NCBI RefSeq assembly: GCF_050589645.1
Contig: NZ_JBNGOQ010000003.1
Coordinates: 392,277 to 456,276, forward strand
Direction of reading: 5' to 3'
Length of the DNA: 64,000 bases
Source: Eudoraea algarum
Lineage (GTDB): Bacteria > Bacteroidota > Bacteroidia > Flavobacteriales > Flavobacteriaceae
How positions within the stretch are numbered: the first letter of the stretch is position 1; every line of letters begins with the position of its first letter. Both the position numbers and the translations under genes were made by a program. The notes beneath the pieces were generated by a model. The model did not search any database, was not told where the DNA came from, and worked only from the letters and a program-made list of their open reading frames with translations. Positions 1 to 64,000 of this stretch are shown here, one piece after another.

Positions 1-131
1 TGCACATCAGGGATATTATCAATTAAGTTTAGATGCTCATAAATGGTTACAGGTGAACGGTTAGGCGCATCTTCATATTTATCATATTCAAGTCCTTCAA
101 TGGTGCCCCCAGTAGTAATTATTTGAATCAT
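1..131 (-). CDS. Partial CDS (N-terminus only; gene runs off the left edge). The MIQIITTGGTIEG motif resembles the asparaginase/glutaminase N-terminal TGGTIAG signature.
   Basis: ATG at 129-131 on the minus strand, open reading frame to the window edge, TGGTI motif. Confidence 0.3.
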   Translation of the reverse strand, partial: MIQIITTGGTIEGLEYDKYEDAPNRSPVTIYEHLNLIDNIPDV

Positions 132-178
132 TTTGAATACTTTCTAGATTAAGAATGTGTATTTGTTTTAATTTAGAC

Positions 179-760
179 TTAATGCCAAAGCCTAAAAAGA
201 TTTACCAATAATTGGTCTACTACAAAAAGTAATGTCATAATACCAGCGATGACTAATACTCTTTTAGTTTTTGAAGTCAAAGATGAAATCTGATTATTGT
301 TAATCTTGATTTTATTAGTTAGAATAGCGAAAGCTTTTTGGATTTTTTCCTTATTAAAGTATAGAATCAAATTTAATAGTAAGAAATATAACATAGCATT
401 TGCTAATGCTCCTTTACTCTCTAAGAAGATAATATCAAAAACTATAATATTTACCATTATTGGCAATAGAATAAACACCCCTATAATTTTTGTTTTATTC
501 AATAATAAAAACCAAGCTCCTATGATTTGTAATATCCCTACGAATAGAATGTAGCCATAAGAATATCCCATAAATGTCCACGCAATATTGAAAGCACTAG
601 CATTCTCTAAAGTTATTGCAGCTACATCTTCAGGGAGTCTCCCTCTTCGATAAAACTGTCCACCCATTATTTTTCCGATACCATAGAAGTTCAGAAAACC
701 AAACACATACAAACGACATACTAATTCATATATTCTATTATCAATTTTGTTTAAAAACAT
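179..760 (-). CDS. DoxX-like integral membrane protein
   Basis: 193 aa with multiple hydrophobic helices; sequence resembles the DoxX family. Confidence 0.45.
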   Translation of the reverse strand: MFLNKIDNRIYELVCRLYVFGFLNFYGIGKIMGGQFYRRGRLPEDVAAITLENASAFNIAWTFMGYSYGYILFVGILQIIGAWFLLLNKTKIIGVFILLPIMVNIIVFDIIFLESKGALANAMLYFLLLNLILYFNKEKIQKAFAILTNKIKINNNQISSLTSKTKRVLVIAGIMTLLFVVDQLLVNLFRLWH

Positions 761-820
761 TTTTCTAATTACCTGTTAGATGATTTTTGTTCATGATTAA
801 GTGATGTTATAGGCTAAGAA

Positions 821-1874
821 TCAAAAGAAACGCCAATGAACCTTCCTTACTTTTAGAAGCTCTTTTCTGATTTTCTGCCATTCTACATCAGCGCTTTTTA
901 TATATTCATCTTCCTTTTTTAAAAACATATTCTTGACTCCGGATGACCAATTGAGGTATAATTTTCCGTCTGTAATTGACCAACTGTCTTGGGGCCTGCT
1001 TTCAGCACCGTATCCATTGCTTCCATGACCAGACATTCCATAAGCACACCACCCTCCATATTGGGGAGCATACTTTTCAGGATTAGCCTCGAATAAATCC
1101 CGATGCTCTTCGGAGGCAAATAACCAGGTAGCTCCATTCCATTTATAAGATGTATTCTTTTTACCCTTAGTTGCTTTCTCCAATTTGAAATAAGCTACAG
1201 GGTCGTAGCCCCCAATAACATAGCCATTACGTAATACCATAATTTCAGTGTCAGCCAATACCGGACGCATCTCATGACTATCATATGGGTCTTTAGACTT
1301 TAAACTTGGCCAGAATGTTTTTGCACCAGATTTAATATCTTTTCTAACTCTCGGCCATTGACTATCTGCATACTTAATTAGATTGGTCATTGCTTCTTTA
1401 TTTTTACTAAAATATTCCGCCCAATCGACCCTGTCTATGAGATACAATTTGTTTTTAAATATTACCCAACTGTCTTCTGGACGGGTCTGTGCACCAAAAC
1501 CTTCACCTCCGGCTCCTGCCATTTGTGTCAAAGACCAACCCCCGTATTGAGGAGAATAAGTAGTTGGGGATTTCTCAAAAAGTTCTTTATGCTCCTCTGA
1601 GAAAAAGCCAAGTTGCGTCATTCCATTCAACTTTAATGGATGCAAATCCTTTCTGAGCCTTATTTTGTTTAAAATATGCTACAGGGTCATAACCTCCTAT
1701 AGCATAACCATTCTCCAATATCATAATTTCTGAACTACCAAGATTTGGCTTCCAGTCGTCTCTGTCTTTAACAAATTCTTGGACAACAAAATCTTTTTTG
1801 ACTTTACTTTGAGCTGATATTATTATTGGAATATTAAAAGCCAGAAGCACAATTATCAATTTTATATTTCTCAT
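821..1874 (-). pseudogene. Secreted protein with three YHS-like repeats (GYDPVAYF...F.S.EH..LF...P..Y.PQYGGW), split into two ORFs (1587..1874 and 821..1645) by a +1 frameshift in an A5 run at 1603-1607.
   Basis: The upstream ORF ends ...ATWLFLRGA*. Removing one A of the run gives ...ATWLFSEEHKELFEKSPTTYSPQYGGW, which matches the later repeats; signal peptide MRNIKLIIVLLAFNIPIIISAQS. Confidence 0.5.
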
Positions 1875-2083
1875 ATCTGCATGTATTTACTGATTACAGT
1901 TATATAATAAGTAACTGGAGAAAGTATGAAATCACACTCTTATCTCTTTTTTGTAAAATTTTAACAAAAGTCTATACAGAAATGTAAATAGTGAAGCTTT
2001 CGGGATTTTAGCAGTATGTTCTATTGATTAAGACGTGCTTTTAAAATGATTTCAGAGCCTAAAAAATGAGTTGAAGGGAAAAA

Positions 2084-3052
2084 TTAGACTTGGTTTACCC
2101 ATCTTTTAGCTGCGTGCAGATAGGCACTAGGTTCCGAGTAACCTAATATGTATGCAATACCTTTTGTTTTAATGAGGTTTCCTTTTACTAAATAAATTGA
2201 AAGTTCCTTTCTAATATCGTCAATAATCCTTCTAAAGGACAAGCCTTCATCTGATAACTTTCTTTGGAAAGTCCTATCGCTTATCGGAAACTGCTTTGAT
2301 ACTTGTTCAAAATTTGGGGGTTCAGGGCAGCACATATTTAATATCATATTTCTAACCATCACAGAAAAAACTTTATTCTCAGCGTTTTGTAGAGAAAGCA
2401 TTTGTACAAACTTAGGCAACAAATATTCTATTTCTTTGGCACGTTTTGTATTTATTTCGGTAGTAAGAATGCTTTTGTTAAACTGTATGAGGTAGGCGTC
2501 TTCATATTCAACTTTGGTGTTTAAAAAACTAGAATATTCGCTAGTATCGTTATAAGGTAATTTCAGAGCAGGCAAAACACTATCACTTACCATAAGTTTA
2601 AGTTCTCTATAAATGAAACAAAATACGGTATCTAGAAGATGACTTTTTAGAATTTCATTTTTGATTGGGCTATCAAGACGAATTTCAAAACTGTTGTCAT
2701 ACTCTTTCGTAGTAAGTTCCACTATTGAAAATGATGTTGATAAGTATTGTTGCAATATAAATATCGCTTGCTCTATACTGGACGCGTTTAGAGATATTTC
2801 GGCTATAAACCCTAAAGACTTAATATTTAAGTAACAACCATAGTATAATCCAAAATAAGTATGCTTTACTTTTTGCGATAAAGTCTCAAAAACACTTAAA
2901 AACTCTTTATCACTTACATTATTTTCAGGGTTGTTGATATCCAACTCTTCATCATCTAAATATTGTCGCAGTTGCAATTCATTAGTTCCTAGATAGGAAC
3001 CGTAGTCAAATAAATTAGCTATATGTATTGCCGAAATTTTCATTGTTTGCAA
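2084..3052 (-). CDS. AraC family transcriptional regulator
   Basis: C-terminal AraC-type HTH (RTFQRKLSDEGLSFRRIIDDIR...LGYSEPSAYLHAAKRW). Confidence 0.7.
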   Translation of the reverse strand: MQTMKISAIHIANLFDYGSYLGTNELQLRQYLDDEELDINNPENNVSDKEFLSVFETLSQKVKHTYFGLYYGCYLNIKSLGFIAEISLNASSIEQAIFILQQYLSTSFSIVELTTKEYDNSFEIRLDSPIKNEILKSHLLDTVFCFIYRELKLMVSDSVLPALKLPYNDTSEYSSFLNTKVEYEDAYLIQFNKSILTTEINTKRAKEIEYLLPKFVQMLSLQNAENKVFSVMVRNMILNMCCPEPPNFEQVSKQFPISDRTFQRKLSDEGLSFRRIIDDIRKELSIYLVKGNLIKTKGIAYILGYSEPSAYLHAAKRWVNQV

Positions 3053-3126
3053 TACAAATATTGGCGTAAAATATCAATTAAACAAAAAAAGACACTTCTA
3101 TTTTTGTACCAATAAACATAAATATT

Positions 3127-3981
3127 ATGAACAAACTACAGAACACACTTTTGGCTAATGCCATATTCTCAGGAATGTCAGGAATAGGGCTTCTTTTATT
3201 TCACAAAGAGATAGCGGATATTTTTTCCGTTAATTCTAGTACTACTTTTTGGATAGTAGGAATTGCACTCATCTATTTTGCTTCGACCATTACTTACGAA
3301 ATCTTTAAACAAAGACCTATACCTATTTTATTTATAATTATTCAAGACATATTATGGGTAATAGGCAGTATAATTTTACTTGTATCACAACCATTCGGCA
3401 TCTCCATTACAGGAAACTATATAATAGCTGCAATTGCATTAATCGTCTTTTTTATGGCTATTGCTCAATCTAAAGCTTTGTCCAAAGTTGACACTATAGA
3501 TGCAGACGGAAAAAAGCGATTACGCTTTAAAACAATATTCAATGCCAATGGAACAAAAGTATGGAAAGTAATATCTGATGTAGGAAATGTTTATAAAGTA
3601 GCACCAAATATTGATGATTCATCTATCGTTTCCGGTAATGGAGAGGGGATGATTAGAAGTTGTTCACATGGAAAGGATAGTTGGACAGAGACCTGCTCTT
3701 TGTGGAAAGAAGAAGAGGCCATATCGTTTGTGGTTCATACAGATAAACCAGACTATCCGTACCCATTATCTTTTCTACAAGGAGCTTGGTACATAAAGGA
3801 AATAGATAGCAACAATACTGAAGTAGAGATGATTTTTGATTTAAAATTTAAGAATAAACTACAAAATCTGTTTGTCTACCCTCTAATGAAATTCAAGTTT
3901 GGCAAATCATTCAATGTACTACTAGATAATTGGAAAGCTATTATTGAAGAACATAGCAATGGGAGCTGGTTTTTCGCATAA
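3127..3981 (+). CDS. Membrane-anchored SRPBCC (START/polyketide cyclase-like) domain protein
   Basis: About four N-terminal TM helices, then an SRPBCC-like C-terminal domain (WKVISDVGNVYKVAPNI...); a canonical Bacteroidetes -7 box TATTTTTG lies about 27 nt upstream. Confidence 0.45.
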   Translation: MNKLQNTLLANAIFSGMSGIGLLLFHKEIADIFSVNSSTTFWIVGIALIYFASTITYEIFKQRPIPILFIIIQDILWVIGSIILLVSQPFGISITGNYIIAAIALIVFFMAIAQSKALSKVDTIDADGKKRLRFKTIFNANGTKVWKVISDVGNVYKVAPNIDDSSIVSGNGEGMIRSCSHGKDSWTETCSLWKEEEAISFVVHTDKPDYPYPLSFLQGAWYIKEIDSNNTEVEMIFDLKFKNKLQNLFVYPLMKFKFGKSFNVLLDNWKAIIEEHSNGSWFFA

Positions 3982-4503
3982 TAAAGTGTACAAAAAATCA
4001 TCCAAAAACACGAAACAAATACTTTTTAACCAGCTCCTTAAGGAAAATGAAGGAATTTTATCTAAGGTGGTCAATCAATTTATTGCGAGTGAATATGATA
4101 GAAAAGATTTTAAACAGGAGATAATTTATCAATTATGGAAATCTTATGATTCATTTAGTGGTAGGTCCAAATTCAGCACTTGGATGTATAGGGTATCTTT
4201 AAATACTGCGCTTAAATATCTTAAGAAAAAGAAAAAGATAATTTCAAGTATAGGGATTGATGAGAACTTACTTCAAAAAATTGATGTAAAGCATACGAGA
4301 TTGAGGAACAAACAAAACTGATGTACGAGGCGCTATACAAATTAGATAAAATAGAAAAGGAGATGCTACTCTTATATTTAAAAGGATTAAAGCAGAAAGA
4401 AATTGCTCAAATAATGGGTTTTACGACCACCAATGTTGGAACCAAAATTGGGCGAATAAAATTAAAATTGAAAAAAATGGTTGCAAGGCAAGAATCAAAT
4501 TAA
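3944..4503 (+). pseudogene. ECF-type RNA polymerase sigma-70 factor, paralog of 10848..11339, split into a region-2 ORF (3944..4321) and a region-4 ORF (4321..4503) by a 1-nt deletion in an A run at about 4288-4290.
   Basis: Alignment to the intact paralog: restoring gtaaaagca gives ...IDVKAYEIEEQTKLMYEALYKL, colinear with ...TDVSDNTEEQQIEKLYETIKRL; the FSGRSKFSTWMYRV motif is conserved. Confidence 0.5.
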
Positions 4504-4621
4504 AGACTGTTCACTAAAAAATACCAGTAATAATAGAATACTGAATTTAAATGATTCAGTCAAAATGTGATTTTTAAATAGAAACTCATACCAATACATA
4601 TGAATCACATATTTATAAAAA

Positions 4622-5920
4622 ATGAAAGAATTTAAAAACATAAATACTATCCAAAAAATAAGCATAGTATTTATTGCTATAGGTGCAATGAGCATTTTTC
4701 CTGAGCACGGTACTTGGTTTCATAAAACATTGCAAACCCTATTTGTAGTAGGACTATTATTTTATATATATCCCATAAAAAGGAAAATGTTTAACTCTAA
4801 AATAAAAAAAACAACACTCATATTAATTTTCAGCATAGGTAGTATGGGGCTCAATGCACAAGATTATTCGGAACAAATTGAATCTTTTAACCTGAGTTTT
4901 GATGAAAAAGATTTGGGTAAGGTAAACAAACATTTAAGTAGCGAATTGAAGTTCGACCCTATTCCTGCTTCTAAGACTCCTATGATTATGAAAAATATAG
5001 TCACTAAGTTACCTAAACTAAATAGTATAAAAATAATTGAAAGTGAGAAAGGAAAGGCTAAAGTAAAGTATGATTTTGTAGGCTTAGGAATTAGGGAATC
5101 TCGTATTCACTTTGACGAAGAAGATAAGATTACAAAAATTGAACTAATAGAAAATCCTATCAGACAAGAGATGGAAGCTCAAAAAGCGATGAAGAAAAGC
5201 ATGCAGCAACCAAATACCAATGGCTTATCCAGTAAGTTTGAGAAAATTCAGTTTAAATCTATAGATAACCTAATGGTAACTGGGAATTTATATGAAATTT
5301 CTAAGGAAAATCCAATAATCTTGCTATGCCATCAAGCCGGTTACAATAAGTTTGAATACGCAGATATAGCGCCCCGTTTAAATCAATTAGGCTTCAATGT
5401 TTTAGCAATCGACCAACGTGCAGGAGGTGAATTTGCTGGGCATAAAAATGAAACTAACACACTAGCTAAGCAAAAAGGGTACACCAATCTTGATTTTTTA
5501 GATGCTGAACAAGATATAATTACGGCTATAGACTACCTTACTAATAGATACAGTAAAAAAATTGTATTATGGGGAAGTTCTTATTCTTCGAGTTTAGCTT
5601 TTATTATCGGAATGGAGAATGAAAATGTTATGGCTAGTATAGCCTTCAGTCCTGGCAACTATTTTGGCGACAAAAGACCTTTATTAGAAAATGTTCTTTC
5701 GAAGTCTAAGAAACCTTTTTTTATTACCTCTTCCAAGAATGAGGCACAAGAAATTAAACGTCTTCTTTTAAAAGATGTTCCTAAAGGAAAGGAAAGGATA
5801 CATTTCACGCCTAATTCCGAGGGATTTCATGGTTCTAGAGTTTTATGGGTTGGACAAACAGGAGCGGAAGAATATTGGTCTCAAATAAGGTCTTTTCTAG
5901 ATAATTATCGTAAGATATAA
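4622..5920 (+). CDS. Alpha/beta hydrolase (dienelactone hydrolase-like), secreted. The likely true start is 4787 (MFNSKIKKTTLILIFSIGSMGLNAQ signal peptide).
   Basis: C-terminal hydrolase fold (LLCHQAGYNKFEYADIAPRLNQLGFNVLAIDQRAGGE...WGSSYSS); in-frame ATG at 4787 precedes a signal peptide. Confidence 0.5.
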   Translation: MKEFKNINTIQKISIVFIAIGAMSIFPEHGTWFHKTLQTLFVVGLLFYIYPIKRKMFNSKIKKTTLILIFSIGSMGLNAQDYSEQIESFNLSFDEKDLGKVNKHLSSELKFDPIPASKTPMIMKNIVTKLPKLNSIKIIESEKGKAKVKYDFVGLGIRESRIHFDEEDKITKIELIENPIRQEMEAQKAMKKSMQQPNTNGLSSKFEKIQFKSIDNLMVTGNLYEISKENPIILLCHQAGYNKFEYADIAPRLNQLGFNVLAIDQRAGGEFAGHKNETNTLAKQKGYTNLDFLDAEQDIITAIDYLTNRYSKKIVLWGSSYSSSLAFIIGMENENVMASIAFSPGNYFGDKRPLLENVLSKSKKPFFITSSKNEAQEIKRLLLKDVPKGKERIHFTPNSEGFHGSRVLWVGQTGAEEYWSQIRSFLDNYRKI

Positions 5921-5998
5921 CTAGGCCAAAATAATGCTGTTCCAAATATGAAAACTATAGAACAGCAAGAATAATCATTTTTAAATATCCTTAGTCTG

Positions 5999-6940
5999 AT
6001 GAAGCATTTAGCTTTGCAATTATTATTCTGTTTTCTTATCATTTTCACCTCCAATGCTCAAAATGATATCCTAAATAGTAAGGTTTATGAACTGGATAGT
6101 TCAAGTTCACTTCTGTCAAGAATAGGAGAAACACCTTCGAAAATACTTGATAGATTTAGAGATGCTGGTATGAATCCTTCCAGACATACACTCACTAGGG
6201 AAGAACATAAAATAGTGTCTTCTGCATTAAATGAATTACCTCCTTTGCATCAAAGGGTACTGAAAAAACATTTGTTGAGAATAAGTTTTTTAGATAATAT
6301 GCCCAATACTGCGTTTACAGCACCTATAAGCCCAAATGATTCTATAAAGCTATACGCAATTACCGTCAGAGCTGAAATTTTAAACCAAACCGTATCAGAA
6401 TGGCTTACCGAAAAGGAACGCAATTGTTTTGATTTTTCAAATACTAATTTAAATGTATCTATTAGAGCCGGCGAGCTAAGTGCAATCTTGTATGTATTGA
6501 TTCATGAGGCTACTCATATTGTTGATGGAGCTTTGAACTTAACACCTCAATATACCGTTCCACAAAGGGAAATAGAAAATTCTTTAAAATCTAACCCATT
6601 TACGGCGAACATTTGGAAAAATAGGATTGAACCTATTGAAATATTTCAAAATAAGATGTTAGACGAAATTTACTTTAAAAGCAGAAAGAAAATGCCCATA
6701 AACAAGTCTCAAGAAATATATGGTGCACTTAAAAATTCACCTTTTGTTTCTTTGTATGGACGTAACAGCTATCATGAAGATTTGGCCGAAATTGCGACTA
6801 TATATCATTTTACCAAAAAGTTAAAACAAGAATATCAAATAGTAATTGCTAAAGGGAACTCTAAATTATTCTCATATGAACCTATGAAGTCTATGCTTGT
6901 AAAAAATAGACTTCCTCAATTAGAATATTTCTATTTATGA
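5999..6940 (+). CDS. Secreted hypothetical protein with an HExxH motif (LIHEATHIVD); putative zinc metallopeptidase-like
   Basis: Signal peptide MKHLALQLLFCFLIIFTSNAQ; HEATH motif. Confidence 0.4.
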   Translation: MKHLALQLLFCFLIIFTSNAQNDILNSKVYELDSSSSLLSRIGETPSKILDRFRDAGMNPSRHTLTREEHKIVSSALNELPPLHQRVLKKHLLRISFLDNMPNTAFTAPISPNDSIKLYAITVRAEILNQTVSEWLTEKERNCFDFSNTNLNVSIRAGELSAILYVLIHEATHIVDGALNLTPQYTVPQREIENSLKSNPFTANIWKNRIEPIEIFQNKMLDEIYFKSRKKMPINKSQEIYGALKNSPFVSLYGRNSYHEDLAEIATIYHFTKKLKQEYQIVIAKGNSKLFSYEPMKSMLVKNRLPQLEYFYL

Positions 6941-6955
6941 CATTTAGTTTCGTTA

Positions 6956-7711
6956 TCAAAAAGACATAATCTCACCATCATCTGGAATTAATATTCTATC
7001 TCTTTCTACACCATTTTTATCAGCATATAGCCTCAATGATTCCCTAGTTACTCTACAAAAGTCTATAGCCTCCAAATGGACTGCAACTAATTTAGAATTA
7101 GGAGAAAGCTTAGATAATTCAATAGTTTGTTTTTCGTCCATATGTACAGGATAATCTTCAAAATTCGGGATGATTCCACCACCTGAATTAGTCACTATAA
7201 GCTCTGGTGAGAATTTTTCCACGGCATTTCTCACTTCATCAATTAAGATACTATCACTCACAATATAAACAGTGGGTTCCTCTTTAGCCTGTATTACATA
7301 TCCAGAAACTTGCCCCATATGAGGTAGGATTGGGCCACTCCCATGTTGTCCGGCTATTCTGGTAATAGATAGGCCCTCCCATTCCAGTTCTTTTTGAATC
7401 ACACTTACATTATTGAAATGCTTAATCATAAAACTCTCATCTTCTGGTGTACAGAAGAGTTTTGTGTCTTTAGATAAGGTCTTGATTGCTTTTTCATCTA
7501 GGTGGTCAGGATGTAAATGAGTAATCAAAATTCCATCTAAGTTTTCTATTATTTCAGAAATTAACATTGTTAAATTGACAATCGGATTTTTTTGTAAGCC
7601 AGGAGCGAATGGAGGGAAAGTTTCTTTGATACTGAACATGGGGTCAATTAGTAAAACTTTGCCAGCATAGTTCAATTTTAAAGTTGCATTACGGATTAGT
7701 TGAAGTTCCAT
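6956..7711 (-). CDS. MBL-fold metallo-hydrolase
   Basis: HxHxDH motif (ITHLHPDHLD). Confidence 0.7.
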   Translation of the reverse strand: MELQLIRNATLKLNYAGKVLLIDPMFSIKETFPPFAPGLQKNPIVNLTMLISEIIENLDGILITHLHPDHLDEKAIKTLSKDTKLFCTPEDESFMIKHFNNVSVIQKELEWEGLSITRIAGQHGSGPILPHMGQVSGYVIQAKEEPTVYIVSDSILIDEVRNAVEKFSPELIVTNSGGGIIPNFEDYPVHMDEKQTIELSKLSPNSKLVAVHLEAIDFCRVTRESLRLYADKNGVERDRILIPDDGEIMSF

Positions 7712-7725
7712 AGTCGTTGTTATGT

Positions 7726-8748
7726 TTAGTAGATTTTATTTAGAACCAGTTTTCCTTTTACTCGGTTTGTTTTTAGATATTCAAAAGCCTCTTCATATTT
7801 TTCTAGTGGATATGTCCTGTCAATGATGGGTTTTATCTTTCCTTTCTCTATTAACCCTTTGACTATTTCCAATTGCTTGCCATCAGATTCTGTCAGAAAA
7901 CGATAATAGTTGACACCCTTAACGAGTGCTAAAATTTTGATTGGCAGGCTCATTAGACCAAATAAAGGGTAAAGTAAGAGTTTGTGAATAATATTGATTT
8001 TCAATTTGAGTACAAAACGAATGTCTGGTGGCCCACCAATACTTACAACCGTGCCACCTTTTTTAGCGGCTAGGATTGACCTCAATGGATTGTTGTCACC
8101 AATCAGATTGAATACAATATCATATTTTTCACCATCATCTAAAAAACTCTCAAAATCATAACAAATGACTCTGTTTGCGCCTAAAATTTCTACTAAAACT
8201 TCATTTTTATGGCTGGTTACTGCTGTAATATTAAGTCCCAAGGATTTAGCATATTGAATGGCAAAAGTACCAACACCCCCAGAACCAGAATCAATCAGAA
8301 TACTTTGTCCAGCTTTAGCCTTTGCATACTTGCTTATAGCCTGGATACAGGTCAAAGCTGCTAATGGAATTGTTGCTGCTGCTTCGTGAGTAATGTTTTT
8401 AGGTTTTGAAGCAACGTGGTCTGGGTCGGCAAGGACAAATTCGGCAAATCCACTTCCCTTATGCAATGGTAGTCGTGAAAAAACTTCCTCGCCATTTTTA
8501 AATGAAGTTACCATGCTGCCAGTCTTTCTTATGATACCGCAGATATCAAATCCAAGCTTTGGTTTCTTCACTATTGATGGTAGAATCGCCTTTAAATCGC
8601 CTTTGGCTATTTTAATGTCAATTGGGTTTAAAGCAATGGCCTTCACCTCAATCAAGACCTCATTATCGTTAGGGATGGGTTTATCAATTTCTGAAAAGGA
8701 TAAAGCTTTTCCAATATCGCCATATTTTTTTAAAAGTAAACTTTTCAT
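7726..8748 (-). CDS. NAD(P)-dependent alcohol dehydrogenase / quinone oxidoreductase (MDR superfamily)
   Basis: GroES-like N-terminus plus a Rossmann GSGGVG motif (DSGSGGVGTFAIQYAK). Confidence 0.7.
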   Translation of the reverse strand: MKSLLLKKYGDIGKALSFSEIDKPIPNDNEVLIEVKAIALNPIDIKIAKGDLKAILPSIVKKPKLGFDICGIIRKTGSMVTSFKNGEEVFSRLPLHKGSGFAEFVLADPDHVASKPKNITHEAAATIPLAALTCIQAISKYAKAKAGQSILIDSGSGGVGTFAIQYAKSLGLNITAVTSHKNEVLVEILGANRVICYDFESFLDDGEKYDIVFNLIGDNNPLRSILAAKKGGTVVSIGGPPDIRFVLKLKINIIHKLLLYPLFGLMSLPIKILALVKGVNYYRFLTESDGKQLEIVKGLIEKGKIKPIIDRTYPLEKYEEAFEYLKTNRVKGKLVLNKIY

Positions 8749-8749
8749 G

Positions 8750-10156
8750 CTATGAGTTTACAGTTTCTAAAATCCAAGTCGATATTGCTTGCAAAGCAGC
8801 AGGGTTAAAAGTTTCCTCTAGCTTTTGATATTCACTCATCTTACAGGAGTTGCATTTTTGGAAAAAGTGATTTAGACCTTCTAGTTCTTTGACCTTAAAG
8901 TTTTTTGTTTTTCCATTCTTTAAGGCTTTTTCGATAGCGATTAAATGAATATCTGCAGGTACCTGTATGTCTTTTGAGCCATTGATTGCTAGTACTGAAC
9001 ATTTTACTTTTTTGAACTCCTCTGCGGGATTGTAACTGTAGAAATATCGGGACCAAGGAGTGACCCTAGATTCTACTAATCCTTTGATGTTTTCATCTGT
9101 TTTTTCTTTTGAACCTAGCATTGGTCTTAAAATTGGCGCAATAGTTTTTTGATAATGTGCCGTCAGTTCTGTCTTTATTTTCTCGATATCGCCTCTTTGA
9201 GATGCGATTTTTATAGCTTCTCGAATGGCATCTTCATAGGCTTTTTCACTTGGTACAGGAAAGGGTCTTAAGTTTTTTGAAACTATTAACGATGTTTCAC
9301 TACCTTGAATACCGGCGCCAGCAAGACTTACTATGAAAGCTACATTCTTCTTCATTCTGTTGGCTACCATAGGCGCTATAATAGCACCTTCACTATGTCC
9401 AATCAGACCAATTTCACCTACATCATTTCTGGTTAATAAATATTCAACCGCACATTCAACATCGCTTGCAAAATCAGCTGTGGTAGCTGTTGAGAAGTCG
9501 CCGGTGGATTTGCCAAACCCTCTGTCATCAAAACGAAGTACTGCTATACCCTGGTTAGTAAGGTGGTCGGCTAAAACTAGAAATGTCTTATGACCAAAAA
9601 CCGTTTGGTCTCTATCTTGACCGCCACTTCCGCTAATGAGTACAACAGCTGGAAACTTAGAACCTTCCTTTGGCTTGGTGAATGTACCAGCCAGTTTTAC
9701 ATTTGCTGCTTCATTTTCAAACGACACATTTTCGGAGAGATATGGATATGGTTTTTTCGGTTCTTGGGGTTTTCCACTTCCTTCAATTTCCACTTGTTCT
9801 CCTTCCTTTCTTTTTAATGTAAGGGGTATTTTATTAGCACCTTCCTGAAATTTTCCTTCAAATTCATTTTTACTGTCATTATATTTTCCCCGATAACCCA
9901 TTCCAAGATTGGAACCATCTACGATAAGTTCACCATCCGAAAATGTGGTTTGTTTAGGTTTAAGACCTTCCACCCTTTGTGAAGGGATGGAAACTGTAGT
10001 GCTCAATTCACCATTTATTTCCTCAATGTCGAATATGAAAACGATTTCCTTGCCTTTTCCAAGAGTCACTTTGCCTTGCCAGACACCTGATATTTCTTGG
10101 GCATGAATTACTGTTGTTGTTATAAGCATTAATGCTATTCCTATTGTGTTTTTCAT
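8750..10156 (-). CDS. Secreted alpha/beta hydrolase with an N-terminal lipocalin-like domain
   Basis: Signal peptide; GxSxG nucleophile elbow (LIGHSEGAIIAP). Confidence 0.6.
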   Translation of the reverse strand: MKNTIGIALMLITTTVIHAQEISGVWQGKVTLGKGKEIVFIFDIEEINGELSTTVSIPSQRVEGLKPKQTTFSDGELIVDGSNLGMGYRGKYNDSKNEFEGKFQEGANKIPLTLKRKEGEQVEIEGSGKPQEPKKPYPYLSENVSFENEAANVKLAGTFTKPKEGSKFPAVVLISGSGGQDRDQTVFGHKTFLVLADHLTNQGIAVLRFDDRGFGKSTGDFSTATTADFASDVECAVEYLLTRNDVGEIGLIGHSEGAIIAPMVANRMKKNVAFIVSLAGAGIQGSETSLIVSKNLRPFPVPSEKAYEDAIREAIKIASQRGDIEKIKTELTAHYQKTIAPILRPMLGSKEKTDENIKGLVESRVTPWSRYFYSYNPAEEFKKVKCSVLAINGSKDIQVPADIHLIAIEKALKNGKTKNFKVKELEGLNHFFQKCNSCKMSEYQKLEETFNPAALQAISTWILETVNS

Positions 10157-10242
10157 TTTTACTTAAATTTTGATATTAATTATCTATTACAGCTTACGAT
10201 AGAAGCTATTTTTTTGTTCTTATTTGTAAATTTTATTTCTAT

Positions 10243-10842
10243 TTAATCTTCGAGCTCTTTTAGTATATTTTGAGCATCTGCTGTGATTTTTACGTAGCAG
10301 CCATAAGCCCATCTTGCAAAGAAGAAAAGCGCAATTAGAGCTATGGGAATAAACCATAGTAGATTATTGCTTTCGCCTGCGAAAAAGTCTTTTCCTTTGC
10401 CTATTTTTAAAGCTAAGGGTATCGCTGTTAACATAAATATAGCTGATAAAACTATGCCCCATTTTTGAACTAAGAGGAAATGGGTTCTTCGCTTGGTGAA
10501 TTCAATTATAGTTTGTTTGTAGTTTCTTTTTGCCATATCCATATTATTCATTCTATAGACTGCTGTCAGTGAGAGAATTGGTAATATGGTCATTATTATG
10601 ATACTTAGTACTGCACATATTTGAAGTGGTAACGTATCAAAAAGCTGGATGTTCCATATCACGATTATCAATGCTAAAAATAAAACTGCTGTTCCTGTAC
10701 CCTCATATTTGAGTATCGATTTCAGCTTATTGCTGTATTTTATCTTTACTACATCCATAATCACTTTATCTGTTAAGATTCTTTGATTGTCAATTTTTGT
10801 GTTGAGCTTGGACCAAGTTTCTTGTAATTCTGCTAGTTCCAT
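10243..10842 (-). CDS. Putative membrane anti-sigma factor, immediately downstream of the ECF sigma gene
   Basis: Short cytoplasmic N-terminus, then about four TM helices; 5-nt gap to the sigma gene. Confidence 0.35.
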   Translation of the reverse strand: MELAELQETWSKLNTKIDNQRILTDKVIMDVVKIKYSNKLKSILKYEGTGTAVLFLALIIVIWNIQLFDTLPLQICAVLSIIIMTILPILSLTAVYRMNNMDMAKRNYKQTIIEFTKRRTHFLLVQKWGIVLSAIFMLTAIPLALKIGKGKDFFAGESNNLLWFIPIALIALFFFARWAYGCYVKITADAQNILKELED

Positions 10843-10847
10843 TTCAG

Positions 10848-11339
10848 TTATTTATTTTGCATCAATTTTTTTAATTTCTCTTTTATCCTACTAATTCTAG
10901 TTCCTACGTTGGTTGTAGTGAAACCAATTATTTCGCCAATTTCATCGTAACTTTTGTTCTCCAGATAGAGCATAATAATCCCTCTCTCTAAATTGTTTAA
11001 CCTTTTAATGGTTTCATACAGCTTTTCTATTTGTTGTTCCTCAGTGTTATCACTAACATCAGTTCGCTGGAATAGTTTCTCATCGATTTCAATTCCACTG
11101 GTAATTGTTCTTTTTTTCTTTTTGATATAAACCATAGCAGTATTCAATGCTACGCGATACATCCAAGTGCTGAATTTGGACCTACCACTAAATGAACCAA
11201 AAGACCGCCATAACTGGTATATCATCTCCTGTCTTAAATCCTGCGCATCTACCTGAGAATTTGTGTACAAGGTTGATACCTTGAAAAGGATACCATCATT
11301 ATCATTTATGAATTGAACAAATTGTTCTTGGTTAGGCAT
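10848..11339 (-). CDS. RNA polymerase sigma-70 factor, ECF subfamily
   Basis: Sigma-70 region 2 (FSGRSKFSTWMYRVALNTA) and region 4 (YDEIGEIIGFTTTNVGTRISRIKEKL). Confidence 0.75.
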   Translation of the reverse strand: MPNQEQFVQFINDNDGILFKVSTLYTNSQVDAQDLRQEMIYQLWRSFGSFSGRSKFSTWMYRVALNTAMVYIKKKKRTITSGIEIDEKLFQRTDVSDNTEEQQIEKLYETIKRLNNLERGIIMLYLENKSYDEIGEIIGFTTTNVGTRISRIKEKLKKLMQNK

Positions 11340-11400
11340 TCAGAAAATGGATTGTTTATTTTATTAGTATTACAAAGTCTAAAAAAATCACAATTAATAC

Positions 11401-11700
11401 TCATTTTTTTGAGACAAATACTTCTAATTTTTTAAAGCCCTTTTCTCTGTAAGGCACTAGTTTTTTGTACTCCTCACTAGAAAATAATTTAACAAAGGCT
11501 TCTTGACTTGGGAATTCCACTACCATTATAAAGTCCGGTTTTTCATCACCAACAATAGTTTGGGCTATGGGATATTTCTCTACAACTGTAGCATCAACTG
11601 TTTCGTAAAGCGTACGCATATTGGTTGCATAATGGTCGAAAGATTCCCGTTCTTGAGGGTTTACAAATCCAATGATGATAAGAAAGATTTTAAAATTCAT
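11401..11700 (-). CDS. DUF1330-like (Dabb-fold) protein
   Basis: 99 aa; VVEFPSQEAFVKLFSSEEYKKLVPYR resembles the DUF1330 core. Confidence 0.4.
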   Translation of the reverse strand: MNFKIFLIIIGFVNPQERESFDHYATNMRTLYETVDATVVEKYPIAQTIVGDEKPDFIMVVEFPSQEAFVKLFSSEEYKKLVPYREKGFKKLEVFVSKK

Positions 11701-11894
11701 TCTTTGTGTTTTTATTATTCAAGATATAAGTGTACACTTTATCCAAAAAATCACAATTGATATGAATAAATTTTCAGTTATATGTTTTTTGGCATTTTAG
11801 CATCTTAAATAGGAAGAGAGTAATTAATGAGTTAATGATGCCAAAAAGGATTATAAGCGCATAGAATGAAATAATTATTTTACAGCTTAAAATA

Positions 11895-11930
11895 AAGGTC
11901 TAGATTAATTTAATCTAGACCTTTAAAAAA
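11895..11930 (-). terminator. Perfect 14-bp hairpin (AAAGGTCTAGATTAA/TTAATCTAGACCTTT) flanked by A/T runs; likely terminator of the dehalogenase-like gene
   Basis: Seen directly in the sequence. Confidence 0.4.
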
Positions 11931-12100
11931 CATCAACCACCATCAATCAAAAAACATATTGCAGTTTTCTTTTTTAATAACTTTATCTTTTTTGTTTATA
12001 AAGTGTTCACAGAATTAAAAAAGAGTAACATTATATTATAGCTTCATAATATGAATATTTTAAAGATATCTTGCTTGTGTTTGCATTCCAACTTAAACTG

Positions 12101-13249
12101 TCATAAATTGTCTAACCAGTTACTTATCGCAACTGCGGCCTCTTCTGCTGCTCCGTTGGTTTCATTTTGCCAGTAGTGTAGAGATGGCTTAATCATATCA
12201 TACACCGAAACATTATCTATGTTTTGCCATCCACCTACCTGACCAGATACACTACCTGTTACTACATTTCTCATGGTAATGGGAAGATTGGAAATAGGGT
12301 CCACGGCACCTGGTGGGGCAAAGTCTCCTGACAAGACAAAACTTGGATTTCCAAAAAGGACTAAGCGAGGTTTATCAGTCTGCTGAAAATACTGTGCGAT
12401 TTCAATAAAGTCTGCTCTGTTTTGGTCATTAATTTCCAAAATTCCTAAACAGTCCCTATCAAAATGTAGAGCTTGTCGGGATTCAGGTGTTAGAAATGGC
12501 GACCGAAACTCAGTCACTTCATCCTCATTTAATTGTACAATACTAGTTCGACCAAAAGCTGGGTCTGGCATTCCATTAAAATCATTATTAAGTAATAAGG
12601 TTTCTATAAAAAAGTTGTCTTCCAAAACCAATTGGTCAGCATTAGGACCTCGCAATTCTTGAAGAAATGGTGGAAGAAAATCTTTAGGAAATGGTCCAGA
12701 AAATACTACCTCAAACATTGCTGCTGCATCCACTTTTTCAGGGTATCTTGCAGCAAATAATCCTCCAACAAACCCACCCATATCGTGATTGAGTAATCTT
12801 ACCTTTGGTAGATTAAGTGCCTCAACAAATTCATTAATGTATTCCACATATTCACCAGAACATGGTGTACCACCTGTTTTTTCGGATTTCCCAAAGTTTG
12901 GAAGGTCTATCGCAATAACACGATTATTTCTTGATAGTTCAGGAATCATCTTTCGCCATAGATAACTACTTGTTGGAAGTCCATGGACCATAATTAGGGG
13001 TATCTCGCCCTCCCCTTCGTCCAAATAATGCATTTCCAGACCTGACTCTAGAATAATGAAGTTTGATAGATATGGATAATTTGCGAATGCTATTTGTCTA
13101 TTTTTATTTACGCTATCATCATCACTATTACATGAAATAAAAACGACAGTAAAAATTACTAGGATTATTGAAAGGACAGATGTCTTGACCATGTTAGATA
13201 ATTTTTTCATTGTTTGGAGTTTGTTTATATATGACATTTCGACAATCAC
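12101..13249 (-). CDS. Haloalkane dehalogenase-like alpha/beta hydrolase lipoprotein
   Basis: Lipoprotein signal (VVFISCNSDDD); IMVHGLPTSSYLWRKMIPEL...IDLPNFGKSEK is typical of alpha/beta-hydrolase fold-1 / haloalkane dehalogenases. Confidence 0.6.
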   Translation of the reverse strand: MIVEMSYINKLQTMKKLSNMVKTSVLSIILVIFTVVFISCNSDDDSVNKNRQIAFANYPYLSNFIILESGLEMHYLDEGEGEIPLIMVHGLPTSSYLWRKMIPELSRNNRVIAIDLPNFGKSEKTGGTPCSGEYVEYINEFVEALNLPKVRLLNHDMGGFVGGLFAARYPEKVDAAAMFEVVFSGPFPKDFLPPFLQELRGPNADQLVLEDNFFIETLLLNNDFNGMPDPAFGRTSIVQLNEDEVTEFRSPFLTPESRQALHFDRDCLGILEINDQNRADFIEIAQYFQQTDKPRLVLFGNPSFVLSGDFAPPGAVDPISNLPITMRNVVTGSVSGQVGGWQNIDNVSVYDMIKPSLHYWQNETNGAAEEAAVAISNWLDNL

Positions 13250-13315
13250 TTTATCTTAAGTGAAATTGTGAAGAAGAAATGGGAGCCAAAATAGCCCCAA
13301 ATTCAAAGTTGTTTA

Positions 13316-14137
13316 TTACTCTTGAAAGGAGAACTTTGTAAAGACAAAGTCAGCTTTTGCTACTGCGCTCATCATCAGAGGCGCTGCTTTCGTTTTAAAT
13401 TCTTTATTAGCAAATAGTTTTTCATTATCCTCAACGCTATCCCATTCTATTATAAACTGCATCTGTGGTTCGTAGGTAGCTTGACCTTTGGAATCTGTTG
13501 AGATAAGTCTAAGTACAAATTCGGGATACGTACCACCATAATTACGCTTTATGGGTTCTGATACTTCAAAATACTTTTTAATGCTTGTCTGAGCTTGTTC
13601 ACCGGCTTTCAGGTCTACACCTCCAAATTCATAGACTTTATCAGAACGAAATGTCACAATTTTGTCTTTTGCCACCTCGAAGTAGCCAAGATTCATTGTA
13701 TTGATGGCTTCATCTCTGATAGGTGCAATTTTCTTGTACTGTTTGTTCTTCAAAAATTTTAGTCTAGATTCTGCAGTAGGCCATTCGAATATGGCTACCA
13801 TATTTCCTGGTAAAGACTTGCTCTTATTTTTAACTACACCAAAACCGCCAATCATTTTTCCACCATATTGGGCTGCCAATTCCAGAGCTTTTGGAAAATA
13901 TTGTTTATTTAATTGTTCCATCTTGTCTGGTTTGATGTCTGCAAAGGCTAGTTCGTACACTTTTCCTTTTTTAAATAATATAGCTTGAGTCTTTACATCA
14001 TGAGATTCACTGTTTTCAATTTTGGCGTTGGCTACTTTTTTTGGCAACAGTAGCATTGCTACATATTGGTTCTGTGCAATATTATTTTGAACAATAAATA
14101 GTACTGACAAAAATGTTGCTAGTGATAAGAATTTCAT
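13316..14137 (-). CDS. Secreted protein with two tandem DUF1330-like domains
   Basis: Signal peptide; two internal repeats of about 110 aa resembling 11401..11700 (..IIEWDSVEDNEKLFANKEFK..). Confidence 0.35.
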   Translation of the reverse strand: MKFLSLATFLSVLFIVQNNIAQNQYVAMLLLPKKVANAKIENSESHDVKTQAILFKKGKVYELAFADIKPDKMEQLNKQYFPKALELAAQYGGKMIGGFGVVKNKSKSLPGNMVAIFEWPTAESRLKFLKNKQYKKIAPIRDEAINTMNLGYFEVAKDKIVTFRSDKVYEFGGVDLKAGEQAQTSIKKYFEVSEPIKRNYGGTYPEFVLRLISTDSKGQATYEPQMQFIIEWDSVEDNEKLFANKEFKTKAAPLMMSAVAKADFVFTKFSFQE

Positions 14138-14329
14138 ATTTTTCTTTTTTTCTATGTTTTATAATTTTCTTTTTTTCTATACTTAAATAGAAGACAAGTA
14201 TATTTTGAACAAACATAGCCGCTTAAATTTTCGCTACATTATTTATGTGGACAATGGGGAAATTTGATTAAGCATAAAGAATGAAGAGTGGTAATCGGGA
14301 AATATGGGGTAAATGGGAACTTTTTTTTG

Positions 14330-16084
14330 CTAGTTCTGCTTTATAATGTACTCTTTGAGTAATTTATATCTTGCCCTTGATACGGGTATTTGGATTGGGA
14401 TGTCTGGACTTTTAAAATAGGATGTTTTGGAATTACCATAAAGCACTAAATGGTTATTAAGGTTTATAATAAATGATTTGTGGCACCGTTGTATATAATC
14501 GAAACCCCTTAACTGAGACTGAATACTTTTAAGAGTTGCCCTTAAAGTCCTTTTCTCTATTGTACCCATGTTTTTCCAATATAGAGTTGAATAATTGTCA
14601 TTTCCTTCTGCGTACAGAATCTTTTGCGGGTCTATTTCAAATGTCTCTGAGGTTTGCGTATTAATGGTGATTATTTGCGATGGCTTCTCCCTTTGATTTG
14701 TCTTATAAGTTGAATTATCTAGGTTAATTAAATGTAACAAGCTTGTATATTTAAATGTGTTTCTTATTGTATCAAAAATCGGATTACATAAAAACTCACC
14801 AGGAAGTAGACCTAGATTAAACCTAATGCTTCTTTCAATGTGTTTGAAAAACTCTTTTTCTTGATTAAACCCTAACCTGATAATCCCAATGGCATAATTG
14901 AAAAGTCCAGTATTTTGTTGTAAATCTAAATCTCGAACTTCATTTTCTAGTTGCATTGCTTCAGCATAGAAGCCAGATTTTGCAAAAGCAAAAGCCAAGT
15001 ATGCATAATAAATAGGATTATTTTTTTCGGTCTCCTTACAATATTTGAAATCTTCAATTGAACTTTCGATATGCCCCAGAAAGAGATTTGTCAATCCACG
15101 TAATTCAATAATAGGATGAGCATTCTTGTCAATTTTTAAAGCATCAGTGATGTACTTTTTAGCATTGACATAGTCCTTCATATAAATAAGGATTCGAATC
15201 ATCATTGCATAATGAGGTATTGCTAACCCTTCTTCTCTAATGGTTATTTCAGCATGATGCTTTGCTTTGTTGAACTGTTTTTTATGAATATGGTTCATTG
15301 CAGAAGCATGATGTGCCTTAATGTTTTCGCTATTCAATTTTAGTGCTTGTGTCAAGTTAATTTCTGCCTGATGAAAATTCCTATCAAAAAAAATATCGAT
15401 AAAAGCAGCAGAGACGTAAGATTCGGACCTTTTATTATTTAAAACCAAAGAACGATTGGAAAATTTTCTACCAGTTTCAAAAGCCAAAATAGGATTGTCA
15501 TATCCCATGATACCAATAATACTATAACAGTCAGCTATTGCTGAATGTGATACTGCCAGGGACTTGTTTTCTTTTATAGACTTTTTGAAAAAAGAAATAG
15601 CCAAAAGCATTTCTGGATACGTATACCGATGCCAATGATACAATCCTCTTAAATAATATTCTCTAGCTTTTGTCTTATCACTTGTGTCTTTAAATGAAAA
15701 GTTAGATTCACCACCATCTATAATATTCAAGACATTCTTTACAATCAATTTAACCGATATAGTCCATTTTTCTATTTGAACCAAAGTGTCAAAAGCCAAC
15801 AGTTCCTCTTTGGTATCTATCTTAAACAACCGAGTAAAAATTATGTACTCACCATTGATTTGTTTTAGGTTACCTTCTATAAGATAGTCTACTTGATGCT
15901 CGGTTTTTAATTTTTCTAAGGGGATGGGATTAGCTTTGACATATAAACTAGTAGTCCTTGAAGCCGTTTTTATTTGGGAAGATTTTGAAATAAGGTAAAT
16001 AGATTCTTCCAAAATACCCTCTGATAGATGGTGTAAATCATCAAGTTTATCAATATGGTATGGAAGTATAAGTACTTTTTTCAA
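14330..16084 (-). CDS. LytTR-family DNA-binding regulator with an N-terminal small domain and central TPR repeats
   Basis: C-terminal LytTR motif (YIQRCHKSFIINLNNHLV); TPR-like helical repeats in the middle. Confidence 0.6.
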   Translation of the reverse strand: MKKVLILPYHIDKLDDLHHLSEGILEESIYLISKSSQIKTASRTTSLYVKANPIPLEKLKTEHQVDYLIEGNLKQINGEYIIFTRLFKIDTKEELLAFDTLVQIEKWTISVKLIVKNVLNIIDGGESNFSFKDTSDKTKAREYYLRGLYHWHRYTYPEMLLAISFFKKSIKENKSLAVSHSAIADCYSIIGIMGYDNPILAFETGRKFSNRSLVLNNKRSESYVSAAFIDIFFDRNFHQAEINLTQALKLNSENIKAHHASAMNHIHKKQFNKAKHHAEITIREEGLAIPHYAMMIRILIYMKDYVNAKKYITDALKIDKNAHPIIELRGLTNLFLGHIESSIEDFKYCKETEKNNPIYYAYLAFAFAKSGFYAEAMQLENEVRDLDLQQNTGLFNYAIGIIRLGFNQEKEFFKHIERSIRFNLGLLPGEFLCNPIFDTIRNTFKYTSLLHLINLDNSTYKTNQREKPSQIITINTQTSETFEIDPQKILYAEGNDNYSTLYWKNMGTIEKRTLRATLKSIQSQLRGFDYIQRCHKSFIINLNNHLVLYGNSKTSYFKSPDIPIQIPVSRARYKLLKEYIIKQN

Positions 16085-16267
16085 ATCAATATCAATTTTA
16101 CTTAATAAAACCTAATTAAAGATTAATAGCTCGAACTTAACATAAAAAATACATTTAGTTTTCATTGTTGCCTCTTGAATTTCATAAAAACCTTTTGATG
16201 CACCCTATATGAAAAATGAAGTCTGGAGATTTTTTTAGAGAGCTTCTGGATAATTTTTCAAACCGAA

Positions 16268-16768
16268 TCAGAAAAGTAGTTTTTTAACTTTTTCAAGAAA
16301 CAATTCAACGGCAACACCAAAGCCCAATTCGTCGGGTTCTATAAATAATCGGATTTTCCTATGAGGAGAAGAAGAATTTTCATAGTCAACATCAAAAATA
16401 AGAACTTCTGGGACTATTATTGATAATTTGGTAGTTTCGAAGAATCCGATTTCCCGAAATCTATCTTGTTGTATACTCCAAATACCACTATTGGAATATA
16501 CTGTATCATTTCTAACAAGTCGGTACTCCATGTTGTTGAAGTCATTGAAACTAAAATTACCCAAATTCCCAACCTCATCAACTACTGCAAGTCCATTAAG
16601 TCCATTTTCAATAAACTCACCATAAAATGACTTGATTTGCACAACTTCCCATTGTCCGATAAGGAAATCAACATCATTTTGGAGGTCATCTGGTCGGCAG
16701 GAAGCAAAACAAAAAATCAGCAGAGCCATTATAGAGGGTAAGCTGCGATATAAAATTTTAAAGTTCAT
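16268..16768 (-). CDS. Lipocalin-like lipoprotein, hypothetical
   Basis: Lipobox LIFCFASC; 166 aa. Confidence 0.35.
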   Translation of the reverse strand: MNFKILYRSLPSIMALLIFCFASCRPDDLQNDVDFLIGQWEVVQIKSFYGEFIENGLNGLAVVDEVGNLGNFSFNDFNNMEYRLVRNDTVYSNSGIWSIQQDRFREIGFFETTKLSIIVPEVLIFDVDYENSSSPHRKIRLFIEPDELGFGVAVELFLEKVKKLLF

Positions 16769-16965
16769 TCTTTTTCTTTTTATGGTGCACCAGTATTTGT
16801 ATTCTGAATTGACAGAAAATCACATATTTTCATTTTTCTTGAGAATATCGATGTATTTATACTCCTCAGAAAAGTTAAAATTTTAAAGAGGTCAGATTTT
16901 TTTTGGTATTATTTATCCTTACCGGGAACTAATGGATATATAGATTAATCTTAAAAGTATAAAGT

Positions 16966-17400
16966 ATGAAATCTAAAAAAAATGCTCACTTATTTTTGAT
17001 ACTAAGCTTGTTACTAATTACAGGATGTAATAATGAGGATGATTCAAATTCAACTAAGATAAACCCTGTTCCATTGGTCTTCAATGGGGATTTTGATTCA
17101 GATAAATCTAAACTAGACGATTTGTTAAATGATATTAAAACTATATCCAGCAGTGTAATTTGAACTACATCCGAGGATTGGCTTATTACTCCTATCGGGA
17201 CAAAATCTTGTGGAGGTCCATCAGGATATTTGGCATATTCAAAGAAAATCGATATGTCACTTTTTGCAGAATATGTTGAGATTTATAGAATCAGTGAGGA
17301 TATATTCAATAGGAAATGGGAAATTATATCCACTTGTGATATTGAACCAGAACCGATTGGAGTTAAGTGCGAAAATGGGACTGCTATATTAGTATTTTAA
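16966..17400 (+). pseudogene. Lipoprotein gene interrupted by an in-frame TGA at 17161-17163. The same frame stays open for 79 more codons (TTSEDWLITPIGTKSCGGPSGYLAY...ENGTAILVF*).
   Basis: Lipobox LLITGC; no start codon downstream of the TGA; a 79-codon open frame in roughly 30% GC DNA is unlikely by chance. Confidence 0.4.
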
Positions 17401-17459
17401 AGTGCAATAGTTATATGAAGAATATATTAATTAGGTTTTTTATTAATATACCTGGTCAT

Positions 17460-17822
17460 CTAGGGTTTTGGTAATCTCGGATAAAACTGTACTAGAGTAT
17501 CCTTTCGTTCGATTAGCATGATTTTACATTCATCTACAGAAGATACGCGATGGTTAATTCCTTTTTGAACTACAAATAAGTCACCGGTATTCATATAAAA
17601 TGCCTTTGATGATTCTATTTCCATTAATAGCTTTCCTTCTAATAAATAGAACAGCTTGTCACTGTTTTCGTGATTGTGCCATGGAACTTTATCTCCTTTT
17701 ATCTTAACCACTTTAATATACTCATTATTAAGAGAGGCAATAATCTTAGGTGAGAACCAATCTTCTAGCAAGTGTGATTCATATAGTGCGTTCTTATTGA
17801 TATTTGACTTTTTCACAACCAA
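17460..17822 (-). CDS. Cupin domain protein
   Basis: WHNHENSDKLFYLLEGKL cupin motif. Confidence 0.6.
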   Translation of the reverse strand: MVVKKSNINKNALYESHLLEDWFSPKIIASLNNEYIKVVKIKGDKVPWHNHENSDKLFYLLEGKLLMEIESSKAFYMNTGDLFVVQKGINHRVSSVDECKIMLIERKDTLVQFYPRLPKP

Positions 17823-17939
17823 TTAGTTAATGTTCATATCAAAAAATCACAGCATACATTTATTATATCTTTTCTAAAAACTAAAAAGTGTGATTTTATT
17901 TCCTCAAACTAAACTAATGAGATTGATAAGATTGGATAT

Positions 17940-18395
17940 ATGAATATTCGGAGTGCAACATTACAGGATAAAGAGAAGATTATTGAACTAGTGAAAACTG
18001 GGCTCAAAGAATTTGGGTTTGAGTACTCATCCACAACTTCAGAGTTAGACCTAGAGGACTTTGCCGAGGTTTACTTAAACATTGAAAACACTTTTTTAAT
18101 TATGGAAACTTCTCAGGGTAAATTGGCAGCTACCGGTGCATTACTAAAAGAAAGAAATCATGATAGTTATAAAATCCAGAAAATGTATGTTTCCAAAATG
18201 TATAGAGGACTAGGGTACGGTAAATTAATGCTGGAGCAATTTATACAATTAGCAAAAAGTAATAAGGCTCAAATTATTTTATTAGAAACTTCCAATCATA
18301 TGAAAACTGCTATTGGTTTATACAAAAGTTACGGTTTTAAAGAAACCTGTGTGATTCCTAAATCTCCTCGTTACAATATTACAATGACAAAATAA
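17940..18395 (+). CDS. GNAT family N-acetyltransferase
   Basis: YRGLGYGKLMLEQFIQLAK acetyl-CoA binding motif. Confidence 0.7.
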   Translation: MNIRSATLQDKEKIIELVKTGLKEFGFEYSSTTSELDLEDFAEVYLNIENTFLIMETSQGKLAATGALLKERNHDSYKIQKMYVSKMYRGLGYGKLMLEQFIQLAKSNKAQIILLETSNHMKTAIGLYKSYGFKETCVIPKSPRYNITMTK

Positions 18396-18469
18396 ATATG
18401 ATTTTTTGTGATTTTATACAAAAACTACATACTAATAGGGCAAGAAAAATATTTTAAATCTAAAAAATT

Positions 18470-18574
18470 ATGAATCAGAATAAGACAATTACGACATCGA
18501 AAACAGTAAATAGAATCTTACTTTTTATTTTGAGCGCTATAGGATTTGCACTATGGTTTTGGTTATTCACCTAA
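18470..18574 (+). CDS. Small single-TM protein (34 aa, MNQNKTITTSKTVNRILLFILSAIGFALWFWLFT), immediately upstream of the XRE HTH gene
   Basis: Below the ORF-track size cutoff; a GTGATTTT motif lies about 55 nt upstream; 15-nt gap to the HTH gene. Confidence 0.25.
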   Translation: MNQNKTITTSKTVNRILLFILSAIGFALWFWLFT

Positions 18575-18588
18575 AGGATTTTTAAAGT

Positions 18589-18786
18589 TTGATGATTAAT
18601 CGAATAAAAGAGTATCGAAAGATTAATAATTTTTCACAACAAAAATTAGCTTCAATACTTAATATTTCAAGACAAACACTTTCTAATATAAAGAATCAAA
18701 AGCAGGTTCCCTCTTTGATAATAGGACTTAAATTATCAAGAGTATTTAGTGTAGATGTTAATGGGCTTTTTCAACTAAAACCTTAG
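18589..18786 (+). CDS. XRE-family (YozG-like) helix-turn-helix transcriptional regulator
   Basis: 65 aa; HTH QQKLASILNISRQTLSNIKN. Confidence 0.6.
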   Translation: MMINRIKEYRKINNFSQQKLASILNISRQTLSNIKNQKQVPSLIIGLKLSRVFSVDVNGLFQLKP

Positions 18787-18791
18787 GAATA

Positions 18792-19502
18792 ATGAGAGTT
18801 TTAGGACCAATTGGTGGTATTAGTTGGGTGTCAACAAGAGATTATTATATACAAATAAATAAAGGAATAAATGCACAATTAGGCAATCTAAACTACGCTG
18901 AATGCATGATTTATTCTTTTAATTATCAGAAAATTAAAGATAATAATGATGCAAATGATTGGAATTCCACTTTGAAGATGGTCGTTATTGCTTCAAAAAA
19001 ACTGGAAAAAAGCGGTGCCAAGGGTATAGTCCTTTGTGCAAATACAATCCATTTTATTGCTGACCAAATTGGAAAAGAAATTAATATTCCTATAATTCAT
19101 ATTGCTACATCTACAGCTCTAGAAATCAAAAGAAATGGATTGAGAAAGATTGGTCTTTTAGGAACAAAGTTTACGATGGAATATGATTTTTTCAAATCTA
19201 AACTAGATGAGCAAGGAATAGAAGTGTTGATTCCGAAAAGTATTTCAAATAAGGAATTTATTCATGATACTATCTTTAGCGAACTGGGAAAAGGCATAAT
19301 CAGAACAAAAACTAAAGAGAAGTATTTATCAATTATTAAAGAATTAATAAATGATGGAGCTGAAGGAATTATAGCAGGATGTACAGAGATACCGCTGTTA
19401 ATTAAAGAATCTGATATTTGATTGCCTTTTTTTGATACAACCAAAATTCATGCCGAAGCCGCCGTAAAATTTGCTCTATCTGATGAAAAAACTACCTCAT
19501 AG
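18792..19502 (+). pseudogene. Aspartate/glutamate racemase family protein (YgeA-like), truncated by an in-frame TGA at 19419-19421. The conserved C-terminus (LPFFDTTKIHAEAAVKFAL) continues in frame to a TAG at 19500-19502.
   Basis: Both catalytic motifs are present (VLCANTIHF...; GCTEIPLL). The post-TGA peptide matches the canonical racemase C-terminus (..LPVFDTAAIHAEDAV..). Confidence 0.55.
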
Positions 19503-19532
19503 TTTTTGTAGAATAATATAAAAAAGGTTTAT

Positions 19533-20435
19533 ATGAAAATGAAGCAATTAGTTGATGAGAAATTTAATTCATTGATAAAACTAATAGTTTTTAGCTTTAT
19601 TATCGGTATTTCCGCTAACTCTTGTATCAATCAGAGTTCGAAAAATAAGAATAATCAAATGAATGTAATGGACAGCACAGAAACCAAGGAAAATATACTT
19701 TTTATTCATGGATTTCCAATGAGTTCTTCTATATGGAAATCTCAAGTAAGCGCTTTAAATAAGGATTATAATTGCTATGCAATTGATTTACCCGGATATG
19801 GTAAAAACTTGAGTCAATACGAGTTCAATCACTCTATAAACTCATATTCCGATTATGTTTATCAATATATTAATGATAATAACCTTGCTCCTGTACATAT
19901 AGTAGGAATGTCCATGGGAGGGTCTATAACGTTAAATATGTCTCGTCGTTATAATAACATTCTGAAAAGTATGACCGTAATACATACTAGTGCTATAATA
20001 GATACTGATGAAGATAAGAGGAAAAGAGATATTACGATTGCTGGTATTGAAAAAGGTGGATTATTGGAGTTTATTGATGACTTTGCCGACCGTTTATTAA
20101 GCCCAAAATCAAAGGATGAGATAAGACAGAAATATATTTGTCAAATGCGTGAAGCCTCTCAGGAAGTTGTTATTGCTGGTTACAAAGCCATTCGAAATAG
20201 AGAAGATGAATCATCTAACCTTTCAAATTTAAAAATCCCTGTTTTAGTGGTTGCTGGGAATGATGACATAGGTTCTACGCCTGAAGAAATGAAAGAAATT
20301 GCAGAGGCTATACCAAATTCAACTTTCAAAATTATATCAGACTGTGGACATGTTGCTCCTTTAGAACAGCCACAAAGATTAAATGAAATTCTTTCTGAAT
20401 GGTACAATAATATAATAAATGTGGAGAAACCTTAG
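19533..20435 (+). CDS. Alpha/beta hydrolase
   Basis: HGFPMSSSIWKSQV...; GMSMGG nucleophile elbow. Confidence 0.6.
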   Translation: MKMKQLVDEKFNSLIKLIVFSFIIGISANSCINQSSKNKNNQMNVMDSTETKENILFIHGFPMSSSIWKSQVSALNKDYNCYAIDLPGYGKNLSQYEFNHSINSYSDYVYQYINDNNLAPVHIVGMSMGGSITLNMSRRYNNILKSMTVIHTSAIIDTDEDKRKRDITIAGIEKGGLLEFIDDFADRLLSPKSKDEIRQKYICQMREASQEVVIAGYKAIRNREDESSNLSNLKIPVLVVAGNDDIGSTPEEMKEIAEAIPNSTFKIISDCGHVAPLEQPQRLNEILSEWYNNIINVEKP

Positions 20436-20484
20436 TGTAGGTATAAACTACCCCAAGATAGTTTAACTCAAAATAAAATATACT

Positions 20485-20895
20485 ATGCAAAAATTAACGG
20501 TAACCTTTAGTGTAATACTTTATGCTATTGCAGTTCCGTATCTGGAAATAAATAATACACATGTATTTAATCCAGATTGGACACCTCATGTTAGAATTCA
20601 CGAAGTTTGGCAACTAATTACTAATTCTGTTATTGGAGTATTGTGCCTCTGGTTGGTTTGGAAGAAGAGAGATAAATGGATATCTACACTCCTTAGCATG
20701 TTTATTACTGGAGGTTTTTTAGTAGCTTATATGTTGAAAGAAACATATGGAGGCTCCATGAAGTATCTAGACGGAAGTGAAAAAACTTTAGCTGGAATTA
20801 ACATTGGAGTTCTGGGCTTTGGAGTTGCTTTTTTACTTTTAAGTATTACGTTATTTATTAGTGCAAAAAAGAGAAATAAAATGAAACAACATTAA
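20485..20895 (+). CDS. Hypothetical membrane protein
   Basis: About four hydrophobic helices. Confidence 0.35.
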   Translation: MQKLTVTFSVILYAIAVPYLEINNTHVFNPDWTPHVRIHEVWQLITNSVIGVLCLWLVWKKRDKWISTLLSMFITGGFLVAYMLKETYGGSMKYLDGSEKTLAGINIGVLGFGVAFLLLSITLFISAKKRNKMKQH

Positions 20896-20943
20896 GAAGA
20901 GAACAGAGTATGTTACAAGTTACACTAATGATGAATTGAAATT

Positions 20944-21438
20944 ATGATGTATACACCAGCAGATGGTTTCCCTTATTATTTTGACTTGGTTAATGGTGAT
21001 AGCTTACAAACACTTTTTACTACAATATCAACTTTCGATTTTTTAAAATCAATTCCTGAGGATAGAGTCATATACCGCTATGAACCCAATAAATGGAGTA
21101 TAAAACAAATAATAGGACATATAACCGACCATGAAAGAATAAAAATGTTCAGAGCATTTCAGTTAAGTAGAAATGAGAAAACACAATTATGGGGTTATGA
21201 CCAAGATTTTCTTATTAACCAAAGTCGTTTTGATGATTTGGAAATGCAACTTTTACTAGTCGATTTTCTAAATGTTCGGAAAGCATCTATAAGTTTTATT
21301 GAAACCTTATCGGAAATTCAATTAAAAAATACAGGCTGGGCTAAAGATTATGAAATTACGCTTGAAGACTTTCTCAAATCAATTATTGGACATGAGTTAC
21401 ATCACTTAAATATTATCAAAGAAAAATACTTATTATAG
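20944..21438 (+). CDS. DinB/YfiT-like family protein
   Basis: DinB_2-like histidines (IIGHITDHERI...IIGHELHHLNII). Confidence 0.5.
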   Translation: MMYTPADGFPYYFDLVNGDSLQTLFTTISTFDFLKSIPEDRVIYRYEPNKWSIKQIIGHITDHERIKMFRAFQLSRNEKTQLWGYDQDFLINQSRFDDLEMQLLLVDFLNVRKASISFIETLSEIQLKNTGWAKDYEITLEDFLKSIIGHELHHLNIIKEKYLL

Positions 21439-21493
21439 TAGAGATTAAAAAAAGTAAATGAAAGAAAAGAAATAGAGTCTCAAGAAATAAAAA

Positions 21494-22189
21494 TTATAAT
21501 ATTTTAAGCAAATCACTGGGGGTTTCAATTTCAAAATCAGGTCTATATGTCCACGCTCTTGTGTCAGCACTGCTGTATTTTGCAGTAACAGCAATTACTT
21601 TACTATTATTATCTAATTTCATTTCAATATTTCTTGCAAATTCAATATCACCTTCATGGTCTCCTATATAAATAATAGTTTTGTTAGCGGTATTTTCGAA
21701 TATTTGCTGTAAACATTTTATTCCGCCAAAAGGAATTGGTTTTTGATAATTATTTGGGATATCATTATAACCAATAATTGAGTTGAACTTATCAAGTAAG
21801 CCATTTTCCTTTAAAACACATTTAATGTTATCCGATGCATTTTGAGAGCAAATACCCTGGGGTACATGAATTTTACTTATAGTATGTTTAATATCAGAAA
21901 ATAACTTTACAGGGATTGTGTTTTTAAGCTGATATTCTGTCCATAAAGCCCCAGCTTCAATCATTTCAACCTCGGACATTCCGTAATAATTTATATATAA
22001 ATCTTGCCAATTTTTAGATTGATGATTGGCAATATGGTACGAATCTTCACTTTTTAAGGCATCTGGTAAGTTTTCTCCTGTTAGCCTAGGTGTTACTACT
22101 GAAAGAATCTCCTTGGTAATATCAATATTCTTTGGAACTGAATTCACTAATGTTCCGTCAAAATCCCATAGCACTGCATCAACATTCAT
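21494..22189 (-). CDS. HAD family hydrolase
   Basis: Motif I DFDGTLVNS. Confidence 0.65.
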   Translation of the reverse strand: MNVDAVLWDFDGTLVNSVPKNIDITKEILSVVTPRLTGENLPDALKSEDSYHIANHQSKNWQDLYINYYGMSEVEMIEAGALWTEYQLKNTIPVKLFSDIKHTISKIHVPQGICSQNASDNIKCVLKENGLLDKFNSIIGYNDIPNNYQKPIPFGGIKCLQQIFENTANKTIIYIGDHEGDIEFARNIEMKLDNNSKVIAVTAKYSSADTRAWTYRPDFEIETPSDLLKIL

Positions 22190-22222
22190 AAATCATTAGT
22201 TATAATTTTTTTTAAAATAAGA

Positions 22223-23152
22223 CTATTGATTTATTTTAATATTGGTTAACTTGTAAAAAGGATAATCAACATTCTCTTTTACACATTCCTCAATTATATA
22301 ATCTACCAAGTAATATTTTTCGTTGAGGTTATCTTTTTCATAATCTAGTTGCAATGAAGACTTGGCTTCATAGGGAAATTTGGAAAGTAACCCTATAGAA
22401 GTTTGTATATCCATTTCAGACAAATCTATTCCTTTTATTGAGGCCAGTTTTCTCAGTTCGTACATCATATTCTCTAGGGACAACATTAGTTCTACATCAA
22501 TAAGAAGTTCTCCAAATGTTACATTGTAGGCCGTAGTAATAGCTGCCACCGGCGCAACAAAAAGATACTTTTTCCACAAAACTGTTTCCATATCTTTTAC
22601 AAATGATATATCAATTTCTGCATCCTTAAAAACCTTAATTAAAACTTCATGTGTTTTTAGCAAATTGCCTCCTATAAAGATTTTACCTGGTCCTCCTAAA
22701 TGTTCAACATAACCTGGTTTTTTTATGTTAGATGCTACATAAATGCATCCATCCAAAATGTTGAACTCATTATTACCAAAGTTTTCAATTATAACTTCTT
22801 TGGCGTTGACCATATTTTGCAAAGTTATGATGGTGCTATGCGTATCTAAACAACTTCTATAGCTGTTTATGGCATCTATTAGTGAAAAGGATTTCGTGGT
22901 TACCAATAAAACATCTAAAATTCCTATTTCTATTGGATTATCGGAAACTAAATGAGGACGAACATTTTCAATCTTATCTCGGGATTTGATTGTGAGTCCA
23001 TTTTTTACAATTTCTTCTTTTGTGTCTCCTCTGCAGATAAAAATGATTTCGATATCATTTTCATTTTCAGGATAGTAGTGTTTTGCCAACGGTGCACCAA
23101 CAAAACCACCAATTCCACCAATTCCAAGTATTCCAATTCTCATTTTAATCAT
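22223..23152 (-). CDS. panE: 2-dehydropantoate 2-reductase (ketopantoate reductase family)
   Basis: N-terminal Rossmann MRIGILGIGGIGGFVGAPLAK and ApbA/PanE-like length and architecture. Confidence 0.65.
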   Translation of the reverse strand: MIKMRIGILGIGGIGGFVGAPLAKHYYPENENDIEIIFICRGDTKEEIVKNGLTIKSRDKIENVRPHLVSDNPIEIGILDVLLVTTKSFSLIDAINSYRSCLDTHSTIITLQNMVNAKEVIIENFGNNEFNILDGCIYVASNIKKPGYVEHLGGPGKIFIGGNLLKTHEVLIKVFKDAEIDISFVKDMETVLWKKYLFVAPVAAITTAYNVTFGELLIDVELMLSLENMMYELRKLASIKGIDLSEMDIQTSIGLLSKFPYEAKSSLQLDYEKDNLNEKYYLVDYIIEECVKENVDYPFYKLTNIKINQ

Positions 23153-23603
23153 ATTAAGTTTTGAATAAAGACAAGCTTCACTTTTTGATAGTAGTGAAGC
23201 TTGTTAGATGCAGAAAGGGCAAAATAAAGTATTTGTAAATTCATTATATTCTGCGCAAAATTCTAAAGTCTTACTATATAATTAGTATTAATTGGATTTC
23301 ATTTATCACAAAAATTTATTGATTTTTTTTACTCCAATTGGTTACAGCCAACTTTTCCATTTCCGCCTCATTGCTTAACCACGGCACGATAGTATTAAAT
23401 GGTTTCCCTTCCCAAAAATCATTATAAAACAAGTATAGTTTACCATTGCGAAAGCGCAATAACCATTAAATTATACTCAAACTAGCTCATAACTTTAATT
23501 TTTCCTGTATGTCAAAATGATTTTTTGACTTTTTTTATCTGAGAGTTAGCATTAGATTTATAATTAGTCTGTTTTCATTTTCTTTTATGTCTAGAATTAA
23601 TTG

Positions 23604-24197
23604 TTATTGATAACTAAATGGTGTTTTACCCAAGAACTTTCTGTAAAGACCAATCTGACCTAATTCATATCCCAAATGATGCATTTGAAAGCCGTACAGC
23701 CCACGCACGGTCTGTTCAGGAAATGGCAGTGGGAAGGGCGCTGCCGAATCCAATTGTTCTTCAGTTAGGTTGCCCAGGGCTTCGGCGATTTTGGGGATCA
23801 AGACATCAAAATCTTCCCTCATTTTCGAAAGGGACGGATGGTCTGCTTTGGGGTCAAAAGCCTTTCCGAAGGCAAACTGCTCGGCATACGGATTTTCAGT
23901 AGCCTGCCCCAATAGCATGGCCAAGTTATATTGAATGTCTACCATATGGCCAGCAATCCATGCCAGGCTATTGGCATTGTTGATGCGTCTGTCGGCCTCG
24001 GTATCTGAGATATCGTTTAGGTTTTTTGAGAATAGTCCGGCCTGTAATTCGTACTGTGCTTTCAGCACCTGTATGTCAGTGGGTTTATAAACCTCTTTGA
24101 TAACTTCCTTTTCCACTTTCTCAGCTTTTTGTTGGCAAGAGGCGATGGTTAGGGCCAGAATCAGAACGACCAATACTTTCATTGTTATTTTTTTCAT
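23604..24197 (-). CDS. DinB-family lipoprotein
   Basis: Signal/lipobox LTIASC; DinB_2-like histidines (IAGHMVDIQ...QMHHLGYELGQ). Confidence 0.5.
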   Translation of the reverse strand: MKKITMKVLVVLILALTIASCQQKAEKVEKEVIKEVYKPTDIQVLKAQYELQAGLFSKNLNDISDTEADRRINNANSLAWIAGHMVDIQYNLAMLLGQATENPYAEQFAFGKAFDPKADHPSLSKMREDFDVLIPKIAEALGNLTEEQLDSAAPFPLPFPEQTVRGLYGFQMHHLGYELGQIGLYRKFLGKTPFSYQ

Positions 24198-24207
24198 TGC
24201 TAATAGT

Positions 24208-24717
24208 TTAGGGATTATGCGGCTTTTTTACTTTTTTCTTAAAGTATTTTTGGTCAGATTTTATTTTGGCTTCTGATTGTTTTCCTGTCTCGATATAGTA
24301 TTTCAGGTCTTCCATTGTTTGATAGAGGTCCTTGCGCATCTTAGGCTTTATCATCCAACCCATAAGTAAGCCAGGGACCGTTGCAAGTGTCACATCCAAG
24401 TCCATGGTAACTTCCGAGGTGTTGATACTTAAAGATTTTACTTTCCAATTGGCAGTGGCGGCCTTCATAATAAAGGGAGTATCATCCAAATGATATTGCA
24501 GCTCCATCCGCTCCTCATCGGCCCGGTCAATGATTTCACTAACGTCACCAAAAACGGTTGAACAGGTTCTGCCTATGTATGCGCTATTCTGAACTTCACG
24601 TTCTTTGGATTCATTTACCGTGCTCGCCCAATCACAAGAACTGCCATAGTTGGTGTAGAGCACTTCCCAAACTTTGGAAGCTGGGGCATTTATCTGTAAG
24701 GATTTTTTAAATTTCAT
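24208..24717 (-). CDS. SRPBCC family protein
   Basis: INAPASKVWEVLYTNYGSSCDWAS, typical SRPBCC N-terminus. Confidence 0.55.
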   Translation of the reverse strand: MKFKKSLQINAPASKVWEVLYTNYGSSCDWASTVNESKEREVQNSAYIGRTCSTVFGDVSEIIDRADEERMELQYHLDDTPFIMKAATANWKVKSLSINTSEVTMDLDVTLATVPGLLMGWMIKPKMRKDLYQTMEDLKYYIETGKQSEAKIKSDQKYFKKKVKKPHNP

Positions 24718-24876
24718 ATGAAGCTACATTTGTGTTTTTTGCCTATTTATTATCAGGAAAACAAAGGGTTTGGATTGACTTTATTTGACTTTTAGATTCA
24801 AAAGGAAGGTTAATGTGACAACTTTGCATAAAAAAACCTGAACAAGTGTTCAGGTCTTTCCATCAAGGGGTGAAAA

Positions 24877-25398
24877 TTACCAACCGACATAATTAGGAGA
24901 TTTAATGTTTTTCATACGTAAACAAACAATTGCCTGTGCTCGGTGATGGGTACAGTGGTCGAAAACGATATTTAAAATTTTTCTCCTGGTCATTCGACCT
25001 GCCCAAAAAGAAGTGGTCTCCTCAAAGTAAGATTGTTCTTTATTTTCAATAGCGTTCTGTAAAGCCCCGTATTGAGCTTTCAAATAAGAAATAACCTCTT
25101 CTTTGTTGTTAGAATTGGGTTGTTTTACAGTTTGGAACGACAGTCCCGAGTTGCCGATATAGGCCATCCCCTCTCCAATATGAACAAGTTGCTCACCAAA
25201 GGAGCGGACATCCTCTATGGGTTTATAATTGTAATGTGCTTCTGGCATCTTATTGGCTACATCAAGCGTATATTCCAGGCTGTTCTTCAGCTTTTTGAGG
25301 TACTCGTTTTTAAAATTGCTTTTTTGTGCTGTCATAGGAAACCAAGATGTTATCAATAGGGTGCTGGCTATGGTAAAGATTTTTGGAAGTGACATCAT
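24877..25398 (-). CDS. DinB family protein
   Basis: HCTHHRAQAIVCLRM; start overlaps the sigma gene stop by 1 nt. Confidence 0.55.
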   Translation of the reverse strand: MMSLPKIFTIASTLLITSWFPMTAQKSNFKNEYLKKLKNSLEYTLDVANKMPEAHYNYKPIEDVRSFGEQLVHIGEGMAYIGNSGLSFQTVKQPNSNNKEEVISYLKAQYGALQNAIENKEQSYFEETTSFWAGRMTRRKILNIVFDHCTHHRAQAIVCLRMKNIKSPNYVGW

Positions 25399-26276
25399 CA
25401 GTTCAGTTTCATCAGGTCTTTGATATGCTTGTCGTTCAAGATATCCTCCAAAAAGGTTTTCTTGTCAAAGTCCGCCTTATAAGGTAATTGACCATAGAGT
25501 TCCGCATATTTTTCGTCCACAATGTCCAGCATCTCATCGGCATCCTTCTTAATGTAATTTCTAAAGTTTGAATATTCCTTTCGATTAAACAGAAGGTTTT
25601 TGCTGTCGATAACCTCATTGTCCATAGCGAAGGTCACTTTTTTATGGCAACGACAAGGGTTTGCTTTGTTGACCAACCCGCACTTTTCGTTCATAAAATT
25701 GAAGAGGTCCCGCCGTGCACGGGAGAGTTTCTGCCGGAAGTTGTCCTTGGAAATATCCAAAATCCCGGAGCCAATGGTATGGTCTGCATTGAACATTTCG
25801 CCTACTATATATACCAGTCGCTGCTCGCGGGTAAGGCATAAAAGCATTCCGCTCATACAGCTGTAATTCATCTCTCTGATAAATTGCTTTTTTTCTTCCT
25901 GCTCCAATGGGGTAAGGGGTTGGTCTGGTGTCATATCGAGCCCTTGGGCCATTTTATCAAAGCTTTCAAAGACCGATTCATTGGGTCTCCTTTTGGACAT
26001 TAGGAAATGGTTGGCCACGATACGATAGGCCCAGGTCCTGAAGGCGCTCCTACTTTCAAATTTTGATAGGTTGGTAATGATCTTTATGGTGGCTTCCTGG
26101 GTAAGATCTTGTGCATCCGCAGGATTGCGCACCATTTTCCAGGCAATATTGTAGATGTAAGGTTGATGCTTTAATATCAAATCTTCCAATGCCTGCTTGT
26201 CACCAGTCCTGGCCAGCGAAACCAATTGCTCATCGGTCTTGTCGCTTTTATATTCTTTTAAAAACGGATTGTCCAT
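25398..26276 (-). CDS. Sigma-70 family (ECF-like) sigma factor with a C-terminal extension of about 115 aa containing C-x8-C-x-C
   Basis: Region 2 (QDLTQEATIKIITNLSKFESRSAFRTWAYRIVAN) and region 4 (LTREQRLVYIV), then an extension with CGLVNKANPCRCH. Confidence 0.65.
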   Translation of the reverse strand: MDNPFLKEYKSDKTDEQLVSLARTGDKQALEDLILKHQPYIYNIAWKMVRNPADAQDLTQEATIKIITNLSKFESRSAFRTWAYRIVANHFLMSKRRPNESVFESFDKMAQGLDMTPDQPLTPLEQEEKKQFIREMNYSCMSGMLLCLTREQRLVYIVGEMFNADHTIGSGILDISKDNFRQKLSRARRDLFNFMNEKCGLVNKANPCRCHKKVTFAMDNEVIDSKNLLFNRKEYSNFRNYIKKDADEMLDIVDEKYAELYGQLPYKADFDKKTFLEDILNDKHIKDLMKLN

Positions 26277-26406
26277 CGTACACTTTATTATTTAGATGCG
26301 CTTTCGCGAAAGCTGTGACAACTTTTTTAAATAAAAAAATAGCAAAACCTGTCACACAATTTTTATGGTGCATCCAAAGGAAGTATAATCACTAATTAAT
26401 AATATA

Positions 26407-26916
26407 ATGAAAACTGTGAAAATGATAGCCTTGGCAGCATTCGTTGCCTTTGGTTTTACACAAATGAACGCTCAAAATGCTGATGCCAAAATCACTAAAA
26501 CCAAAATAGTGGAAGCATCTGCCGACAAAGTCTGGAACGAGTTGCGAAAACTTGACAATATTGATGAAATTTCAAGTTTTGTTGGTAAAGTCGAATTCAC
26601 TGGGCCTAAAGGTGCGGGAGGAAGCCGTGTTTGTACCGCCCCGGATGGAAAGGGCAAATTCAAGGAAAATATCCTAGCTTTTGATGATGCCACCAGAAGC
26701 TATACCTATGCGGTAGTGGAAGGTGTGCCTGCGGCTGGAATGGTCAGTAATTTTAAAGTCGTTGATTTAGGGTACAACAAATCGATGATCGTTTGGACAT
26801 CTACTTATGAGAAGTTTATGCAAAACCCACAGATGACGGAGGAGCAGTTCAATGGTTTCCTCAATCAGGCTTCTGGTGAGATGATGAATAATGTGGCAAT
26901 AATGGCTTCTAAATAG
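26407..26916 (+). CDS. Secreted SRPBCC domain protein
   Basis: Signal peptide; KIVEASADKVWNELRKLDNIDEISSF. Confidence 0.5.
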   Translation: MKTVKMIALAAFVAFGFTQMNAQNADAKITKTKIVEASADKVWNELRKLDNIDEISSFVGKVEFTGPKGAGGSRVCTAPDGKGKFKENILAFDDATRSYTYAVVEGVPAAGMVSNFKVVDLGYNKSMIVWTSTYEKFMQNPQMTEEQFNGFLNQASGEMMNNVAIMASK

Positions 26917-26973
26917 CCCCGAACTCATTATTCTGATTAAAAAGGGTCAAAAATTTTCCGTTTTTGACCCTTT

Positions 26974-27816
26974 TTACACAGTTGATTCTCTGAACAAAGT
27001 GGGAGATAAATTATAATGCCTTTTGAACAATTTTGAGAAATAACCAGGGTCATTGAAGCCGCAATCATAGGCAATCTCAGAGACAGAAGCCTTGGAATTT
27101 CGTAGCAGTCTGTTGGCCCTTTCCAACCTTTTAGCAACAATATAGCGGGAGAAAGTCGTATTGAATTCTATTTTGAACTTTCTTTTGAAGGTCGATGGAC
27201 TCATGTTGGCGATGGCCGCCATTTCATCCAGTGACACGTCCTCAAAAACATTGGCATCGACAATTTCATGTAAGGTATAACTTTCCCTGTCAAATAAAGA
27301 TGAAAGCAGCTCTAGGATGGGGTTGGGATTTCGGCTGTTGACGAGCAGCAAGGTCAACTCTTTAATCTTCAGTGCTACCAGTTCTTCGGTGGCCAACTCC
27401 CGATTGTCGAAATAGAAGAAAAGGCCATCCAAATATTTCTTTAATAGCACATCCAAATCCACTAGTGCATTCGACTTTTTTGACGATGCGAATGTGTCTA
27501 GTTTTCCAATGGCCTCTGATTCCAATATGGACTGCATCACCTCAGGGTGCAATCGCAAAAGGACCACTTCCGCTACTTTATCTTCGGTAGTACCATGCCA
27601 TTTGTTGACATAGGTGCCGCATTTCATCAAGACACCCTGTCCTTCACTTACCTCGGTTTTACCATCTGCGCGATAAAGACTGCCTTTGGTGTTTATGGGA
27701 AAGATAAAGCAGGCCGAATTACCCAAATCGGATGCAGCCACCAATGGCGGTGAAAAGGTGAAATGGCTGATGACGGCCCTTCCACCCAATTCTAAATGTC
27801 GCTGTGTCAAAATCAA
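26974..27816 (-). CDS. AraC family transcriptional regulator
   Basis: C-terminal AraC HTH (VSEIAYDCGFNDPGYFSKLFKRHYNLSPTLFR). Confidence 0.7.
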   Translation of the reverse strand: MILTQRHLELGGRAVISHFTFSPPLVAASDLGNSACFIFPINTKGSLYRADGKTEVSEGQGVLMKCGTYVNKWHGTTEDKVAEVVLLRLHPEVMQSILESEAIGKLDTFASSKKSNALVDLDVLLKKYLDGLFFYFDNRELATEELVALKIKELTLLLVNSRNPNPILELLSSLFDRESYTLHEIVDANVFEDVSLDEMAAIANMSPSTFKRKFKIEFNTTFSRYIVAKRLERANRLLRNSKASVSEIAYDCGFNDPGYFSKLFKRHYNLSPTLFRESTV

Positions 27817-27822
27817 GAGGTC

Positions 27823-28932
27823 TTATTTATATAGATGCCTTATTTTCTTCCATTTCTGCTCCGTTACTTTCTCACCGGTCTTGGCGTGGTAATCTATACC
27901 ATGGGCATAACGTTGAAATGCCTTGCGCATGGGTGCTTTGGCCAAACTTTTAAAAAATCGCGGCCTGGTAAGATAGTTAAAACGAATTTTTAGTAAGGTT
28001 TTATTGTTTGAAATTTTGGTTGCGTCCATATTGACCCAGCTGTAGTCGATGTTCAGGTTGCCGAAGCCTTTCTTATCCACTATTTCAATGGTGATGTGAT
28101 GGTTTTCAGGGTCGTATTTTGCTATTTTATCTACGAAGTATTTTTTTTCACGATTATTGGTCATGTACATGATGCGCATAGCGCCCACTTTGGGTTCGTT
28201 ATGTCCTGATGACCATTCGGAATAGGGACAGTTGGGATTGCTGTCTGCAACGTCTGCAAAACCCTCCCCTATGATTTCCCAAACGCGTTCTACTGGGGTA
28301 TCGATTTTTTGTTCGACCTCCACAACGGCGATTTTTTTCCTCATTTTGGTATCTTTTGACACCTTCTTCCCCATAATTTCCACCTTTCGGGGATGGGGTT
28401 CACCCGTCTCTACGAAATGTTTTAGTTCTTCGGCCTTGTTCTGAAGTACTTTGGTCAATTGTTTACGCATCATCCATTTCATGGTGAGTCCCATAAAACC
28501 TCCAACACGCATATCGTTGTAGGATGTCCAGATGGTCTTGTCGCCCTTAGGCGTAAGCTTGTCTTTGTTGATAGAGTATCTGACGAAGCCTGGTAGCCCT
28601 TCATAGAGTTCGTACTCGAAATAGTAATTCTCAGGCTCCCATTTGATGACACGTTCTCTTGTGTCATTGAATCCGGCAGCACTGATGGAACAAAATCGTT
28701 TGGCATCGCCTCCCTCGCCGCTGAACTCGACCACATGGTTTACTCCCGAGGCCCATTTGCCGATGCCTCCGTAGTCCACAGCAAGTGCATTCCAAACGGT
28801 TTCTATGGGTGCATCAATTTCGATTTCATAAGATGCCTGAAGGTTGGGTTCTTTTCTCTCCATATCTTGAGCTTTGACACCTTGAATGCCTAAGAACATT
28901 ACAAGGATCATTAACATGATTTTCGTTTTCAT
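27823..28932 (-). CDS. Secreted protein with two tandem SRPBCC domains. The ORF extends to 28998, but the signal peptide begins at the Met at 28932.
   Basis: MKTKIMLMILVMFLGIQGVKAQ signal peptide; two WNAL../VWEII.. SRPBCC-like repeats. Confidence 0.5.
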   Translation of the reverse strand: MKTKIMLMILVMFLGIQGVKAQDMERKEPNLQASYEIEIDAPIETVWNALAVDYGGIGKWASGVNHVVEFSGEGGDAKRFCSISAAGFNDTRERVIKWEPENYYFEYELYEGLPGFVRYSINKDKLTPKGDKTIWTSYNDMRVGGFMGLTMKWMMRKQLTKVLQNKAEELKHFVETGEPHPRKVEIMGKKVSKDTKMRKKIAVVEVEQKIDTPVERVWEIIGEGFADVADSNPNCPYSEWSSGHNEPKVGAMRIMYMTNNREKKYFVDKIAKYDPENHHITIEIVDKKGFGNLNIDYSWVNMDATKISNNKTLLKIRFNYLTRPRFFKSLAKAPMRKAFQRYAHGIDYHAKTGEKVTEQKWKKIRHLYK

Positions 28933-29129
28933 AGTTCTAGATTTTATGAAAACAAAGTTGAAAGAAACACTAGATAAAGGTTGGGAATAATAGGTCAATC
29001 AATAGGATTTATAGACCAGAGTATTGTGATACTTGAAGAACGCCATAATAAAGTTTAAAATCTGTTGACCGATTTGTTGACATATTATATCAAATCAATT
29101 CAAATTATATGATTGTCCAAAAACAACGA

Positions 29130-29166
29130 AACCTTGCAAATCATAGATTTTGCAAGGTTTTTTATT
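29130..29166 (+). terminator. Rho-independent terminator (AACCTTGCAAA-loop-TTGCAAGGTT then TTTTATT) with no annotated plus-strand gene upstream
   Basis: 10-bp stem followed by a T run. Confidence 0.45.
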
Positions 29167-29185
29167 CGTTTGGAGTTTCCTCCCT

Positions 29186-29202
29186 GTGACCTCGACAGGA
29201 TT
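29186..29202. repeat. 17-nt direct repeat (GTGACCTCGACAGGATT) duplicating the 3' end of tRNA-Arg (29356..29372); att-site-like scar
   Basis: Exact 17-mer match 170 bp from the tRNA 3' end. Confidence 0.6.
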
Positions 29203-29323
29203 ACCTTCGGTTTTCCCTTGAATTCCCCTTTGCAAATAGAAAGCCTTATGGCTTCGCCATACCTTTTATTTTATTACAAGATTGGAAAGCATTAGCTTTC
29301 CATCTTTCCATAAAACAAAAAAC

Positions 29324-29342
29324 CCATTACTTGCGTAATGGA
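29324..29342 (-). terminator. Hairpin (CCATTAC..GTAATGG) followed by a T run on the minus strand, directly downstream of the tRNA-Arg 3' end
   Basis: 7-bp stem then TTTTTTGTTTT on the minus strand. Confidence 0.45.
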
Positions 29343-29356
29343 CGTTCTGCTTGTAG

Positions 29357-29430
29357 TGACCTCGACAGGATTCAAACCTGTAACCTTCTGAGCCGTAATC
29401 AGATGCGCTATTCAGTTGCGCCACGAGGCC
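29357..29430 (-). tRNA. tRNA-Arg (anticodon ACG)
   Basis: 74-nt cloverleaf folded by hand: acceptor GGCCTCG/CGAGGTC, D-stem GCGC/GCGC, anticodon stem TCTGA/TCAGA with loop TTACGGC, T-stem ACAGG/CCTGT with T-loop TTTGAAT; CCA not encoded. Confidence 0.85.
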
Positions 29431-29823
29431 TTATGCTTTACCGATAACGGGCTGCAAATATATTTCTTTTTAAACTTTCCACAAAATAAGGAAGGCCAAA
29501 ATAAAGGCAGCCTGCCCTATATTATTCCAGGGCATTGGTGGTCACATAATAGCGCCAGCCAATGATGGCCAATTGCAGTTTAGAGGCCTTGGAGAGGTCA
29601 AGCTGTCTTTTTGAATACGAGGGCAAAAGGAGTTTGTTTACCCTCGACAAAAACATAAAAAAGGACTTTCTCATCGTACTCGGTTTAGGTTAGCCGTTTT
29701 TCAAAGATAAGTATTGTGTCCGACTTCATACATTGCCGTTTCTTCAAACACTTACCTAACTGAATTTCACCAATGGCTCGTTAAGAAGGGCACTACACTA
29801 AAAATCGGTTTGATAGGTTTCCG

Positions 29824-31161
29824 GTGCATGCTAGCTTAGACAGGAATTTAAATTTTTTTGACATGAAAACAAAATGGACAATTTTACTCTTGCCCACCCT
29901 GATAATCGGTGGTTTTTTTGCCTCCAATTTTAGGACGACGGACCAGAAACCCGTGCGAACATTAGAACCCGAAGCAGGATGCGTATTTATGACGGTTATG
30001 GGGGAGCAATCCTCTCAAGGCTTTAACCAGTATAAGACTAATGGAAACTTGGCGCTGGCCATCGGTGATGGGCTCTCTTGGCTTTCCAAGGCACAATTGC
30101 CCAATGGGGGATATGGTGCTGGGAGCCATAGTGCACAACATATTAGAGATCCACACGCGGTAAAGGCGGATCCCGCCACCACGGCTATTGTTGGGATGGC
30201 CTTGTTAAGAAGTGGAAATACCCTAAAAAAGGGCAAGCACGCCCCGAACCTCAAAAAAGCGTTGGGCTTTTTGTTGGAGACCGTGGAAAATGTAGCAGAT
30301 GATAGCCCTTATATTACAGAGGTCAGGAACACCCAGATCCAAACCAAGTTGGGCGAGAATATAGACGCCGTGCTTACCGCCCAGTTCCTTACCAATGTCC
30401 TGGAACGAGAGTTGGCGGGGATGGACAGAAAAAGGGTAGTTCGCTGCCTGGATATCTGCATTGCGCGAATAGAGGGGGGAACAGATGCCGAAGGCAGGCA
30501 AAAAGGAGCCGGATGGGCCGGAGTGTTGCAAAGCGGTATGGCCAATAGTGCATTGGAATCGGCCATGGCCGTGGGTGCTGCCGTGGATTCGGTGGTGATG
30601 GAACGGTCCCGTAACTATCAAAAGGGCAACTACGACGAAAAGACCGGTACGGTAAAAACAGATGACGGCGCAGGAATAATGCTTTATGCGGTAAGTGGAA
30701 GTGTTAGGGCAAGTGCCAAAGAAGCCCGCAAGGCGGAAGCAGCTATTAACAAAGCGAAAGCTGAGGGTAAATTGGATAAGGATGCGAAAATTAATGCGGC
30801 CAATCTGGAACGCTCAGGGTATACCAAGGCCGAGGCGTTGGAGCATGCAACGGCGTACGAAGTATATCAGTCCGCAAAACGAACCGCCCAGAGGGATGAT
30901 GTAATGTCTGGTTTTGGCAATAATGGGGGAGAGGAGTTTCTAAGTTTTTTACAGACGGGAGAATCCATGGTCGTAAACCAAGATAAGGAGTGGGAGCAAT
31001 GGTATGATGATATGAGCGGGAGGATTTTAAAAATTCAAAATGAGGACGGCAGTTGGAACGGCCATCACTGTATTACCAGTCCGGTTTTCTGTACGGCCAC
31101 AAGCCTGCTTTTGCTCACGGTGGAGAACGATATCGCCTTTCTGCAAAAAATTGGGGAATAG
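29824..31161 (+). CDS. Secreted hypothetical protein, possibly a prenyltransferase/squalene-oxidase-repeat (alpha-alpha toroid) fold
   Basis: N-terminal TM/signal; weak resemblance to terpenoid cyclase/prenyltransferase repeat proteins. Confidence 0.3.
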   Translation: MHASLDRNLNFFDMKTKWTILLLPTLIIGGFFASNFRTTDQKPVRTLEPEAGCVFMTVMGEQSSQGFNQYKTNGNLALAIGDGLSWLSKAQLPNGGYGAGSHSAQHIRDPHAVKADPATTAIVGMALLRSGNTLKKGKHAPNLKKALGFLLETVENVADDSPYITEVRNTQIQTKLGENIDAVLTAQFLTNVLERELAGMDRKRVVRCLDICIARIEGGTDAEGRQKGAGWAGVLQSGMANSALESAMAVGAAVDSVVMERSRNYQKGNYDEKTGTVKTDDGAGIMLYAVSGSVRASAKEARKAEAAINKAKAEGKLDKDAKINAANLERSGYTKAEALEHATAYEVYQSAKRTAQRDDVMSGFGNNGGEEFLSFLQTGESMVVNQDKEWEQWYDDMSGRILKIQNEDGSWNGHHCITSPVFCTATSLLLLTVENDIAFLQKIGE

Positions 31162-31190
31162 ATTAAGTTACCTCAAATAGATAAAAGTAG

Positions 31191-31315
31191 CCTGTATGAA
31201 AAGTGTTTGAATGTCTGTTCGAGCGCAGTCGAGAACTTTTTAAACTATTAATTTATTGAGCATCTCGACTGCGCTCGAAGTGACAGTTTCAATTTTTAAG
31301 CACTTTTCATACAGG
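31191..31315. repeat. 125-bp nested palindrome between convergent genes (outer arms CCTGTATGAAAAGTG/CACTTTTCATACAGG, inner arms TTCGAGCGCAGTCGAGA/TCTCGACTGCGCTCGAA); bidirectional terminator or REP/MITE-like element
   Basis: Perfect 15-bp and 17-bp inverted repeats. Confidence 0.5.
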
Positions 31316-31333
31316 CTTTTCCAAACAAAGGCA

Positions 31334-32668
31334 TTACTTGTTATCGTTTTCCATCATTTTCCTGGCTAGATCTGCCCCAATCAAGGATTGCAACAAATTG
31401 GCGTCGCCGCTCTTGGCATCACCCCCCTCGATAAAGATTTCTGGTAGGTTAAGCTCTTTGAGTTCACGGGCTACCCCAACGGCCATTTTATAATCCCATT
31501 CGGCACGCTCCTGAGGTGTAAGTCCGGCATTGACCAATTTGGCGTTCTGATAGGCTTCGGCATCGGCTGCCACCTTTTTGCTCTGGGCCTTGAACTTTTC
31601 TACTTCAAACTGCTTTTTTTCCTTCACCAAGTTGAACTCGGCTACCTTGGCCTCTGTCTCGGCGGCGATGGTCTTTTGGATCTGCTCCTTTTCCAGGCGG
31701 GCGCGTTCGGCAGCTTTCTCGGCTTCACCACGGGCCTTCTCCTTTTGTGCCCGATAGAATTCCCGTTCGGCCTGCTGCTTCTCGAGTTGGGTCTGGGCCA
31801 CTTCCTCTTTTTGCAATTGCAGACGATTGTCAAAGGTCTCTTCCCAATCTATTTCGGTAACTACGGCCTGCACCACGGTAAGGCCATAACTTTTAAGGGA
31901 ATTGCCCTCTTCCCGGACCGCGGTCCCCTGTTGCATTTTGATCCGATAACGTTTCTGCTTGCGCTGTTTGTTTACTACGGTGCGCACGGTAGCGCTGTCG
32001 CCGATGATTTCTTTGCGTTCATTGGTCAAGTACTCTTCCAGCACATACATGCCGTTTTCCAGCTGATCCTTAAAATACCGGTCAAAGTCAGACGCCTGTC
32101 CAGAGATATAGTCCTGGGCGTCCATAAGCTTACAGGTGTTTTTAATGGATTGGTCAATGTTTGGAATGATACGGGAGCGAATCAGGTTCTGCTCGGTTTT
32201 GTTACGATCGGCCACGGATAGAAACTGTGCATCGTCTTCCGTGTTGATACTGATAACCACGGAAGTGGCTATGCGTGCCTTCACCGCGTCGCTAAATGCC
32301 CAATACTTGGCTACATCCACATTGGCATATTCACTTTGTTCCCCTAGTTCACCCTTGGCGTTGGGGATGACATATTTTATGGGTAGTTCAAACTGCAAGG
32401 GAATAAGGCGCCCCCACATCTTGGTATGGATCCCTTGCCTAAAAACAGCCTTTTGCCCTCCCCAAGGATATTGCACCGCATAGGCGGTACCGGGCTCCGC
32501 ATAAAAGAACGTGCCGGTGAGCACACTCATAACGATGCCTACAAGGATGATTTGGAAACTTCTGCGCTGCGTAAACCAGTCAAACAGTCTGTGGTTCTTA
32601 AAAAGGGGTTTCGCCAATAAGGTAAAGATCCCGACAAGTACGATAAGTATTCCTAAAATTGTTAGCAT
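31334..32668 (-). CDS. SPFH/band-7 (flotillin-like) family protein
   Basis: N-terminal TM, SPFH domain, long E/K/A-rich coiled coil. Confidence 0.65.
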   Translation of the reverse strand: MLTILGILIVLVGIFTLLAKPLFKNHRLFDWFTQRRSFQIILVGIVMSVLTGTFFYAEPGTAYAVQYPWGGQKAVFRQGIHTKMWGRLIPLQFELPIKYVIPNAKGELGEQSEYANVDVAKYWAFSDAVKARIATSVVISINTEDDAQFLSVADRNKTEQNLIRSRIIPNIDQSIKNTCKLMDAQDYISGQASDFDRYFKDQLENGMYVLEEYLTNERKEIIGDSATVRTVVNKQRKQKRYRIKMQQGTAVREEGNSLKSYGLTVVQAVVTEIDWEETFDNRLQLQKEEVAQTQLEKQQAEREFYRAQKEKARGEAEKAAERARLEKEQIQKTIAAETEAKVAEFNLVKEKKQFEVEKFKAQSKKVAADAEAYQNAKLVNAGLTPQERAEWDYKMAVGVARELKELNLPEIFIEGGDAKSGDANLLQSLIGADLARKMMENDNK

Positions 32669-33136
32669 ATGGATTTGGTTTAAAGGTTAGACATGATTAT
32701 GGTCAATATAAAGTACAATACAAACTTTGCTAGAGTGATCATTTCACTTAGGTTTTAGAGGTTAATAAGTAGTTGATGATAATCGATTACTTTTTTAAGA
32801 TATAGCGGAAGATTGCTTATTTCCAAACGGTTTGATGAAATTTAATGCAATTGCATGCAGTGTTGTAAGTGAAAAAATGAATTCGATTATAAGATTTCAA
32901 ATGCTCTCTTGGAAGAAGTTTCTAATCGAAATCTTAATTGTTAAATAACATTACAATTTGTAATAATTCAAGAGGGTTTTTGAGTGGTTTTTCAAATTCC
33001 AAGGGGCATTTTATTCCAAAAACGGCGTTTTTGGGCATTTTCATTTTTTTTCGAAACGATTTTGGCAGGAAAAGACAAGGGGTAAAAACCTATATCAAAT
33101 CAAAAATCTTAGTCTATATTTGCCAAAATTTGTCCT

Positions 33137-34075
33137 ATGCAGGATCTTCTTTTTGTTTTACTGGGGTTGGCCTTGCTCATCATGGGCGGGAATTGGCTGC
33201 TAAAAGCGGCAGTGGCCTTATCCTTGAGGCTTAATATCCCCAAGATCGTTATCGGGATGACGGTAGTTTCCTTTGCCACCTCGGCCCCGGAACTTATTGT
33301 AAGTATTAAGGCCGCCCTGGACGGTTTTCCAGATCTGGCGCTGGGCAATGTGGTGGGTTCCAATATTGCCAATCTTGGATTGGTACTTGGGATTACCGTT
33401 ATCCTGGGGCATATGGATGTTAGAAAAAGCTTCTATACCACAGATTGGCCCGTGATGGCTGTGGCTTCCCTCTTGTTTTTCGGATTTATTTTCTTTGATG
33501 GGCAGTTGCAGCGCTATGAAGGCATGGTCATGGTGGTCCTTCTCTTTTTGTTCTTGGTATACCTTCTGCGTTTTCAAAAGACCGCAGTGGTGGACGAACT
33601 GCCCGAGGATGACGTACCCTTGCCCTTGTATAAGACGGTTTTGTATTTGGGCATTGGAGGGGCGGCCCTATGGGGAGGTTCCGAACTACTGATCGAAGGT
33701 GCGGTGGGCTTGGCCACGTACTATGGCGTAAGCGAACGTGTTATTGCCATTACGGTAGTTTCCATTGGGACCAGCATTCCGGAATTGGCGGCCTCGGTTA
33801 TTGCAGTCATAAAAAAGGAAAAGGCAATTTCCTTGGGGAACCTTATTGGCTCCAACATTTTCAATCTGCTGGCGGTATTGGGAATTACCTCGATCATTAC
33901 ACCGATCAGTGTGGTAGACGACGGACTGTTGTATTACGATGTCTTCTGGATGCTGGGAATTTCCTTTTTGATCCTACCTTTGGTCTTTCTTCCACGCGGC
34001 CTGCGATTGGGCTGGCGGGACGGCTTGGTCCTCCTCGCAGTCTATGTGGTGTTCGTGTACTTTACCATTCAATAA
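33137..34075 (+). CDS. Calcium/sodium antiporter (CaCA family, YrbG-like)
   Basis: Two alpha-repeat motifs (GNVVGSNIANLGLVLG; GNLIGSNIFNLLAVLG). Confidence 0.75.
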   Translation: MQDLLFVLLGLALLIMGGNWLLKAAVALSLRLNIPKIVIGMTVVSFATSAPELIVSIKAALDGFPDLALGNVVGSNIANLGLVLGITVILGHMDVRKSFYTTDWPVMAVASLLFFGFIFFDGQLQRYEGMVMVVLLFLFLVYLLRFQKTAVVDELPEDDVPLPLYKTVLYLGIGGAALWGGSELLIEGAVGLATYYGVSERVIAITVVSIGTSIPELAASVIAVIKKEKAISLGNLIGSNIFNLLAVLGITSIITPISVVDDGLLYYDVFWMLGISFLILPLVFLPRGLRLGWRDGLVLLAVYVVFVYFTIQ

Positions 34076-34219
34076 AAAATGGCTATTCTGTCAGACGAAA
34101 TAGACCACGCAATCGGGCAACGGTGTACGTTGGCTAATCGGAAAGGGTAGGGAATAGGGTATAAAAAAACCGACCCCCGGAATTCCAAGGGTCGGTAGAT
34201 ATATAATCAACAATTAATA

Positions 34220-35245
34220 CTAATTTGCTAGAGCTTCTATATTTGCGGATTTTACCGTTTTAATAATCCTACCGGCTATTTTGTACGGATCTCCGTTTGA
34301 AGCGGGCCTACGATCTTCCAACCATCCTTTCCATCCTTTTTCTACCGTAATAATAGGAATCCGAATAGATGCGCCCCTATCCGAAACCCCGTAACTAAAG
34401 TCCTTAATGGAAGCGGTTTCGTGCAAGCCAGTAAGTCTTTCATTATTAAAGGCACCATATACGTCGATGTGGTCAATGGCTACAGGTCTAAAGGCCTCAC
34501 ATATTTTTTCGTAGATTTCCTTGGAACCACAGGTTCGTAAGGTAGTATTGGAGAAGTTGGCGTGCATCCCGGAACCGTTCCAATCGCCTTTTACCGGCTT
34601 AGGATGTAATTCAATATAGTATCCGTACTTCTCGGTAAGCCTATTTAACAAATATCTGGCAACCCAAATTTCGTCCCCGGCTTTTTTCGCCCCTTTGGCA
34701 AAACATTGAAATTCCCACTGCCCCGGTGCAACCTCCTGGTTGATACCTTCAATATTGATTCCTGCTGCTATACACAGATCCATATGCTCTTCAACAAAAT
34801 CCCTTCCCCATGTATATCTACCTCCTACGGAACAGTAGTATTTGCCCTGTGGTCCGGGAAACCCACCTCTAGGGAATCCTAGGGGTAAATCTGTTTCGGT
34901 ATCCATTAGGAAGTATTCCTGTTCAAAGCCAAACCAGAAGTCATTATCATCATCGTCTATGGTAGCTCTGTAGTTGGAGGGGTGAGGATTGCTATCCGAG
35001 TCTAAAACTTCACACATGACCAAAAAACCATTGGCTCTTTCCGGATCTGGAAAAATGGCAACAGGTTTTAAAAGACAATCCGAAGATCCACCCTCTGCCT
35101 GTTCCGTAGAGCTCCCGTCAAAAGACCATATCGGGCAATCTTCCAATTTGCCACCAAAATCTTCTTCAATTTTCGTTTTACTTCTCAACTCCTGAGTTGG
35201 TTGATGCCCATCTAACCAGATATACTCTAATTTAGTTTTACTCAT
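34220..35245 (-). CDS. glnII: Glutamine synthetase type II (eukaryote-like GSII)
   Basis: 341 aa; GS beta-grasp plus catalytic domain (LEYIWLDGH...; DRGASIRIP). Confidence 0.75.
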   Translation of the reverse strand: MSKTKLEYIWLDGHQPTQELRSKTKIEEDFGGKLEDCPIWSFDGSSTEQAEGGSSDCLLKPVAIFPDPERANGFLVMCEVLDSDSNPHPSNYRATIDDDDNDFWFGFEQEYFLMDTETDLPLGFPRGGFPGPQGKYYCSVGGRYTWGRDFVEEHMDLCIAAGINIEGINQEVAPGQWEFQCFAKGAKKAGDEIWVARYLLNRLTEKYGYYIELHPKPVKGDWNGSGMHANFSNTTLRTCGSKEIYEKICEAFRPVAIDHIDVYGAFNNERLTGLHETASIKDFSYGVSDRGASIRIPIITVEKGWKGWLEDRRPASNGDPYKIAGRIIKTVKSANIEALAN

Positions 35246-35456
35246 AATATTGGTAATTTATTATAAATTTTACGACAGACAAAAATATGTTTTTTCAGGA
35301 ATTAACCTAACTTTTGATGGGTAATTAATTAAGAAAAAGGAATTATTTTTCAACACCCCCAATTTTTTTAGGGTATTTTGTCAAAAATTTATTTTTTTGA
35401 TCATATATTATTAAATCGATAATTCTTAGTTTTGCCGGAACAAACGAAAATTTGAC

Positions 35457-37643
35457 ATGTCTAGAACCAGATTTGACGCTATCGCGGAAAGCCATAAGAG
35501 AAATCGTATAAACATTGAGGAAAAAGGAAGACGTTCGGAACTTTTTGGACAAAACGTGTTCAACGAAGAACGGATGCTGCAGTACCTTACCAAGGAAGCA
35601 CATAGCAGCGTTAAAGCGGCCATTTTTTCCGGCTCCAAGATCGATCGAAAAATTGCGGACCAGGTGGCCGAGGCCATGAAGACATGGGCCATTTCTATGG
35701 GAGCTACGCATTATACACATTGGTTTCAGCCCCTTACCGGAGCAACGGCCGAAAAACACGATGCTTTTTTTGACCTATTGCCCAACGGCAAGGGGATGGA
35801 AAAGTTTGGTGGTGGCCAATTGGTACAACAAGAACCCGATGCCTCCAGTTTTCCCAGTGGCGGCATCCGGAACACTTTTGAAGCCAGGGGTTATACCGCC
35901 TGGGACCCGACCTCCCCTGCATTTATCTACGGGACAACCCTCTGTATTCCCACGATTTTTGTATCCTATACGGGAGAGGCCCTGGACAATAAGGCACCAC
36001 TGCTTAGGGCACTGCACGCGGTTGATGAAGCCGCAACGGCCGTTGCCAAATATTTTGACAAAAACGTTACAAAAGTAAATGCCACCTTGGGCTGGGAACA
36101 GGAATATTTCTTGGTAGACAAGGCCCTGGCCCATTCCCGCCCCGATATCATTATGACCGGCCGTACCCTTATAGGCCATTCGGCCGCTAAGGGGCAACAG
36201 CTGGATGATCACTATTTTGGGGTCATACCAAACCGGGTGATACGATTTATGAGCGATTTGGAACAGGAATGCACAAAATTGGGCATACCGGTAAAGACCC
36301 GACATAATGAAGTGGCTCCCAACCAGTTTGAATTGGCACCCGTTTTTGAAGAGGCCAACTTGGCGGTAGACCATAACCTATTGCTGATGGATGTCATGGA
36401 AAAAGTGGCCGACAAGCACAGTTTTAAGGTGCTTTTTCATGAAAAGCCCTTTGCGGGCATTAACGGTTCCGGGAAGCACAACAATTGGTCGTTGGCTACG
36501 GATACCGGGGTCAATCTGCTAAGTCCGGGTTCTACCCCAATGAAGAATCTACAATTTCTCACCTTTTTCGTAAACACGATCAAGGCGGTGGATACGTATG
36601 AGGAATTGTTGAGGTCCTCCATTGCCTCGGCCAGCAATGACCACAGGTTAGGAGCCAATGAAGCACCGCCCGCTATTTTGTCCATTTTTATCGGCGCCCA
36701 ACTAAGTGATGTCTTGGATGAACTGGAGGGGGTGTCCCAAGGAAAATTATCGCCCCAGGAAAAGACGGAATTGAAACTGAACGTAGTGGGCAAGATTCCG
36801 GAGATCCTTTTGGACAATACCGATCGGAACCGCACCTCGCCCTTCGCCTTTACCGGCAACAAGTTCGAAATGCGGGGCGTGGGGTCTAAAACGAATTGTG
36901 CCAAACCCATGACCATCCTAAATGCGATCATGGCCAAACAATTGATTGCCTTCAAAAAGGAGGTGGATATCCTTATGGACAAGAAAAACCTGAAAAAGGA
37001 CGAAGCGGTCTTTAACGTACTTAGAGAGTACATAAAAACCTCCAAGCGGATTCGTTTTGATGGGGACGGGTATAGCACTGAGTGGGAAAAGGAAGCTAAA
37101 AGAAGAAAGTTGAGCAATAATAAAAATACACCTGAAGCCCTGCAGGTACTTACCTCTAAAGCGAGCTTGGAACTCTTTAAATCCATGGATGTCATGAGCG
37201 AGGTGGAAGTTAAGGCTAGACAAGAGGTAGAGTTGGAAGCCTATATCTTTCATATACAGATAGAAGGACGTGTGTTCAACGAAATCGTCAACAACCACAT
37301 CCTACCATCTTCAATTGCCTATCAGAACAAGCTGATTGACAACGTGACCGGACTTAAGGAGATTTTTGGAGCGGCCCACAAGAAGCTGTCCGACGGGCAG
37401 CTAACCATTATAGAACAAATAGCCGAACATATTGCTGAAGTAAAGAAAAAGGTGGATGCTATGACCGATGCCAGAAAAAGTGCCAATACCATTACGAATA
37501 TCGATAAAAAGGCAAGGGCCTATTGCGATAATGTAAGGCCCTACTTTGACGAGATTCGATACCATTGCGATAAATTGGAGCAGTTGGTGGACAATCAAAT
37601 ATGGCCCCTCACCAAATACCGGGAACTCCTGTTCATAAAGTGA
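35457..37643 (+). CDS. glnN: Glutamine synthetase type III
   Basis: 728 aa; GSIII-like N-terminal and catalytic regions; divergent from glnII. Confidence 0.8.
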   Translation: MSRTRFDAIAESHKRNRINIEEKGRRSELFGQNVFNEERMLQYLTKEAHSSVKAAIFSGSKIDRKIADQVAEAMKTWAISMGATHYTHWFQPLTGATAEKHDAFFDLLPNGKGMEKFGGGQLVQQEPDASSFPSGGIRNTFEARGYTAWDPTSPAFIYGTTLCIPTIFVSYTGEALDNKAPLLRALHAVDEAATAVAKYFDKNVTKVNATLGWEQEYFLVDKALAHSRPDIIMTGRTLIGHSAAKGQQLDDHYFGVIPNRVIRFMSDLEQECTKLGIPVKTRHNEVAPNQFELAPVFEEANLAVDHNLLLMDVMEKVADKHSFKVLFHEKPFAGINGSGKHNNWSLATDTGVNLLSPGSTPMKNLQFLTFFVNTIKAVDTYEELLRSSIASASNDHRLGANEAPPAILSIFIGAQLSDVLDELEGVSQGKLSPQEKTELKLNVVGKIPEILLDNTDRNRTSPFAFTGNKFEMRGVGSKTNCAKPMTILNAIMAKQLIAFKKEVDILMDKKNLKKDEAVFNVLREYIKTSKRIRFDGDGYSTEWEKEAKRRKLSNNKNTPEALQVLTSKASLELFKSMDVMSEVEVKARQEVELEAYIFHIQIEGRVFNEIVNNHILPSSIAYQNKLIDNVTGLKEIFGAAHKKLSDGQLTIIEQIAEHIAEVKKKVDAMTDARKSANTITNIDKKARAYCDNVRPYFDEIRYHCDKLEQLVDNQIWPLTKYRELLFIK

Positions 37644-37712
37644 GGGGTTAACGCCCAGGCCAGGTACCAAAACCGTGGCCTTTTGCGACCTTAATTTAAA
37701 AGCCTACATTTT

Positions 37713-38939
37713 GTGGGCTTTTTTTATGGATTGCCCTATTTTTGCCCCAAACTGCATAAGATGGGTTCGTCCAATAGTAAAAGATATGATTTAAGAGGGG
37801 TTTCGGCCTCCAAAGAAGAGGTGCACAAGGCCATAGAAAATATTGATAAGGGTCTTTTTCCAAAAGCCTTTTGTAAAGTGGTGCCTGATTATCTCACCAA
37901 CGATGATGCTTACTGTCTGATTATGCATGCCGATGGTGCCGGAACCAAATCTTCCTTGGCCTATATGTATTGGAAGGAAACCGGGGATATTTCGGTTTGG
38001 AAGGGCATCGCCCAGGATGCCCTGATCATGAATGTGGACGATCTGCTCTGCGTGGGGGCCACAGATCACATCATGTTGTCCTCCACCATTGGTCGAAATA
38101 AAAATTTGATACCCGGAGCGGTCATAGCAGCCATAATACAAGGTACCGAAGAGCTCATTTCGGATTTGTCCGCTCACGGCATTACCATACACTCCACAGG
38201 TGGGGAGACGGCAGATGTGGGCGATCTGGTACGTACCATCATCGTAGATTCAACGGTTACTGCACGCATCAAAAGGGCCGATGTCATAGACAATGCCAAC
38301 ATACAGGCGGGCGATGTGATCGTTGGTCTTGCTTCCTTTGGCCAGGCCTCTTATGAAAAGGAGTACAACGGCGGGATGGGCAGTAACGGACTCACTTCTG
38401 CCCGGCACGACGTGTTTGCCAAGTACTTGGCGAAAAAATACCCCGAAAGTTATGATGCCGCGGTGCCCGAGGCCCTGGTTTATTCAGGAAACAAGAAATT
38501 GACAGACAAAGTACCCGAAGCTCCCCTTGATGCAGGTAAATTGGTGCTATCGCCCACAAGGACCTACGCTCCGATCATTAAAAAGATCCTTTCGGAATAC
38601 ACGGCAGAAACCATTCACGGAATGATACATTGCAGTGGTGGCGCTCAGACCAAAATCCTCCATTTTATAGACCAATTGCATATCATTAAGGACAATATGT
38701 TCCCGATGCCTCCGCTGTTTCGTTTAATACAGGAGCAATCTGGTACCGAATGGAAGGAAATGTACCAGGTTTTTAACTGCGGTCACCGGATGGAATTATA
38801 TGTAAACGAGGCCATTGCGGAAGATTTGATCGCTATCTCGGAAAGTTTTGGTGTGGCCGCCAAAGTAGTGGGCAAAGTGGTACAAAATCCACACAAAAAG
38901 CTCACGATACAAAGTGAATATGGCACCTTTGTATATTAA
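37713..38939 (+). CDS. AIR synthase-related (PurM-like) protein of unknown function; alternative start at 37761
   Basis: PurM-like N- and C-terminal domains (DALIMNVDDLLCVGA...). Confidence 0.55.
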   Translation: MGFFYGLPYFCPKLHKMGSSNSKRYDLRGVSASKEEVHKAIENIDKGLFPKAFCKVVPDYLTNDDAYCLIMHADGAGTKSSLAYMYWKETGDISVWKGIAQDALIMNVDDLLCVGATDHIMLSSTIGRNKNLIPGAVIAAIIQGTEELISDLSAHGITIHSTGGETADVGDLVRTIIVDSTVTARIKRADVIDNANIQAGDVIVGLASFGQASYEKEYNGGMGSNGLTSARHDVFAKYLAKKYPESYDAAVPEALVYSGNKKLTDKVPEAPLDAGKLVLSPTRTYAPIIKKILSEYTAETIHGMIHCSGGAQTKILHFIDQLHIIKDNMFPMPPLFRLIQEQSGTEWKEMYQVFNCGHRMELYVNEAIAEDLIAISESFGVAAKVVGKVVQNPHKKLTIQSEYGTFVY

Positions 38940-38993
38940 GGTATACGAATCCCCCAATTCCTACGTTGTTTTAATAATTAAGCCCCTTATGCT

Positions 38994-39437
38994 ATGGAAA
39001 GAAAAACGTTTTTAAAAAACTTGGGCGCGGGAGCGGCTTTTGCCGTAGTTTTCCCTTGCCTTCACGGATGCTCCAGCAGTGGAAGCGATGATGTGGCACC
39101 GGAAGATATGAAACCTATACCCACCGGAGTTGATTTTACGATCGATTTGAACACCTCCGAAGGCGCTGGACTGCAGAACAACGGCGATTTTATTCTGAAG
39201 GACTTTGTGGTGGTCGTTAAGAACTTAGAGGGTCAGTTTGTAGCGGCCAGTCAGGTTTGCAGCCATCAACAGACCGAAGAGGTGCGTTTTCTTGAGGAAA
39301 ACGGTGGTATTTACCGATGCTCTACCCATGGTGCCCGCTTTGATCAGCAAGGAGCTCCGTTGAACAGTGTAACTCCCAATCCGCTGAAAATCTTCAATAC
39401 TGAATTGAACGGTACTATTTTACGTGTTTTTGAATAG
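38994..39437 (+). CDS. Rieske [2Fe-2S] domain lipoprotein, probably Tat-exported
   Basis: CSHQQ...CSTHGARF Rieske boxes; N-terminal RKTFLKNLGAGAAFAVV Tat-like motif; lipobox LHGCSS. Confidence 0.65.
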   Translation: MERKTFLKNLGAGAAFAVVFPCLHGCSSSGSDDVAPEDMKPIPTGVDFTIDLNTSEGAGLQNNGDFILKDFVVVVKNLEGQFVAASQVCSHQQTEEVRFLEENGGIYRCSTHGARFDQQGAPLNSVTPNPLKIFNTELNGTILRVFE

Positions 39438-39472
39438 ACACATCCCAATAAAAGTACTTATAACCTACTCAT

Positions 39473-39907
39473 ATGAAACATAGTATTCTAATTACCGCCC
39501 TTTTGTTTTCGTGCTGTCTTTTGGGACAGGACTGGAAAGGAAACTACGCCGAGGCACTTTTGGCTTCAAAGCAAGAGAGCAAGCCCTTGGTGCTGGTCTT
39601 TTCAGGTTCGGATTGGTGTGGCCCGTGCAAACGACTTGATCGGAATATTTGGCAATCGGAAGCCTTTAAGGCCTACGCCTCGCAGCACTATATTCTCTAC
39701 AATGCAGATTTTCCAAGAAAGAAAACGAACAAACTGCCTGAAGAGAAGATAAATGCCAACAAACAACTGGCCGAGCGTTATAACCCAAAGGGACATTTCC
39801 CCTTGGTTCTGGTCCTCAACGGTCAGGAAGAGGTCTTGGGCAAGACCGGATATGAAAAAGTCTCACCAGACGCCTATTTATCTCTTCTAAATTCCTTTAT
39901 AAAGTGA
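39473..39907 (+). CDS. Secreted thioredoxin-family protein (CGPC active site)
   Basis: Signal peptide; SGSDWCGPCKRL. Confidence 0.6.
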   Translation: MKHSILITALLFSCCLLGQDWKGNYAEALLASKQESKPLVLVFSGSDWCGPCKRLDRNIWQSEAFKAYASQHYILYNADFPRKKTNKLPEEKINANKQLAERYNPKGHFPLVLVLNGQEEVLGKTGYEKVSPDAYLSLLNSFIK

Positions 39908-40896
39908 GATTGAACCTTTCCCTATGCTTTTTTTTTCTTGCCCTTATATGTTTTGGTCAAGAAAATTATGTTACCGTTCATCGGAGCATGAAGCTGATGG
40001 GAAGCAGGTTCGAGATTACAGTGGTAGCGCCCAATGAGGAAATTGGCTATATCAACATCGAAGAGGCCGCCGCGGAAATCACCCGCATAGAAAAAATGAT
40101 ATCTTCTTGGGATGCGGAATCCGAAACTTCCGCAATCAACAAAAATGCCGGTATAAAACCGGTAAAGGTAAGTATGGAACTCTTCAAGCTCATTGAACGT
40201 TCCAAACAAATTTCGGAAATTACCGATGGTGCTTTTGATATATCCTATGCCTCTATGGACAATGTTTGGAAGTTCGATGGGACCATGAAATACCCGCCAA
40301 CGGAGACCGAGATCAAAAGATCCATCGCCAAGATAGGGCATAAAAAAATTATCCTCGATGCAGATGAACATACGGTCTTTCTGAGGCAAAAAGGCATGAA
40401 AATAGGTTTTGGGGCCATTGGGAAAGGGTATGCGGCCGATAGGGCCAAACAACTTTTGGTTTCCAAAAAGGTACGGGCAGGAATTATCAATGCTTCCGGA
40501 GATCTTACCACATGGGGCACCAAGGCCAGTGGGGAAAAGTGGCTTATCGGTATTGCCAATCCCTTGAGCAAGGATAAGATATTTTCGTGGCTCCCCGTCG
40601 TGGAATCCTCGGTGGCCACCTCCGGGAACTATGAAAAATACGTGACCTTTAGGGGACAGAAATATTCGCATATCATCGACCCCAGGACAGGCTATCCCTC
40701 AAAAGGAATCAACAGCGTTTCCATTTTTTCCAAAAGCGCGGAACTATGTGATGCCCTGGCCACTTCGGTATTTATCATGGGAAGGGATGCAGGTATGGCC
40801 CTTATCAATCAGCTTAGGGGTACCGAAGTGATTATCGTGGACAGCGCAAATAAAATTCATAAAAGCAATGGTATCCTGTTCGATAATAATCAGTAA
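39904..40896 (+). CDS. apbE: FAD:protein FMN transferase (ApbE family)
   Basis: ApbE-like sequence throughout (..GFGAIGKGYAADRA..; ..ATSGNYEKY..); overlaps the thioredoxin gene by 4 nt. Confidence 0.75.
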   Translation: MRLNLSLCFFFLALICFGQENYVTVHRSMKLMGSRFEITVVAPNEEIGYINIEEAAAEITRIEKMISSWDAESETSAINKNAGIKPVKVSMELFKLIERSKQISEITDGAFDISYASMDNVWKFDGTMKYPPTETEIKRSIAKIGHKKIILDADEHTVFLRQKGMKIGFGAIGKGYAADRAKQLLVSKKVRAGIINASGDLTTWGTKASGEKWLIGIANPLSKDKIFSWLPVVESSVATSGNYEKYVTFRGQKYSHIIDPRTGYPSKGINSVSIFSKSAELCDALATSVFIMGRDAGMALINQLRGTEVIIVDSANKIHKSNGILFDNNQ

Positions 40897-41116
40897 TTTT
40901 AAAAGGATGAAGAAATTGGTATTGCTATTGGTCCTTGCCGTTTTTTGCACCTCCTGCGTTGTGGTCAAAGAATACGAGAAGGTGTATATTAACGATGACG
41001 AGATGTTGCTTTCCGCCAAAGGCACAGAACGATTTGAAACCAATTTTCAAATCTACCGGGAAGCGGCTTCGGGAGCCAATGGAGGAAAAACAGGGGGTGG
41101 TTGTGGCTGTAATTAA
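40868..41116 (+). CDS. DUF4266-like small lipoprotein (C-terminal GGGCGCN)
   Basis: Lipobox VFCTSC; conserved C-terminal GGC motif; overlaps apbE by 29 nt. Confidence 0.5.
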   Translation: MVSCSIIISNFKRMKKLVLLLVLAVFCTSCVVVKEYEKVYINDDEMLLSAKGTERFETNFQIYREAASGANGGKTGGGCGCN

Positions 41117-42404
41117 GCACGTAAAAGGGAAATTACCCCTGGGCGTCCTGCTGTTCATTTCTTACCTGGGTTTCTCTCAGGCGGGCCAGCAGACCTATAC
41201 CACTAGGGTCTTGGAAGCTGCGGAAATTGATCTGTTGTTCAGCTATTATGATCAGGACGGGCAGAATGCGGCCGTAACCGGGGGAGAAGGTACCGAAGAA
41301 CTTACGGATGCAACCTCGAGCATCGTTGTAAAAATACCCATGAATGCAAATGACGTGCTTACCGTAGATGTGGGCATATCTGCCTATACCTCGGCCTCAT
41401 CAAGCAATGTAAACCCACTGGATGGCAATGCCAACGACCCAGTAAGTCCGTTCATCGCCTCTTCGGGGGCATCCAGGAAGGATCAACTGGCCTATTTTAA
41501 ACCTTCGTATCAGCACAGTTCTTCTGACCGCAACACCTTGTGGACAGCCAACGCCTACGTCTCCAACGAATATGACTACTTCTCCATAGGTTTTGGTGCG
41601 GGGTATACGCGCTTGTTCAATGAAAGAAACACCGAGCTCGGGATAAGTGCCCAAGTATATCTGGACAAATGGAATTCGCAGTATCCGATAGAGTTAAGGG
41701 GTGTTTTTTTTGATGACCGAATTACCGGCAATGGAACGTATAATCCACAATTCACTGAATTTCAGGATGAAACACGTAATTCCTACAGCATATCCCTTAG
41801 TTTTTCCCAAATTTTGGGGAAACGGTGGCAGGGTGCTTTGTTTGCGGATATTGTATCCCAGAACGGTTTGTTGAGCACGCCCTTTCAACGGGTTTATTTT
41901 GGTGATGTGGAAGATTTCTTTATAGACGACTTCCAGTTGGCGGATGATGTGGAACGTCTTCCCGATAGCCGCTTTAAGTTGCCCATTGGGGGCCGATTGA
42001 ACTATTATTTGAACGATGTAGTGGTCCTACGGGGGTATTACAGATATTATATGGACAATTGGGGGATACACGGGCATACCGCCAGTTTGGAAGCACCCAT
42101 AAAATTAAGTGATAAGTTTACACTGTACCCCAGTTATCGGTATTATACGCAGACCGCTGCCGATTACTTCTTCAGTAAGGAAGGGGCTGTATCCACCCTG
42201 GAATTTTATACCTCGGACTACGACCTGTCTGCCTACGATGCCAATCAATACGGTATGGGTATCCGATACAAGGATATTTTTGCCAACACCAAACTTTTCT
42301 CTTTTGGGCTCAAAACTATCGATCTTCGAGTAAACCAATACGACCGTAGCGATGGGCTAAGTGCTTTTATTGTTACCCTGGGCACTACTTTTGTAGGAAA
42401 TTAA
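41079..42404 (+). CDS. DUF3570-like protein (predicted outer-membrane beta-barrel). The ORF-track start at 40935 overlaps the DUF4266 gene out of frame; the likely start is 41079.
   Basis: Signal-like LPLGVLLFISYLGFSQA; alternating beta-strand pattern; C-terminal aromatic residue. Confidence 0.5.
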   Translation: MEEKQGVVVAVIKHVKGKLPLGVLLFISYLGFSQAGQQTYTTRVLEAAEIDLLFSYYDQDGQNAAVTGGEGTEELTDATSSIVVKIPMNANDVLTVDVGISAYTSASSSNVNPLDGNANDPVSPFIASSGASRKDQLAYFKPSYQHSSSDRNTLWTANAYVSNEYDYFSIGFGAGYTRLFNERNTELGISAQVYLDKWNSQYPIELRGVFFDDRITGNGTYNPQFTEFQDETRNSYSISLSFSQILGKRWQGALFADIVSQNGLLSTPFQRVYFGDVEDFFIDDFQLADDVERLPDSRFKLPIGGRLNYYLNDVVVLRGYYRYYMDNWGIHGHTASLEAPIKLSDKFTLYPSYRYYTQTAADYFFSKEGAVSTLEFYTSDYDLSAYDANQYGMGIRYKDIFANTKLFSFGLKTIDLRVNQYDRSDGLSAFIVTLGTTFVGN

Positions 42405-42520
42405 CATCTTCCCGACCCCGTAAGATCGGACGCACAAAACCAAGGGTTTTTCTTAGGCGGTTCGGATCTGCTTGAAGCTATAAAAAAATCGTAAATTCGC
42501 AATCCAAGTGTAGATCGCAT

Positions 42521-43597
42521 ATGTTAGATAAATTAAACATTGTAAAACAACGTTTCGATGAGGTGTCGGACCTCATTATCCAACCCGATATCATATCGGA
42601 CCAGAAACGCTATGTACAGTTGAACAAGGAATATAAGGATCTCAAGGTCCTTGTGGACAAACGTACACAATACGTGGAGCTGACGGATAATATTAGCGAG
42701 GCAGAGGAAATAATTTCGGACGGAAGCGATGCCGAGATGTTGGAAATGGCCAAAATGCAGTTGGAAGAGGCCAAAGCGGCCTTACCCGTTCTGGAAGAGG
42801 AAATAAAATTTTTACTGATTCCCAAAGATCCTGAGGACGCCAAGAACGTGGTGGTAGAGATACGCGCGGGCACAGGGGGAGACGAGGCCAGTATTTTTGC
42901 CGGCGATCTGTTCCGCATGTATACCAAATATTGTGAGTCCAAAGGATGGAAAACGAATGTGATCGATCTTAGCGAGGGTACCAGTGGTGGATTTAAGGAA
43001 ATACAATTCGAGGTAAGCGGAGAGGACGTGTACGGTACCTTAAAATTTGAGGCCGGAGTACATCGGGTGCAGCGCGTACCACAGACTGAGACACAGGGTA
43101 GGGTACATACCAGCGCAGCAACGGTCATGGTGCTTCCGGAAGCCGAAGATTTTGACGTGCAGATAGATCCCAAGGATGTGCGGATAGATTTTTTCTGTTC
43201 CTCAGGTCCTGGCGGGCAGTCGGTAAACACGACCTATTCAGCGGTACGTCTTACCCATGTCCCCACAGGTTTGGTAGCGCAGTGCCAAGACCAAAAGTCG
43301 CAACATAAAAATAAGGAAAAGGCCTTTAAGGTATTGCGATCGCGGCTCTATGATCAGGAACTGGCAAAAAAACAGGAAGAGGATGCCGCCAAACGAAACT
43401 CCCAAGTAAGCAGTGGCGATCGTTCGGCAAAAATTAGAACCTACAACTACCCACAGGGCAGGGTTACGGACCATCGAATAGGACTTACCCTTTATGATCT
43501 GACCAACATTGTTAACGGGGATATTCAAAAGATTATCGATGAGCTGATGCTTGTAGAAAATACCGAAAAACTAAAGGAGGCCTCGGAAATTTTTTGA
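42521..43597 (+). CDS. prfA: Peptide chain release factor 1
   Basis: GGQ motif ([11 protein letters not shown]) and RF1-type PQT tripeptide region ([18 protein letters not shown]). Confidence 0.85.
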
Positions 43598-43626
43598 TGA
43601 CTCAGACCACTTAGCAGGAAGACAAA

Positions 43627-44448
43627 ATGACCACCCAGTTTTTAACAGCACAGATCCGGAAAAAAAAGTCCTTTCTCTGTATTGGTTTGGATACCGACCT
43701 GGACAAGGTGCCGGAACACCTCTTGGACGAAGAGGATCCCCTATTTGCTTTTAACAAAGCCATTATCGACGCCACACATGAGCTGTGTGTTGCCTATAAG
43801 CCCAATATTGCCTTTTACGAGGCTTACGGACTTAAGGGCTGGAAGGCCCTGGAGAAGACCATGGCCTATTTGAATACAAACCATCCCGGAATATTTACCA
43901 TTGCCGACGCCAAACGCGGGGACATTGGCAATACATCCACAAGGTATGCCCAGGCTTTTTTTGGGAATCTGGATTTTGATGCCTTGACCATCGCGCCCTA
44001 TATGGGCAAGGACTCCGTGGAGCCATTTTTGGCCTTTGAAGATAAGCATACCATTCTCTTGGCATTGACGTCCAATGTCGGAGCTTTTGATTTTCAAACA
44101 AAAAATAGCAACGGTAGGGAGCTGTACAAGGAAGTTCTGGAGACCTCCAAGACCTATAGCCATGCCGAACGCCTTATGTACGTGGTAGGTGCAACCAAGG
44201 CATCCTATTTGTCCGAGATTAGGCAAATTGTACCCGAAAGCTTTTTATTGGTGCCGGGTATTGGGGCACAAGGGGGAAGTCTAAAGGAAGTATGTCATTT
44301 TGGTATGACCGAGGATGTAGGACTGCTGATCAACTCTTCGCGTGCTATCATCTACGCCTCCAAAGGAATGGATTTCGCAGAGGCCGCGGCAGAAAAAGCC
44401 CGGGAGGTGCAAAAAGAAATGGCGACAGAGCTGGGGCGGCTAGCTTGA
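43627..44448 (+). CDS. pyrF: Orotidine 5'-phosphate decarboxylase (type 2)
   Basis: LCIGLDTDL...[11 protein letters not shown] motifs. Confidence 0.8.
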
Positions 44449-44451
44449 TGT

Positions 44452-44718
44452 CTACACCAAACTTTCCAGGACTTTCTTGATTTTTTGTGCCTTTTGTTCA
44501 AAGAATTCACCCAACTGGGTATCCGTATATTTAATGCTTGATGCCTTCTCCATAAAACTTTGATATTGGTATTCCAAAAGGGTTATGGCGTGTGCCCCGG
44601 AAGTTATCGGTGTAACGGTTCCTACTCTACAATACTGCTTTTCCATAGTCAAAAACTTTGTTCTTACAAATATACGACCGTATCGGGGTTTTAGATGTTG
44701 GTGTAAGGGTGTATTCAC
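44452..44718 (-). CDS. Hypothetical small protein
   Basis: ORF only. Confidence 0.2.
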   Translation of the reverse strand: MNTPLHQHLKPRYGRIFVRTKFLTMEKQYCRVGTVTPITSGAHAITLLEYQYQSFMEKASSIKYTDTQLGEFFEQKAQKIKKVLESLV

Positions 44719-44976
44719 CTAAAAACCAGGTGTTTTATCTAATTTTTAACAAAAAGACAAAGAAATTGGCAACCGCTTTGGAAGATATTCCACTGCCGTC
44801 CGGTGCGATTCGGTATAACAATATCCTCTATTCCTGTCCGAAATCTGGTCCCAAGTGTTTTCAAAACCACACCCCATTGGGCATGTTCAAGTTCCTTTTC
44901 AGGGATAATTATTTAACAAAAGTGTCTCGGTAGTAGTGTTCAAAATCAGTATCTTACCTATACAAAAACACTTGGA

Positions 44977-45486
44977 ATGATGAAAAAATACGTAAGCCTT
45001 TCACTTTTTCTTTTTTTTGGATTTTTAGTACATGCGCAAAGCGATGCATGCGCCTGTTGTACCGAAGATCATACCGCCTTTGACTTTTGGGTAGGGGATT
45101 GGGAGGTCACCAAGACCGACGGTTCCGCAGCCGGAAAGAATACCATTGAAAAAATAGAGGGTAGTTGTGTGCTAAGGGAGAATTGGACCAGCGCCAATGG
45201 GAACTATACCGGTACCAGCTATAACTTTTTTAATCTTAGTACCAAACAATGGGAGCAATTGTGGATAGACAATGCTGGGAATCATCTAAAATTAAAAGGG
45301 AATAGGATAGATAACCATATGATACTTTCATCGGACGAGTTTACCCACACGGATGGGAAGGTCTACAAGAACAGAATTACCTGGACGTTGAACGAGGATG
45401 GTAGCGTGCGGCAACTTTGGGAAGTCCTTCAGGGCAATGAAGTAGCGAGTGTTGCTTTTGATGGCTTGTATAGAAAAAAAGGATAG
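44977..45486 (+). CDS. Secreted hypothetical protein
   Basis: Signal peptide MMKKYVSLSLFLFFGFLVHAQ. Confidence 0.4.
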   Translation: MMKKYVSLSLFLFFGFLVHAQSDACACCTEDHTAFDFWVGDWEVTKTDGSAAGKNTIEKIEGSCVLRENWTSANGNYTGTSYNFFNLSTKQWEQLWIDNAGNHLKLKGNRIDNHMILSSDEFTHTDGKVYKNRITWTLNEDGSVRQLWEVLQGNEVASVAFDGLYRKKG

Positions 45487-45505
45487 CCCAACGATTATGG
45501 ATCAG

Positions 45506-45711
45506 TGAATGTAAATTGCAGCTCCGAATGACTTTGATAGCTAATTCAAATAATTACTCTAAAAAATGAGACAGAAGTTTTTTTAGAACATGTTCCGGAG
45601 CTGCTTTACATTTATTAGGTTACTTATCTCAAAGTAACATACTCTTTGCATACGTTGGGGAAAGGCTTATCAAGATTTACCGTTCCGATAAAAGTTTACG
45701 TTACGTTTACC
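45506..45711. repeat. Copy A of a ~210-bp repeat family (internal IR GTAAATTGCAGCTCC...GGAGCTGCTTTACATTT; conserved CAAAGTAACA and TTCCGATAAAAGTTTACGTT blocks), abutting the left edge of the GC-rich SusCD block
   Basis: About 75-80% identity to copy C over about 200 bp, same orientation. Confidence 0.65.
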
Positions 45712-45790
45712 AAAAACCTTCCGTTTGTCGAGAATTTTGGAGGTTAAGCGCCGTTACTCCGCTATACATGGACTTTTCAAGCGATGCAAA

Positions 45791-46480
45791 TCACGACGCT
45801 TTGAAATAGAAATCGAGCAGTTTTACCAGGTCCTCCCTTTTGTAGGGGTCCAGTTTCTGTTTTTTGATGTGCTTTTCCATTTCCCCGGCCCGTTCCCCGA
45901 ACAGGGGCACCAGGTTCTTCCGCTTGCGGGGCAGTTCCACCACCTCGCCCTCGGGGCCCAGCCCCTGGAGGTAGAAACGGGCGCCCTCGCGCTTGAACTT
46001 GGCGGGCACGTCCTGTTCGTAGCTGCTCTTGGCGGGCTTCTTGGGCACGAACTTGATGTTCTCCTTGAAATAGAGCGTGTAGCCCTCGCCGCGGTGCAGC
46101 CTTTCGAAGAAGGTGGTCTGCAGTTTTCCGCGCTCGTCCCTGTAGGGCCTGGTCTCGAACCAGCGGCCGGAGCCGTCCAACAGGGCTATGCGGTAGGGGG
46201 TGGAGCGGTCCAGTCCCATGACCTCGCCGTTCTCCCTCTTGATCTCGATGCTGTTCTCCACCACGTTGAAGCGCAGCAGCTGTACCTTTTCCATGCCGTT
46301 TATGCGGGCCGACACGAACTCCTCCAGGAGGTAGCGCGAGCCCTCGGCCTCGTCGTAGATCGGGTTGTTGGTGCCCACGAAGAAGGCGAGCTCGTTGAAG
46401 GTCTCGTTGTTGGGCCGCTGTATCTGCCCCTGGGCCGAAAGGCCTGCAAGGCACAGGGCAAGGAGGATCGTTCTTTTCAT
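45791..46480 (-). CDS. Secreted hypothetical protein (K/E-rich), last gene of the GC-rich SusC-SusD operon
   Basis: Signal peptide MKRTILLALCLAGLSAQ; the longer overlapping ORFs on both strands are high-GC artefacts. Confidence 0.45.
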   Translation of the reverse strand: MKRTILLALCLAGLSAQGQIQRPNNETFNELAFFVGTNNPIYDEAEGSRYLLEEFVSARINGMEKVQLLRFNVVENSIEIKRENGEVMGLDRSTPYRIALLDGSGRWFETRPYRDERGKLQTTFFERLHRGEGYTLYFKENIKFVPKKPAKSSYEQDVPAKFKREGARFYLQGLGPEGEVVELPRKRKNLVPLFGERAGEMEKHIKKQKLDPYKREDLVKLLDFYFKAS

Positions 46481-46565
46481 ATCTAGATCGGTTTAGGGTT
46501 AAAATATAGGGACCACCAAAAACCGTGCCTTGGTGGTCCCATTCCTATATCAGTTCCGCTAGCTC

Positions 46566-47996
46566 CTAGAAGGTTCCGGGATTCTGCGTGATGTTCGGAT
46601 TGTTGGTGGTCTCATCGTCCACGATGGGGAAGATCACCTTGTCCGCACCGGGTGCCGACTCGGGACCGCCACCTGGGCGAAGGTTCAGGCCGTTCCTCAA
46701 GAGGTCCATCCTACGGTGGCCCTCGAAACAGAGTTCCTTCCTTCTTTCCAGACTGATGGCGTCAAGGTCCAGATTGCCCGCGGTAAGGTCGGCAAGGCCG
46801 GCCCTGCTACGCAGCGTGTTGATGTCGGCCAGGGGCGTGGCGCCCACAGAGGTGCCTGCCCTAAAATTGGCCTCGGCCCTGTTCAGGTACATCTCCGTGA
46901 CCCTTACCCCCATACCATCGGAGGCATTGTCCACCACATCGTTGTACTTGGTGGTGAAGAAGGTATTGTTGCCCCCTGCATCGGTGGCCGCTACGGACAG
47001 TTCGTCGAACCTTCTGTCCCCGGGCTCTGCATTAAAGGCATCGATCAGGTCCTGGCTAAAGGGCGCATCGCCCCGTCCTCCGGGGGAGGCGTTGTAAAAG
47101 TTCACGTACACCTCGTCGGAACCCGGTACCGATTCGTCCTGGGGACCGTCGGTCGGGGTATTGATCACCACGAACAGGTGCTCCGAGGAGGTTTCCGCGT
47201 TGTTATAGAAATCGTAGTTGGCCGCCAAGGGGTGGTTGCCCGCCGCGATCACCTGGTTGGCCAGATCGGCCGCCCCGGCCCAGTTCTCCCTGTAGAGGTA
47301 CAACCTGGACAAAAGACCCTGGGCAGAAGCCTGCTCGGCCCGCTCGCCGTTGTCCACCGGAAGGTCCGCTATGGCGTCCAAAAGGTCCTGCTCTATAAAA
47401 GCGTGCACCTCGTTCACCGTGGAACGCTCCAATTGGAACTCGGATATCTCGCCCCCTTCGAAGGGCTGCGAAACGATCGGTACCCCAAGGTTGGTGCCCC
47501 CGCTGAACTGGTAGGGCTGTGCAAAGAGGTTCACCAATTGGAAATAAGTGTACGCACGTAGGAACTTGGCCTCGGCTACGAATACGGCTTTTGTGGCCTC
47601 ATCCAGCCCGTTGATCTCCGCCGGATCTACGGGCGGAAGGTTCACGATTACATTGTTGGCGGCCCCGATCAGTTCATAGGCATCCAACCAGATGTTGTCT
47701 ATCGTCGTATTGGTGGCCAGGGTCTCGAACTGGTCCACTTCCTGGAGTGAAGGGAAACTTCCCACGAAATTCACGTTGTCCGACATGAAGTCCGACATCA
47801 GCTGCGGATTCCCGTTCAGGTCACCGCTCTGGTTCTTACTGTAGACCCCGACGACGGCACCGTTGATCGTGGCAAAGGTGCTGAAGATTGTACTGGAGGC
47901 CACATTGTTCTCCGCAACCACGTCCAATCGGTCCTCGCACGAAACGATCATGAGAAGTCCAAAGAGTGCTGCTATTGCTTTATTTGTTTTTTTCAT
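46566..47996 (-). CDS. susD: RagB/SusD family nutrient-uptake outer-membrane lipoprotein
   Basis: Lipobox MIVSCED; SusD-like length and TPR-like N-terminal region; directly downstream of susC. Confidence 0.8.
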   Translation of the reverse strand: MKKTNKAIAALFGLLMIVSCEDRLDVVAENNVASSTIFSTFATINGAVVGVYSKNQSGDLNGNPQLMSDFMSDNVNFVGSFPSLQEVDQFETLATNTTIDNIWLDAYELIGAANNVIVNLPPVDPAEINGLDEATKAVFVAEAKFLRAYTYFQLVNLFAQPYQFSGGTNLGVPIVSQPFEGGEISEFQLERSTVNEVHAFIEQDLLDAIADLPVDNGERAEQASAQGLLSRLYLYRENWAGAADLANQVIAAGNHPLAANYDFYNNAETSSEHLFVVINTPTDGPQDESVPGSDEVYVNFYNASPGGRGDAPFSQDLIDAFNAEPGDRRFDELSVAATDAGGNNTFFTTKYNDVVDNASDGMGVRVTEMYLNRAEANFRAGTSVGATPLADINTLRSRAGLADLTAGNLDLDAISLERRKELCFEGHRRMDLLRNGLNLRPGGGPESAPGADKVIFPIVDDETTNNPNITQNPGTF

Positions 47997-48010
47997 TGCT
48001 CTATTTTTTA

Positions 48011-51000
48011 TTAAAATGTTAAACGTGCCCCGAACGAATAGGACTTGGCCTGTGGTGCGGTAAAGAATGTTTCTCCTTGGAACAAGGGATCGATATCATC
48101 GGTCACCTCGGGGTCTATCCCGTCCAGTTCGTCCCCTTTAATGGTGAATAGGTTGGTTGCCGTGGCATAGAGCCTAAGCCCGGTAATGAAACCGCCAAGT
48201 CTTTCCAGGGCCTTCTCGGGAAGGTTGTACCCCAGGGTGATGTTCTTGATCCTCAGATAGGAGCCGTCCAACTGCTGCTGGGTAGAACGCTGGTTGAACA
48301 AGTTAAAGGTAGAACTGTTTGGGCTTGGCAAAAAGGCGTTGTCGCCCGGCTGCCTCCAGATGTTCAGGTTCTGCCTCCTGATGTTCACTATGCCCCCGAT
48401 GGCGTCGTTACCGTCGGCAAAACGAAGGCCGTCAATTACTATTTCATTACCATAGGAGTAGTTCATCAGTACGGACAGGTCAAAGTCCTTGTACTTGAAG
48501 GTATTGGTCATACCCCCTGAGAAATCGGGAAGCGGGCTTCCCGTGACCACACGGTCTCCCGAGCCTGGATTAGTGGTAATGTTTCCATTGGCATCCAACC
48601 ATTCGGCGTCCCCGGTCTGGGAGTTGATGCCCACGTAACGGATCAGGTAGAAGTTGTTCAGGGATTCCCCTTCGATGGCCCTTTGAATGGCCCCGTCGAT
48701 GATCCTCCTGCCCTGTGGGTCCGTCGCGGCGTCCTCGTTGAGACGGAGCACCTTATTCTCTATCGTGGTCAGGTTGAAGTTGGTACGCCACTCGAAGTTC
48801 TCGGAGCGTACGTTAACCGTGCTCAGTTCAAACTCCCAACCTTTGTTCTCCATCTCGCCGATGTTCCTGCTGATCGAGGTAAAACCGGTCTGTGGTGGCA
48901 ATATCTGGTTCAGCAAAAGGTCGCTGGTGGTCTTCTTGAAGTACGAGGCGTTGAAATTGATGCGCCCGTTCAAAAAGGTCGATTTGATACCGATGTCCAG
49001 CGTCTCACTTTCCTCCCATTTGATGTCCGCATTTTCAGGTTGGTTGGGTACGGCCCCGGATTCCCCGTTGTAGTCCCCGAAACCTCCGATACTGAAGAGC
49101 CCGAGCGATGGGAAGGTCCCCAAGCGGTCGTTACCCACCGTACCGATACTGGCCCGGACGGAGAGATAGTCAATAAAGTCGATGTCCTGGACAAAGGGTT
49201 CCTCGGAGATTACCCAGCCCGCGGCCGCGGACCAGAAGTACCCGAAACGCACATCTGGCTGGAAACGGGAGGACCCGTCACGTCTTATGGATCCCTCCAC
49301 AAGGTACTTGCCCTTGTAGTCATAGGATACCCTGGAAAAGAGCCCGAAAAGGCGGGTCGGGAAACGGTCCCCGTTCAATACGGTGGCCGTAGCCCCTGCG
49401 CCGAGGTTCCTAAGGACATCGTCCAAAAATCCGGTCGCGGAAACGTTCAATCTGGACCTGAGGGTCTCCTCATAGTTCAGTCCGAGAAGAACCGATAGGT
49501 TGTGGTCCTCACCATAGGTGTCGGAGTAGTTTATCGTCTGGTTGGTAAGATATCTTTCCTCCCTTACGCTCACTACCTGTGCCGATCCACCGGGCGTGTT
49601 GAAGTCCGCATTTCTAAGTGTTTCTTCAAGGTCGAGCCTGTCGATACCGAACTCGGAACGCCAGGTAAGCCCCTCGATAGGGGTGATCTCGGTATAGGCG
49701 TTCCCGATTACACGAAAGGTCTTCAGCTCGTCCGTGTTCAGGGCCACCCTCGCAAAGATGTTCGGGATAAAGGAGCCCGACTGCGCGAAGTTGCCCTCGT
49801 CGTCAAAGGCCGCTACCACCGGGCTCTGAAGGAAGGCTGTTGTGAAGGGTGCGTTGATACTGTTCTCCACACTTACCCTGTTGAGGCGGTTGTTGGTGAC
49901 CCCCAGGTTCATCCCGACCTTCAGCCATTCCTGGACGTCCGAATCGATGTTGATCCGCGCCCCGGCCCGTTGCTGGTCGTTGCCGATGATAAAGCCTTGG
50001 GTGTCCTGGTAGTCCATACCAAAGAAGAAGCTGGTCTTCTCGCCACCGCCCCTTACGCCAAGGTTGTAGTTTTGTGATACGCCCGTGCGCTGTACCCCGC
50101 CGAGCCAGTCCGTCCCCCCGGAACCGATGGCGCCAAGGCCAAGGGATTCTGGTGTTACCGTGGTGCCGCCGTTCTGTATGGTGGCCACTTCCGACTTGAA
50201 CTGTCGGAACTCGTCCGCGGTCAGGATGTCCGGAACGTCGGTAGACTGCGAGTACTGTGTGCTCACGTCAAAGGTCACCTGGGCGGCGGAGTTCCTGCGG
50301 CCCTTCTTGGTGGTGATCAGGATTACCCCGTTGGCGCCCCTGGACCCGTAGATCGAGGTCGCACCGGCATCCTTAAGTACGGTGAGCGACTGGATGTCGT
50401 TCGGGTTCACGTAGGAGAGCGGGTTGATCCCGGTGTTCCCCCCACGGTTGAGCGTGTTGCCCGCGGTATCGGTGATGGGCACCCCATCGATCACGATAAG
50501 GGGCTGGCTACCCGCGTTGATCGAGTTTACGCCCCGTACACGTATAACGGCGGCAGAACCGAGAACACCCGAGGCGTTCACGATCTGGGTACCGGCGCTC
50601 TGCCCCTGTAGGAGCTGATCGGCCGAGACCACCTGGAGGTTCTCAATGGCCTCCTCTTTTACGATACCGATGTTCTGGATAATCTTTTTCTCCTCTTGGT
50701 TACCGTAACCAATAACGACCACCTCTTCCAAGGCCTCCGCATCTTCCTGCATCGTTACATTGATGACATCCGAAGCGCCTACAGTGCGCTCAACGGTTGT
50801 TTGTCCTAAATAGGAATAAACAAGAACATCCCCTGAGCTTGCCTGGATAGCATAGTTGCCATCAAAATCAGTTTGTGTTCCCGTGGAAGTTCCTTTTACC
50901 ACAATGTTCACCCCAGGTAAGGGTAAGCCTCCTTCATCCGTAACGGTACCGGAAACTGTTTTTTCTTGTGCATATGCCATAGACATCCCAAATAGGAATA

Positions 51001-51031
51001 GCATACACAGCCAAATACATTTTTTTTTCAT
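48011..51031 (-). CDS. susC: SusC/RagA family TonB-dependent outer-membrane receptor
   Basis: N-terminal carboxypeptidase-regulatory-like domain, plug (TonB box region), NYNLGVRGGGEKTSFFFGMDYQDTQGFI SusC signature, C-terminal ...ARLTF. Confidence 0.85.
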   Translation of the reverse strand: MKKKCIWLCMLFLFGMSMAYAQEKTVSGTVTDEGGLPLPGVNIVVKGTSTGTQTDFDGNYAIQASSGDVLVYSYLGQTTVERTVGASDVINVTMQEDAEALEEVVVIGYGNQEEKKIIQNIGIVKEEAIENLQVVSADQLLQGQSAGTQIVNASGVLGSAAVIRVRGVNSINAGSQPLIVIDGVPITDTAGNTLNRGGNTGINPLSYVNPNDIQSLTVLKDAGATSIYGSRGANGVILITTKKGRRNSAAQVTFDVSTQYSQSTDVPDILTADEFRQFKSEVATIQNGGTTVTPESLGLGAIGSGGTDWLGGVQRTGVSQNYNLGVRGGGEKTSFFFGMDYQDTQGFIIGNDQQRAGARINIDSDVQEWLKVGMNLGVTNNRLNRVSVENSINAPFTTAFLQSPVVAAFDDEGNFAQSGSFIPNIFARVALNTDELKTFRVIGNAYTEITPIEGLTWRSEFGIDRLDLEETLRNADFNTPGGSAQVVSVREERYLTNQTINYSDTYGEDHNLSVLLGLNYEETLRSRLNVSATGFLDDVLRNLGAGATATVLNGDRFPTRLFGLFSRVSYDYKGKYLVEGSIRRDGSSRFQPDVRFGYFWSAAAGWVISEEPFVQDIDFIDYLSVRASIGTVGNDRLGTFPSLGLFSIGGFGDYNGESGAVPNQPENADIKWEESETLDIGIKSTFLNGRINFNASYFKKTTSDLLLNQILPPQTGFTSISRNIGEMENKGWEFELSTVNVRSENFEWRTNFNLTTIENKVLRLNEDAATDPQGRRIIDGAIQRAIEGESLNNFYLIRYVGINSQTGDAEWLDANGNITTNPGSGDRVVTGSPLPDFSGGMTNTFKYKDFDLSVLMNYSYGNEIVIDGLRFADGNDAIGGIVNIRRQNLNIWRQPGDNAFLPSPNSSTFNLFNQRSTQQQLDGSYLRIKNITLGYNLPEKALERLGGFITGLRLYATATNLFTIKGDELDGIDPEVTDDIDPLFQGETFFTAPQAKSYSFGARLTF

Positions 51032-51066
51032 ACTTTAAGTTTTAATTAAGTTAGTCTCGTACGTCT

Positions 51067-51300
51067 TGAATTAAACTGTAAGCGTAGGCCCATAGGACTT
51101 AAAGCCAGGGAAACCTACCGTTCCCAAAAAAGTGAGAATTAAGAGTGCTGTTTCTAAATTTTGGAAGTAAGTGTCTCAGAGCTACTTTACATTTAATTAG
51201 TCATACGGCCCAAAGTAACATGCTCTTTGCCTGTTTTAAGGAAAGTCTTATAAACGTTTACTTTTCCGATGAAAGTTTACGCTTTTTTTACGCCTACCGT
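51067..51300. repeat. Copy B (degenerate) of the ~210-bp repeat family, in the susC upstream region
   Basis: Shares the ..GAGCTACTTTACATTTAATTAG..CAAAGTAACATGCTCTTTGC..TTCCGATGAAAGTTTACGC.. blocks with copies A and C. Confidence 0.55.
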
Positions 51301-51616
51301 CCATTTACTGAGAATAATTCAATGATGAGTGCAGTTAGGTCAATTTGGGTATTCGCTTCTTCCGCCTTATTCATTCATCTAAAAAAGGATATCCTCCAAA
51401 GCCATAATCCCAATTTGGTTCCAGATATTTTCAAAACGGCAAGGCGCTGAAGTAAATCCTACGGCATAAGATATTTGCGGACATCCTATTTATAGGCCGG
51501 GCACGGGGGTCGGGCACCTAATAAAAAACGAAGAGCCAAGGTCTACCGCAAACAATATCGGTTTTTTGGATAATACTAATGGTAAAGGGAAAATTGCCTG
51601 TATTGGCGGGTATTTC

Positions 51617-51824
51617 TGAATGTAAATTGCAGCCCTGAATTATATTGATGACTAATTCAATTAATTACTCTAAAAATGAGAATGAAGTATTTTTTAGGAG
51701 TAAGTTTTTCAGGGCTGCTTTACATTTAGTTAGTTATAAAACCAAAGTAATACGCTCTGGATAATATTTGGGAAGAACTTATAAACCTTTACTTTTTCCG
51801 ATAAAAGTTTACGTTGAGCTTACG
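51617..51824. repeat. Copy C of the ~210-bp repeat family; its 3' end overlaps the stop region of the AraC-type gene
   Basis: TGAATGTAAATTGCAGCCC...GGGCTGCTTTACATTTAG...TTCCGATAAAAGTTTACGTT. Confidence 0.65.
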
Positions 51825-53353
51825 CTGGTCTTTAGGCTATTTCGTAGCGTTTTTTTTTGATACTCGGTGGGTGTAAGGTCGGTATCTTTTTTAAAGGCCT
51901 TGTTGAAGGTAACTTTGTTGTTATAGCCCACTTCATAAGCGATATCAATGATATTCAGATTTTTGAGATAGTCAGTATCCAGAATTTGTTTGGCTTCATG
52001 GATCCGGTAACTATTGATCAATTCATGAAAGTTCATTTTAAAATGCTCGTTGATCACTTGGGAGGTATTGTGTCTGGTGGTATTTAACCTTTCGGCCAGG
52101 ATTTCCAGACTTATGTCGTTCTCCTTGTAAACCTTGTGCTCATCGAACAACTTCACTAAGTTCGACTTGAGTTCCTCGGACAGGCTTTCTGTTAGACCCG
52201 AATTTTTGTACTTAAAGAAAAGCTGGTCGTTAAGGGCATACAGGCCATTGAATACATTGGGCTGCACGTTTGCCGAATAGCCCACATACAATACCATTAG
52301 AGTCATACTGATAATTTGTAGATTGAGCAGGATGCCCGAGTTGATGTTGTAGTTTACAAAAAAGAAATAAAAGGCGTAGGTAAAGATGTACATAAAATGT
52401 ATCCTATAGATATTTTTTTGCCAGAGTTTGTTGTTCTTGCTCAACTCCTTGGTCTTGCTGCTTTCCAGATATAGCTTTCGGATAAAATAACCATACCCGA
52501 TCAGTGATATTAGTTTTGTGGACGAGATGATGAGCAAGTTGTAATTCCCATAGGCCTCTTCAACAGCTACATTGCCCAATATGACGTCTAGTTTATCAGG
52601 CGCGGACAAGGCATATACCGGAAGGAGATAGGTCAAAAGCAGTACGGTGGGGACAAGGTGGAGCAAGTCCTTGGGCTTAAATTGGTACTGCCGTGTTATT
52701 CGTTTATAATAGAAATACAACAAGGGCCCGAACAATAGGGCAAACGGTGAAGACATAAGATGGGTATGCGGAAACTGAAACTGATAATTGGTCGCAAAAA
52801 AGAACCAATGGAGGATAAAAATGGAATGGACCAAAATAAACCCACTGATCAACACCCGGGCCAATTTGTCGATGTTCTTGTTTAGATTAAGGACTATGGT
52901 AATGTAAAAGCCAATTAGGGCTATATATAATAGGATAAAGGACCAGACATTGATATTGGTCGTATATTTTTCCTCCAAAGTGGCGAATTCGTCCGTATGT
53001 TTTATGGAATCAAAACCCTCGTTTAGGAAAAGTGCAGTGTTGAACTCCTCAAAAAGATACTTTTCCAAAAAAACTACTGATTTCTCGGTGTTTTCGAGTC
53101 CGGCATACCCCAAGGCAATTTTTTTGTACAGCTGGGATTTTTCAATCTTCCCTTCCTCCAACAACTGAAGGTATATCTTAAGTGCTTCGGAATAATTTTG
53201 TTTTTGGTACAATTCATCGGCCCTGGTCAGCAGGTCTTGGGTAATATCATAAAAGTGCGGCAAACGACTCTCAGCGACGCTTGGGTACGACAGCGCGCTG
53301 GTTGGGAAGCTTAACAGTAAGAACAATCCGAAAACAATTCTTAAGCGTCTCAT
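51809..53353 (-). CDS. Membrane-bound AraC-type sensor regulator (signal peptide, periplasmic TPR-like region, about 7 TM helices, C-terminal AraC HTH). The ORF extends to 53530, but the likely start is 53353.
   Basis: MRRLRIVFGLFLLLSFPTSALS signal peptide; C-terminal HTH (ILAERLNTTRHNTSQVINEHF...). The terminator hairpin at 53553-53580 lies inside the longer ORF. Confidence 0.6.
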   Translation of the reverse strand: MRRLRIVFGLFLLLSFPTSALSYPSVAESRLPHFYDITQDLLTRADELYQKQNYSEALKIYLQLLEEGKIEKSQLYKKIALGYAGLENTEKSVVFLEKYLFEEFNTALFLNEGFDSIKHTDEFATLEEKYTTNINVWSFILLYIALIGFYITIVLNLNKNIDKLARVLISGFILVHSIFILHWFFFATNYQFQFPHTHLMSSPFALLFGPLLYFYYKRITRQYQFKPKDLLHLVPTVLLLTYLLPVYALSAPDKLDVILGNVAVEEAYGNYNLLIISSTKLISLIGYGYFIRKLYLESSKTKELSKNNKLWQKNIYRIHFMYIFTYAFYFFFVNYNINSGILLNLQIISMTLMVLYVGYSANVQPNVFNGLYALNDQLFFKYKNSGLTESLSEELKSNLVKLFDEHKVYKENDISLEILAERLNTTRHNTSQVINEHFKMNFHELINSYRIHEAKQILDTDYLKNLNIIDIAYEVGYNNKVTFNKAFKKDTDLTPTEYQKKTLRNSLKTSVSST

Positions 53354-53552
53354 GGTTGATTGATGAATTAGCAAGTAAAAGTTAGGAATTAAAAAAAGTC
53401 CAAATCTTAAAGTTTTCATAAAAACAGTAAACCCCGATAATAGTTTACTTGATGAGAAAGTCCCGCTATGCTTGGTAAAATGGCGTTTTGGGGACCGAGA
53501 CGGAGAGAAATGGCAGAAAGCTTTCTCCAAATCTTAAGACGTTATAACAAAA

Positions 53553-53580
53553 AAACCGGTGTGAACACCGGTTTTAGACT
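53553..53580 (-). terminator. Rho-independent terminator (AACCGGTGT/ACACCGGTT hairpin plus a T run on the minus strand) downstream of the PfkB kinase gene
   Basis: Seen in the sequence. Confidence 0.5.
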
Positions 53581-53795
53581 AACTAACTCAAAAAATTACT
53601 AACTCAAAAATTCGGTACAAAGATTTGAAGTCCCTTTTAAAAGGGCTAACGAAACATTGGCAATCTGTAATGTTTGTTTTGTAACACAACGCGGGAGTTT
53701 TGTTTTTATTGTGTTTTAACAGGAATAATAGTATTAAAAAAAATGCTGATAGGGCAAGGGATATTAAGGAAAAGCGCGGGCCAAGGCTTTGTAAA

Positions 53796-54788
53796 TCAGT
53801 AGTATTTTGCCATCAGCAGCTCTGTTTCTTCCTTATTTTTGAAAACGTCGAAGGTTTTGCCCTGTGTCCGAAGGGCACCCAGGGCATTGGCATATTGCGC
53901 CGCTTTAATAGGGTCGCCAAATTGGGTGAAACCGTAGGCAAGGCCCCCTGCAAACGAATCTCCGCATCCAGTGGTATCCACCACATCTTTCATGAAAATG
54001 GACTTGACAAATTCCTTATGGATTCCGTTCTTCCCCTTATAGTACAGAACGCAACCTCTGGAATCCAAGGTAACATAGAAATGGGAGACCCCCAGTTGTA
54101 GGACATGGGCCGCCATGGCGTCCAGATGGTCGGTTTTTTCCTCATCGTAATGCATCATTTCATCCGCTTCATACTCATTTTTAAACCAACATACCTGGGA
54201 TTCTTCCAAATTCATTTTTAGGACGTCTATATAAGGTAACCATTCATCCATATCTACCCAAAACTTGCGGTATCGATCCCCTTGCATACTCATGGTGGTC
54301 GTTGGTCCATGGGCATCAAAAATAACAAGTCCCTTTTGTTCTTTTTTGATGTGGACCAAGGTGCTCAGGGAGATTTCAAAATCGGTAATCGGAACAAAGA
54401 CGTATGCATCCATATCGCCCAGCGAAGCTACGTCCCCCGGAAGTATGGGGCGCATACAGGCAGTCTGTTTCTCTATCCGGTTGTTCTGGTCCACGAACCT
54501 AAGTTCAATTACCGTACCCCGGTCGTCCTTTGAGGAAATACCTTGGGTATCTATATTGGTATATGGGGCAAAAAGATCCAATATGCCTTCTTGGTCCCTT
54601 TGGTGCACAGTGGATACGGGCAGCACGGTGCCCTTTGCTCCTAAAAGCTTGGATAGGGCGATTACCGGATGTGTAACACATCCGTATTTTTTGATCACCT
54701 CTTTGTTAACGGTGTAGATGGTGTCCCTAGGTATTGGCCCTAAAACTGCAATTTTTGTCATAATAATAGCATCAGTCCTGCAATGCAA
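53796..54788 (-). CDS. PfkB-family carbohydrate kinase
   Basis: DTTGCGDSFAGGLAYG (PfkB signature 2). Confidence 0.7.
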   Translation of the reverse strand: MHCRTDAIIMTKIAVLGPIPRDTIYTVNKEVIKKYGCVTHPVIALSKLLGAKGTVLPVSTVHQRDQEGILDLFAPYTNIDTQGISSKDDRGTVIELRFVDQNNRIEKQTACMRPILPGDVASLGDMDAYVFVPITDFEISLSTLVHIKKEQKGLVIFDAHGPTTTMSMQGDRYRKFWVDMDEWLPYIDVLKMNLEESQVCWFKNEYEADEMMHYDEEKTDHLDAMAAHVLQLGVSHFYVTLDSRGCVLYYKGKNGIHKEFVKSIFMKDVVDTTGCGDSFAGGLAYGFTQFGDPIKAAQYANALGALRTQGKTFDVFKNKEETELLMAKYY

Positions 54789-55515
54789 AAACCTTTTTTA
54801 GGATGTCCGTTGTTCTGGACGAGATTTTGGTTCTAATTTCCTTTTCCTCTATCGCAATCATAGTATATACCCCATTCAAAGCCTCTTGGGTAACGTAGTC
54901 CGTTAGGTCAGGGTTCACATCAGTGGTTAGTGGTAGGCTATTGTATTTCTGAATTAAATTGTTCCATATGTCATTGGCTCCGACTTTTTCAAAGGAATTT
55001 TTTATGACCGGATTGAATTTGGTGTAGAGCTGCTGTTCGGTGGTGCTGGTAAGGTATTGGGTAGCGGCATTGTCCGCTCCCAAAAGAATGTTTTTGGCAT
55101 CGGCAAAGGTAATGCCCTTCACCGCGGCTACAAAAATAGGAGTGGCCTCGGCCACGGCATCCTCGGCAGCCCTGTTCATAATCCGTAGGCCCTCATCCGC
55201 CAATTTGCCCAATCCAATATCCCTTAAGGTCTTGTCCACTTTTTTTAGTTCGGCCGGAAGCAGGATTTTAACCAGTTCGTTCTTGAAAAAGCCATCCTTT
55301 TGGGTGAGCTTGCTCACTTGTTTGTCTATCCCCTGGTTCAGGGCTTCCTTAAGTCCCTGGGCTATTTCGGCGTTTCCTACACCCCCCTGGGGAAGTTGAT
55401 TCACAACCTGCTGCAGCTCGGCACAGGAAATCAATTGAAAAATCACTAAAAAAAGAATTATTTTTCTTCCCATGCCTTGTAGATCATATATTCTAAAATA
55501 CGTATTAATTAGCAA
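54772..55515 (-). CDS. Secreted lipoprotein, DUF4197-like
   Basis: Lipobox LISCAE; helical repeat protein of about 240 aa. Confidence 0.35.
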   Translation of the reverse strand: MLINTYFRIYDLQGMGRKIILFLVIFQLISCAELQQVVNQLPQGGVGNAEIAQGLKEALNQGIDKQVSKLTQKDGFFKNELVKILLPAELKKVDKTLRDIGLGKLADEGLRIMNRAAEDAVAEATPIFVAAVKGITFADAKNILLGADNAATQYLTSTTEQQLYTKFNPVIKNSFEKVGANDIWNNLIQKYNSLPLTTDVNPDLTDYVTQEALNGVYTMIAIEEKEIRTKISSRTTDILKKVFALQD

Positions 55516-55557
55516 ATTTCCGGTATATTTTTTACCATGGCGTTTTTTTAAGCCCGA

Positions 55558-56409
55558 CTATGAAAAAATGACCGTCTTGTTGTTGTACACCATGGTCTTG
55601 CGATTTAGGTGCAGTTTTACGGCACGCGAAAGGACAATCTTTTCAAGATCCCTGCCCTTGGCGATAAAATCTGCGATGCTATGCGAATGTGATACCGTGG
55701 TAACGTCCTGCTCAATAATGGGTCCGGCATCGAGTTCCTCGGTCACATAATGGCTTGTGGCCCCAATGATCTTCACCCCTCTTTTAAAAGCGGCGTGGTA
55801 TGGTTTTGCTCCTGCAAATGCAGGCAAAAAGGAATGGTGTATGTTTATGATCTTAGCCGGGTATCTATCAATAATTTTCGAGCTAACAATTTGCATATAA
55901 CGCGCCAGAACAATGAAATCAATTTCATGTGCTTCCAATAGTTTTAGCTGCTTTTCCTCAGCCGAAGCCTTGTTCCCGGCGGTAACCGGAATATGAAAAA
56001 AGGGAATGTTGAACTGTTTGGCGATATAATCCAGGTCATTGTGATTGCTCAGGATAAAGGGGATTTCCACGTCCAGCTCTCCGGAATGGAACCTACTTAA
56101 CAGATCGTACAGGCAGTGGTTGTACTTGGATACGAACAAACCCATTTTTGGCTTCACCCCTCTTTGGTACATTTTCCATTCCATTCCATAGGCCTTTGCA
56201 ATGGTCTGTTGAAATGTGGTTCTAAAACCTTGGAAGAATGCCTGGTCCTTTTCAAAATCGCTTTCCAATCGCATAAAGAACACCCCCGCCTCGGTATCCA
56301 CATGTTGGTCCAGGTAAATAATATTGCCGCCTTGGGAATGCAAAAACCCCGTTACGCTACTAATTATTCCAGCTTGATCGGGACAGTGGATAAGAATGGT
56401 AATTCTCAA
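55558..56409 (-). CDS. purU: Formyltetrahydrofolate deformylase
   Basis: N-terminal ACT domain plus formyltransferase domain (HNDLDYIAK...INIHHSFLPAFAGAKPY). Confidence 0.8.
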   Translation of the reverse strand: MRITILIHCPDQAGIISSVTGFLHSQGGNIIYLDQHVDTEAGVFFMRLESDFEKDQAFFQGFRTTFQQTIAKAYGMEWKMYQRGVKPKMGLFVSKYNHCLYDLLSRFHSGELDVEIPFILSNHNDLDYIAKQFNIPFFHIPVTAGNKASAEEKQLKLLEAHEIDFIVLARYMQIVSSKIIDRYPAKIINIHHSFLPAFAGAKPYHAAFKRGVKIIGATSHYVTEELDAGPIIEQDVTTVSHSHSIADFIAKGRDLEKIVLSRAVKLHLNRKTMVYNNKTVIFS

Positions 56410-56554
56410 AATGCTCGTTGTTTAGAGGTATAAAATTAGGATATTAAGAACCAAGAGGTATATATGGGCTTTATTTTTACAAAATTCGAATAAGAACGTA
56501 ATTTTTTTTGCATTTTCCGTAAATTGCAAGCTGAAAATAGTCGCTTTATTATAA

Positions 56555-59500
56555 ATGGAACAAACCAGACCTTATCAGCCCCAGCACAAAGTTAGAATTG
56601 TTACGGCAGCATCACTGTTCGACGGTCATGACGCAGCAATCAATATTATGAGACGGATCATTCAGTCAACAGGGGTGGAAGTAATCCATTTGGGGCATGA
56701 CCGTAGCGTGACAGAGGTAGTGGATTGTGCCATACAGGAAGATGCCAATGCCATTGCCTTGACCTCCTATCAGGGTGGCCACAATGAATATTTCAGATAT
56801 ATGTTCGACCTGCTCCAAGAGCGAGGTGCAGGACATATTAAAATTTTTGGAGGGGGCGGTGGTGTTATTCTGCCCAATGAGATAGCAGCATTAATGGATC
56901 ATGGGATTACCCGGATATATTCGCCAGATGATGGAAGAACGATGGGACTTCAAGGCATGATCAACGATTTGGTGGCCCAGAGCGATTTTCCCATACCCGC
57001 ATTGCCATCGATCCATGGGAAAGACCTTACAAGTGCTTTGAGAAATAAAGATGTCAACGTCCTTGCCCGGCTGATATCGCTTGCCGAGAACCGGCCAAAG
57101 GATTTTGAAAAAAACTTCGGACCGGTAAAAAAATCGAATAAAAAAGTTCCCGTTTTGGGCATTACAGGTACCGGTGGGGCTGGAAAATCGAGTTTGGTGG
57201 ACGAGTTGGTGCGACGCTTTTTGATCGATTTTCCGGACAAGACCATAGCGTTGGTCTCTGTTGACCCGTCCAAGCGAAAAACAGGTGGTGCCCTGCTCGG
57301 AGATCGTATTCGAATGAATGCGATAAATGACAAAAGGGTGTACATGCGGTCACTGGCCACACGGCAGTCCAATTTGGCCTTGTCCAAATATGTAAACGAG
57401 GCCATAGAGGTGCTGAAGGCGGCGGAATTTGATCTTATAATTTTGGAAACCTCCGGTATTGGCCAATCAGATACCGAGATTATAGAACACAGTGATGTTT
57501 CCCTTTATGTAATGACGCCAGAATTTGGTGCCGCCACCCAATTGGAAAAAATTGATATGCTCGATTTTGCAGATTTGGTCGCAATCAACAAATTCGATAA
57601 AAGAGGCGCATTGGATGCGTTGCGCGATGTCAAGAAACAATATGTGCGAAATCATGCACTTTGGGATGTGGACCAGGAACAATTGCCCATTTTTGGTACC
57701 ATGGCCTCACAGTTCAACGACCCGGGGATGAACCGTCTGTACAGGGCGGTCATGGACAAGTTGGTGGAAAGGACGGGAACAACGCTCAAATCGGATTTTG
57801 AGGTCACCAACGAAATGACGGACAAGGTTTATGTTATTCCTCCGGCCAGAACCAGATATCTGTCCGAAATATCGGAAAGCAATCGTGCATACGATGCCAA
57901 GGTGGTTTTGCAAAAAAATACCGCACAACGATTGTACGGTATTTACCAAACCATTTTATCTGTACTGAATGCCGCTTCGACCGATACCGGGAAGCTAATC
58001 CTATCGGATGCCGGGATTCATGAAAAAGAGATATTAAAACGCGGTTCAAGCGAGAAGGACAAAGGCTTTTTGGGCTTGTTGATCCAAGAATTCAATCGCG
58101 TAAAAAAGGACTTGGACCCCCATAATTGGGAAATGCTGATGCACTGGGAAGCTAAGATAAAACGCTACAGGGATCCCGTATATTCCTTTAAGGTGCGGGA
58201 GAAGGAAATTCAGATCAACACACATACCGAATCCCTATCCCACCTGCAAATCCCCAAGGTGGTGCTGCCCAAGTATACGGCCTGGGGCGATGTATTGGGC
58301 TGGAGCTTACAAGAAAATGTTCCTGGAACCTTTCCTTATACAGCTGGGCTCTATCCCTTTAAAAGGACAGGGGAAGACCCAACGCGGATGTTCGCCGGTG
58401 AGGGTGGCCCCGAACGTACCAACAGACGTTTTCATTACGTTAGCCTGGGGATGCCTGCCAAACGCCTGTCTACGGCCTTCGATTCTGTGACCTTATATGG
58501 GAACGATCCGGACCACAGACCTGATATTTATGGAAAGATCGGCAATGCCGGTGTATCCATTTGCTGTTTGGATGATGCTAAAAAATTGTATTCCGGTTTT
58601 GACCTAAGTGATCCCATGACCTCGGTAAGCATGACCATTAATGGTCCGGCGCCCATGCTTTTAGGGTTTTTTATGAACGCCGCCATCGATCAAAACTGTG
58701 AGAAATATATCAAGGAGCACGGCTTGGAGGACGAGATAACGGCCAAAATTGAGAAACACTTTAAGAAGAAGGGCATGTCCCGGCCGCAGTACCTTGGGCA
58801 ATTGCCCGAGGGAAACAATGGCCTGGGATTGCTGTTGTTGGGGGTAAGTGGGGATTTGGTATTGCCCAAATCGGTATACCAGAAGATTAAGGCAAGCACC
58901 TTAAGTCAAGTAAGGGGCACGGTACAGGCAGATATACTCAAGGAAGACCAGGCTCAAAATACCTGTATTTTCTCGACCGAGTTTGCCCTAAGGCTTATGG
59001 GAGACGTACAGGACTATTTTATAGCTCATGAAATCCGCAATTTTTATTCGGTCTCCATTTCGGGCTATCACATTGCTGAAGCGGGGGCAAACCCGATTAC
59101 CCAATTGGCTTTTACGCTTTCCAACGGCTTTACCTATGTTGAGTATTACTTGAGTAGGGGCATGGATATCAATAGCTTTGGCCCCAATCTGTCCTTTTTC
59201 TTTTCCAATGGCATTGATCCCGAATATGCGGTAATTGGAAGGGTTGCCCGTAGAATCTGGGCCAAGGCCATGAGGGATAAATACGGCGCCAATTCTAGGG
59301 CGCAGATGTTAAAATACCACATACAGACCTCTGGCCGAAGTCTGCATGCCCAGGAAATTGATTTTAACGATATCCGTACTACTTTGCAGGCCCTATATGC
59401 CATTTATGATAACTGCAATTCCCTGCATACCAATGCGTATGACGAGGCCATAACCACACCTACCGAGGAATCGGTGCGCCGCGCCATGGCCATACAATTG

Positions 59501-60013
59501 ATCATCAACAAGGAATTGGGATTGGCTAAGAACGAGAATCCTCTGCAGGGCTCCTTTATTATAGAAGAGCTTACAGATTTGGTAGAGGAGGCAGTGTTGA
59601 TGGAATTTGATCGTCTTACAGAACGCGGTGGCGTATTGGGCGCCATGGAAACCATGTACCAACGTTCGAAAATTCAGGAGGAAAGTTTGCACTATGAGAC
59701 CCTAAAACATACGGGGGAGTATCCCATTATCGGGGTAAACACCTTTTTAAGTTCTAAGGGATCACCCACAATCTTACCCGCCGAGGTCATACGGGCCACC
59801 GAAACCGAAAAGGAAGCACAGATCACTACCCTGAACAACTTACAGCAGCGCAATTCTGGGGAAGCACAAACCCAGCTCAAAGAACTTCAGGAGGTAGCCA
59901 TTACTCATGGCAATGTGTTTGAAAAACTGATGGAGGTAACTAAAGTTTGCTCGCTAGGGCAGATAACCCAGGCCCTTTTTCAGGTAGGCGGACAATATAG
60001 AAGAAATATGTAA
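56555..60013 (+). CDS. icmF: Fused isobutyryl-CoA mutase (IcmF: B12-binding domain, MeaB-like GTPase, mutase substrate domain)
   Basis: 1152 aa; B12-binding N-terminus, P-loop [12 protein letters not shown] plus MeaB-like region, C-terminal acyl-CoA mutase barrel. Confidence 0.8.
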
Positions 60014-60024
60014 ACGGCGATATT

Positions 60025-60459
60025 TTAGAAACCGTAAGAATCGTTAAGACCAAAAGTAGTATCGTTGCCACCGCGCAGGGATCGTCTCCAAGCCTTAAAG
60101 GATTTCCGAAAACTCTTGATTTCGGTCCTAAGTAAATTCAGGTATTCCTTTTCCTTTACACCATCCTTTTCCAAACCATTGCAATAAGACAGAATGTTGC
60201 GTGTCATGATATTGATAAACTTGGCACTCTTCATCCTTACGGAAAGTGATTCGGAATGTTCTGCCTGGGCGATCTTTTGAGGAATCAATATCGCATCGGT
60301 AATCAAGGAATCTGCTATGATGTCCCTATGGCTGTTCGATTGATAAAGTTTTAGCAAGTCTTTGTTGTGGGAAACATAGGCTGCAATTTCCCTACTCATT
60401 CTGCAGAGATCAAGCGCCTTCCTGTACACAGGTACCGTTCTTAGATTTTTATTGGGCAT
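60025..60459 (-). CDS. Hypothetical protein
   Basis: ORF only, convergent with icmF. Confidence 0.3.
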   Translation of the reverse strand: MPNKNLRTVPVYRKALDLCRMSREIAAYVSHNKDLLKLYQSNSHRDIIADSLITDAILIPQKIAQAEHSESLSVRMKSAKFINIMTRNILSYCNGLEKDGVKEKEYLNLLRTEIKSFRKSFKAWRRSLRGGNDTTFGLNDSYGF

Positions 60460-60580
60460 TTTTTTTGTAATAGCAACTTTCGTCCTATAAAGTTACGGTC
60501 AAATTGGGAATTTTAACTTTAGAATCCATAGCAATTTTGTAATTTGGCTTTTAAAAGCAAATTATTTAAACGACATTGTT

Positions 60581-61033
60581 TTGAATATTAAGATAGATGA
60601 TTTAAACTGGAGCATTTTGCAATGCCTACAAGAAAATGCTCGCGATTCCTTTGCCAATATTGGCCGGAAAGTGGGGTTGACTCCTCCGGCTGTTGCAGAG
60701 CGTATCAAGAAAATGGAGGACCTGGGTATTCTAAGCGGATACAAGGCGGTAGTTTCGCATGCGCAAACAGGGTATTTGCTCAAGGCAATCATTACCTTAA
60801 GGGCCTTTATGGGCAAGTTAAAACCCTTTTTGGAAATTGTGGTGTCCTTTGACGAGGTGGTCAATTGCTATCGAATAACCGGAAATGAAAATATCGTCAT
60901 GGAGGTGGTGTTGCGAGATCAGTCCCATTTGGAGCAGTTTATTGATAAACTTATCGTATACGGGGAAGCGCGTACCCATATTGTGCTGTCGCACGTTATT
61001 TCCAACGCTCCTATTGGCAAGGGAAATGGCTAA
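60581..61033 (+). CDS. Lrp/AsnC family transcriptional regulator
   Basis: N-terminal HTH (DLNWSILQCLQENARDSFANIGRKVGLTPPAVAERIKKME) plus a RAM domain. Confidence 0.75.
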   Translation: MNIKIDDLNWSILQCLQENARDSFANIGRKVGLTPPAVAERIKKMEDLGILSGYKAVVSHAQTGYLLKAIITLRAFMGKLKPFLEIVVSFDEVVNCYRITGNENIVMEVVLRDQSHLEQFIDKLIVYGEARTHIVLSHVISNAPIGKGNG

Positions 61034-61263
61034 GCTAGGGTTTAATGGCAGGGAACTTGGGTGGCATCGGTCTTGTTACGGAATTTTGATCTCTGCCAAG
61101 ACCAACCCCTGGGATTTTTCCAACATGGGGACCCTCCGAGTGCTTCCATTGGTACATTTGTCCAAGCGGCCTATTGAATTTGTTAAAATCGTGGATAAGC
61201 CAATCCTTTTATATAACTTTAGTAGAGCCTTTTTTTGGCCGGATTTTTGATGAATCAATTGCT

Positions 61264-62682
61264 ATGAAACAGTTTTTACTATTCCTGTTCCTTGGTATTT
61301 CCTTTACTTTTCATACCAAGGCGCAACAAATTACCCTGAAAAAGGGTATTATTCTGGATACCGTACCGATCAACGATTCAATTCCAGACAGTTTTGCCCT
61401 TTACCTCCCAAAGAATTTTGAAAATACGGGCAAGTGGCCGGTGGTCTTCGTTTTTGATATGGAAGGAAAAGCGGTTCAGGCGCTTCGAATGTTTCAGGCC
61501 GCAGCTGAAGAACAGGGATATATCCTTGCAGCATCCAATAATGTGTACGATACCTTATCCATCCCCAAAAATATCGTCATTGCCAATAAAATGTTCAATC
61601 GGGTGTTTTCCCTTTTTCCGATACATGCCAGCCGTGTTTATACCGCGGGTTATGGTAGTGGGGCCAGATTTGCCTCCGTAATCCCAACCTTTATCAAACA
61701 AATAGAGGGGGTTATTGCCTGTGGTGCAGGGATAGCCCGAACGGAAATCCTGAGCATCAAAAATAGGTTTCATTTCATCGGTATTGTGGGTAGGGAGGAC
61801 TACAACTATTCCGAAATGTTGGCGCAAAAGAAAATGCTCAACCGGTTAAAGTTCCCCAATCACCGCTTGTTTTTTGATGGAGGACACGAATGGCCAAGGC
61901 AAAACTACATCGCCAAGGCCATGGAAATATTTACACTTTCTGCTATGGCCAAAGGCAACTTACGGCGCGACAGCCTATTTATCGCAAAAGGCTTTGCCCA
62001 GGATCTCGACAGTATAAAGGCTTCCATAGCCTCCAACAAATTAGTACAGGCAGATGATTTAATGGCTAGGACTTTATCTGTTTACAGACCGCATTTGGAT
62101 ATGGATTCTTTGATGGAAAGAAGGCGCTTGCTCAAAAAGAAAAAAGCGTACCGGGCGTTGAAGCGGAACGAGAATAACCAACTTTTCAAGGAGTCCCTGA
62201 TCAAGGAAGATTACGGGTATTATTTGGAGGAGGACGTGCTTACCTACAATTTCAATAATTTGGGCTGGTGGAATTACCAAATGCAGGAATTGGAGAAGTT
62301 TTGCAAGAGTCAGAACAGGGCCGAAAGGCAAATGGGGAAAAGGTTAAGGGGGTTTGTAAATGCACTGATAGAAGACAACATTGATATTGTTATGGCGGAT
62401 CGATTGGTCGATACCGAAGCTCTCCACTTTTTGTGGATGTTAAAAACGATTACCGCCCCACAGGAATACCGGTATTATCTTAAAATTATTTCGAGCTATG
62501 CCAAAAACGAAGATTTTGGGACAGCGCTATTTTATTTGGAAGAATTACTTAAGAACGGCTATAAGGACAGGGCATCACTATACAAGCTTGAAGATACGGC
62601 CCTGCTCAAGATCACACCGGAATTTAATCGGATCGTGGCCAAATATCTCAAGGACGCACGCTATGATGTCATTGAGGAATAA
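61264..62682 (+). CDS. Secreted esterase-like alpha/beta hydrolase with a C-terminal helical (TPR-like) region. The ORF-track start at 61174 is probably spurious; the signal peptide begins at 61264.
   Basis: MKQFLLFLFLGISFTFHTKAQ signal peptide; ..VYTAGYGSGARFAS.. nucleophile-elbow-like motif. Confidence 0.4.
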   Translation: MKQFLLFLFLGISFTFHTKAQQITLKKGIILDTVPINDSIPDSFALYLPKNFENTGKWPVVFVFDMEGKAVQALRMFQAAAEEQGYILAASNNVYDTLSIPKNIVIANKMFNRVFSLFPIHASRVYTAGYGSGARFASVIPTFIKQIEGVIACGAGIARTEILSIKNRFHFIGIVGREDYNYSEMLAQKKMLNRLKFPNHRLFFDGGHEWPRQNYIAKAMEIFTLSAMAKGNLRRDSLFIAKGFAQDLDSIKASIASNKLVQADDLMARTLSVYRPHLDMDSLMERRRLLKKKKAYRALKRNENNQLFKESLIKEDYGYYLEEDVLTYNFNNLGWWNYQMQELEKFCKSQNRAERQMGKRLRGFVNALIEDNIDIVMADRLVDTEALHFLWMLKTITAPQEYRYYLKIISSYAKNEDFGTALFYLEELLKNGYKDRASLYKLEDTALLKITPEFNRIVAKYLKDARYDVIEE

Positions 62683-63406
62683 ATCGGGGGACCTGCTCTA
62701 GGTCCCAATCGATGACCAAGCCTTGAGCAAGGGATTCCGCAATTTCCTTACCGTACAAGTATTCGCATAAATAGAGGGCGGCCTCAAAACTCTTGGCCCC
62801 TCCAGCGGAGGTAATATATTTGCCATCGTGTACAAAGAGGACACTGTCCTTTACCTTTAGTGCAGGGAACATTGCTTTATAACGATCTATATCACTGGGG
62901 AAGGTAGTGGACACCACCTGATCCAAAACCCCCGCCTTGGCCAAAACAAAGGCCCCATCGCAATGGGAGGTCATAAAGAGGGCAGTCTTATCCACCCGCT
63001 TCACAAAGTTGATCATCGTAGTATCCAGCAAATCGGAATCCAGGTGATGCTCCGCACTGGGTACGACCAGTATATCTATTCGAGGTAACACGTCCTTCGT
63101 GTAGTCGAAATCGGGAAGCAGGCGTACCCCTTCAAAGGTGGTTATGGGCTCCAAGCTGTTTGCCACAGTAAAGGTGTTCATTGCCTTAATGTTCTTACGG
63201 TACTGCGTATGCTGAAAAATATCATAGGGAGCGGTAAGCTCCGTATTGTAAGTGCCGTCCATGATCAGAAAGGCCACATTGTAACGATCGGCGACCAATT
63301 TTGGAACCGTTCTTTCTTCCTCTCTCTCGGAAGGCGAGGTCTTTTGTTGTTCTTGGCAGCCAACCAGAAGAATACAGTACAATACAAAAGGGAGTGTTTT
63401 TTTCAT
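62669..63406 (-). CDS. DJ-1/PfpI family lipoprotein
   Basis: Lipobox LLVGCQ; DJ-1/PfpI-like core. Confidence 0.55.
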   Translation of the reverse strand: MKKTLPFVLYCILLVGCQEQQKTSPSEREEERTVPKLVADRYNVAFLIMDGTYNTELTAPYDIFQHTQYRKNIKAMNTFTVANSLEPITTFEGVRLLPDFDYTKDVLPRIDILVVPSAEHHLDSDLLDTTMINFVKRVDKTALFMTSHCDGAFVLAKAGVLDQVVSTTFPSDIDRYKAMFPALKVKDSVLFVHDGKYITSAGGAKSFEAALYLCEYLYGKEIAESLAQGLVIDWDLEQVPRFIPQ

Positions 63407-64000
63407 AAGACGGTACGTACAGATTTCTTTAATACGCGTTTCAGCAGTAAAAGTAACAAAATACCCAATAGGCAGATGAAAGCGACCCCGTACCAGGTAA
63501 CGTCATATCCAAAACGGGCTACGGACAGCATCCCAGAATTATGGGCAAAAACATGGGCTACTGAAAAAGCCATGGTATAAAGGGCCATGTATTCGCCCTG
63601 ATTGCCCCGTTTGGCACGGTCCATGGCGAAGGCATTGGAAAATGGAAAGGCGATCATCTCCCCTAAGGTCATTAACAACATCCCCACTACCAAGATTCCC
63701 GCCCAAGAACTGAAATTAAAAATAGCAAAACTTACCCCGACCAGAAACATGCCAAAGCTAATATGGGTGATTTTGGACCAGGGTCTGGTTTCCATGAACT
63801 TAATGAGGGGCATTTCAAAAGCAAAGATCAAAAAACCATTCATACCCAGCAGCAGACCAATTTGATACTCCGAAAGGTAATGTACCTCATTGTAATACAG
63901 CGGCACCGTTGAAAAATACTGGACAAAGGTAAAACTGAACACCACCATGGCAACTATAAACAACCAATAGGGCATATCCGTATAGGCCGATTTTGGGGCG
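63403..64000 (-). CDS. MFS transporter, C-terminal half (partial; the frame stays open to the right edge of the window)
   Basis: Six hydrophobic helices; no stop codon upstream in frame before the window end. Confidence 0.5.
   Translation of the reverse strand, partial: APKSAYTDMPYWLFIVAMVVFSFTFVQYFSTVPLYYNEVHYLSEYQIGLLLGMNGFLIFAFEMPLIKFMETRPWSKITHISFGMFLVGVSFAIFNFSSWAGILVVGMLLMTLGEMIAFPFSNAFAMDRAKRGNQGEYMALYTMAFSVAHVFAHNSGMLSVARFGYDVTWYGVAFICLLGILLLLLLKRVLKKSVRTVL

Follow-up and report, generated by a model that had tools for sequence, protein, structure and literature searches.

The question raised by this locus is whether the AT-rich DNA at the beginning of the window (by which we mean the whole analysed stretch of 64,000 nucleotides of Eudoraea algarum) is foreign to the genome and, if so, where it ends and what it carries. 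It is very likely that positions 1-23,690 make up most of a strain-variable genomic island of 29.9 kb, with the AT-rich part horizontally acquired and apparently forming a self-contained regulon. We regard the island as real and recently acquired, by a kind of horizontal transfer that is well documented and ordinary.

Eudoraea algarum is a seaweed-associated bacterium. For E. algarum 2-473A(T) a genomic G+C content of 45.2% has been published (PMC12313589), and the window departs from this value in two steps:

1..23690, no strand: AT-rich block, 32.5% GC, GC3 0.28, delimited by composition, its left edge being located about 690-880 bp outside the window
23691..29184, no strand: intermediate-GC block, 41.6% GC, GC3 0.47, lacking in both the conspecific strain and the related MAG

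The first-pass annotation had described a block of about 30% GC against about 45%, and the contrast stands, although the figure of 30% was slightly low: GC content is 32.5% in positions 1-23,690 (and also in 1-23,500) versus 45.5% in 23,501-64,000, and maximum-likelihood segmentation placed the main GC change-point at 23,690 (LLR 536). Codon usage follows the same division, as GC3 is 0.15-0.36 (mean 0.28) in all 28 ORFs of the AT-rich block and at least 0.40 in every ORF to the right of it (backbone mean 0.51), ranges that do not overlap. Tetranucleotide z-scores correlate at 0.25-0.30 between island and backbone, compared with 0.49-0.72 between backbone segments. GC, GC3 and tetranucleotide usage are all non-uniform along the window, and both base composition and codon usage of the block are atypical for the genome, as in genomic islands. 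When the DNA was extended leftwards, a GC change-point was found at -876, with 42.5% GC upstream of it. The left end lies outside the window as had been proposed, yet by only about 690-880 bp (change-point -876, end of homology at about -688).

The extent of the insertion is seen from the conspecific strain GCA_947494825.1, in which the left flank (-9821..-690) aligns at 99.31% and the right flank (29184..36853) at 99.28%. This strain lacks everything from window position -688 to 29,184, which gives the strain-specific insertion a length of 29.9 kb, made up of a 24.4-kb AT-rich block and a 5.5-kb block at 41.6% GC. At the same spot it carries 2.16 kb instead, in which a single KAP NTPase gene is located. 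The stretch from 23.7 to 29.2 kb, with genes for two DinB and three SRPBCC proteins, a 292-aa sigma-70-family protein and an AraC regulator, is not backbone and belongs to the same strain-specific insertion. Accordingly, the position around 23.6 kb is a compositional seam within the insertion and not its end. The earlier placement of the right end at about 23.2-23.6 kb, at a promoterless gene remnant, was correct for the remnant and wrong for the end, as the insertion continues to 29,184. The remnant itself is 70% identical to residues 122-165 of the YHS protein encoded at an Allomuricauda MAG locus (L029):

23328..23459, minus strand: YHS C-terminal remnant of 44 codons without a start codon, at the seam of the AT-rich and intermediate-GC blocks

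Other genomes agree with this delimitation. The related MAG has an empty site where the flanks are joined directly and the ABATE gene is adjacent to tRNA-Arg; its backbone proteins at the locus are 67-91% identical to those of the window, and the 23691..29184 block is missing there. The AT-rich block is present in GCA_038077475.1 (strain 3-367, a close relative of the window strain), within a 678-kb contig. At one and the same locus, the block is thus present in the window strain and in GCA_038077475.1 and absent from another strain, while the MAG has an empty site, and no conservation in syntenic position across relatives was found. The island (-688 to 29,184) lies in a variable hotspot, bounded by an ABATE/zf-CGNR gene on one side and by tRNA-Arg(ACG) on the other.

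The AT-rich block corresponds to a syntenic gene cluster in other Flavobacteriaceae, with 33-36% GC in every genome seen. In the related MAG the cluster is found at a different locus (L027; 33.8% GC), with at least 16 shared genes at 59-83% amino acid identity. Another copy (L035) has 33.5% GC and up to 93% amino acid identity, a third (L034) lies on a contig with 36% GC over its whole length, and that of the Allomuricauda MAG (35% GC) is located beside a tyrosine integrase and tRNA-Asp, beyond which follows dnaE at 45-49% GC. The cluster includes a trio of genes kept in L027, L029, L030, L031 and L035, which is 88.5% identical to L035 at the nucleotide level versus 65-70% for the remainder of the cluster:

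12101..16084, minus strand: conserved trio, consisting of the following three genes
14330..16084, minus strand: TPR-LytTR regulator
13316..14137, minus strand: DUF1330 protein, 273 aa
12101..13249, minus strand: haloalkane-dehalogenase-like lipoprotein

Ahead of the DUF1330 gene, the intergenic DNA likewise contains sequence blocks conserved across five genomes. Judged from this synteny, the cargo of the AT-rich block appears to be a coherent conserved cluster and not a miscellany. The block is very likely a horizontally acquired copy of a cluster circulating among marine Flavobacteriaceae, which has about 33-36% GC in all hosts seen; it shows no drift to the 45% of the host and is already losing genes. 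Acquisition from a low-GC Bacteroidetes donor had been suggested earlier. The acquisition is supported by composition and by absence in the conspecific strain, and a low-GC flavobacterial source is plausible, because the syntenic clusters have 33-36% GC and one contig is at about 36% throughout. No donor with more than 93% protein identity was found, and the nearest complete clusters are 59-87% identical.

Two features near the right junction bear on the route of entry:

29356..29430, minus strand: tRNA-Arg(ACG), 3' end facing the insertion, with the same tRNA at the MAG empty site and in the island-free strain
29186..29202, plus strand: 17-nt exact copy of the tRNA-Arg 3' end, GTGACCTCGACAGGATT, att-core-like, marking the right junction

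Genomic islands are often placed next to a tRNA gene, and here 170 bp separate the right junction (29,184) from the tRNA-Arg(ACG) 3' end, with the 5.5-kb intermediate-GC block lying between the AT-rich block and the tRNA. It is possible, if rather doubtful, that the insertion is a decayed integrative element, mobilisable, conjugative or phage-like, which used the tRNA-Arg 3' end as its att site and has lost its integrase and left att. Such an origin would bear on how the island entered and does not conflict with its horizontal acquisition. It would account for an insertion ending at the 17-mer, which occurs twice (at 29,186 and inside the tRNA) against 0.07 expected, and three copies of which bracket the alternative KAP NTPase insert of the island-free strain. 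The truncated genes at both edges, and the integrase and tRNA-Asp next to the Allomuricauda cluster, point the same way. Against it, the left junction has no copy of the 17-mer at or near it within 3 mismatches, and thus no direct repeat; the repeat is also found at the MAG empty site and so is older than the insertion; the Allomuricauda locus likewise yielded no att repeat; and tblastn with the integrase from that locus gave no match, and hence no integrase remnant, from -9.8 to 64 kb. Pfam annotation of all ORFs over the same range revealed no integrase, transposase, relaxase or phage gene. As it stands, the insertion is not an integrative conjugative or mobilisable element, as no integrase, relaxase or conjugation domain is present in any of its ORFs, nor is it a prophage or phage-like island, since its Pfam annotation consists of metabolic and regulatory genes only. 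The two likeliest routes for the horizontally acquired island would be transfer from another strain followed by recombination in the conserved flanks, or a tRNA-targeting element since left without an integrase.

Among known systems, the closest are the tRNA-associated genomic ('fitness') islands, with which the insertion shares its atypical composition and codon usage, its presence and absence among strains, its size of about 30 kb, its position beside a tRNA whose 3' end recurs at the junction, its accessory cargo and the different cargo in another strain. Unlike these, it has no mobility gene and no direct repeat at the far end, and it is a composite of two blocks. It also resembles Bacteroidota tyrosine-integrase elements such as the Allomuricauda locus, being low-GC DNA adjacent to a tRNA in a higher-GC host, and the two have in common genes for a PanE-like reductase, YHS, AraC, TPR-LytTR and DUF1330 proteins and hydrolases. 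In contrast to that locus, where the integrase is beside tRNA-Asp, the window has no integrase and the neighbourhood is that of tRNA-Arg. Conjugation or mobilisation genes were seen in neither.

We consider it improbable that the segment is ancestral, having been deleted in GCA_947494825.1 and relocated in the MAG lineage, with the low GC being intrinsic to the cluster. The homologous cluster elsewhere in the related MAG and the AT-richness of the cluster in every genome seen would agree with this. The same is true of the right flank, where the island-bearing 3-367 is nearer to the island-free strain than to the window strain (informative sites 40 vs 14 and 7), as would fit a recent loss. The island itself has diverged little between 3-367 and the window strain, which may instead reflect divergent DNA imported into the flank. 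Against an ancestral segment, the site is empty in the outgroup MAG, whose own copy, at a different locus, is 59-83% identical versus 67-91% for the flanking backbone proteins. Moreover, with a GC3 of 0.28 the block has not moved towards the host value of 0.51, and the island-free strain has other cargo, with att-like repeats around it, at the same place. A misjoined low-GC contig or contaminant in the E. algarum assembly can be dismissed almost entirely despite the abrupt GC change and the existence of homologous clusters in low-GC genomes that seem to come from one collection of isolates. Two strains that were assembled independently and are distinguished by single-base changes (window and GCA_038077475.1) share the same junctions, proteins identical to those of the island are recorded on contigs of three different lengths, and homology to the island-free strain stops at the left compositional edge.

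The acquired cluster is likely to bring its own regulation:

10848..11339, minus strand: intact ECF-type sigma factor, 163 aa (Sigma70_r2 E 6.7e-12, Sigma70_r4_2 E 2.5e-9)
10243..10842, minus strand: membrane protein, 199 aa, candidate anti-sigma factor, immediately downstream of the sigma gene
1911..1936, minus strand: motif copy upstream of the YHS gene
4566..4591, plus strand: motif copy upstream of a 432-aa hydrolase
11367..11392, minus strand: motif copy upstream of the sigma gene
11730..11755, minus strand: motif copy upstream of a 99-aa DUF1330 gene
16799..16824, minus strand: motif copy upstream of a 166-aa lipoprotein gene
17826..17851, minus strand: motif copy upstream of the cupin gene
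17889..17914, plus strand: motif copy upstream of the GNAT gene
18407..18432, plus strand: motif copy upstream of a 34-aa membrane ORF and the XRE gene

The sigma factor has regions 2 and 4 only, as is typical of the ECF group. The 199-aa membrane protein always adjoins the sigma gene and, at 79-83% identity, ranks with the most strongly conserved cluster proteins; it is a candidate anti-sigma factor and has no family match or recognised anti-sigma domain in Pfam or NCBIfam. A recurrent upstream motif belonging to the island had been noticed previously, and this was borne out: a search with the pattern TGTGATTT-N16-AC gave 8 sites in the window, all within the island (1.9-18.4 kb), against 0.19 expected. 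The eight copies form a bipartite promoter-like motif, TGTGATTT-N14-ATACTAAT, and each is upstream of a gene. At motif positions 29-30, which are outside the search pattern, A is present in 17/17 sites and T in 16/17. The motif is found upstream of the sigma and DUF1330 orthologues also in L027, L034 and L035, with the sigma-gene motif in the same position. It differs from the flavobacterial sigma-A box TAnnTTTG and from the CGT-containing ECF box of Flavobacterium psychrophilum (PMC9723704).

Because a motif copy precedes the sigma gene, autoregulation of the intact sigma factor through the island motif is suggested by the sequence. A promoter-like motif shared by the sigma gene and other genes is characteristic of ECF regulons, and we infer that the island sigma factor reads TGTGATTT-N14-ATACTAAT. 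The cluster would then function as a self-contained regulon, in which the sigma factor is paired with the adjacent putative anti-sigma membrane protein and eight putative cognate promoters head the transcription units. These units seem to encode mostly hydrolases with a signal peptide or lipoprotein signal and small redox or detoxification-type proteins, and the cargo may serve in a cell-envelope stress or detoxification response. The arrangement is similar to autoregulated ECF sigma/anti-sigma regulons in its small sigma factor (regions 2, 4), the co-oriented membrane protein directly downstream, and the fixed-spacing bipartite motif before the sigma gene and genes of exported proteins. It differs from them in that the partner has no recognised anti-sigma domain and that the sigma factor and its putative targets are all confined to one transferable block.

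The TPR-LytTR regulator has a C-terminal LytTR DNA-binding domain (E 2.7e-11), as do LytTR regulators in general, and a long N-terminal region with TPR repeats and no receiver domain, which sets it apart from classical two-component response regulators. It adjoins the DUF1330-hydrolase pair, genes possibly under its control.

Pfam and NCBIfam matches in the AT-rich block agree with the families listed by the first-pass annotation, namely TPR-LytTR, AraC, XRE, MBL-fold, MDR-ADH, GNAT, cupin, DinB and HAD, in addition to two DUF1330 copies and two ECF sigma paralogues, one of them frameshifted. The list was wrong in adding a haloalkane-dehalogenase-like protein to four alpha/beta hydrolases, as the total is four with this protein included. 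Several disrupted genes and partial decay had also been proposed, and five broken genes were indeed found, comprising the YHS remnant at the seam and the following:

-359..131, minus strand: asparaginase-like gene, frameshifted, with its 5' part at 1..131 and the remainder before the window start
821..1874, minus strand: YHS-domain gene with a frameshift near 1600, to which the intact 350-aa L027 orthologue aligns in two frames
3944..4503, plus strand: second ECF sigma paralogue, a pseudogene with a frameshift near 4300 (125 + 60 aa)
16966..17397, plus strand: lipoprotein gene with an in-frame stop at codon 66

The sigma pseudogene and the intact sigma gene make up an inverted repeat (pair I1), and the pseudogene is split identically in GCA_038077475.1.

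Alignment with related genomes indicated that the window strain of Eudoraea algarum carries 29.9 kb of DNA, from -688 to 29,184 (negative coordinates denote DNA to the left of the window start), that is strain-specific. A 98% identical relative of the ABATE protein lies on GCA_947494825.1 (locus L033), which aligns with the window at 99.31% from -9,821 to -690 and at 99.28% from 29,184 to 36,853 with just 2.16 kb in between, and is therefore a strain of the same species without the entire insertion. The 2.16-kb interval contains a single gene, for a KAP-family NTPase. In a MAG labelled 'Saonia sp.' (GCA_049670505.1), whose glutamine synthetase III shares 91% identity with the one in the window, the locus L032 is an empty site. 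The order there is aldo-keto reductase, 277-aa protein, ABATE/zf-CGNR, tRNA-Arg(ACG), Na/Ca exchanger, GS and GSIII, the proteins on either side share 67-91% identity with their window counterparts, and nucleotide alignment brings window positions -789 and 29,081 together with about 80 bp between them. Synteny of the gene nearest to the tRNA (445 aa, 29,824-31,161) was dropped as a test for empty sites, since its homologues at 18 loci in other Flavobacteriaceae (50-72% identity) had neither a neighbour gene nor the tRNA in common with the window. Exact protein matches link the window to a second carrier of the island, strain 3-367 (GCA_038077475.1), whose proteins are named 'Flavobacteriaceae bacterium 3-367' / Eudoraea algarum; its record shows single-base differences from the window, so the window represents another strain of the species.

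The first-pass annotation had interpreted the low-GC left part of the window as a horizontally acquired island and proposed looking for its absence from related genomes; the block is indeed absent from the island-free strain, and the MAG offers the empty site. Both the observation and the interpretation are correct with three amendments, namely that the insertion extends over 29.9 kb up to the neighbourhood of tRNA-Arg, that its AT-rich part is a conserved flavobacterial cluster equipped with a sigma factor and candidate promoters, and that mobility genes are absent. The locus does not represent a new kind of element but adds a well-supported case to the known strain-variable genomic islands of tRNA-linked hotspots. 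It provides a fully bracketed case of recent gene gain within a species, in which the occupied site can be compared both with a site that holds other cargo and with an unoccupied one.

The compositional contrast between the left block and the right side of the window, at first estimated by eye, held in GC, GC3 and tetranucleotide profiles. In 1-kb steps, GC was 29-39% at 1-23 kb, 39-51% at 24-46 kb, 52-59% at 46-51 kb and 36-48% beyond. Maximum-likelihood segmentation placed the strongest change-point in the window at 23,690 (LLR 536), with 32.5% GC in 1-23,690, 41.5% in 23,691-29,891, 45.5% in 29,892-45,882 and 56.9% in 45,883-50,796; the genome of the E. algarum strain 2-473A(T), an isolate from the surfaces of macroalgae, has a G+C content of 45.2% (PMC12313589). 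All 28 ORFs of the AT-rich block had GC3 values of 0.15-0.36 (mean 0.28) and every ORF to the right of it had at least 0.40, the means being 0.47 at 23.6-29 kb, 0.51 in the backbone and 0.72 in the SusC/D pair. Tetranucleotide z-scores of the block correlated with those of the backbone at 0.25-0.30, compared with 0.49-0.72 among backbone segments. For the left side, 9.8 kb of sequence was taken from the 3-367 record (contig JBBVGS010000004.1, 678 kb; locus L021). GC is 42.5% from -9.8 to -0.9 kb and the left change-point falls at -876, so the AT-rich block measures about 24.4 kb and, as had been supposed, ends outside the window, by only 0.7-0.9 kb. The right end of the island had been placed at about 23.5 kb, but this position is instead a seam within the insertion, as the island-free strain lacks all DNA up to 29,184. 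The strain-specific 29.9 kb consists of the AT-rich block and a block at 23.7-29.2 kb with 41.6% GC, and the features at and beyond the seam are:

23,328-23,459: C-terminal YHS remnant of 44 codons with no start codon, at the seam
23,604-28,998: intermediate-GC accessory set with two DinB, three SRPBCC (one double-domain), a 292-aa sigma-70-family protein and AraC

The accessory set is absent from both the island-free strain and the MAG. Its 292-aa sigma-70-family protein has region 2 only, together with a match to HTH_16. In an Allomuricauda MAG (L029), the YHS gene corresponding to the remnant is the first of an operon that continues with AhpC, a 177-aa gene and a PanE-like gene, and compared with this arrangement the window copy has lost the start of the operon. 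The left edge is marked by a 112-aa membrane-protein fragment and a frameshifted asparaginase-like gene.

The neighbourhood of tRNA-Arg(ACG) is a hotspot of variable DNA in the E. algarum lineage, and two features lie at the right junction:

29,186-29,202: exact 17-nt copy of the tRNA-Arg 3' end, coinciding with the right junction
29,356-29,430, minus strand: tRNA-Arg(ACG), with the right junction 170 bp from the tRNA 3' end

In the island-free strain the 17-mer occurs in three copies, one of them mismatched, on either side of the KAP NTPase insert, and the 154-bp unit that separates 17-mers is present twice, a pattern that is the hallmark of repeated site-specific integration at tRNA-Arg. For the present insertion, however, three facts count against this route. 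The empty site of the MAG has a 15/17 copy of the extra 17-mer, which therefore predates the insertion; the left junction showed neither an att repeat nor a copy of the 17-mer; and between -9.8 and 64 kb there were no detectable genes for an integrase, transposase or relaxase, no phage genes and no integrase remnants. Nor was an att repeat of tRNA-Asp detected in the Allomuricauda locus. The KAP-family NTPase of the island-free strain (L033 7,481-9,720, corresponding to window position ~29,184) is a full-length match (E 1e-155) to PDC-S20, a candidate defence family of PADLOC. Near the right junction we also observed a sharply hypervariable patch at 29,081-29,114, where the window strain and 3-367 differ at 12 of 34 positions, directly left of a terminator-like hairpin at 29,128-29,161.

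Between the window strain and 3-367 we counted 22 differences in 1-23,690 (0.93 per kb), 4 in 23,691-28,900 and 110 in 29,901-47,640 (6.2 per kb); at the flank rate, 147 would be expected in the first interval (Poisson P ~8e-38). When three genomes were compared over the right flank, 40 sites united 3-367 and the island-free strain against the window but only 14 united the two island carriers against the island-free strain, indicating that the history of the island is unlike that of the flank. It is possible that the flank of the window strain holds imported divergent DNA, and its private differences do cluster at 31-33 kb; it is also possible that the island was passed between strains or lately lost from one of them. 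We therefore did not take the low number of differences to mean that the island postdates its flanks, because the flank differences clustered at 31-33 kb may be imported DNA. Between 31,000 and 33,000 there are 22 substitutions private to the window strain at which 3-367 and the island-free strain agree, which suggests an imported recombinant tract in the flank.

The genes assigned to the AT-rich block by the first-pass annotation were recovered with Pfam and NCBIfam. The NCBIfam matches used to name the hydrolases and other enzymes were all under the curated cut-offs. Four alpha/beta hydrolases are present, and the haloalkane-dehalogenase-like protein that had been counted separately is one of the four. 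At least nine products begin with a signal peptide or lipoprotein signal according to inspection of the translations, including three of the four hydrolases, a 273-aa DUF1330 protein, a YHS protein and a 313-aa protein. No PADLOC match was obtained among the island proteins tested. The suggestion that the block is partly disrupted was also sound, as five broken genes were identified, namely the YHS remnant at the seam and four others:

Left edge: asparaginase-like gene, frameshift
821-1874: YHS gene, broken by a frameshift
3944-4503: second sigma paralogue, frameshift, identically split in 3-367
16,966-17,397: lipoprotein gene, in-frame stop

The 3' end of the cupin gene has a one-base deletion in the window strain relative to 3-367.

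Relatives of the TPR-LytTR protein were found at 86%, 67% and 62% identity, followed by many at about 50%, in Flavobacteriaceae. The MAG with the empty site carries, on a different contig (L027, 33.8% GC), at least 16 genes of the block at 59-83% identity and largely in the same order, and the common stretch extends from the PanE-like gene to a 193-aa membrane protein, the two ends of the window block. The most similar gene order, from PanE to a 432-aa hydrolase, is that of L035 (GCA_947500545.1; 33.5% GC). The sigma-factor part occurs at 60-87% identity in L034 (GCA_947503285.1), on a contig of about 36% GC throughout, unrelated neighbour genes included. Part of the cluster is present in the Allomuricauda MAG at 31-39% GC, where it adjoins a tyrosine integrase and tRNA-Asp, followed by dnaE at 45-49% GC. 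Judged from these alignments, the AT-rich block is a conserved flavobacterial cluster that is AT-rich wherever found: in two or more hosts of higher GC it stands out as a compositional island, and in at least one genome of low GC it resembles its surroundings. Window 12,134-16,278, with the genes for TPR-LytTR, the 273-aa DUF1330 protein and the dehalogenase-like protein, is 88.5% identical in nucleotides (86-93% in amino acids) to L035 9,831-13,980, compared with 65-70% nucleotide identity for the rest of the cluster; the island is thus a mosaic, which implies exchange of modules between cluster variants. No closer donor was found in genome, metagenome or protein collections, and a metagenome scan with the dehalogenase-like protein gave a single short contig at 70% identity.

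The cluster is conserved yet uncharacterised, and it encodes a sigma factor of its own and has a candidate promoter that is well defined. These offer an experimental handle on the cues to which the exported hydrolases, DUF1330 and YHS proteins respond on algal surfaces. A recurrent upstream motif had been noted in the island, and it proved real: the pattern TGTGATTT-N16-AC has 8 occurrences in the 64 kb, where 0.19 would be expected, always between 1.9 and 18.4 kb, and all eight copies are intergenic and oriented towards the downstream gene. Seven of them lie 25-37 nt upstream of an ATG and that of the cupin gene about 85 nt upstream of a start inferred from the orthologue. The consensus built from these eight sites and nine of L027 and L029 is TGTGATTT(T)-N13/14-ATACTAAT, and positions 29/30, which lie outside the search pattern, are A in 17/17 sites and T in 16/17. 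The motif differs from both the flavobacterial sigma-A box TAnnTTTG and the CGT-type ECF box of F. psychrophilum (PMC9723704). It stands upstream of the intact ECF sigma gene (10,848-11,339) and of the neighbouring DUF1330 gene, two positions kept in L027, L034 and L035, and in about 0.55 Mb of other fetched loci it was found only in those bearing the cluster, apart from one match in L032. Directly downstream of the sigma gene is a 199-aa four-helix membrane protein in which no domain was recognised; it is among the best conserved of the cluster (79-83% identity), and we infer a putative role as the anti-sigma partner. The exported products fit an extracytoplasmic-function regulon.

In the intergenic region between TPR-LytTR and DUF1330 (14,138-14,329, minus strand), TTCCC-rich blocks, GTTCCCATTTACC... 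and TTCCCCATTGTCCACAT, are conserved in five genomes, and E. algarum has a tandem 24-nt A-rich repeat directly before the start codon. These blocks and the repeat may be regulator binding sites. When the conserved blocks were used to derive a repeated LytTR-type site, the pattern search performed no better than chance.

We consider it possible, if rather doubtful, that the AT-rich block is a portable, self-sufficient regulon that moves as a unit among seaweed-associated Flavobacteriaceae. It would comprise the ECF sigma factor with the adjacent membrane partner and, before at least eight cargo units, a promoter code of its own, TGTGATTT-N14-ATACTAAT, and its own transcription specificity would keep it expressible in any host. 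Recombination would proceed by module, as the nearest relative of the TPR-LytTR, DUF1330 and dehalogenase-like genes differs from that of the rest of the cluster, and a GC content that stays at 33-36% while that of the hosts ranges over 36-45% would reflect continual exchange and not residence in one genome.

Other parts of the window also showed variable or atypical DNA. Relative to the MAG there is a second insertion at 29,641-32,753, present in all three E. algarum strains, which holds a 432/445-aa and a 444-aa gene in convergent orientation; neither belongs to a Pfam family, and nested inverted repeats lie between them at 31,189-31,317. The SusC/SusD block at 45.9-50.8 kb has 57% GC and GC3 of 0.70-0.74, and is flanked by direct repeats of about 200 bp, in pieces 71-89% identical and with a partial third copy:

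45,506-45,710: direct repeat
51,159-51,291: direct repeat
51,617-51,823: direct repeat

One possible explanation is a second compositional island, in this case GC-rich; another is duplication of a regulatory region. At the edge of the SusC/SusD block, 45,725-46,486 contains three long overlapping ORFs on both strands, candidate coding sequences only, one of which has GC1 of 0.82; the record calls here a predicted 229-aa minus-strand gene of no family.

Follow-up and report, generated by a model that had tools for sequence, protein, structure and literature searches.

The motif TGTGATTTT, which recurs in a genomic island of about 25 kb, very probably constitutes the −35 element and T-tract of a promoter read by RNA polymerase carrying the ECF22-type sigma factor that the island encodes. 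This interpretation, drawn from sequence comparisons, follows from the group to which the sigma factor belongs, the homology of its anti-sigma factor, the −35 element and register shared with ECF22 promoters elsewhere, and the activation of a Xanthomonas promoter by ECF22 sigmas.

Organization of the element

The window analysed, a stretch of DNA of 64 kb in its entirety, contains eight copies of TGTGATTTT against 1.34 expected from dinucleotide shuffles, none of 100 shuffles reaching eight. All eight fall between 4.5 and 18.5 kb and seven are intergenic: three on the plus strand, starting at 4566, 17889 and 18407, and four on the minus strand, at 11384-11392, 11747-11755, 16816-16824 and 17843-17851. 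An exact search for the 9-mer thus recovered, in place, all seven sites listed in an earlier note on this DNA. The eighth copy, at 10282 on the plus strand, was taken as a chance occurrence because it lies antisense within the anti-sigma ORF and lacks the second box described below. The intergenic DNA of the island amounts to 3,293 nt and holds seven copies, where Markov models of orders 0 to 3 predict 0.1-0.4 (P ~1e-8). The possibility raised in the earlier note that the motif might be equally frequent in AT-rich DNA is therefore set aside, shuffles and Markov models alike falling far below the observed count.

Each of the seven intergenic copies is directed at the adjoining downstream gene. 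Measured from the first T of TGTGAT, the distance to the start codon is 51-63 nt for six genes (those for the hydrolase, the sigma factor, the DUF1330 protein, the lipoprotein, the GNAT acetyltransferase and a small TM ORF) and only 29 nt for the cupin gene with its annotated TTG, which bears out the positional bias claimed earlier, including the closer position in the latter case. A distance of 51-63 nt was found at seven of the eight sites scored, all of them intergenic and co-oriented with their genes; it suits a −35/−10 promoter with a short leader. The 14-mer AATTGTGATTTTTT (plus strand, AAAAAATCACAATT) is, as originally reported, identical at the sigma and DUF1330 sites.

A feature missed in the earlier note is a second box, AC[N][A/T]AT and mostly ACTAAT, separated from the 9-mer by exactly 15 nt in seven sites out of seven, two of which carry the weaker variants ACCAAT and ACAAAT. 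The chance of finding this box at one offset in all seven sites is ~1e-15. The pattern TGTGAY-N18-ACWWAT is matched eight times in the 64 kb against 0.05 expected, each time in intergenic DNA of the island. Since the second box occurs at a fixed spacing of 15 nt in all seven sites, the element is, by its sequence organization, a −35/−10-type promoter, TGTGATTTT-N15-ACTAAT, with TGTGATTTT representing the −35 half only. When a position weight matrix (PWM) trained only on sites from foreign genomes was applied to the window, the seven sites emerged as the top seven of the 64 kb, with scores of 17-32; among the best scores of 100 simulated island-like sequences of 24 kb, the mean was 7.8 and the maximum 19.8. 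Two further, weaker copies on the minus strand, beginning at 1936 and 23310, bring the number to nine in the ~25-kb island, whereas the flanking host DNA, ~50 kb, contains none. Scans of the 6-24 kb interval for sigma-70 −35/−10 motifs and terminators gave 81 promoter-like matches where 83 were expected, and were thus uninformative.

Candidate promoters of the island

The best PWM match (32 bits), at 11363..11392 on the minus strand, is the promoter by which the ECF sigma operon is predicted to be autoregulated. It reads TGTGATTTT-N15-ACTAAT, has its TGTGAT 53 nt ahead of the ATG at 11339 and is conserved at loci L002, L082 and L084; a site ahead of the sigma gene is a hallmark of ECF autoregulation. 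The putative promoter of the DUF1330 gene (11401-11700) lies at 11726..11755 on the same strand, 55 nt before the ATG, with the sequence TGTGATTTT-N15-ACTTAT, and alignment of this upstream region with the same three loci revealed conservation only at the boxes themselves and around the start codon. On the plus strand, a candidate promoter at 4566..4595 (TGTGATTTT-N15-ACCAAT; PWM score 17.7, two-box score 21.4) precedes the gene for a membrane-anchored alpha/beta hydrolase (4622-5920) and probably serves ORF 5999-6940 as well.

The remaining four exact copies are each identified by the 9-mer, the second box and the PWM. The predicted promoter of the lipoprotein gene (16268-16768) spans 16795..16824 on the minus strand and reads TGTGATTTT-N15-ACAAAT. 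That of the cupin gene (17460-17822), TGTGATTTT-N15-ACTAAT at 17822..17851 on the minus strand, has its −10-like box abutting the annotated TTG start with no room for a leader, which would imply either a leaderless mRNA or a mis-called start. Back to back with it, a plus-strand site at 17889..17918 presumably serves the GNAT acetyltransferase gene (17940-18395). The site at 18407..18436 (plus strand, 31.9 bits) precedes a 34-aa TM ORF (18470-18574) and would extend its control to the XRE HTH gene (18589-18786) and the Asp/Glu racemase gene (18792-19421).

The two added sites are on the minus strand. One, TGTGATTTC-N15-ACTTAT at 1907..1936, lies 62 nt before a split YHS-domain gene (1874 downwards) and has a two-box score of 14.5. 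The other, at 23281..23310, is a weaker candidate in which the T-tract is lacking (TGTGATAAA-N15-ACTAAT; PWM score 14.7, two-box score 18.1), upstream of a 31-aa ORF, a hairpin and gene 22223-23152; the Maribacter sigma promoters at loci L031, L032 and L043 likewise read TGTGACAAA.

A 12-mer, TGTGATTCATAT, also occurs antisense at 4598-4609 and 17773-17784. Neither copy is accompanied by a second box, and the 12-mer was treated as chance or unexplained.

The island sigma factor and the reading of the motif

The proposed reader of the motif is a 163-aa ECF22-type sigma factor encoded at 10848..11339 on the minus strand, with Sigma70_r2 (E 7e-12) and Sigma70_r4_2 (E 2.5e-9) as its only Pfam domains and a score of 92.8 bits against the sigma70-ECF family TIGR02937 (cutoff 42.9). 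In a blastp comparison with 43 representatives of 37 of the 43 original ECF groups (ECF06-09, 41 and 42 being left out), the best matches were ECF22_4450 (120 bits) and ECF22_1147 (95 bits), followed by ECF33 (66 bits). By sequence, then, the protein is closest to ECF22 among the groups compared; ECF22 is said to be a group of Staron 2009.

The gene for a predicted 199-aa anti-sigma factor of the AS22 type (10243..10842, minus strand) starts 5 nt after the sigma gene. The protein has no Pfam match; read by eye, its sequence displays about four hydrophobic, TM-like stretches. As pairwise BLAST against AS22 gave a marginal match only (E 0.001), a profile-profile comparison was needed: hhalign matched 47 Bacteroidota homologues of the anti-sigma factor to 61 AS22-like ORFs, representing the Xanthomonas AS22 family, with a probability of 98.6% and an E value of 9.8e-16 over 190 columns. 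NCBIfam offered no specific family for the sigma factor, the anti-sigma factor, the lipoprotein or ORF 5999-6940. The distal genes of the operon (6956..10156, minus strand; intergenic gaps of 1-86 nt) encode an S9/S15-like hydrolase (8750-10156), a Zn-dependent dehydrogenase (7726-8748) and an MBL-fold protein (6956-7711), and the five-gene order recurs at loci L082 and L084-L086.

Conservation of the element was assessed at the 80 loci that the sigma family retrieved from Bacteroidota (631 kb scanned). Homologues of the anti-sigma factor are present at 46 of these loci, and the bipartite motif lies 46-62 nt (mostly ~50) before the start of the sigma orthologue at 44. Only nine other matches were found in the 631 kb, several of them ahead of a gene, for a DUF1330 or a TM protein, that immediately precedes the sigma gene. 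More distant relatives (L055, L059, L067, L078 and L080) have TGTAAC...ACTAAC or ACTTAT, which suggests a continuum with classical ECF promoters, such as those of Escherichia coli sigma-E (GGAACTT-N16-TCAAA) and Bacillus subtilis sigma-X (TGTAAC-N17-CGAC) and sigma-W (TGAAAC-N16-CGTA). The present system resembles classical ECF regulons in its sigma/anti-sigma operon with a promoter of its own, the rigid spacer of its bipartite promoter, the T-rich stretch following the −35 core and the envelope- or detoxification-type genes concerned, but differs in having GAT rather than AAC as the −35 core and a −10 without the CGT core.

The element was also recognized outside Bacteroidota. On high-GC metagenome contigs, TGTGA is present in 69 of 78 regions upstream of ECF22 sigma genes, the typical form being TGTGATTTTTT-N-GCGAATCAT, with the same −35 element in the same register. 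The −10-like boxes, ACTAAT here and AATCAT there, occupy the same register and are identical at four of six positions (A.T.AT); judging from this alignment, ACTAAT could be a lineage-specific −10 variant of the ECF22 box, its recognition by an ECF22-type sigma2 domain being extrapolated because the two boxes differ. An alignment shifted by 3 nt, pairing CTAAT with CGAAT, was judged less likely given the rigidity of ECF spacers. In the data listed by Rhodius 2013 (PMC3817407), two ECF22 sigmas induced the Xanthomonas promoter Pecf22_up1147 (TTGTGAGGAAT...GCGAATCAT) 54-fold and 267-fold in E. coli, other sigmas among those listed giving ~1-fold, and AS22 proteins repressed ECF22 sigmas 6- to 36-fold. 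The island and Xanthomonas systems share a two-domain sigma factor (34% identity over the full length), a homologous multi-pass anti-sigma factor encoded directly downstream and, upstream of the sigma gene, a TGTGA(T) −35 with T-tract in the same −35/−10 register. They differ in the −10-like box (ACTAAT against (GC)GAATCAT), in the host, here a low-GC flavobacterium, and in the number of promoters, at least nine in 25 kb here and there only the autoregulatory one known.

The island contains a second ECF22-like sigma gene (3944..4503, plus strand), 78% identical in nucleotide sequence to the first over 144 nt and adjoining, upstream, one of the motif-bearing genes. Overlap between ECF regulons being common (PMC9723704), the promoters might be of the ECF22 type and yet be read mainly by this paralogue, if intact, or by another elsewhere in the genome, the product of 10848-11339 being only one of several overlapping readers. 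We regard this as improbable: a frameshift near 4275-4321 splits the paralogue, in the deposited annotation as well as in the window, and the 120 nt upstream of it contain no copy of the motif, whereas the intact sigma gene is paired with a cognate anti-sigma factor and its promoter scores highest of all.

TGTGA is also the half-site of CRP (Crp/Fnr consensus, TGTGA-N6-TCACA). Islands related to this one encode a cNMP-binding, Crp-like regulator with the motif upstream of its own gene, and LytTR, AraC and XRE proteins are encoded in the island itself. It nevertheless seems very unlikely that a factor of one of these kinds acts through the motif on ordinary sigma-A promoters. At the seven sites there is no TCACA partner at N6, no dyad and no direct repeat; the element is strictly oriented, with the second box at a fixed distance; and the motif is kept before sigma orthologues in dozens of genomes, in flanks without LytTR, AraC or XRE homologues, as well as before the ECF22 sigma genes of the high-GC contigs. 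Housekeeping sigma-A promoters of Bacteroidota (−33 TTTG/−7 TAnnTTTG) function in the same organisms at a similar distance from start codons, but their sequence is unrelated and the strict −7 box is absent from the nine island sites and from the 120 nt upstream of the motif-bearing genes. The earlier note was correct about this absence; as an argument, however, it carries no weight, since only 2 of 29 island genes, with or without the motif, have a strict TAnnTTTG in the 120 nt before them, a frequency too low for the box to tell the two classes apart. Among the island-encoded regulators proposed at the outset, the ECF sigma factor is strongly supported by the promoter of its own gene, the conservation in Bacteroidota, its ECF22 family and the shared −35 element; LytTR and AraC proteins are not needed, and are missing from almost all other loci with the motif.

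Although the island has a GC content of 31% (26.5% in its intergenic DNA) and T-runs are common, an origin of the copies from base composition or as remnants of a small repeated or mobile, MITE-like element is effectively excluded by the composition-matched counts, by flanks that are unrelated outside the two boxes, by a repeat search that found only the sigma paralogy and an internal repeat of the YHS gene, with no repeat family covering the sites, and by the independent PWM from other genomes, which picks the same sites.

A predicted ECF22 regulon

With the island sigma factor as reader, the membrane anti-sigma factor (10243-10842) would hold the sigma at rest, until an envelope or chemical signal released it. 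The freed sigma would transcribe its own five-gene operon, generating positive feedback, along with eight other nearby transcription units. The products of these units would comprise alpha/beta hydrolases, two DUF1330 proteins, a cupin, a GNAT acetyltransferase, a YHS-domain protein, a lipoprotein, an XRE regulator and a racemase. The predicted regulon includes roughly 20 of about 30 island genes; with about nine promoters, much of the island would thus be tied into one stress-type regulon. We infer that this sigma drives these nine promoters, as we do the extents of the operons and the nature of the signal. The earlier suggestion of an island-specific regulon agrees with the confinement of the sites to the island, provisionally, as the scan covered ~75 kb of a multi-megabase genome; the promoter code, on the other hand, is that of the whole sigma group and extends to several phyla.

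A broader proposal, which we hold at somewhat less than even odds, is that the sigma/anti-sigma pair may be the portable master switch of a horizontally transferred cargo island, which genes join by way of a TGTGATTTT-N15-ACTAAT cassette. If so, the promoter code would be orthogonal to the unusual housekeeping sigma of Bacteroidota, hydrolase and detoxification genes would shuffle between islands by acquiring the cassette, and the difference between ACTAAT and AATCAT would be a sign that the sigma-2 specificity loop and the promoter had co-evolved. As a concept, the concentration of ECF targets in one horizontally acquired island recalls the genomic island of Streptomyces coelicolor for which Kao et al. 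[quoted passage not shown]

In the literature on ECF sigmas, Bacteroidetes and Flavobacterium, we found no publication on this TGTGAT motif in Bacteroidota. The only ECF motif reported in a study of transcription start sites in F. psychrophilum is of the CGT type, and the text of Todor 2020 does not mention the motif. Nor did we find a publication on the physiology or regulon of ECF22, which the literature found treats as a group in classification schemes and as an orthogonal part used in synthetic biology. The window yields a predicted Bacteroidota ECF22 regulon of nine promoters and ~20 genes, mostly for hydrolases or small-molecule-modifying enzymes, and points to xenobiotic or envelope stress as candidate inducers. 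The kind of regulation is already known and current understanding is not overturned; what is gained in addition is a precise definition of the promoter, which, given its presence before the sigma gene at over half of the loci sampled, should improve the annotation of many genomes of Bacteroidota, and evidence for movement of the module together with genomic islands. Related islands, whose sigma factors are ~80% identical to the present one, were found in Allomuricauda (CP051245.1) and on TARA contigs. They carry 5-7 copies of the motif per 20 kb, in front of partly different genes, and adjoin RteC/HTH_17 genes.

A two-box element in the intergenic DNA of the island

The low-GC block at the left end of the window (~31% GC at positions 1-24,000, against 40-58% beyond) was found, from neighbouring DNA, to start ~0.5-1.5 kb to the left of the window; the island is thus of ~25 kb. 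Small enzymes and regulators predominate among its genes. The enzymes include several alpha/beta hydrolases, an MBL-fold protein and a Zn-dehydrogenase; two DUF1330 proteins and cupin, GNAT, racemase, DinB, HAD and SRPBCC proteins are also encoded, as are AraC, LytTR and XRE regulators and two ECF sigma factors.

The 9-mer TGTGATTTT occurs eight times in the 64 kb, against 1.34 expected from shuffles, none of which reached eight, and its copies are confined to the interval 4566-18415. Seven of them lie within the 3,293 nt of intergenic DNA of the island, where composition-matched Markov models expect 0.1-0.4, and all seven face the neighbouring gene. TGTGAT stands 51-63 nt from the start codon of six genes, but 29 nt from that of the cupin gene. 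The eighth copy, at 10282 on the plus strand, is antisense within a coding region, has no second box and is taken as a chance occurrence. The recurrent upstream motif described in the earlier note is therefore real and beyond chance, its frequency far exceeding that in composition-matched AT-rich intergenic DNA. Alignment of the sites revealed no similarity around them beyond the motif and a repeat search returned no family covering them. These unrelated flanks and the lack of a covering family argue that the sites are not copies of a mobile element; the Markov expectation, along with the latter result, rules out an artefact of composition or repeats.

Alignment on the 9-mer showed a second box, AC[N][A/T]AT, exactly 15 nt 3' of it in all seven sites, with the form ACTAAT in four. 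Since this hexamer class accounts for 0.4% of intergenic positions, finding it at a single offset in all seven by chance has a probability of ~1e-15, 60 offsets being allowed for. The pattern TGTGAY-N18-ACWWAT matches at eight places in the window, where the expected number is 0.05. The two-box pattern added a site at 1907-1936 (minus strand), 5' of a YHS-domain gene, and a weak one at 23281-23310 (minus strand), 5' of a 31-aa ORF and the gene at 22223-23152. Counting the hydrolase site (ACCAAT), the sites number nine, every one in the island; none was found between 24 and 64 kb of the window, nor on its left side, where 10 kb of host DNA was scanned. Across the window and these 10 kb, the predicted regulon appears island-specific, as the earlier note had supposed.

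In the general arrangement, a T-tract follows the -35-like box, and a spacer of rigid length then leads to a -10-like box, which stands ~20-30 nt before the start codon. Judged from its sequence, this is the layout of a -35/-10 promoter whose leader is short. At the cupin gene, the ACTAAT box extends as far as the initial T of the annotated TTG start codon (17822, minus strand). Because the -10-like box abuts the TTG, either the mRNA is leaderless (start near the GTG at 17816) or the start was mis-called.

Two further features were seen near the sites. An identical 12-mer, TGTGATTCATAT, lies at 4598-4609 (minus strand) and 17773-17784 (plus strand), antisense and 3' of the hydrolase and cupin promoters; neither copy has a second box, and the pair may reflect chance or a half-site. 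Between the ninth site and the gene at 22223-23152 (23152-23310, minus strand), the 31-aa ORF is accompanied by a 9-bp hairpin (AAGCTTCAC...GTGAAGCTT) and then a T-rich run, a region that could be a leader or attenuator.

The ECF sigma gene, its orthologues and group 22

One motif site lies 53 nt 5' of the sigma gene at 10848-11339 (minus strand). It is the first gene of a compact operon, in the order sigma, 199-aa membrane protein (10243-10842, minus strand), S9/S15-like hydrolase, Zn-dehydrogenase and MBL-fold protein. Eighty loci from GTDB species genomes were picked by alignment to sigma homologues. The two-box motif was present 46-62 nt (mostly ~50) before the sigma start in 44 of them; the titled records include Flavobacteriaceae, Cyclobacteriaceae, Rufibacter and Emticicia, and several MAGs labelled Chitinophagaceae, Sphingobacteriaceae or Bacteroidales also carry it. 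Only nine other matches occur across the 631 kb of these loci, several preceding a DUF1330 gene or a small TM gene immediately 5' of sigma. An anti-sigma-like gene is found in 46/80 loci, and the other island genes are not near sigma in most genomes. When the whole window was scored with a weight matrix trained solely on the foreign-genome sites, the seven sites took the first seven places, with scores of 17-32; the best score per sequence in a set of 100 simulated, island-like sequences of 24 kb averaged 7.8 and never exceeded 19.8.

Upstream of distant sigma relatives (Chryseobacterium, ~45% identity) the sequences differ, a few having TGTAAC...ACTAAC or ACTTAT; TGTAAC-type sequences are the classical ECF -35 core. 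In Chryseobacterium and relatives (loci L051-L081), a different conserved block, …TTATTATCTTCGTGCCATTATA…, takes the place of the TGTGAT motif ~20-40 nt 5' of the sigma match and contains CGT, the core that other ECF -10 boxes typically have.

The sigma was compared with 43 representatives, whose sequences Rhodius et al. 2013 (PMC3817407) give in their supplement; of the 43 original ECF groups, 37 were covered. Two ECF22 members scored 120 and 95 bits (34% identity over the full length), as opposed to 66 bits or less for other groups. Searches of Pfam and NCBIfam returned nothing for the 199-aa protein. In a profile-profile comparison, its homologues from Bacteroidota (47 sequences) matched 61 AS22-like ORFs, among them Xanthomonas AS22_4450, over 190 columns (probability 98.6%, E 1e-15). 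Rhodius et al. report that promoter Pecf22_up1147 (…GTTGTGAGGAATCGCGCTCCTGCGCGAATCATCCC…) is induced in E. coli 54-fold by ECF22_1147, 267-fold by ECF22_4450 and ~1-fold by other sigmas among those listed, and that AS22_1147 and AS22_4450 repress ECF22 sigmas 6- to 36-fold; they list group 22 as orthogonal (PMC3817407).

Eighty metagenome loci were fetched with ECF22_4450, and 69 of the 78 upstream regions examined contain TGTGA, typically as (C)TGTGATTTTTT-N-GCGAATCA(T/C). The -35 element, T-tract and register are identical to those in the window; positions 25-30 from the T of TGTGA read AATCAT in the metagenome ECF22 contigs and ACTAAT in Bacteroidota (4/6 identical). This -10 difference between phyla may map to a divergent stretch, WRSFGSFSGRSKFSTW versus WRAFPSYDPHRRFSTW, which we take to be the sigma-2 specificity loop.

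Candidate readers of the element and a proposed circuit

The earlier note had tentatively attributed recognition to an island regulator, whether ECF sigma, LytTR or AraC. The site before the sigma gene, the 44 orthologue loci and the ECF22 match strongly support the first choice as correct in substance. That this particular sigma reads these promoters is proposed from its autoregulatory placement, cross-genome conservation and family membership. Less probably, a different ECF22 paralogue is the reader; the island's second ECF22-like sigma (3944-4503, plus strand) is split by a frameshift. Binding by LytTR, AraC or XRE proteins is not required, and a search of the 80 sigma loci detected no homologues of these. 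The TGTGA core, and the Crp-like genes that related islands encode, might point to a Crp/Fnr-type operator, but this explanation fails: none of the seven sites has dyad symmetry, and the element has an orientation and two parts and is conserved 5' of sigma genes in genomes where such neighbours are absent.

The frameshift, near 4275-4321, divides the second sigma gene into ORFs of 125 aa (region 2) and 60 aa (region 4). The deposited annotation shows the gene split as well; it represents either a pseudogene or an assembly error.

In the circuit that we propose, the nine elements would be ECF22-type promoters. The membrane anti-sigma would hold the sigma until a signal frees it; the freed sigma would then amplify its own operon and turn on the surrounding units. 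The gene content (hydrolases, dehydrogenase, MBL, cupin, GNAT, DUF1330, YHS and lipoprotein) tentatively suggests a response to small-molecule or envelope stress. The motif appears to be the promoter code of a known, physiologically uncharacterised ECF group, with a regulon that, here, is predicted to be unusually dense and borne on a genomic island.

Related islands and further observations

TARA and other marine contigs encode sigmas of ~80% identity, as does Allomuricauda sp. CP051245.1. The related islands share the block YHS - DUF1330 - sigma - 199-aa protein - hydrolase - dehydrogenase - MBL, which adjoins RteC and HTH_17 genes (16007-17416 in locus L082; 16892-18301 in L084 and L085). 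Such Pfam matches are, we presume, typical of Bacteroidota integrative conjugative elements, which suggests that the related sigma islands are cargo of such an element; the window's island has no RteC or HTH_17 gene. The related 20-kb loci contain 5-7 motif copies each, preceding sigma, DUF1330, a hydrolase-cupin operon, a cNMP-binding regulator and a META-domain gene. When the DUF1330 upstream regions of the window and of three Bacteroidota loci (L002, L082 and L084) were compared, conservation was essentially limited to the two boxes and the start-codon region, a clean phylogenetic footprint.

The YHS-domain gene of the window (821-1874, minus strand) is made of two overlapping ORFs of 95 and 274 aa. 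L082 and L084 each have an unsplit homologue (343-351 aa); a frameshift is probable. A 34-aa single-TM ORF lies directly 5' of a 65-aa XRE-type HTH gene (18470-18786, plus strand) under a motif promoter; this pairing of a small membrane protein with an HTH gene is recurrent. Finally, GC content rises to 54-58% at 46000-50000, against 40-46% in most of the remaining host sequence. This stretch, with minus-strand ORFs of 476 aa (46566-47996) and 1006 aa (48011-51031), may be a second compositionally foreign segment.

Follow-up and report, generated by a model that had tools for sequence, protein, structure and literature searches.

Mobile DNA at the ends of tRNA genes is a well-known route of bacterial gene gain, and tandem accretion at tRNA genes, including tRNA-Arg genes of Flavobacteriales, is equally well known. 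In the islands of the Islander catalogue, which carry a tyrosine integrase, a regenerated tRNA gene and a displaced 3' fragment mark the island ends (PMC4383910). An island of Riemerella (Flavobacteriales) integrates at an Arg-tRNA gene via a tyrosine integrase, and both its integration and its excision were shown experimentally (PMC6764341). CIMEs and accretion at att sites were described for ICESt1/ICESt3-type elements and streptococcal IMEs, with a three-step model in which integration is followed by decay to a CIME and by integration of a newcomer at attR (PMC5704250). Tycheposon islands display successive integrations, degenerate remnants and scattered partial tRNAs (bioRxiv 10.1101/2020.12.28.424599).

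We analysed 64,000 nt of Eudoraea algarum (GCF_050589645.1, NZ_JBNGOQ010000003.1:392277-456276), called the window below, in which a tRNA-Arg(ACG) gene is accompanied by a second copy of its 3' end (Table 1). Like the Islander islands, this locus has an intact tRNA, an exact direct repeat of its 3' end from the T loop, low-GC strain-variable DNA starting at the repeat and an arm homologous to arms that lead to a tyrosine integrase in relatives. Unlike them, the window island has neither an integrase nor a distal fragment, and the two repeats bound just 153 bp. Since the integrase and the distal fragment are both missing, we classify the locus as a hot spot of known type that holds a decayed island together with a CIME-like mini-unit. 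Its likeness to the Riemerella island is one of site. The Riemerella att repeat has 53 bp and consists largely of downstream sequence, whereas the window core has 17 nt and is mostly tRNA, and Riemerella-type elements are intact and mobile, whereas the window island is decayed. The mini-unit, named U170, resembles CIMEs in that it is integrase-less, lies between two att cores and shares its target gene with another element placed in tandem. Moreover, the CIME accretion model fits the order tRNA, U170, core, island. In contrast to CIMEs, U170, which is known here from sequence, is far smaller (~170 bp) and gene-less, and it recurs across genera, in arrays of up to six cores. The Prochlorococcus tycheposons also have marine hosts and form islands beside tRNA genes, with repeated integration at the same site and remnants; however, they belong to another phylum and have another integrase architecture, no replication or packaging modules were seen here, and we do not claim membership. 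Only the recurring mini-unit goes beyond textbook knowledge.

Table 1. Features of the tRNA-Arg(ACG) locus, in window coordinates
Feature	Position	Strand	Evidence
Rest of the strain-specific island, continuing to ~690 bp past the left end of the window	1..29053		strain comparison, GC, Pfam
Island cargo: SRPBCC protein (369 aa) and AraC regulator (280 aa)	26972..29018	-	L074 homology, Pfam
tRNA-proximal (P'-type) arm of an integrase-family integrative element, left-truncated	29054..29185		blastn to integrase-adjoining arms
Distal 17-nt core (DR2): displaced tRNA 3' end, U170/island junction	29186..29202		repeat search, strain comparison
U170 interior: integrase-less noncoding module between the two cores	29203..29355	-	homologous units in related genomes
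Second small hairpin with T run, facing the opposite way, terminator-like on the plus strand	29247..29261	+	terminator scan
Intrinsic terminator hairpin with T run, proximal end of U170	29322..29343	-	terminator scan, RNAalifold
Proximal 17-nt core (DR1): tRNA positions ~58-73 plus 1 nt downstream	29356..29372		repeat search
tRNA-Arg(ACG), intact, attB-bearing target	29356..29430	-	ARAGORN, Infernal

The 17-nt repeat and the strain comparison

Within the whole 64-kb window, GTGACCTCGACAGGATT occurs in two exact copies, both on the plus strand, and there is no third copy at up to 3 mismatches. ARAGORN placed the tRNA-Arg(ACG) gene as listed in Table 1 and Infernal (RF00005) at 29357-29430, full length with 59.1 bits; the gene does not encode CCA. 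By these two placements, the proximal 17-mer comprises the 3'-terminal 16 nt of the tRNA, from the last part of the T loop over the 3' strands of both T stem and acceptor stem to the discriminator, and one further nucleotide. ARAGORN and Infernal/Rfam detected neither a pseudo-tRNA nor any known RNA in the spacer, which measures exactly 153 bp, or at the distal copy. An earlier note on this DNA had placed the two 17-mers at these same positions, as the tRNA 3' terminus plus 1 nt, some 153 bp apart, and had held that they did not arise by chance, and our searches agree with it on all of these points. Indeed, 0.07 matches to the 17-mer are expected by chance, and none of 100 dinucleotide-preserving shuffles contained two or more.

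The right-flank protein (29863-31161) has an identical sequence in two kinds of genome. GCA_038077475.1 (L002 and L003; L numbers are our labels for loci and contigs) is collinear with the window at 99.6-99.97% identity. At the left boundary of the repeat, this sister strain (L002) has two base differences, one at the first position of the 17-mer and one at the preceding nucleotide. The conspecific GCA_947494825.1 (L001) is 99.35% identical to the window from 29184 rightwards, that is, over the distal 17-mer, the 153-bp spacer, the tRNA and the right flank, and is unrelated to the window left of this position. Homology to L001 ends 2 nt past the left edge of the distal 17-mer, which thus marks, to within 2 nt, the start of strain-variable DNA. 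The two types of genome converge again ~690 bp past the left end of the window (L003 11451 = L001 7162), so that ~29.9 kb of the window-type strain are missing from L001. The place of the island is taken in L001 first by 98 unique bp that the window-type strain lacks, then by a degenerate core and another copy of the spacer unit (96.7-97.7% identity); a 16-nt core, a 1.88-kb KAP-family NTPase module and the common distal 17-mer follow in this order. The variable DNA of L001 is therefore att-bounded alternative content and not a clean deletion, and the island varies in presence between L001 and the window, with the break at the att core.

The left island and related elements with an integrase

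The GC content is 30-38% in 1-24 kb, ~10 points under that of the genome, ~40-42% in 24-30 kb and 40-58% right of 30 kb. Since the step lies at ~24 kb and not at 29.2 kb, the 30 kb may be composite, with at least two acquisitions (1-24000 and 24001-29185). According to Pfam, the gene content of the island is accessory (SRPBCC, DinB, AraC, sigma factors, hydrolases and GNAT), and the ~29 kb left of the tRNA contain no mobility genes. The first gene past the arm (27823-28932) encodes an SRPBCC protein, for which an exact-sequence look-up returned no match. Several families have paralogues in the strain-specific segment, with five SRPBCC, three DinB and two to three sigma-factor genes; it also encodes two AraC-type regulators, one of them beside a GNAT-free hydrolase cluster. 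Just past the left end of the window, where the island has its left junction, is a fragment of an asparaginase gene (L003 10630-11120), and a small lipoprotein-like ORF with an in-frame stop lies at 16940-17400; both are signs of gene decay in the island.

At the left junction with the common flank, examined in L003, we found neither the core (up to 3 mismatches) nor the arm, and the limits of the island thus rest on the strain comparison and not on an att pair. The sole extra copy of the tRNA 3' end is at the near end of the island, and none marks the far end as a displaced fragment does in Islander-type islands. Elsewhere in the window, blastn with the arm gave chance-level matches only. An inverted loose core match at 17204 was considered as the far end and was dismissed, as it lies inside a small coding region.

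Pfam detected no integrase among the ORFs of at least 140 aa that were searched, namely most of those in 1-32.7 kb and several further right. When 42 integrases of the tRNA-Arg element family were compared with the six frames of the window by tblastn, the best hit had an E value of 0.14, and the same 42 queries detected neither an integrase nor a fragment of one in the window, in the 0.7 kb beyond its left end, in L003 or in L001. The earlier note's statement that the window has no integrase gene is thus upheld, and neither the tyrosine-integrase remnant nor the TBLASTN hit that it had proposed to look for came to light in the window, L003 or L001. With no integrase and no distal att site found, the island appears to be decayed and is most likely immobile, probably fixed in place.

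A scan with the right-flank protein, limited to one genome per species, yielded 69 Flavobacteriaceae loci, 15 of which keep tRNA-Arg(ACG) upstream of the right-flank orthologue. The proteins encoded downstream of the tRNA have no counterpart in the window in any of the 15 orthologous loci, and the downstream content is another one in each of the 15 species, versus a conserved upstream side; the only trace of window-like cargo is an SRPBCC homologue at the extreme end of the F. meridianipacifica locus. The tRNA is followed first by a gene for a ~420-aa tyrosine integrase with the domains Arm-DNA-bind_5, Phage_int_SAM_5 and Phage_integrase in Flagellimonas hymeniacidonis (L069) and F. meridianipacifica (L008). 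This domain combination is absent from the window island, and family membership is thus a property of the relatives' elements only.

The stretch between the integrase start codon and the core in F. meridianipacifica (L008/L074) is 87.2% identical over 149 nt to window 29054-29202 (blastn). Arm and core of the window are also 84.5% identical to the ICE contig L079, which carries conjugation genes, 83.7% identical to L065, whose arm adjoins the real tRNA (blastn), and 82% identical to Euzebyella marina (L076); the arm only is 73-76% identical to L093-L097 (Muricauda ruestringensis, F. profundi). An arm homologous to 29054-29185 lies between the 3' terminus of tRNA-Arg and a tyrosine integrase gene in at least 7 other Flavobacteriaceae genomes (73-87%), and is missing from 9 of the 15 orthologous loci. 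This homology identifies 29054-29185 as the tRNA-proximal arm of an element and the distal 17-mer as its att core; an element-derived att arm thus adjoins the core, as expected of an island, and the integrase gene that is absent from the window adjoins the homologous arm in relatives. The arm contains TGTTGAC(CGAT) repeats (29062-29080), a AAATCAATTCAAAT box and, ~25 nt from the distal core, a bidirectional terminator hairpin (29128-29161; terminator scan).

Integrase homologues abound: of 8000 scored candidates, 7991 reached E <= 1e-30. We inspected the genomic context of six of them. Five share one syntenic locus, consisting of tRNA-Arg(ACG), core, ~25 nt, a terminator hairpin, repeated arm motifs and the integrase gene; in the sixth, contig L079, arm and core lie beside the integrase gene, with no tRNA in the stretch examined. 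An integrase of ~410-420 aa follows the arm directly downstream of tRNA-Arg(ACG) in L069, L008/L074, L073, L076, L092, L093/L094 and L097. Each element brings other cargo, namely an MMPL/TetR block, Fic/HEPN/AbiV genes, Tra genes plus a SMODS gene, a nos cluster or a SusC/SusD PUL. The tRNA-Arg(ACG) locus is thus a hot spot of gene gain and loss in this clade of marine Flavobacteriaceae, where the same site has received conjugative elements, defence genes, a nitrous-oxide reductase cluster and polysaccharide-utilisation loci. Elements lie directly at the tRNA in L065, L069, L076, L093 and L097; in the window and in L008 the element lies behind units and not at the tRNA, as it does in L092 with a short 31-nt form. 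Over a 12.4-kb stretch with the tRNA and the element, metagenome contig L073, from a different species, is 97.5% identical to L074, versus 72-78% in the core flanks, which argues for recent horizontal transfer of this type of element.

The SRPBCC and AraC genes of L074 (17747-19797) lie 6.5 kb past the integrase gene and are 76% identical over 2056 bp to window 29018-26972. Missing from the window are 7.8 kb (L074 9912-17746), which comprise the inner arm and the genes for the integrase and five cargo proteins. By these homologies, the island is related to the F. meridianipacifica element and is decayed.

Further arrangements were seen among the related elements. The integrase protein and the nos (nitrous-oxide reductase) island of L093/L094 (Muricauda ruestringensis) also occur at a non-tRNA site in L095 (7755-8072) and L096 (7420-7741), where the junction GTTTGAACTCTGTCCTCTTGAGGTCAC resembles the tRNA-Arg 3' end and could be a secondary attachment site or an old displaced fragment. 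In L079 (8367-11257), two divergent integrases surround a single core without a tRNA; the core lies between the arm and ACCTTTGTTTTT, an arrangement that corresponds to attP or to the junction of two tandem elements. Units of ~31 nt lie between the tRNA and the integrase element in L008 (8221-8314, equal to L074 9670-9779), L073 (9702-9779) and L092 (9720-9767), each consisting of a T arm and an acceptor 3' strand. Their acceptor variants CGCGG, CGTGG and CGAGG are unlike the resident tRNA and match the tRNA-Arg of other species, and the tRNA of L073 sits where L074 has a mini-unit. These units look like a record of earlier hosts carried by the element.

The 153-bp unit between the cores

Units of the 170-bp type were found in L001 (two copies), L004, L021, L080, L081, L085, L087, L088 and L089. 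Nine such units from nine loci, with interiors of 149-162 bp, align with a mean column identity of 75% and share the invariant blocks AAGCAGAA.GTCC, TAAAAT and CTTTCTATTT. Interior identity to the window unit is 0.68-0.80, compared to a shuffled maximum of 0.65. Tandem units within one genome are 96-97% identical, versus 68-80% between genomes, which indicates recent amplification.

Extra cores downstream of the tRNA were present in 5 of the 15 species loci and in the window's own species, always on the same strand, and the number of units in related genomes ranges from 0 to 6; at up to 3 mismatches, an extra core is absent from 9 of the 15 orthologous loci. The extra cores mostly match the tRNA variant of their own genome (L006, L007, L021), but the L008 mini-units do not. 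Core spacings are 170 and 114 bp in L004, 142 bp in L006 and 1780 bp in L007; L008 has three units of ~31 nt, and the seven cores of Poritiphilus flavus (L021) are spaced by 173, 174, 1721, 173, 170 and 164 bp. Regular arrays with periods of 114 or 173 bp occur in L081 and L021. When metagenomes were scanned for the junction TTCTGCTTNNNGTGACCTCNNCAGG, 12 contigs were obtained, 9 of which show tRNA-Arg(ACG) and 6 of which have 1-4 units behind the core. None of these 12 contigs contains an integrase of the tRNA-Arg element family. Viral contigs scanned for both U170 junction patterns gave no matches, and nothing thus suggests a phage origin; no full-length parent of U170 was found in the metagenome and viral contig scans.

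The proximal terminator of U170 starts 12 nt past the end of the tRNA. Its helix is kept in 9 of 9 units, with compensatory changes in 5 pairs, and this A-tract/hairpin/U-tract structure directly after the core is the only helix that RNAalifold supports. The spacer beyond it has two further small hairpins. One of these, the opposite-facing hairpin, is kept among the units with a varying stem sequence and is absent from the RNAalifold prediction. We rejected AGAAAGTCC and GGACTTTCT as partners in a long-range pairing, as the positions vary without covariation and the first block pairs with the terminator U tract. In an Infernal search, only the tRNA passed; the 153-bp spacer had no Rfam match, all others being at E >=0.65 and far below gathering scores. 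The spacer contains no credible gene, and the ORFs that cross it (60 and 52 aa) overlap the tRNA gene or the island arm. On both sides, the 15-20 nt adjacent to the core resemble the arms of integrase elements, for instance ACCTTCGGTTTT... compared to ACCTTTGTTTTT... of L079; at the distal arm, the likeness to an element P arm extends over ~20 nt and concerns this one contig. No complete element of the tRNA-Arg integrase family with both att ends was recovered.

The two 17-mers are thus the bounds of a separate ~170-bp unit and not the attL/attR pair of a large island. As in a CIME, identical attL and attR cores flank the 153 bp, which contain no recombination or transfer genes. By its recurrence and conservation, U170 is a recurring module and not a random remnant of a deletion. 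Most economically, it would be read as a miniature, integrase-less, CIME-like element that has both att ends and supplies the tRNA terminator. It differs from an integron-like cassette array in lacking an integrase, in having tRNA 3' ends as repeats and in modules with terminators of their own.

These data affect several claims of the earlier note. Its view that the repeat is a signature of tRNA-targeted integration stands, but not the assignment of the 17-mers to the two ends of one large element. Its proposal that the element had been mostly deleted does not agree with a recurring module, which is no one-off remnant. The alternative that it had offered, with the repeat at one end of a larger island on the left, is the better of the two, given the arm homology and the break in L001. 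Further copies of the 17-mer, which it had proposed to look for in related genomes, exist in the 5 species loci and, as the unit junction, in the 12 metagenome contigs. Finally, it had named duplication at all tRNA-Arg loci of unrelated taxa as a sign of a conserved structural feature rather than an att scar. The unit does recur in many relatives, which touches on this point in part, but the 9 loci without an extra copy, the variable copy number and the use of the same core by integrase-bearing elements speak against such a feature.

Small modules without an integrase were also seen elsewhere. In Poritiphilus flavus R33 (L021 6899-9490), the seven cores past tRNA-Arg(ACG) include four ~173-bp units that are mutually 96% identical. 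The core of these units is split by a 26-nt hairpin-forming insert, CAGG|CTTGCCTGCCATAGCCTTGGCGACGG|CAGGATT, and a similar split core is present at L001 7243-7275. A 1.7-kb module with one AHSA1/SRPBCC gene breaks the L021 array. The one-gene KAP-NTPase module of L001 (7443-9321) and a module of L007 (5318-7080) with two ORFs of unassigned function are each bounded by cores and have in common a terminator hairpin beside the core, AAGAGTCTAAGTATCA.TACTTAGACTCT. They look like a third type of small att-bounded module without an integrase.

Probable integration and accretion, and the rival explanations

The earlier note's central claim, site-specific integration targeted to the tRNA, gains support from the homology of the arm and from the strain break 2 nt past the distal core. 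We consider it probable that the tRNA-Arg(ACG) gene is an attB site and that the window holds an accreted U170 and a decayed, integrase-less island, a reading built on the repeat, on the homologous arm, on relatives that have an integrase at this site and on the polymorphism between strains at the core. The gene would serve as attB for elements with a Bacteroidota-type tyrosine integrase, whose attP would include a duplicate of the tRNA's 3'-terminal ~16 nt. Recombination would regenerate the tRNA and leave a displaced copy of its 3' end, and the element would also bring a terminator hairpin ~15-25 nt past the core. The tandem order along the tRNA strand would then be tRNA, core, U170 (153 bp), core, truncated arm and ~30-kb island. 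The distal 17-mer would be a composite att junction, with the end of U170 on one side and the tRNA-proximal arm of the island on the other. The island would have lost the 7.8 kb with the integrase gene, part of the arm and the distal att site. We infer that the distal core, and not the tRNA itself, was the integration site of the island. As the two strain types have an identical U170 and differ in the DNA past the distal core, U170 is probably the older resident, and larger elements would have been added at the distal core, in the order U170, then island. Integration would explain why the left and right halves of the window differ in composition and gene content, and for annotation, 1-29185 should be treated as a decayed island.

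Several results count against this explanation: neither an integrase nor a fragment of one was detected in the window and the adjoining 0.7 kb, the left junction shows neither core nor arm, the GC step is at ~24 kb, and no element of the family was recovered with both att ends. The conservation of U170 across genera at about the level of coding DNA, with no integrase nearby in the 12 metagenome contigs, also counts against it, as it fits a neutral scar poorly. U170 and the distal core could instead be a selected functional module, or an actively propagating non-autonomous miniature integrative element, and not a scar, a reading that overlaps with ours, differs from it only in the nature of the 153 bp and seems to us possible but doubtful. 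As a selected module, U170 would be a "landing pad" that ends transcription of the tRNA, blocks antisense read-through by its opposed hairpin and offers a spare attB outside the tRNA. The uniform length and invariant blocks of the units at nine loci, the compensatory changes in the terminator helix, the elements that lie behind units, the identity of U170 in both strain types next to different DNA and the higher identity of tandem copies all fit such a module, but 9 of 15 orthologous loci do without an extra core, five loci have their element directly at the tRNA, and RNAalifold backs the terminator helix alone, with no Rfam match. That such units form a whole family of gene-less miniature integrative elements or "landing pads", spread by trans-acting tRNA-Arg integrases in marine Flavobacteriaceae, is in our opinion unlikely. 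If it were true, arrays of spare attB sites would let one-gene modules (KAP NTPase, AHSA1-like) and whole islands slot in and swap with the tRNA untouched, and U170 would amount to an integrase counterpart of MITEs or to a platform for cassettes. Even a mobile or selected mini-unit would be a small addition to the knowledge of integration-site evolution.

The remaining explanations do without an integrated island or without an integrase altogether. According to one of them, which we judge a little less likely again, the left 30 kb are ancestral chromosome, from which L001 lost 30 kb by deletion, and a small element was deleted leaving the arm and U170. A left junction without an att site and the absence of mobility genes in the Pfam and tblastn searches agree with this, as does the GC content of 24-29 kb (~40-42%), at the low end of the right-side range; SRPBCC and AraC could be old tRNA neighbours in common with F. 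meridianipacifica. However, SRPBCC/AraC lie inside the 97.5%-identical transferred block of L073/L074, no window-like protein follows the tRNA in the 15 orthologous loci apart from the F. meridianipacifica trace, the GC content of 1-24 kb is ~10 points below the genome's, and L001 holds different, att-bounded content at this place and no clean deletion. It is very improbable that the distal 17-mer is left over from a tandem tRNA-Arg gene or arose by unequal crossing-over or replication slippage without an integrase. Tandem tRNA genes are common, and the regular 114- or 173-bp arrays (L081, L021) could grow by unequal crossing-over, but the two copies match at 17 of 17 positions with an abrupt drop on both sides and no decayed tRNA body adjoining, the left flank is the arm of an integrase element, and cores bound unrelated modules of 1.7-30 kb. 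The probability of a chance match is negligible, in view of the shuffles described above and of the copy kept in sister strains and in other genera. Integration at the tRNA followed by accretion thus remains the explanation that we prefer.

Some further features were noted on the right side of the window. Most related genomes have a gene for a 170-aa phosphoribosyltransferase directly upstream of the tRNA (e.g., L074 9034-9546), which the window lacks in the interval 29431-29862 that separates its tRNA from the 432-aa gene. A SusD/SusC (TonB-dependent receptor) pair at 46566-51031 has a GC content of 54-58%, versus 40-47% around it. The 1152-aa protein encoded at 56555-60013 is a fusion of B12-binding, MeaB GTPase and methylmalonyl-CoA mutase parts, an IcmF-like architecture that is ordinary.

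Follow-up and report, generated by a model that had tools for sequence, protein, structure and literature searches.

Within a 64-kb stretch of Eudoraea algarum DNA (hereafter the window), five neighboring genes raise the question of whether they form an undescribed five-component flavinylation system, as the initial annotation proposed, or an instance of something already known. The five open reading frames (ORFs) all lie co-directionally on the + strand, and Pfam placed each in the family assigned to it: a small Rieske [2Fe-2S] protein (38994..39437, 147 aa; PF00355, E 1.6e-8), a secreted DsbH-like thioredoxin-fold protein (39473..39907, 144 aa; Thioredoxin_7, PF13899, E 6e-14), the FAD:protein FMN transferase ApbE with an N-terminal signal peptide (39904..40896, 330 aa; PF02424, E 3e-84), a DUF4266 lipoprotein (40907..41116, 69 aa, within ORF 40868-41116; PF14086, E 8e-19) and DUF3570 (41079..42404, within ORF 40935-42404; PF12094, E 2e-35), a predicted 16-strand outer-membrane beta-barrel and ApbE substrate. 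The last four make up an extracytoplasmic module (39473-42404, + strand), with thioredoxin, ApbE and DUF4266 as core components alongside DUF3570.

This combination of genes has a precedent. Méheust et al. (2021, eLife 10:e66878, PMC8238504) described 543 clusters of ApbE, DUF3570, thioredoxin (PF13899) and DUF4266, 227 with DsbD and 316 without, and named their flavinylation-associated clusters ‘DsbD systems’. For Chlorobium luteolum DUF3570, they found experimentally that the cognate ApbE flavinylates two [S/T]GA[S/T] serines despite the insolubility of the protein; they also pointed out the C-terminal CXC motif of DUF4266 and recorded VIT1 in 25 clusters (PMC8238504). The E. algarum module shares with these clusters its four Pfam families (PF02424, PF12094, PF13899 and PF14086), tight co-directional packing, exported products, a DUF3570 in which a pair of acceptor-serine motifs is conserved (SGAS118, which is canonical, and TSAS93, with Ser for Gly) and the C-terminal CXC of DUF4266; its ApbE is closest among solved FAD:protein FMN transferases to 7esa (E 1.6e-47). 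A co-localized DsbD (PF02683) is missing: none of the window ORFs scanned contains DsbD_TM. The module resembles 316 of the published clusters in this respect; because only 227 of the 543 have DsbD, DsbD is optional in this cluster type. The module differs in that motif 1 reads TSAS rather than the published [S/T]GA[S/T], and in the small Rieske lipoprotein gene directly upstream, which PMC8238504 does not mention. Neither the outer-membrane barrel fold of DUF3570 nor, likewise, the location of the flavins on a loop is discussed in that paper. The module is almost certainly a member of the ApbE/DUF3570 cluster type of Méheust et al. (PMC8238504), and it is an ordinary example of what was already published. 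The initial annotation was right to see an extracytoplasmic redox and flavinylation module but not to call it undescribed, the same four-family clusters having been reported in 2021 (PMC8238504); as filed, the finding rediscovers a published type and adds little alone. The DUF3570 module is also widespread, with more than 6,000 DUF3570 proteins recovered in our search.

The packing of the genes proved less uniform than the overlaps of 4-29 nt first claimed throughout. The GTG start of ApbE does overlap the thioredoxin stop by 4 nt, but a 35-nt gap separates the Rieske and thioredoxin genes, and the DUF4266 start, placed at ATG 40907 by homologue alignment, follows ApbE after a 10-nt gap. DUF4266 and DUF3570 overlap by 14-38 nt, depending on which DUF3570 start is used: ATG 41079, which gives 441 aa and agrees with database protein P0001, or GTG, at 41097 or 41103. 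A pattern scan returned a Bacteroidetes-type -7 promoter motif, TATTTTTG (37737..37744, + strand; a consensus match only), ahead of the point where the PurM-like gene probably begins, and none before the Rieske gene or the thioredoxin gene. On the + strand, the interval 38939-42521 showed no intergenic terminator. Transcription may therefore extend from the PurM-like gene through DUF3570.

The secreted thioredoxin-fold protein carries the intact CGPC motif ascribed to it (39617-39628, + strand). Against the NCBIfam DsbH model (NF043050) it scored 87.2 bits (E 1.3e-24), short of the 190-bit equivalog cut-off, and it is therefore related to DsbH but not an equivalog. Its nearest solved chain is Chlamydia DsbH (PDB 2ju5, E 7e-20), with which, as with CcmG/DsbG-type DsbD-dependent thioredoxins, it has a secretion signal, a CxxC motif and the thioredoxin fold in common, whereas it would presumably act on a CxC lipoprotein or a flavoprotein instead of the misoxidized proteins served by DsbH-type thioredoxins. 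The thioredoxin gene adjoins ApbE in nearly all loci, and at one of them (L082) the two are fused into a single protein. DUF4266, for its part, always adjoins DUF3570. That it is a tiny lipoprotein ending in GGGCGCN was confirmed by the PF14086 match and by an 80-sequence alignment, in which the lipobox Cys17 (40955-40957, + strand), YRE, GANGGK and the GGGCGCN tail (41093-41113, + strand) are all invariant. The EAASGAN sequence singled out as flavinylation-like is real and conserved, but its acceptor position is an Asn, invariant in the 80 homologues, and it is therefore unable to accept FMN, which makes DUF4266 implausible as an ApbE substrate. The suggestion that ApbE acts on one of the DUF proteins is thus upheld for DUF3570, a homologue of which is flavinylated according to the literature, and not for DUF4266.

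The structure model of DUF3570 is a confident 16-strand outer-membrane barrel, in agreement with the barrel of about 440 aa predicted earlier. It combines a signal peptide with an even number of antiparallel strands, and short turns of four residues alternate with long, conserved loops. Fold matches back the model. Barrels of 16 strands also occur in BcsC, PelB, PgaA and the Omp85-type CdiB/FhaC, but these share just 8-14% identity with DUF3570, which is without TPR or POTRA domains and has no polysaccharide or two-partner-secretion genes nearby; the likeness is in fold class and does not extend to function.

Two flavinylation-type motifs are found in DUF3570 (residues numbered from codon 41121). 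The IASSGAS motif picked out at the outset is real and contains the canonical SGAS of motif 2, S-S-G-A-S118 (41460..41474, + strand), while a second invariant motif, Y-T-S-A-S93 (motif 1; 41385..41399, + strand), had been missed. Residues A92, S93 and S118, which include both acceptor serines, are invariant in alignments of 74 diverse and of 140 sequences. Position 2 of motif 1 is Ser, not the Gly of the published consensus, as it also is in most Bacteroidota homologues, and the Asp commonly found six residues upstream is replaced here by Ser. In the model, motif 1 directly follows barrel strand 3 and motif 2 directly precedes strand 4, with both acceptor serines flanking the second long loop; the intervening residues 94-117 have pLDDT below 50. 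Ser93 and Ser118 would correspond to the flavinylated sites of C. luteolum DUF3570. Column counts identified QDGxxxAVTGGxGTE (41253..41297, + strand), in barrel loop 1, as the most conserved block of the family, with Q45, G47 and G55 invariant in the 74-sequence alignment; it was ruled out as a flavinylation site because its acceptor position varies. No Cys or His is invariant in the 140-sequence alignment, leaving flavin as the only evident cofactor. As it does in NqrC/RnfG and NqrB/RnfD, ApbE would here link FMN covalently to the hydroxyl of an [S/T]GA[S/T]-type motif in an extracytoplasmic redox protein, but DUF3570 is a predicted 16-strand barrel rather than an FMN_bind domain or an inner-membrane subunit, and its acceptors are serines, two sites on one loop.

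Neighborhood conservation, a check proposed with the initial annotation, supported a core of four genes better than a unit of five. Across Bacteroidota, about 90 loci carry the thioredoxin-ApbE-DUF4266-DUF3570 core, including 39 syntenic and 34 of 36 non-syntenic Flavobacteriaceae loci, chromosomes of Pontibacter, Chitinophagales, Saprospiraceae, Roseivirga and Phaeodactylibacter, and three Cytophagales megaplasmids; at one locus (L175), DUF4266 and DUF3570 are paired with neither ApbE nor thioredoxin beside them. The absence of a canonical ApbE substrate, as originally stated, holds for the window, where Pfam detected no Nqr, Rnf, FMN_bind or DsbD in the ~46 larger ORFs, and a phmmer search of the window with the DsbD membrane domain gave no match. 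Elsewhere, DsbD is nearby in just 1 of ~170 loci, the related locus L048, where it lies directly downstream of DUF3570. CzcA/CusB-type RND pumps are encoded directly upstream of the module in 7-8 of 36 loci, and also at L081 (with VIT1 and a P-type ATPase), L083 and L178. Judged by this gene neighborhood, the module may be linked to metals.

The Rieske gene is the component whose membership is in doubt. Its product had been called a Tat-signal lipoprotein, and the N-terminus, MERKTFLK...LHGC, does contain a Tat-like MERKxFLK followed by a lipobox (LHGC, Cys26), but with RK in place of RR. The ligands CSH (39258-39266; C89-S-H91) and CSTH (39318-39329; C109-S-T-H112), both on the + strand and read from the sequence, provide the CxH...CxxH of a Rieske fold, so that cluster binding is predicted; alignment A4, of 14 homologues, shows both motifs to be invariant, along with M-E-R-K and the lipobox Cys. 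This exported lipoprotein could be an integral one-electron partner of flavinylated DUF3570 in a five-component system. It is predicted to share the compartment of the module, and its gene is co-directional, 35 nt upstream of thioredoxin with no promoter-like motif between; the two are adjacent in 39 genome and 11 metagenome loci, and the flavin might connect two-electron thiol chemistry with a one-electron FeS center. However, the 39 adjacent cases (of 80 loci) all share housekeeping flanks, GS/GSIII/PurM-like on one side and PrfA/PyrF on the other, and the adjacency is therefore inseparable from synteny. Among 40 Rieske-centered metagenomic intervals, the gene persists in 29 with the module reduced or absent (21 Rieske-ApbE-PrfA, 3 Rieske-Trx-ApbE-PrfA, 4 Rieske-PrfA and 1 with only a DUF3570 remnant) against 11 with the full module. 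Copies 78-79% identical stand alone in unrelated contexts, more distant homologues belong to other operons, which encode a DUF5777 barrel, YceI and cytochrome c, and the gene is missing from the 8-10 kb around 36 other Flavobacteriaceae modules and around 9 of 10 distant ones. Roseivirga offers one independent case, in which the gene order differs: a full-length homologue (40% identity, E 8e-37) follows DUF3570 after 12 nt, which leaves room for a facultative role. We consider an integral role unlikely, and the five-gene unit first proposed has little support: within Flavobacteriaceae, Rieske adjacency is confined to a single syntenic lineage, and the gene outlasts the module there; the Rieske protein is a syntenic neighbor and at most an optional one-electron partner, probably outside the core.

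The same intervals bear on ApbE. An ApbE ortholog (56-75% identity) is kept between Rieske and PrfA in 25 of the 29 syntenic intervals without intact DUF3570, as well as at L089-L092, so ApbE is not dedicated to the module and probably also serves substrates encoded outside the window. One could go further and suppose that its main job is housekeeping, the flavinylation of a canonical substrate outside the window (NqrB/NqrC of Na+-NQR, for instance), and that the DUF genes merely share it; a 2025 review places the first appearance of NQR in Bacteroidetes (PMC12174285), which fits. Against this, ApbE travels with DUF3570 in unrelated Bacteroidota contexts, on plasmids and as a thioredoxin-ApbE fusion, a cognate ApbE flavinylates DUF3570 experimentally (PMC8238504), and no nqr or rnf genes turned up among the ~46 larger ORFs of the window. 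We regard a mainly housekeeping role as rather improbable, though compatible with the explanation we prefer, namely a four-gene module of known type with a flavinylated DUF3570 and a deduced electron path, which we think probable as a whole.

As we envisage it, ApbE would place FMN on both serines while unfolded DUF3570 crosses the periplasm, and by standard barrel topology the flavin loop would come to lie inside the lumen of the barrel or on its outer rim. Cytoplasmic reducing equivalents would arrive through a DsbD-type membrane protein encoded elsewhere; with DsbD absent from the window and near only 1 of ~170 loci, this electron source is assumed. Electrons would then pass from thioredoxin to the DUF4266 CxC and on to the FMNs, which, receiving two electrons at a time from thiol chemistry, would hand them on singly to an outer-membrane acceptor, most likely a metal ion. 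This exact path, from thioredoxin to the outer-membrane acceptor, we put forward tentatively, as somewhat more doubtful than not. DUF3570 might instead be anchored in the outer membrane but face the periplasm, its flavin loop folding back through the lumen to accept or donate electrons in the periplasm (in thiol-redox buffering, for instance), with no transfer across the outer membrane. In favor of this, ApbE, thioredoxin and DUF4266 each have a predicted periplasmic location, the model leaves the flavin loop unresolved (pLDDT below 50), and the long loops show more conservation than surface loops usually do, which suggests packing inside the barrel; standard topology, with a periplasmic N-terminus and four-residue periplasmic turns, nevertheless puts the flavin loop outside in the model, and we judge the periplasm-facing arrangement to be on the unlikely side.

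The boldest extension of the preferred reading is that the flavin-bearing barrel and the Gly-rich DUF4266 CxC tail form a thiol-to-flavin conduit through the outer membrane, fed by DsbD and thioredoxin, that would reduce metals (Fe or Cu) or serve their homeostasis and that in some lineages would have the small Tat-exported Rieske lipoprotein as one-electron partner. We hold this to be quite unlikely, but if true, the DUF3570/DUF4266 conduit would be a flavin counterpart of porin-cytochrome complexes. The likeness to MtrAB/MtrCAB is one of functional analogy only, in that an outer-membrane barrel housing redox cofactors could pass electrons outward; there is no homology, DUF3570 has flavin rather than multihaem and 16 rather than 26 strands, and outward transfer by DUF3570 is hypothetical. 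Experimental handles on such a possible flavin-based outer-membrane electron route are offered by a barrel that has its two flavin sites on a single conserved loop, the thioredoxin-ApbE fusion, the recurrent metal-efflux neighbors, and the stepwise loss of the module in Flavobacteriaceae, in which ApbE and Rieske remain.

Five co-directional ORFs occupy 38994–42404 on the + strand of the window, and Pfam assignments together with intact motifs bear out the families given in the initial annotation. These are a Rieske protein (PF00355, 38994–39437, E 1.6e-8), a thioredoxin (Thioredoxin_7, PF13899, 39473–39907, E 6e-14), ApbE (PF02424, 39904–40896, E 3e-84), a DUF4266 protein (PF14086, 40868 or 40907 to 41116, E 8e-19) and a DUF3570 protein (PF12094, 40935 or 41079 to 42404, E 2e-35). 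The Rieske ligands CSH and CSTH, the thioredoxin CGPC and the C-terminal GGGCGCN of DUF4266 were each found in the sequence. Compared with solved FAD:protein FMN transferases, ApbE matched 7esa (E 1.6e-47), and the thioredoxin resembled DsbH (2ju5, E 7e-20; NCBIfam DsbH, E 1.3e-24, below the cut-off). The packing is tight, as had been described, but the genes do not overlap throughout: there is a 35-nt gap between Rieske and thioredoxin, and a 10-nt gap between ApbE and DUF4266, taking the conserved MKK at 40907 as the start. Thioredoxin and ApbE overlap by 4 nt, and DUF4266 and DUF3570 by 14–38 nt depending on whether ATG 41079, GTG 41097 or GTG 41103 is chosen as the start. Upstream of the five genes lie two glutamine synthetases and then a PurM-like, AIR-synthase-related gene; downstream are prfA and pyrF. 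Sigma-70-type promoter and terminator scans gave background levels, this consensus being unsuited to Bacteroidetes, and we used the Bacteroidetes-type −7 motif TAnnTTTG in its place. The pattern scan placed this motif upstream of the type III glutamine synthetase (GSIII) and of the PurM-like gene and did not find it ahead of the Rieske or thioredoxin gene, and there was no intergenic terminator-like site between 38939 and 42521. Given this pattern and the spacing, tight packing links the Rieske gene to the four-gene module of thioredoxin, ApbE, DUF4266 and DUF3570 (39473–42404) no more closely than it links the cytoplasmic PurM-like gene.

The module had been put forward as an undescribed system, a claim that does not survive comparison with the literature. 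Méheust et al. 2021 (eLife, PMC8238504) took 'orphan' ApbE genes as the starting point of a substrate search and reported clusters of ApbE and DUF3570 with thioredoxin-like PF13899 and DUF4266, 227 with DsbD and 316 without, and with VIT1 present in 25 clusters. They described two conserved [S/T]GA[S/T] motifs in DUF3570 and found that the Chlorobium luteolum DUF3570, despite being insoluble, was flavinylated by its cognate ApbE, the signal being abolished only when both serines were mutated. The C-terminal CXC of DUF4266 was noted there as well, and the authors proposed a hybrid relay of thioredoxin and flavin that DsbD would feed (PMC8238504). Because of these results the system is not undescribed, and a DUF protein has already been demonstrated as the substrate, namely DUF3570. 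We therefore regard the window module as almost certainly a member of this cluster type, a kind of system known before; what the present analysis contributes is structural and comparative detail that can be tested. A DUF4266/DUF3570/TlpA neighbourhood is also mentioned in a 2023 preprint. We found no functional data on the module in the papers searched that are later than Méheust et al. 2021, and that paper's text says nothing of Rieske proteins or of a barrel fold.

As had been reported, the window encodes no Nqr or Rnf: Pfam scans of the ~46 larger ORFs across the whole window returned no Nqr, Rnf, FMN_bind or DsbD, nor did the DsbD membrane domain as a phmmer query match within it. The initial annotation looked for the ApbE substrate among the DUF proteins, which is upheld for DUF3570 by the flavinylated homologue (PMC8238504) but not for DUF4266. 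In 80 homologues of DUF4266, the lipobox Cys17, YRE, GANGGK and the terminal GGGCGCN are all invariant. The x-G-A-N that follows YRE (residues 55–58, window 41069–41080) is part of this invariance, so the EAASGAN singled out earlier is a real motif. It is like the ApbE recognition motif [ST]GA[ST] but ends in Asn in all 80 proteins. We therefore rejected it as a flavinylation site, since no phosphoester-linked FMN is possible there.

The DUF3570 family is large (>6,500 matches in our search; 1,438 representatives of 50%-identity clusters). Numbering residues, by convention only, from codon 41121 (GTA, not a start codon), we found that A92, S93 and S118 are invariant both in 74 diverse sequences and in 140 sequences. 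They belong to two motifs, [ST]-S-A-S93 and S-[SG]-A-S118, which in the window protein read YTSAS (41385–41399) and SSGAS (41460–41474). Six residues before motif 1, family members often have the Asp known from the classical Dxx[st]gA[ST] motif; at that position the window protein has Ser. A loop 1 block, YYxQDGxxxAVTGGxGTE, is even better conserved than the two serine motifs. Its AVTGG was ruled out as a flavinylation site, the acceptor position being variable. No Cys and no His is invariant in DUF3570, and flavin is therefore its only evident cofactor.

An AlphaFold2 model of DUF3570 built from 140 sequences (pLDDT 86.5, pTM 0.82) predicts 16 long antiparallel strands in which four-residue turns alternate with long loops, lending in silico support to the outer-membrane beta-barrel fold proposed initially. 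The degree of conservation in the long loops is unusual and suggests packing within the barrel. In the model, strands 3 and 4 are joined by a loop that has S93 at one end and S118 at the other; its residues 94–117 have a pLDDT <50. If the barrel has the standard orientation, with its N-terminus and short turns in the periplasm, the loop would be located in the lumen or on the outer rim.

To define the module's neighbourhoods, we scanned species-representative genomes with a 12-sequence DUF3570 alignment, the 74-sequence alignment being too divergent for a scan. This gave 80 Flavobacteriaceae loci, with neighbours assigned by ORF-level phmmer, and thioredoxin-ApbE-DUF4266-DUF3570 was found wherever contig extent permits. 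The Rieske gene lies directly upstream in 39 loci, and these 39 also share their flanks: glutamine synthetase, GSIII and PurM-like genes at one end, PrfA and PyrF at the opposite end. A further 36 Flavobacteriaceae loci (at least 10 kb; 57–63% DUF3570 identity) have variable flanks; 34 of them retain the four-gene core, and none has a Rieske gene within ~10 kb of the module. The core also recurs in 8/10 more distant contexts. One of these eight, from a Chitinophagales MAG (L082, 6181–7611), encodes a single 476-aa Thioredoxin_7 + ApbE protein directly upstream of DUF4266-DUF3570, a fusion that supports a functional link between thioredoxin and ApbE. Of the other two distant contexts, a Fulvivirgaceae locus (L175, 7119–9281) has a DUF4266-DUF3570 pair preceded by a 219-aa protein without a Pfam match, with no adjacent ApbE or thioredoxin; these two genes form the module's tightest unit. 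The second (L177) has only thioredoxin and DUF3570 genes, as per an incomplete PLSDB gene table. DsbD lies immediately 3' of the module in the Flavobacteriaceae locus L048, the single case in a search over all loci. Directly upstream of the thioredoxin gene, two of the distant loci (L083, 4464–6288; L172, 4312–6179) carry an ECF sigma factor and a 417–432-aa protein of no known family, the latter homologous between them (24% identity, E 6e-11); the two genes may be a dedicated regulator pair. A comparable pair stands ahead of a distant Emticicia Rieske operon, to which any link would be tentative (E 0.002 over 87 residues).

The commonest neighbour in the 36 loci, directly upstream in 7–8 of them, is a CzcA-OEP fusion with a membrane-fusion protein, and such metal-efflux neighbours hint at a role of the module in metal homeostasis. 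In these non-syntenic loci, L057, L069 and L071 among them, the fusion joins a CzcA-type RND pump to an outer-membrane factor (~1445 aa) and its partner is a CusB/HlyD-type adaptor of ~380 aa. In Pontibacter (L081), a similar pump is accompanied by VIT1 and a P-type ATPase; RND-type efflux pumps also lie near the module in the distant loci L083 and L178.

We also examined neighbourhoods from the Rieske side, scanning metagenomes with a Rieske alignment. Among 79 loci, the Rieske-to-prfA stretch was wholly covered in 40, in which the interval between PurM-like and PrfA held Rieske-ApbE in 21, the full five-gene arrangement in 11, Rieske alone in four, Rieske-Trx-ApbE (Trx, thioredoxin) in three, and, in one (L141), Rieske-Trx-ApbE with a 77-aa DUF3570 remnant. 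This remnant (7897–8127) is directly 3' of ApbE, with DUF4266 absent, a decay intermediate that points to deletion as the origin of the reduced arrangements; these recur in complete genomes (L089–L092). The Rieske gene also occurs in an unrelated setting, beside an island of AraC, cytochrome c, HMA and multicopper-oxidase genes, in ten further metagenome loci and as a 78%-identical Maribacter-type copy (L084, L085). The reduced intervals and unrelated settings show that Rieske is kept independently of the module within Flavobacteriaceae. Thus the neighbourhood comparison sustains the four-gene core across genomes but not Rieske as an obligate fifth gene. In L084/L085 (around 8001–8438) it stands alone between opposite-strand genes, beside an island with AraC, cytochrome c, porin-like, Band_7, HMA, SHOCT, DUF5676 and multicopper-oxidase genes, in what looks like a copper-stress context.

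Against this picture stands a Roseivirga sp. (Cytophagales) locus (L173) with the order Trx-ApbE-DUF4266-DUF3570-Rieske, in which a 138-aa Rieske protein gene (9212–9628) begins 12 nt 3' of DUF3570. Over its full length the product shares 40% identity with the window Rieske (E 8e-37), and it has the same xRKxFLK start, lipobox and cluster ligands. This is an independent juxtaposition, in a gene order other than that of Flavobacteriaceae, and a functional link of Rieske with the module, if facultative, may therefore exist. A PepSY_like protein follows the Rieske gene in this locus, with an AhpC/redoxin gene on the opposite strand. More distant Rieske homologues (31–33% identity) occur in other operons on the Emticicia plasmid pEMTOL02 (L179) and a Fibrella plasmid (L180). 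Since such homologues sit with a DUF5777 barrel, YceI and a c-type cytochrome, the gene contexts fit a putative role as a general small periplasmic one-electron carrier. The Emticicia order (4952–9574) is ECF sigma, outer-membrane barrel, Rieske, DUF5777 barrel, YceI, c-type cytochrome; in Fibrella (3743–11183), Rieske is found together with YceI, Dps, catalase and CusA/CzcA. ApbE, for its part, is kept in 25 of the 29 intervals without an intact DUF3570 and may therefore serve another substrate besides DUF3570. The obvious candidate would be NQR, which according to a 2025 review (PMC12174285) first appeared in Bacteroidetes.

For the module itself, we speculate that ApbE modifies an unfolded DUF3570 precursor in the periplasm, as the insoluble homologue was flavinylated. 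Electrons might then pass from a DsbD encoded elsewhere to the CGPC thioredoxin and on to the CxC of DUF4266, where the flexible, Gly-rich tail could reach into the barrel, and from there to the two FMNs, which would hand them on singly to an acceptor located at the outer membrane. That acceptor would plausibly be a metal, because RND, VIT1 and ATPase neighbours recur. We offer this electron path tentatively, as conceivable rather than probable.

Elsewhere in the window, the two glutamine synthetases are divergently transcribed (a short 341-aa form, 34220–35245, −; a type III 728-aa form, 35457–37643, +), and every syntenic locus conserves the pair together with the PurM-like gene. No riboswitch was detected, one tRNA being the only Rfam match; a tRNA-Arg(ACG) lies at 29356–29430 on the − strand. 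GC content breaks near 23.5 kb (~31% in 1–23500 vs ~44% in 23500–64000) and reaches 55–58% at 45700–51100, which holds a SusD/SusC pair (46566–51031) and a 229-aa lipoprotein-like ORF. These deviating segments may be islands or horizontally acquired. Within the low-GC segment, a YHS-domain (metal-binding) protein is encoded at 821–1645 on the − strand.
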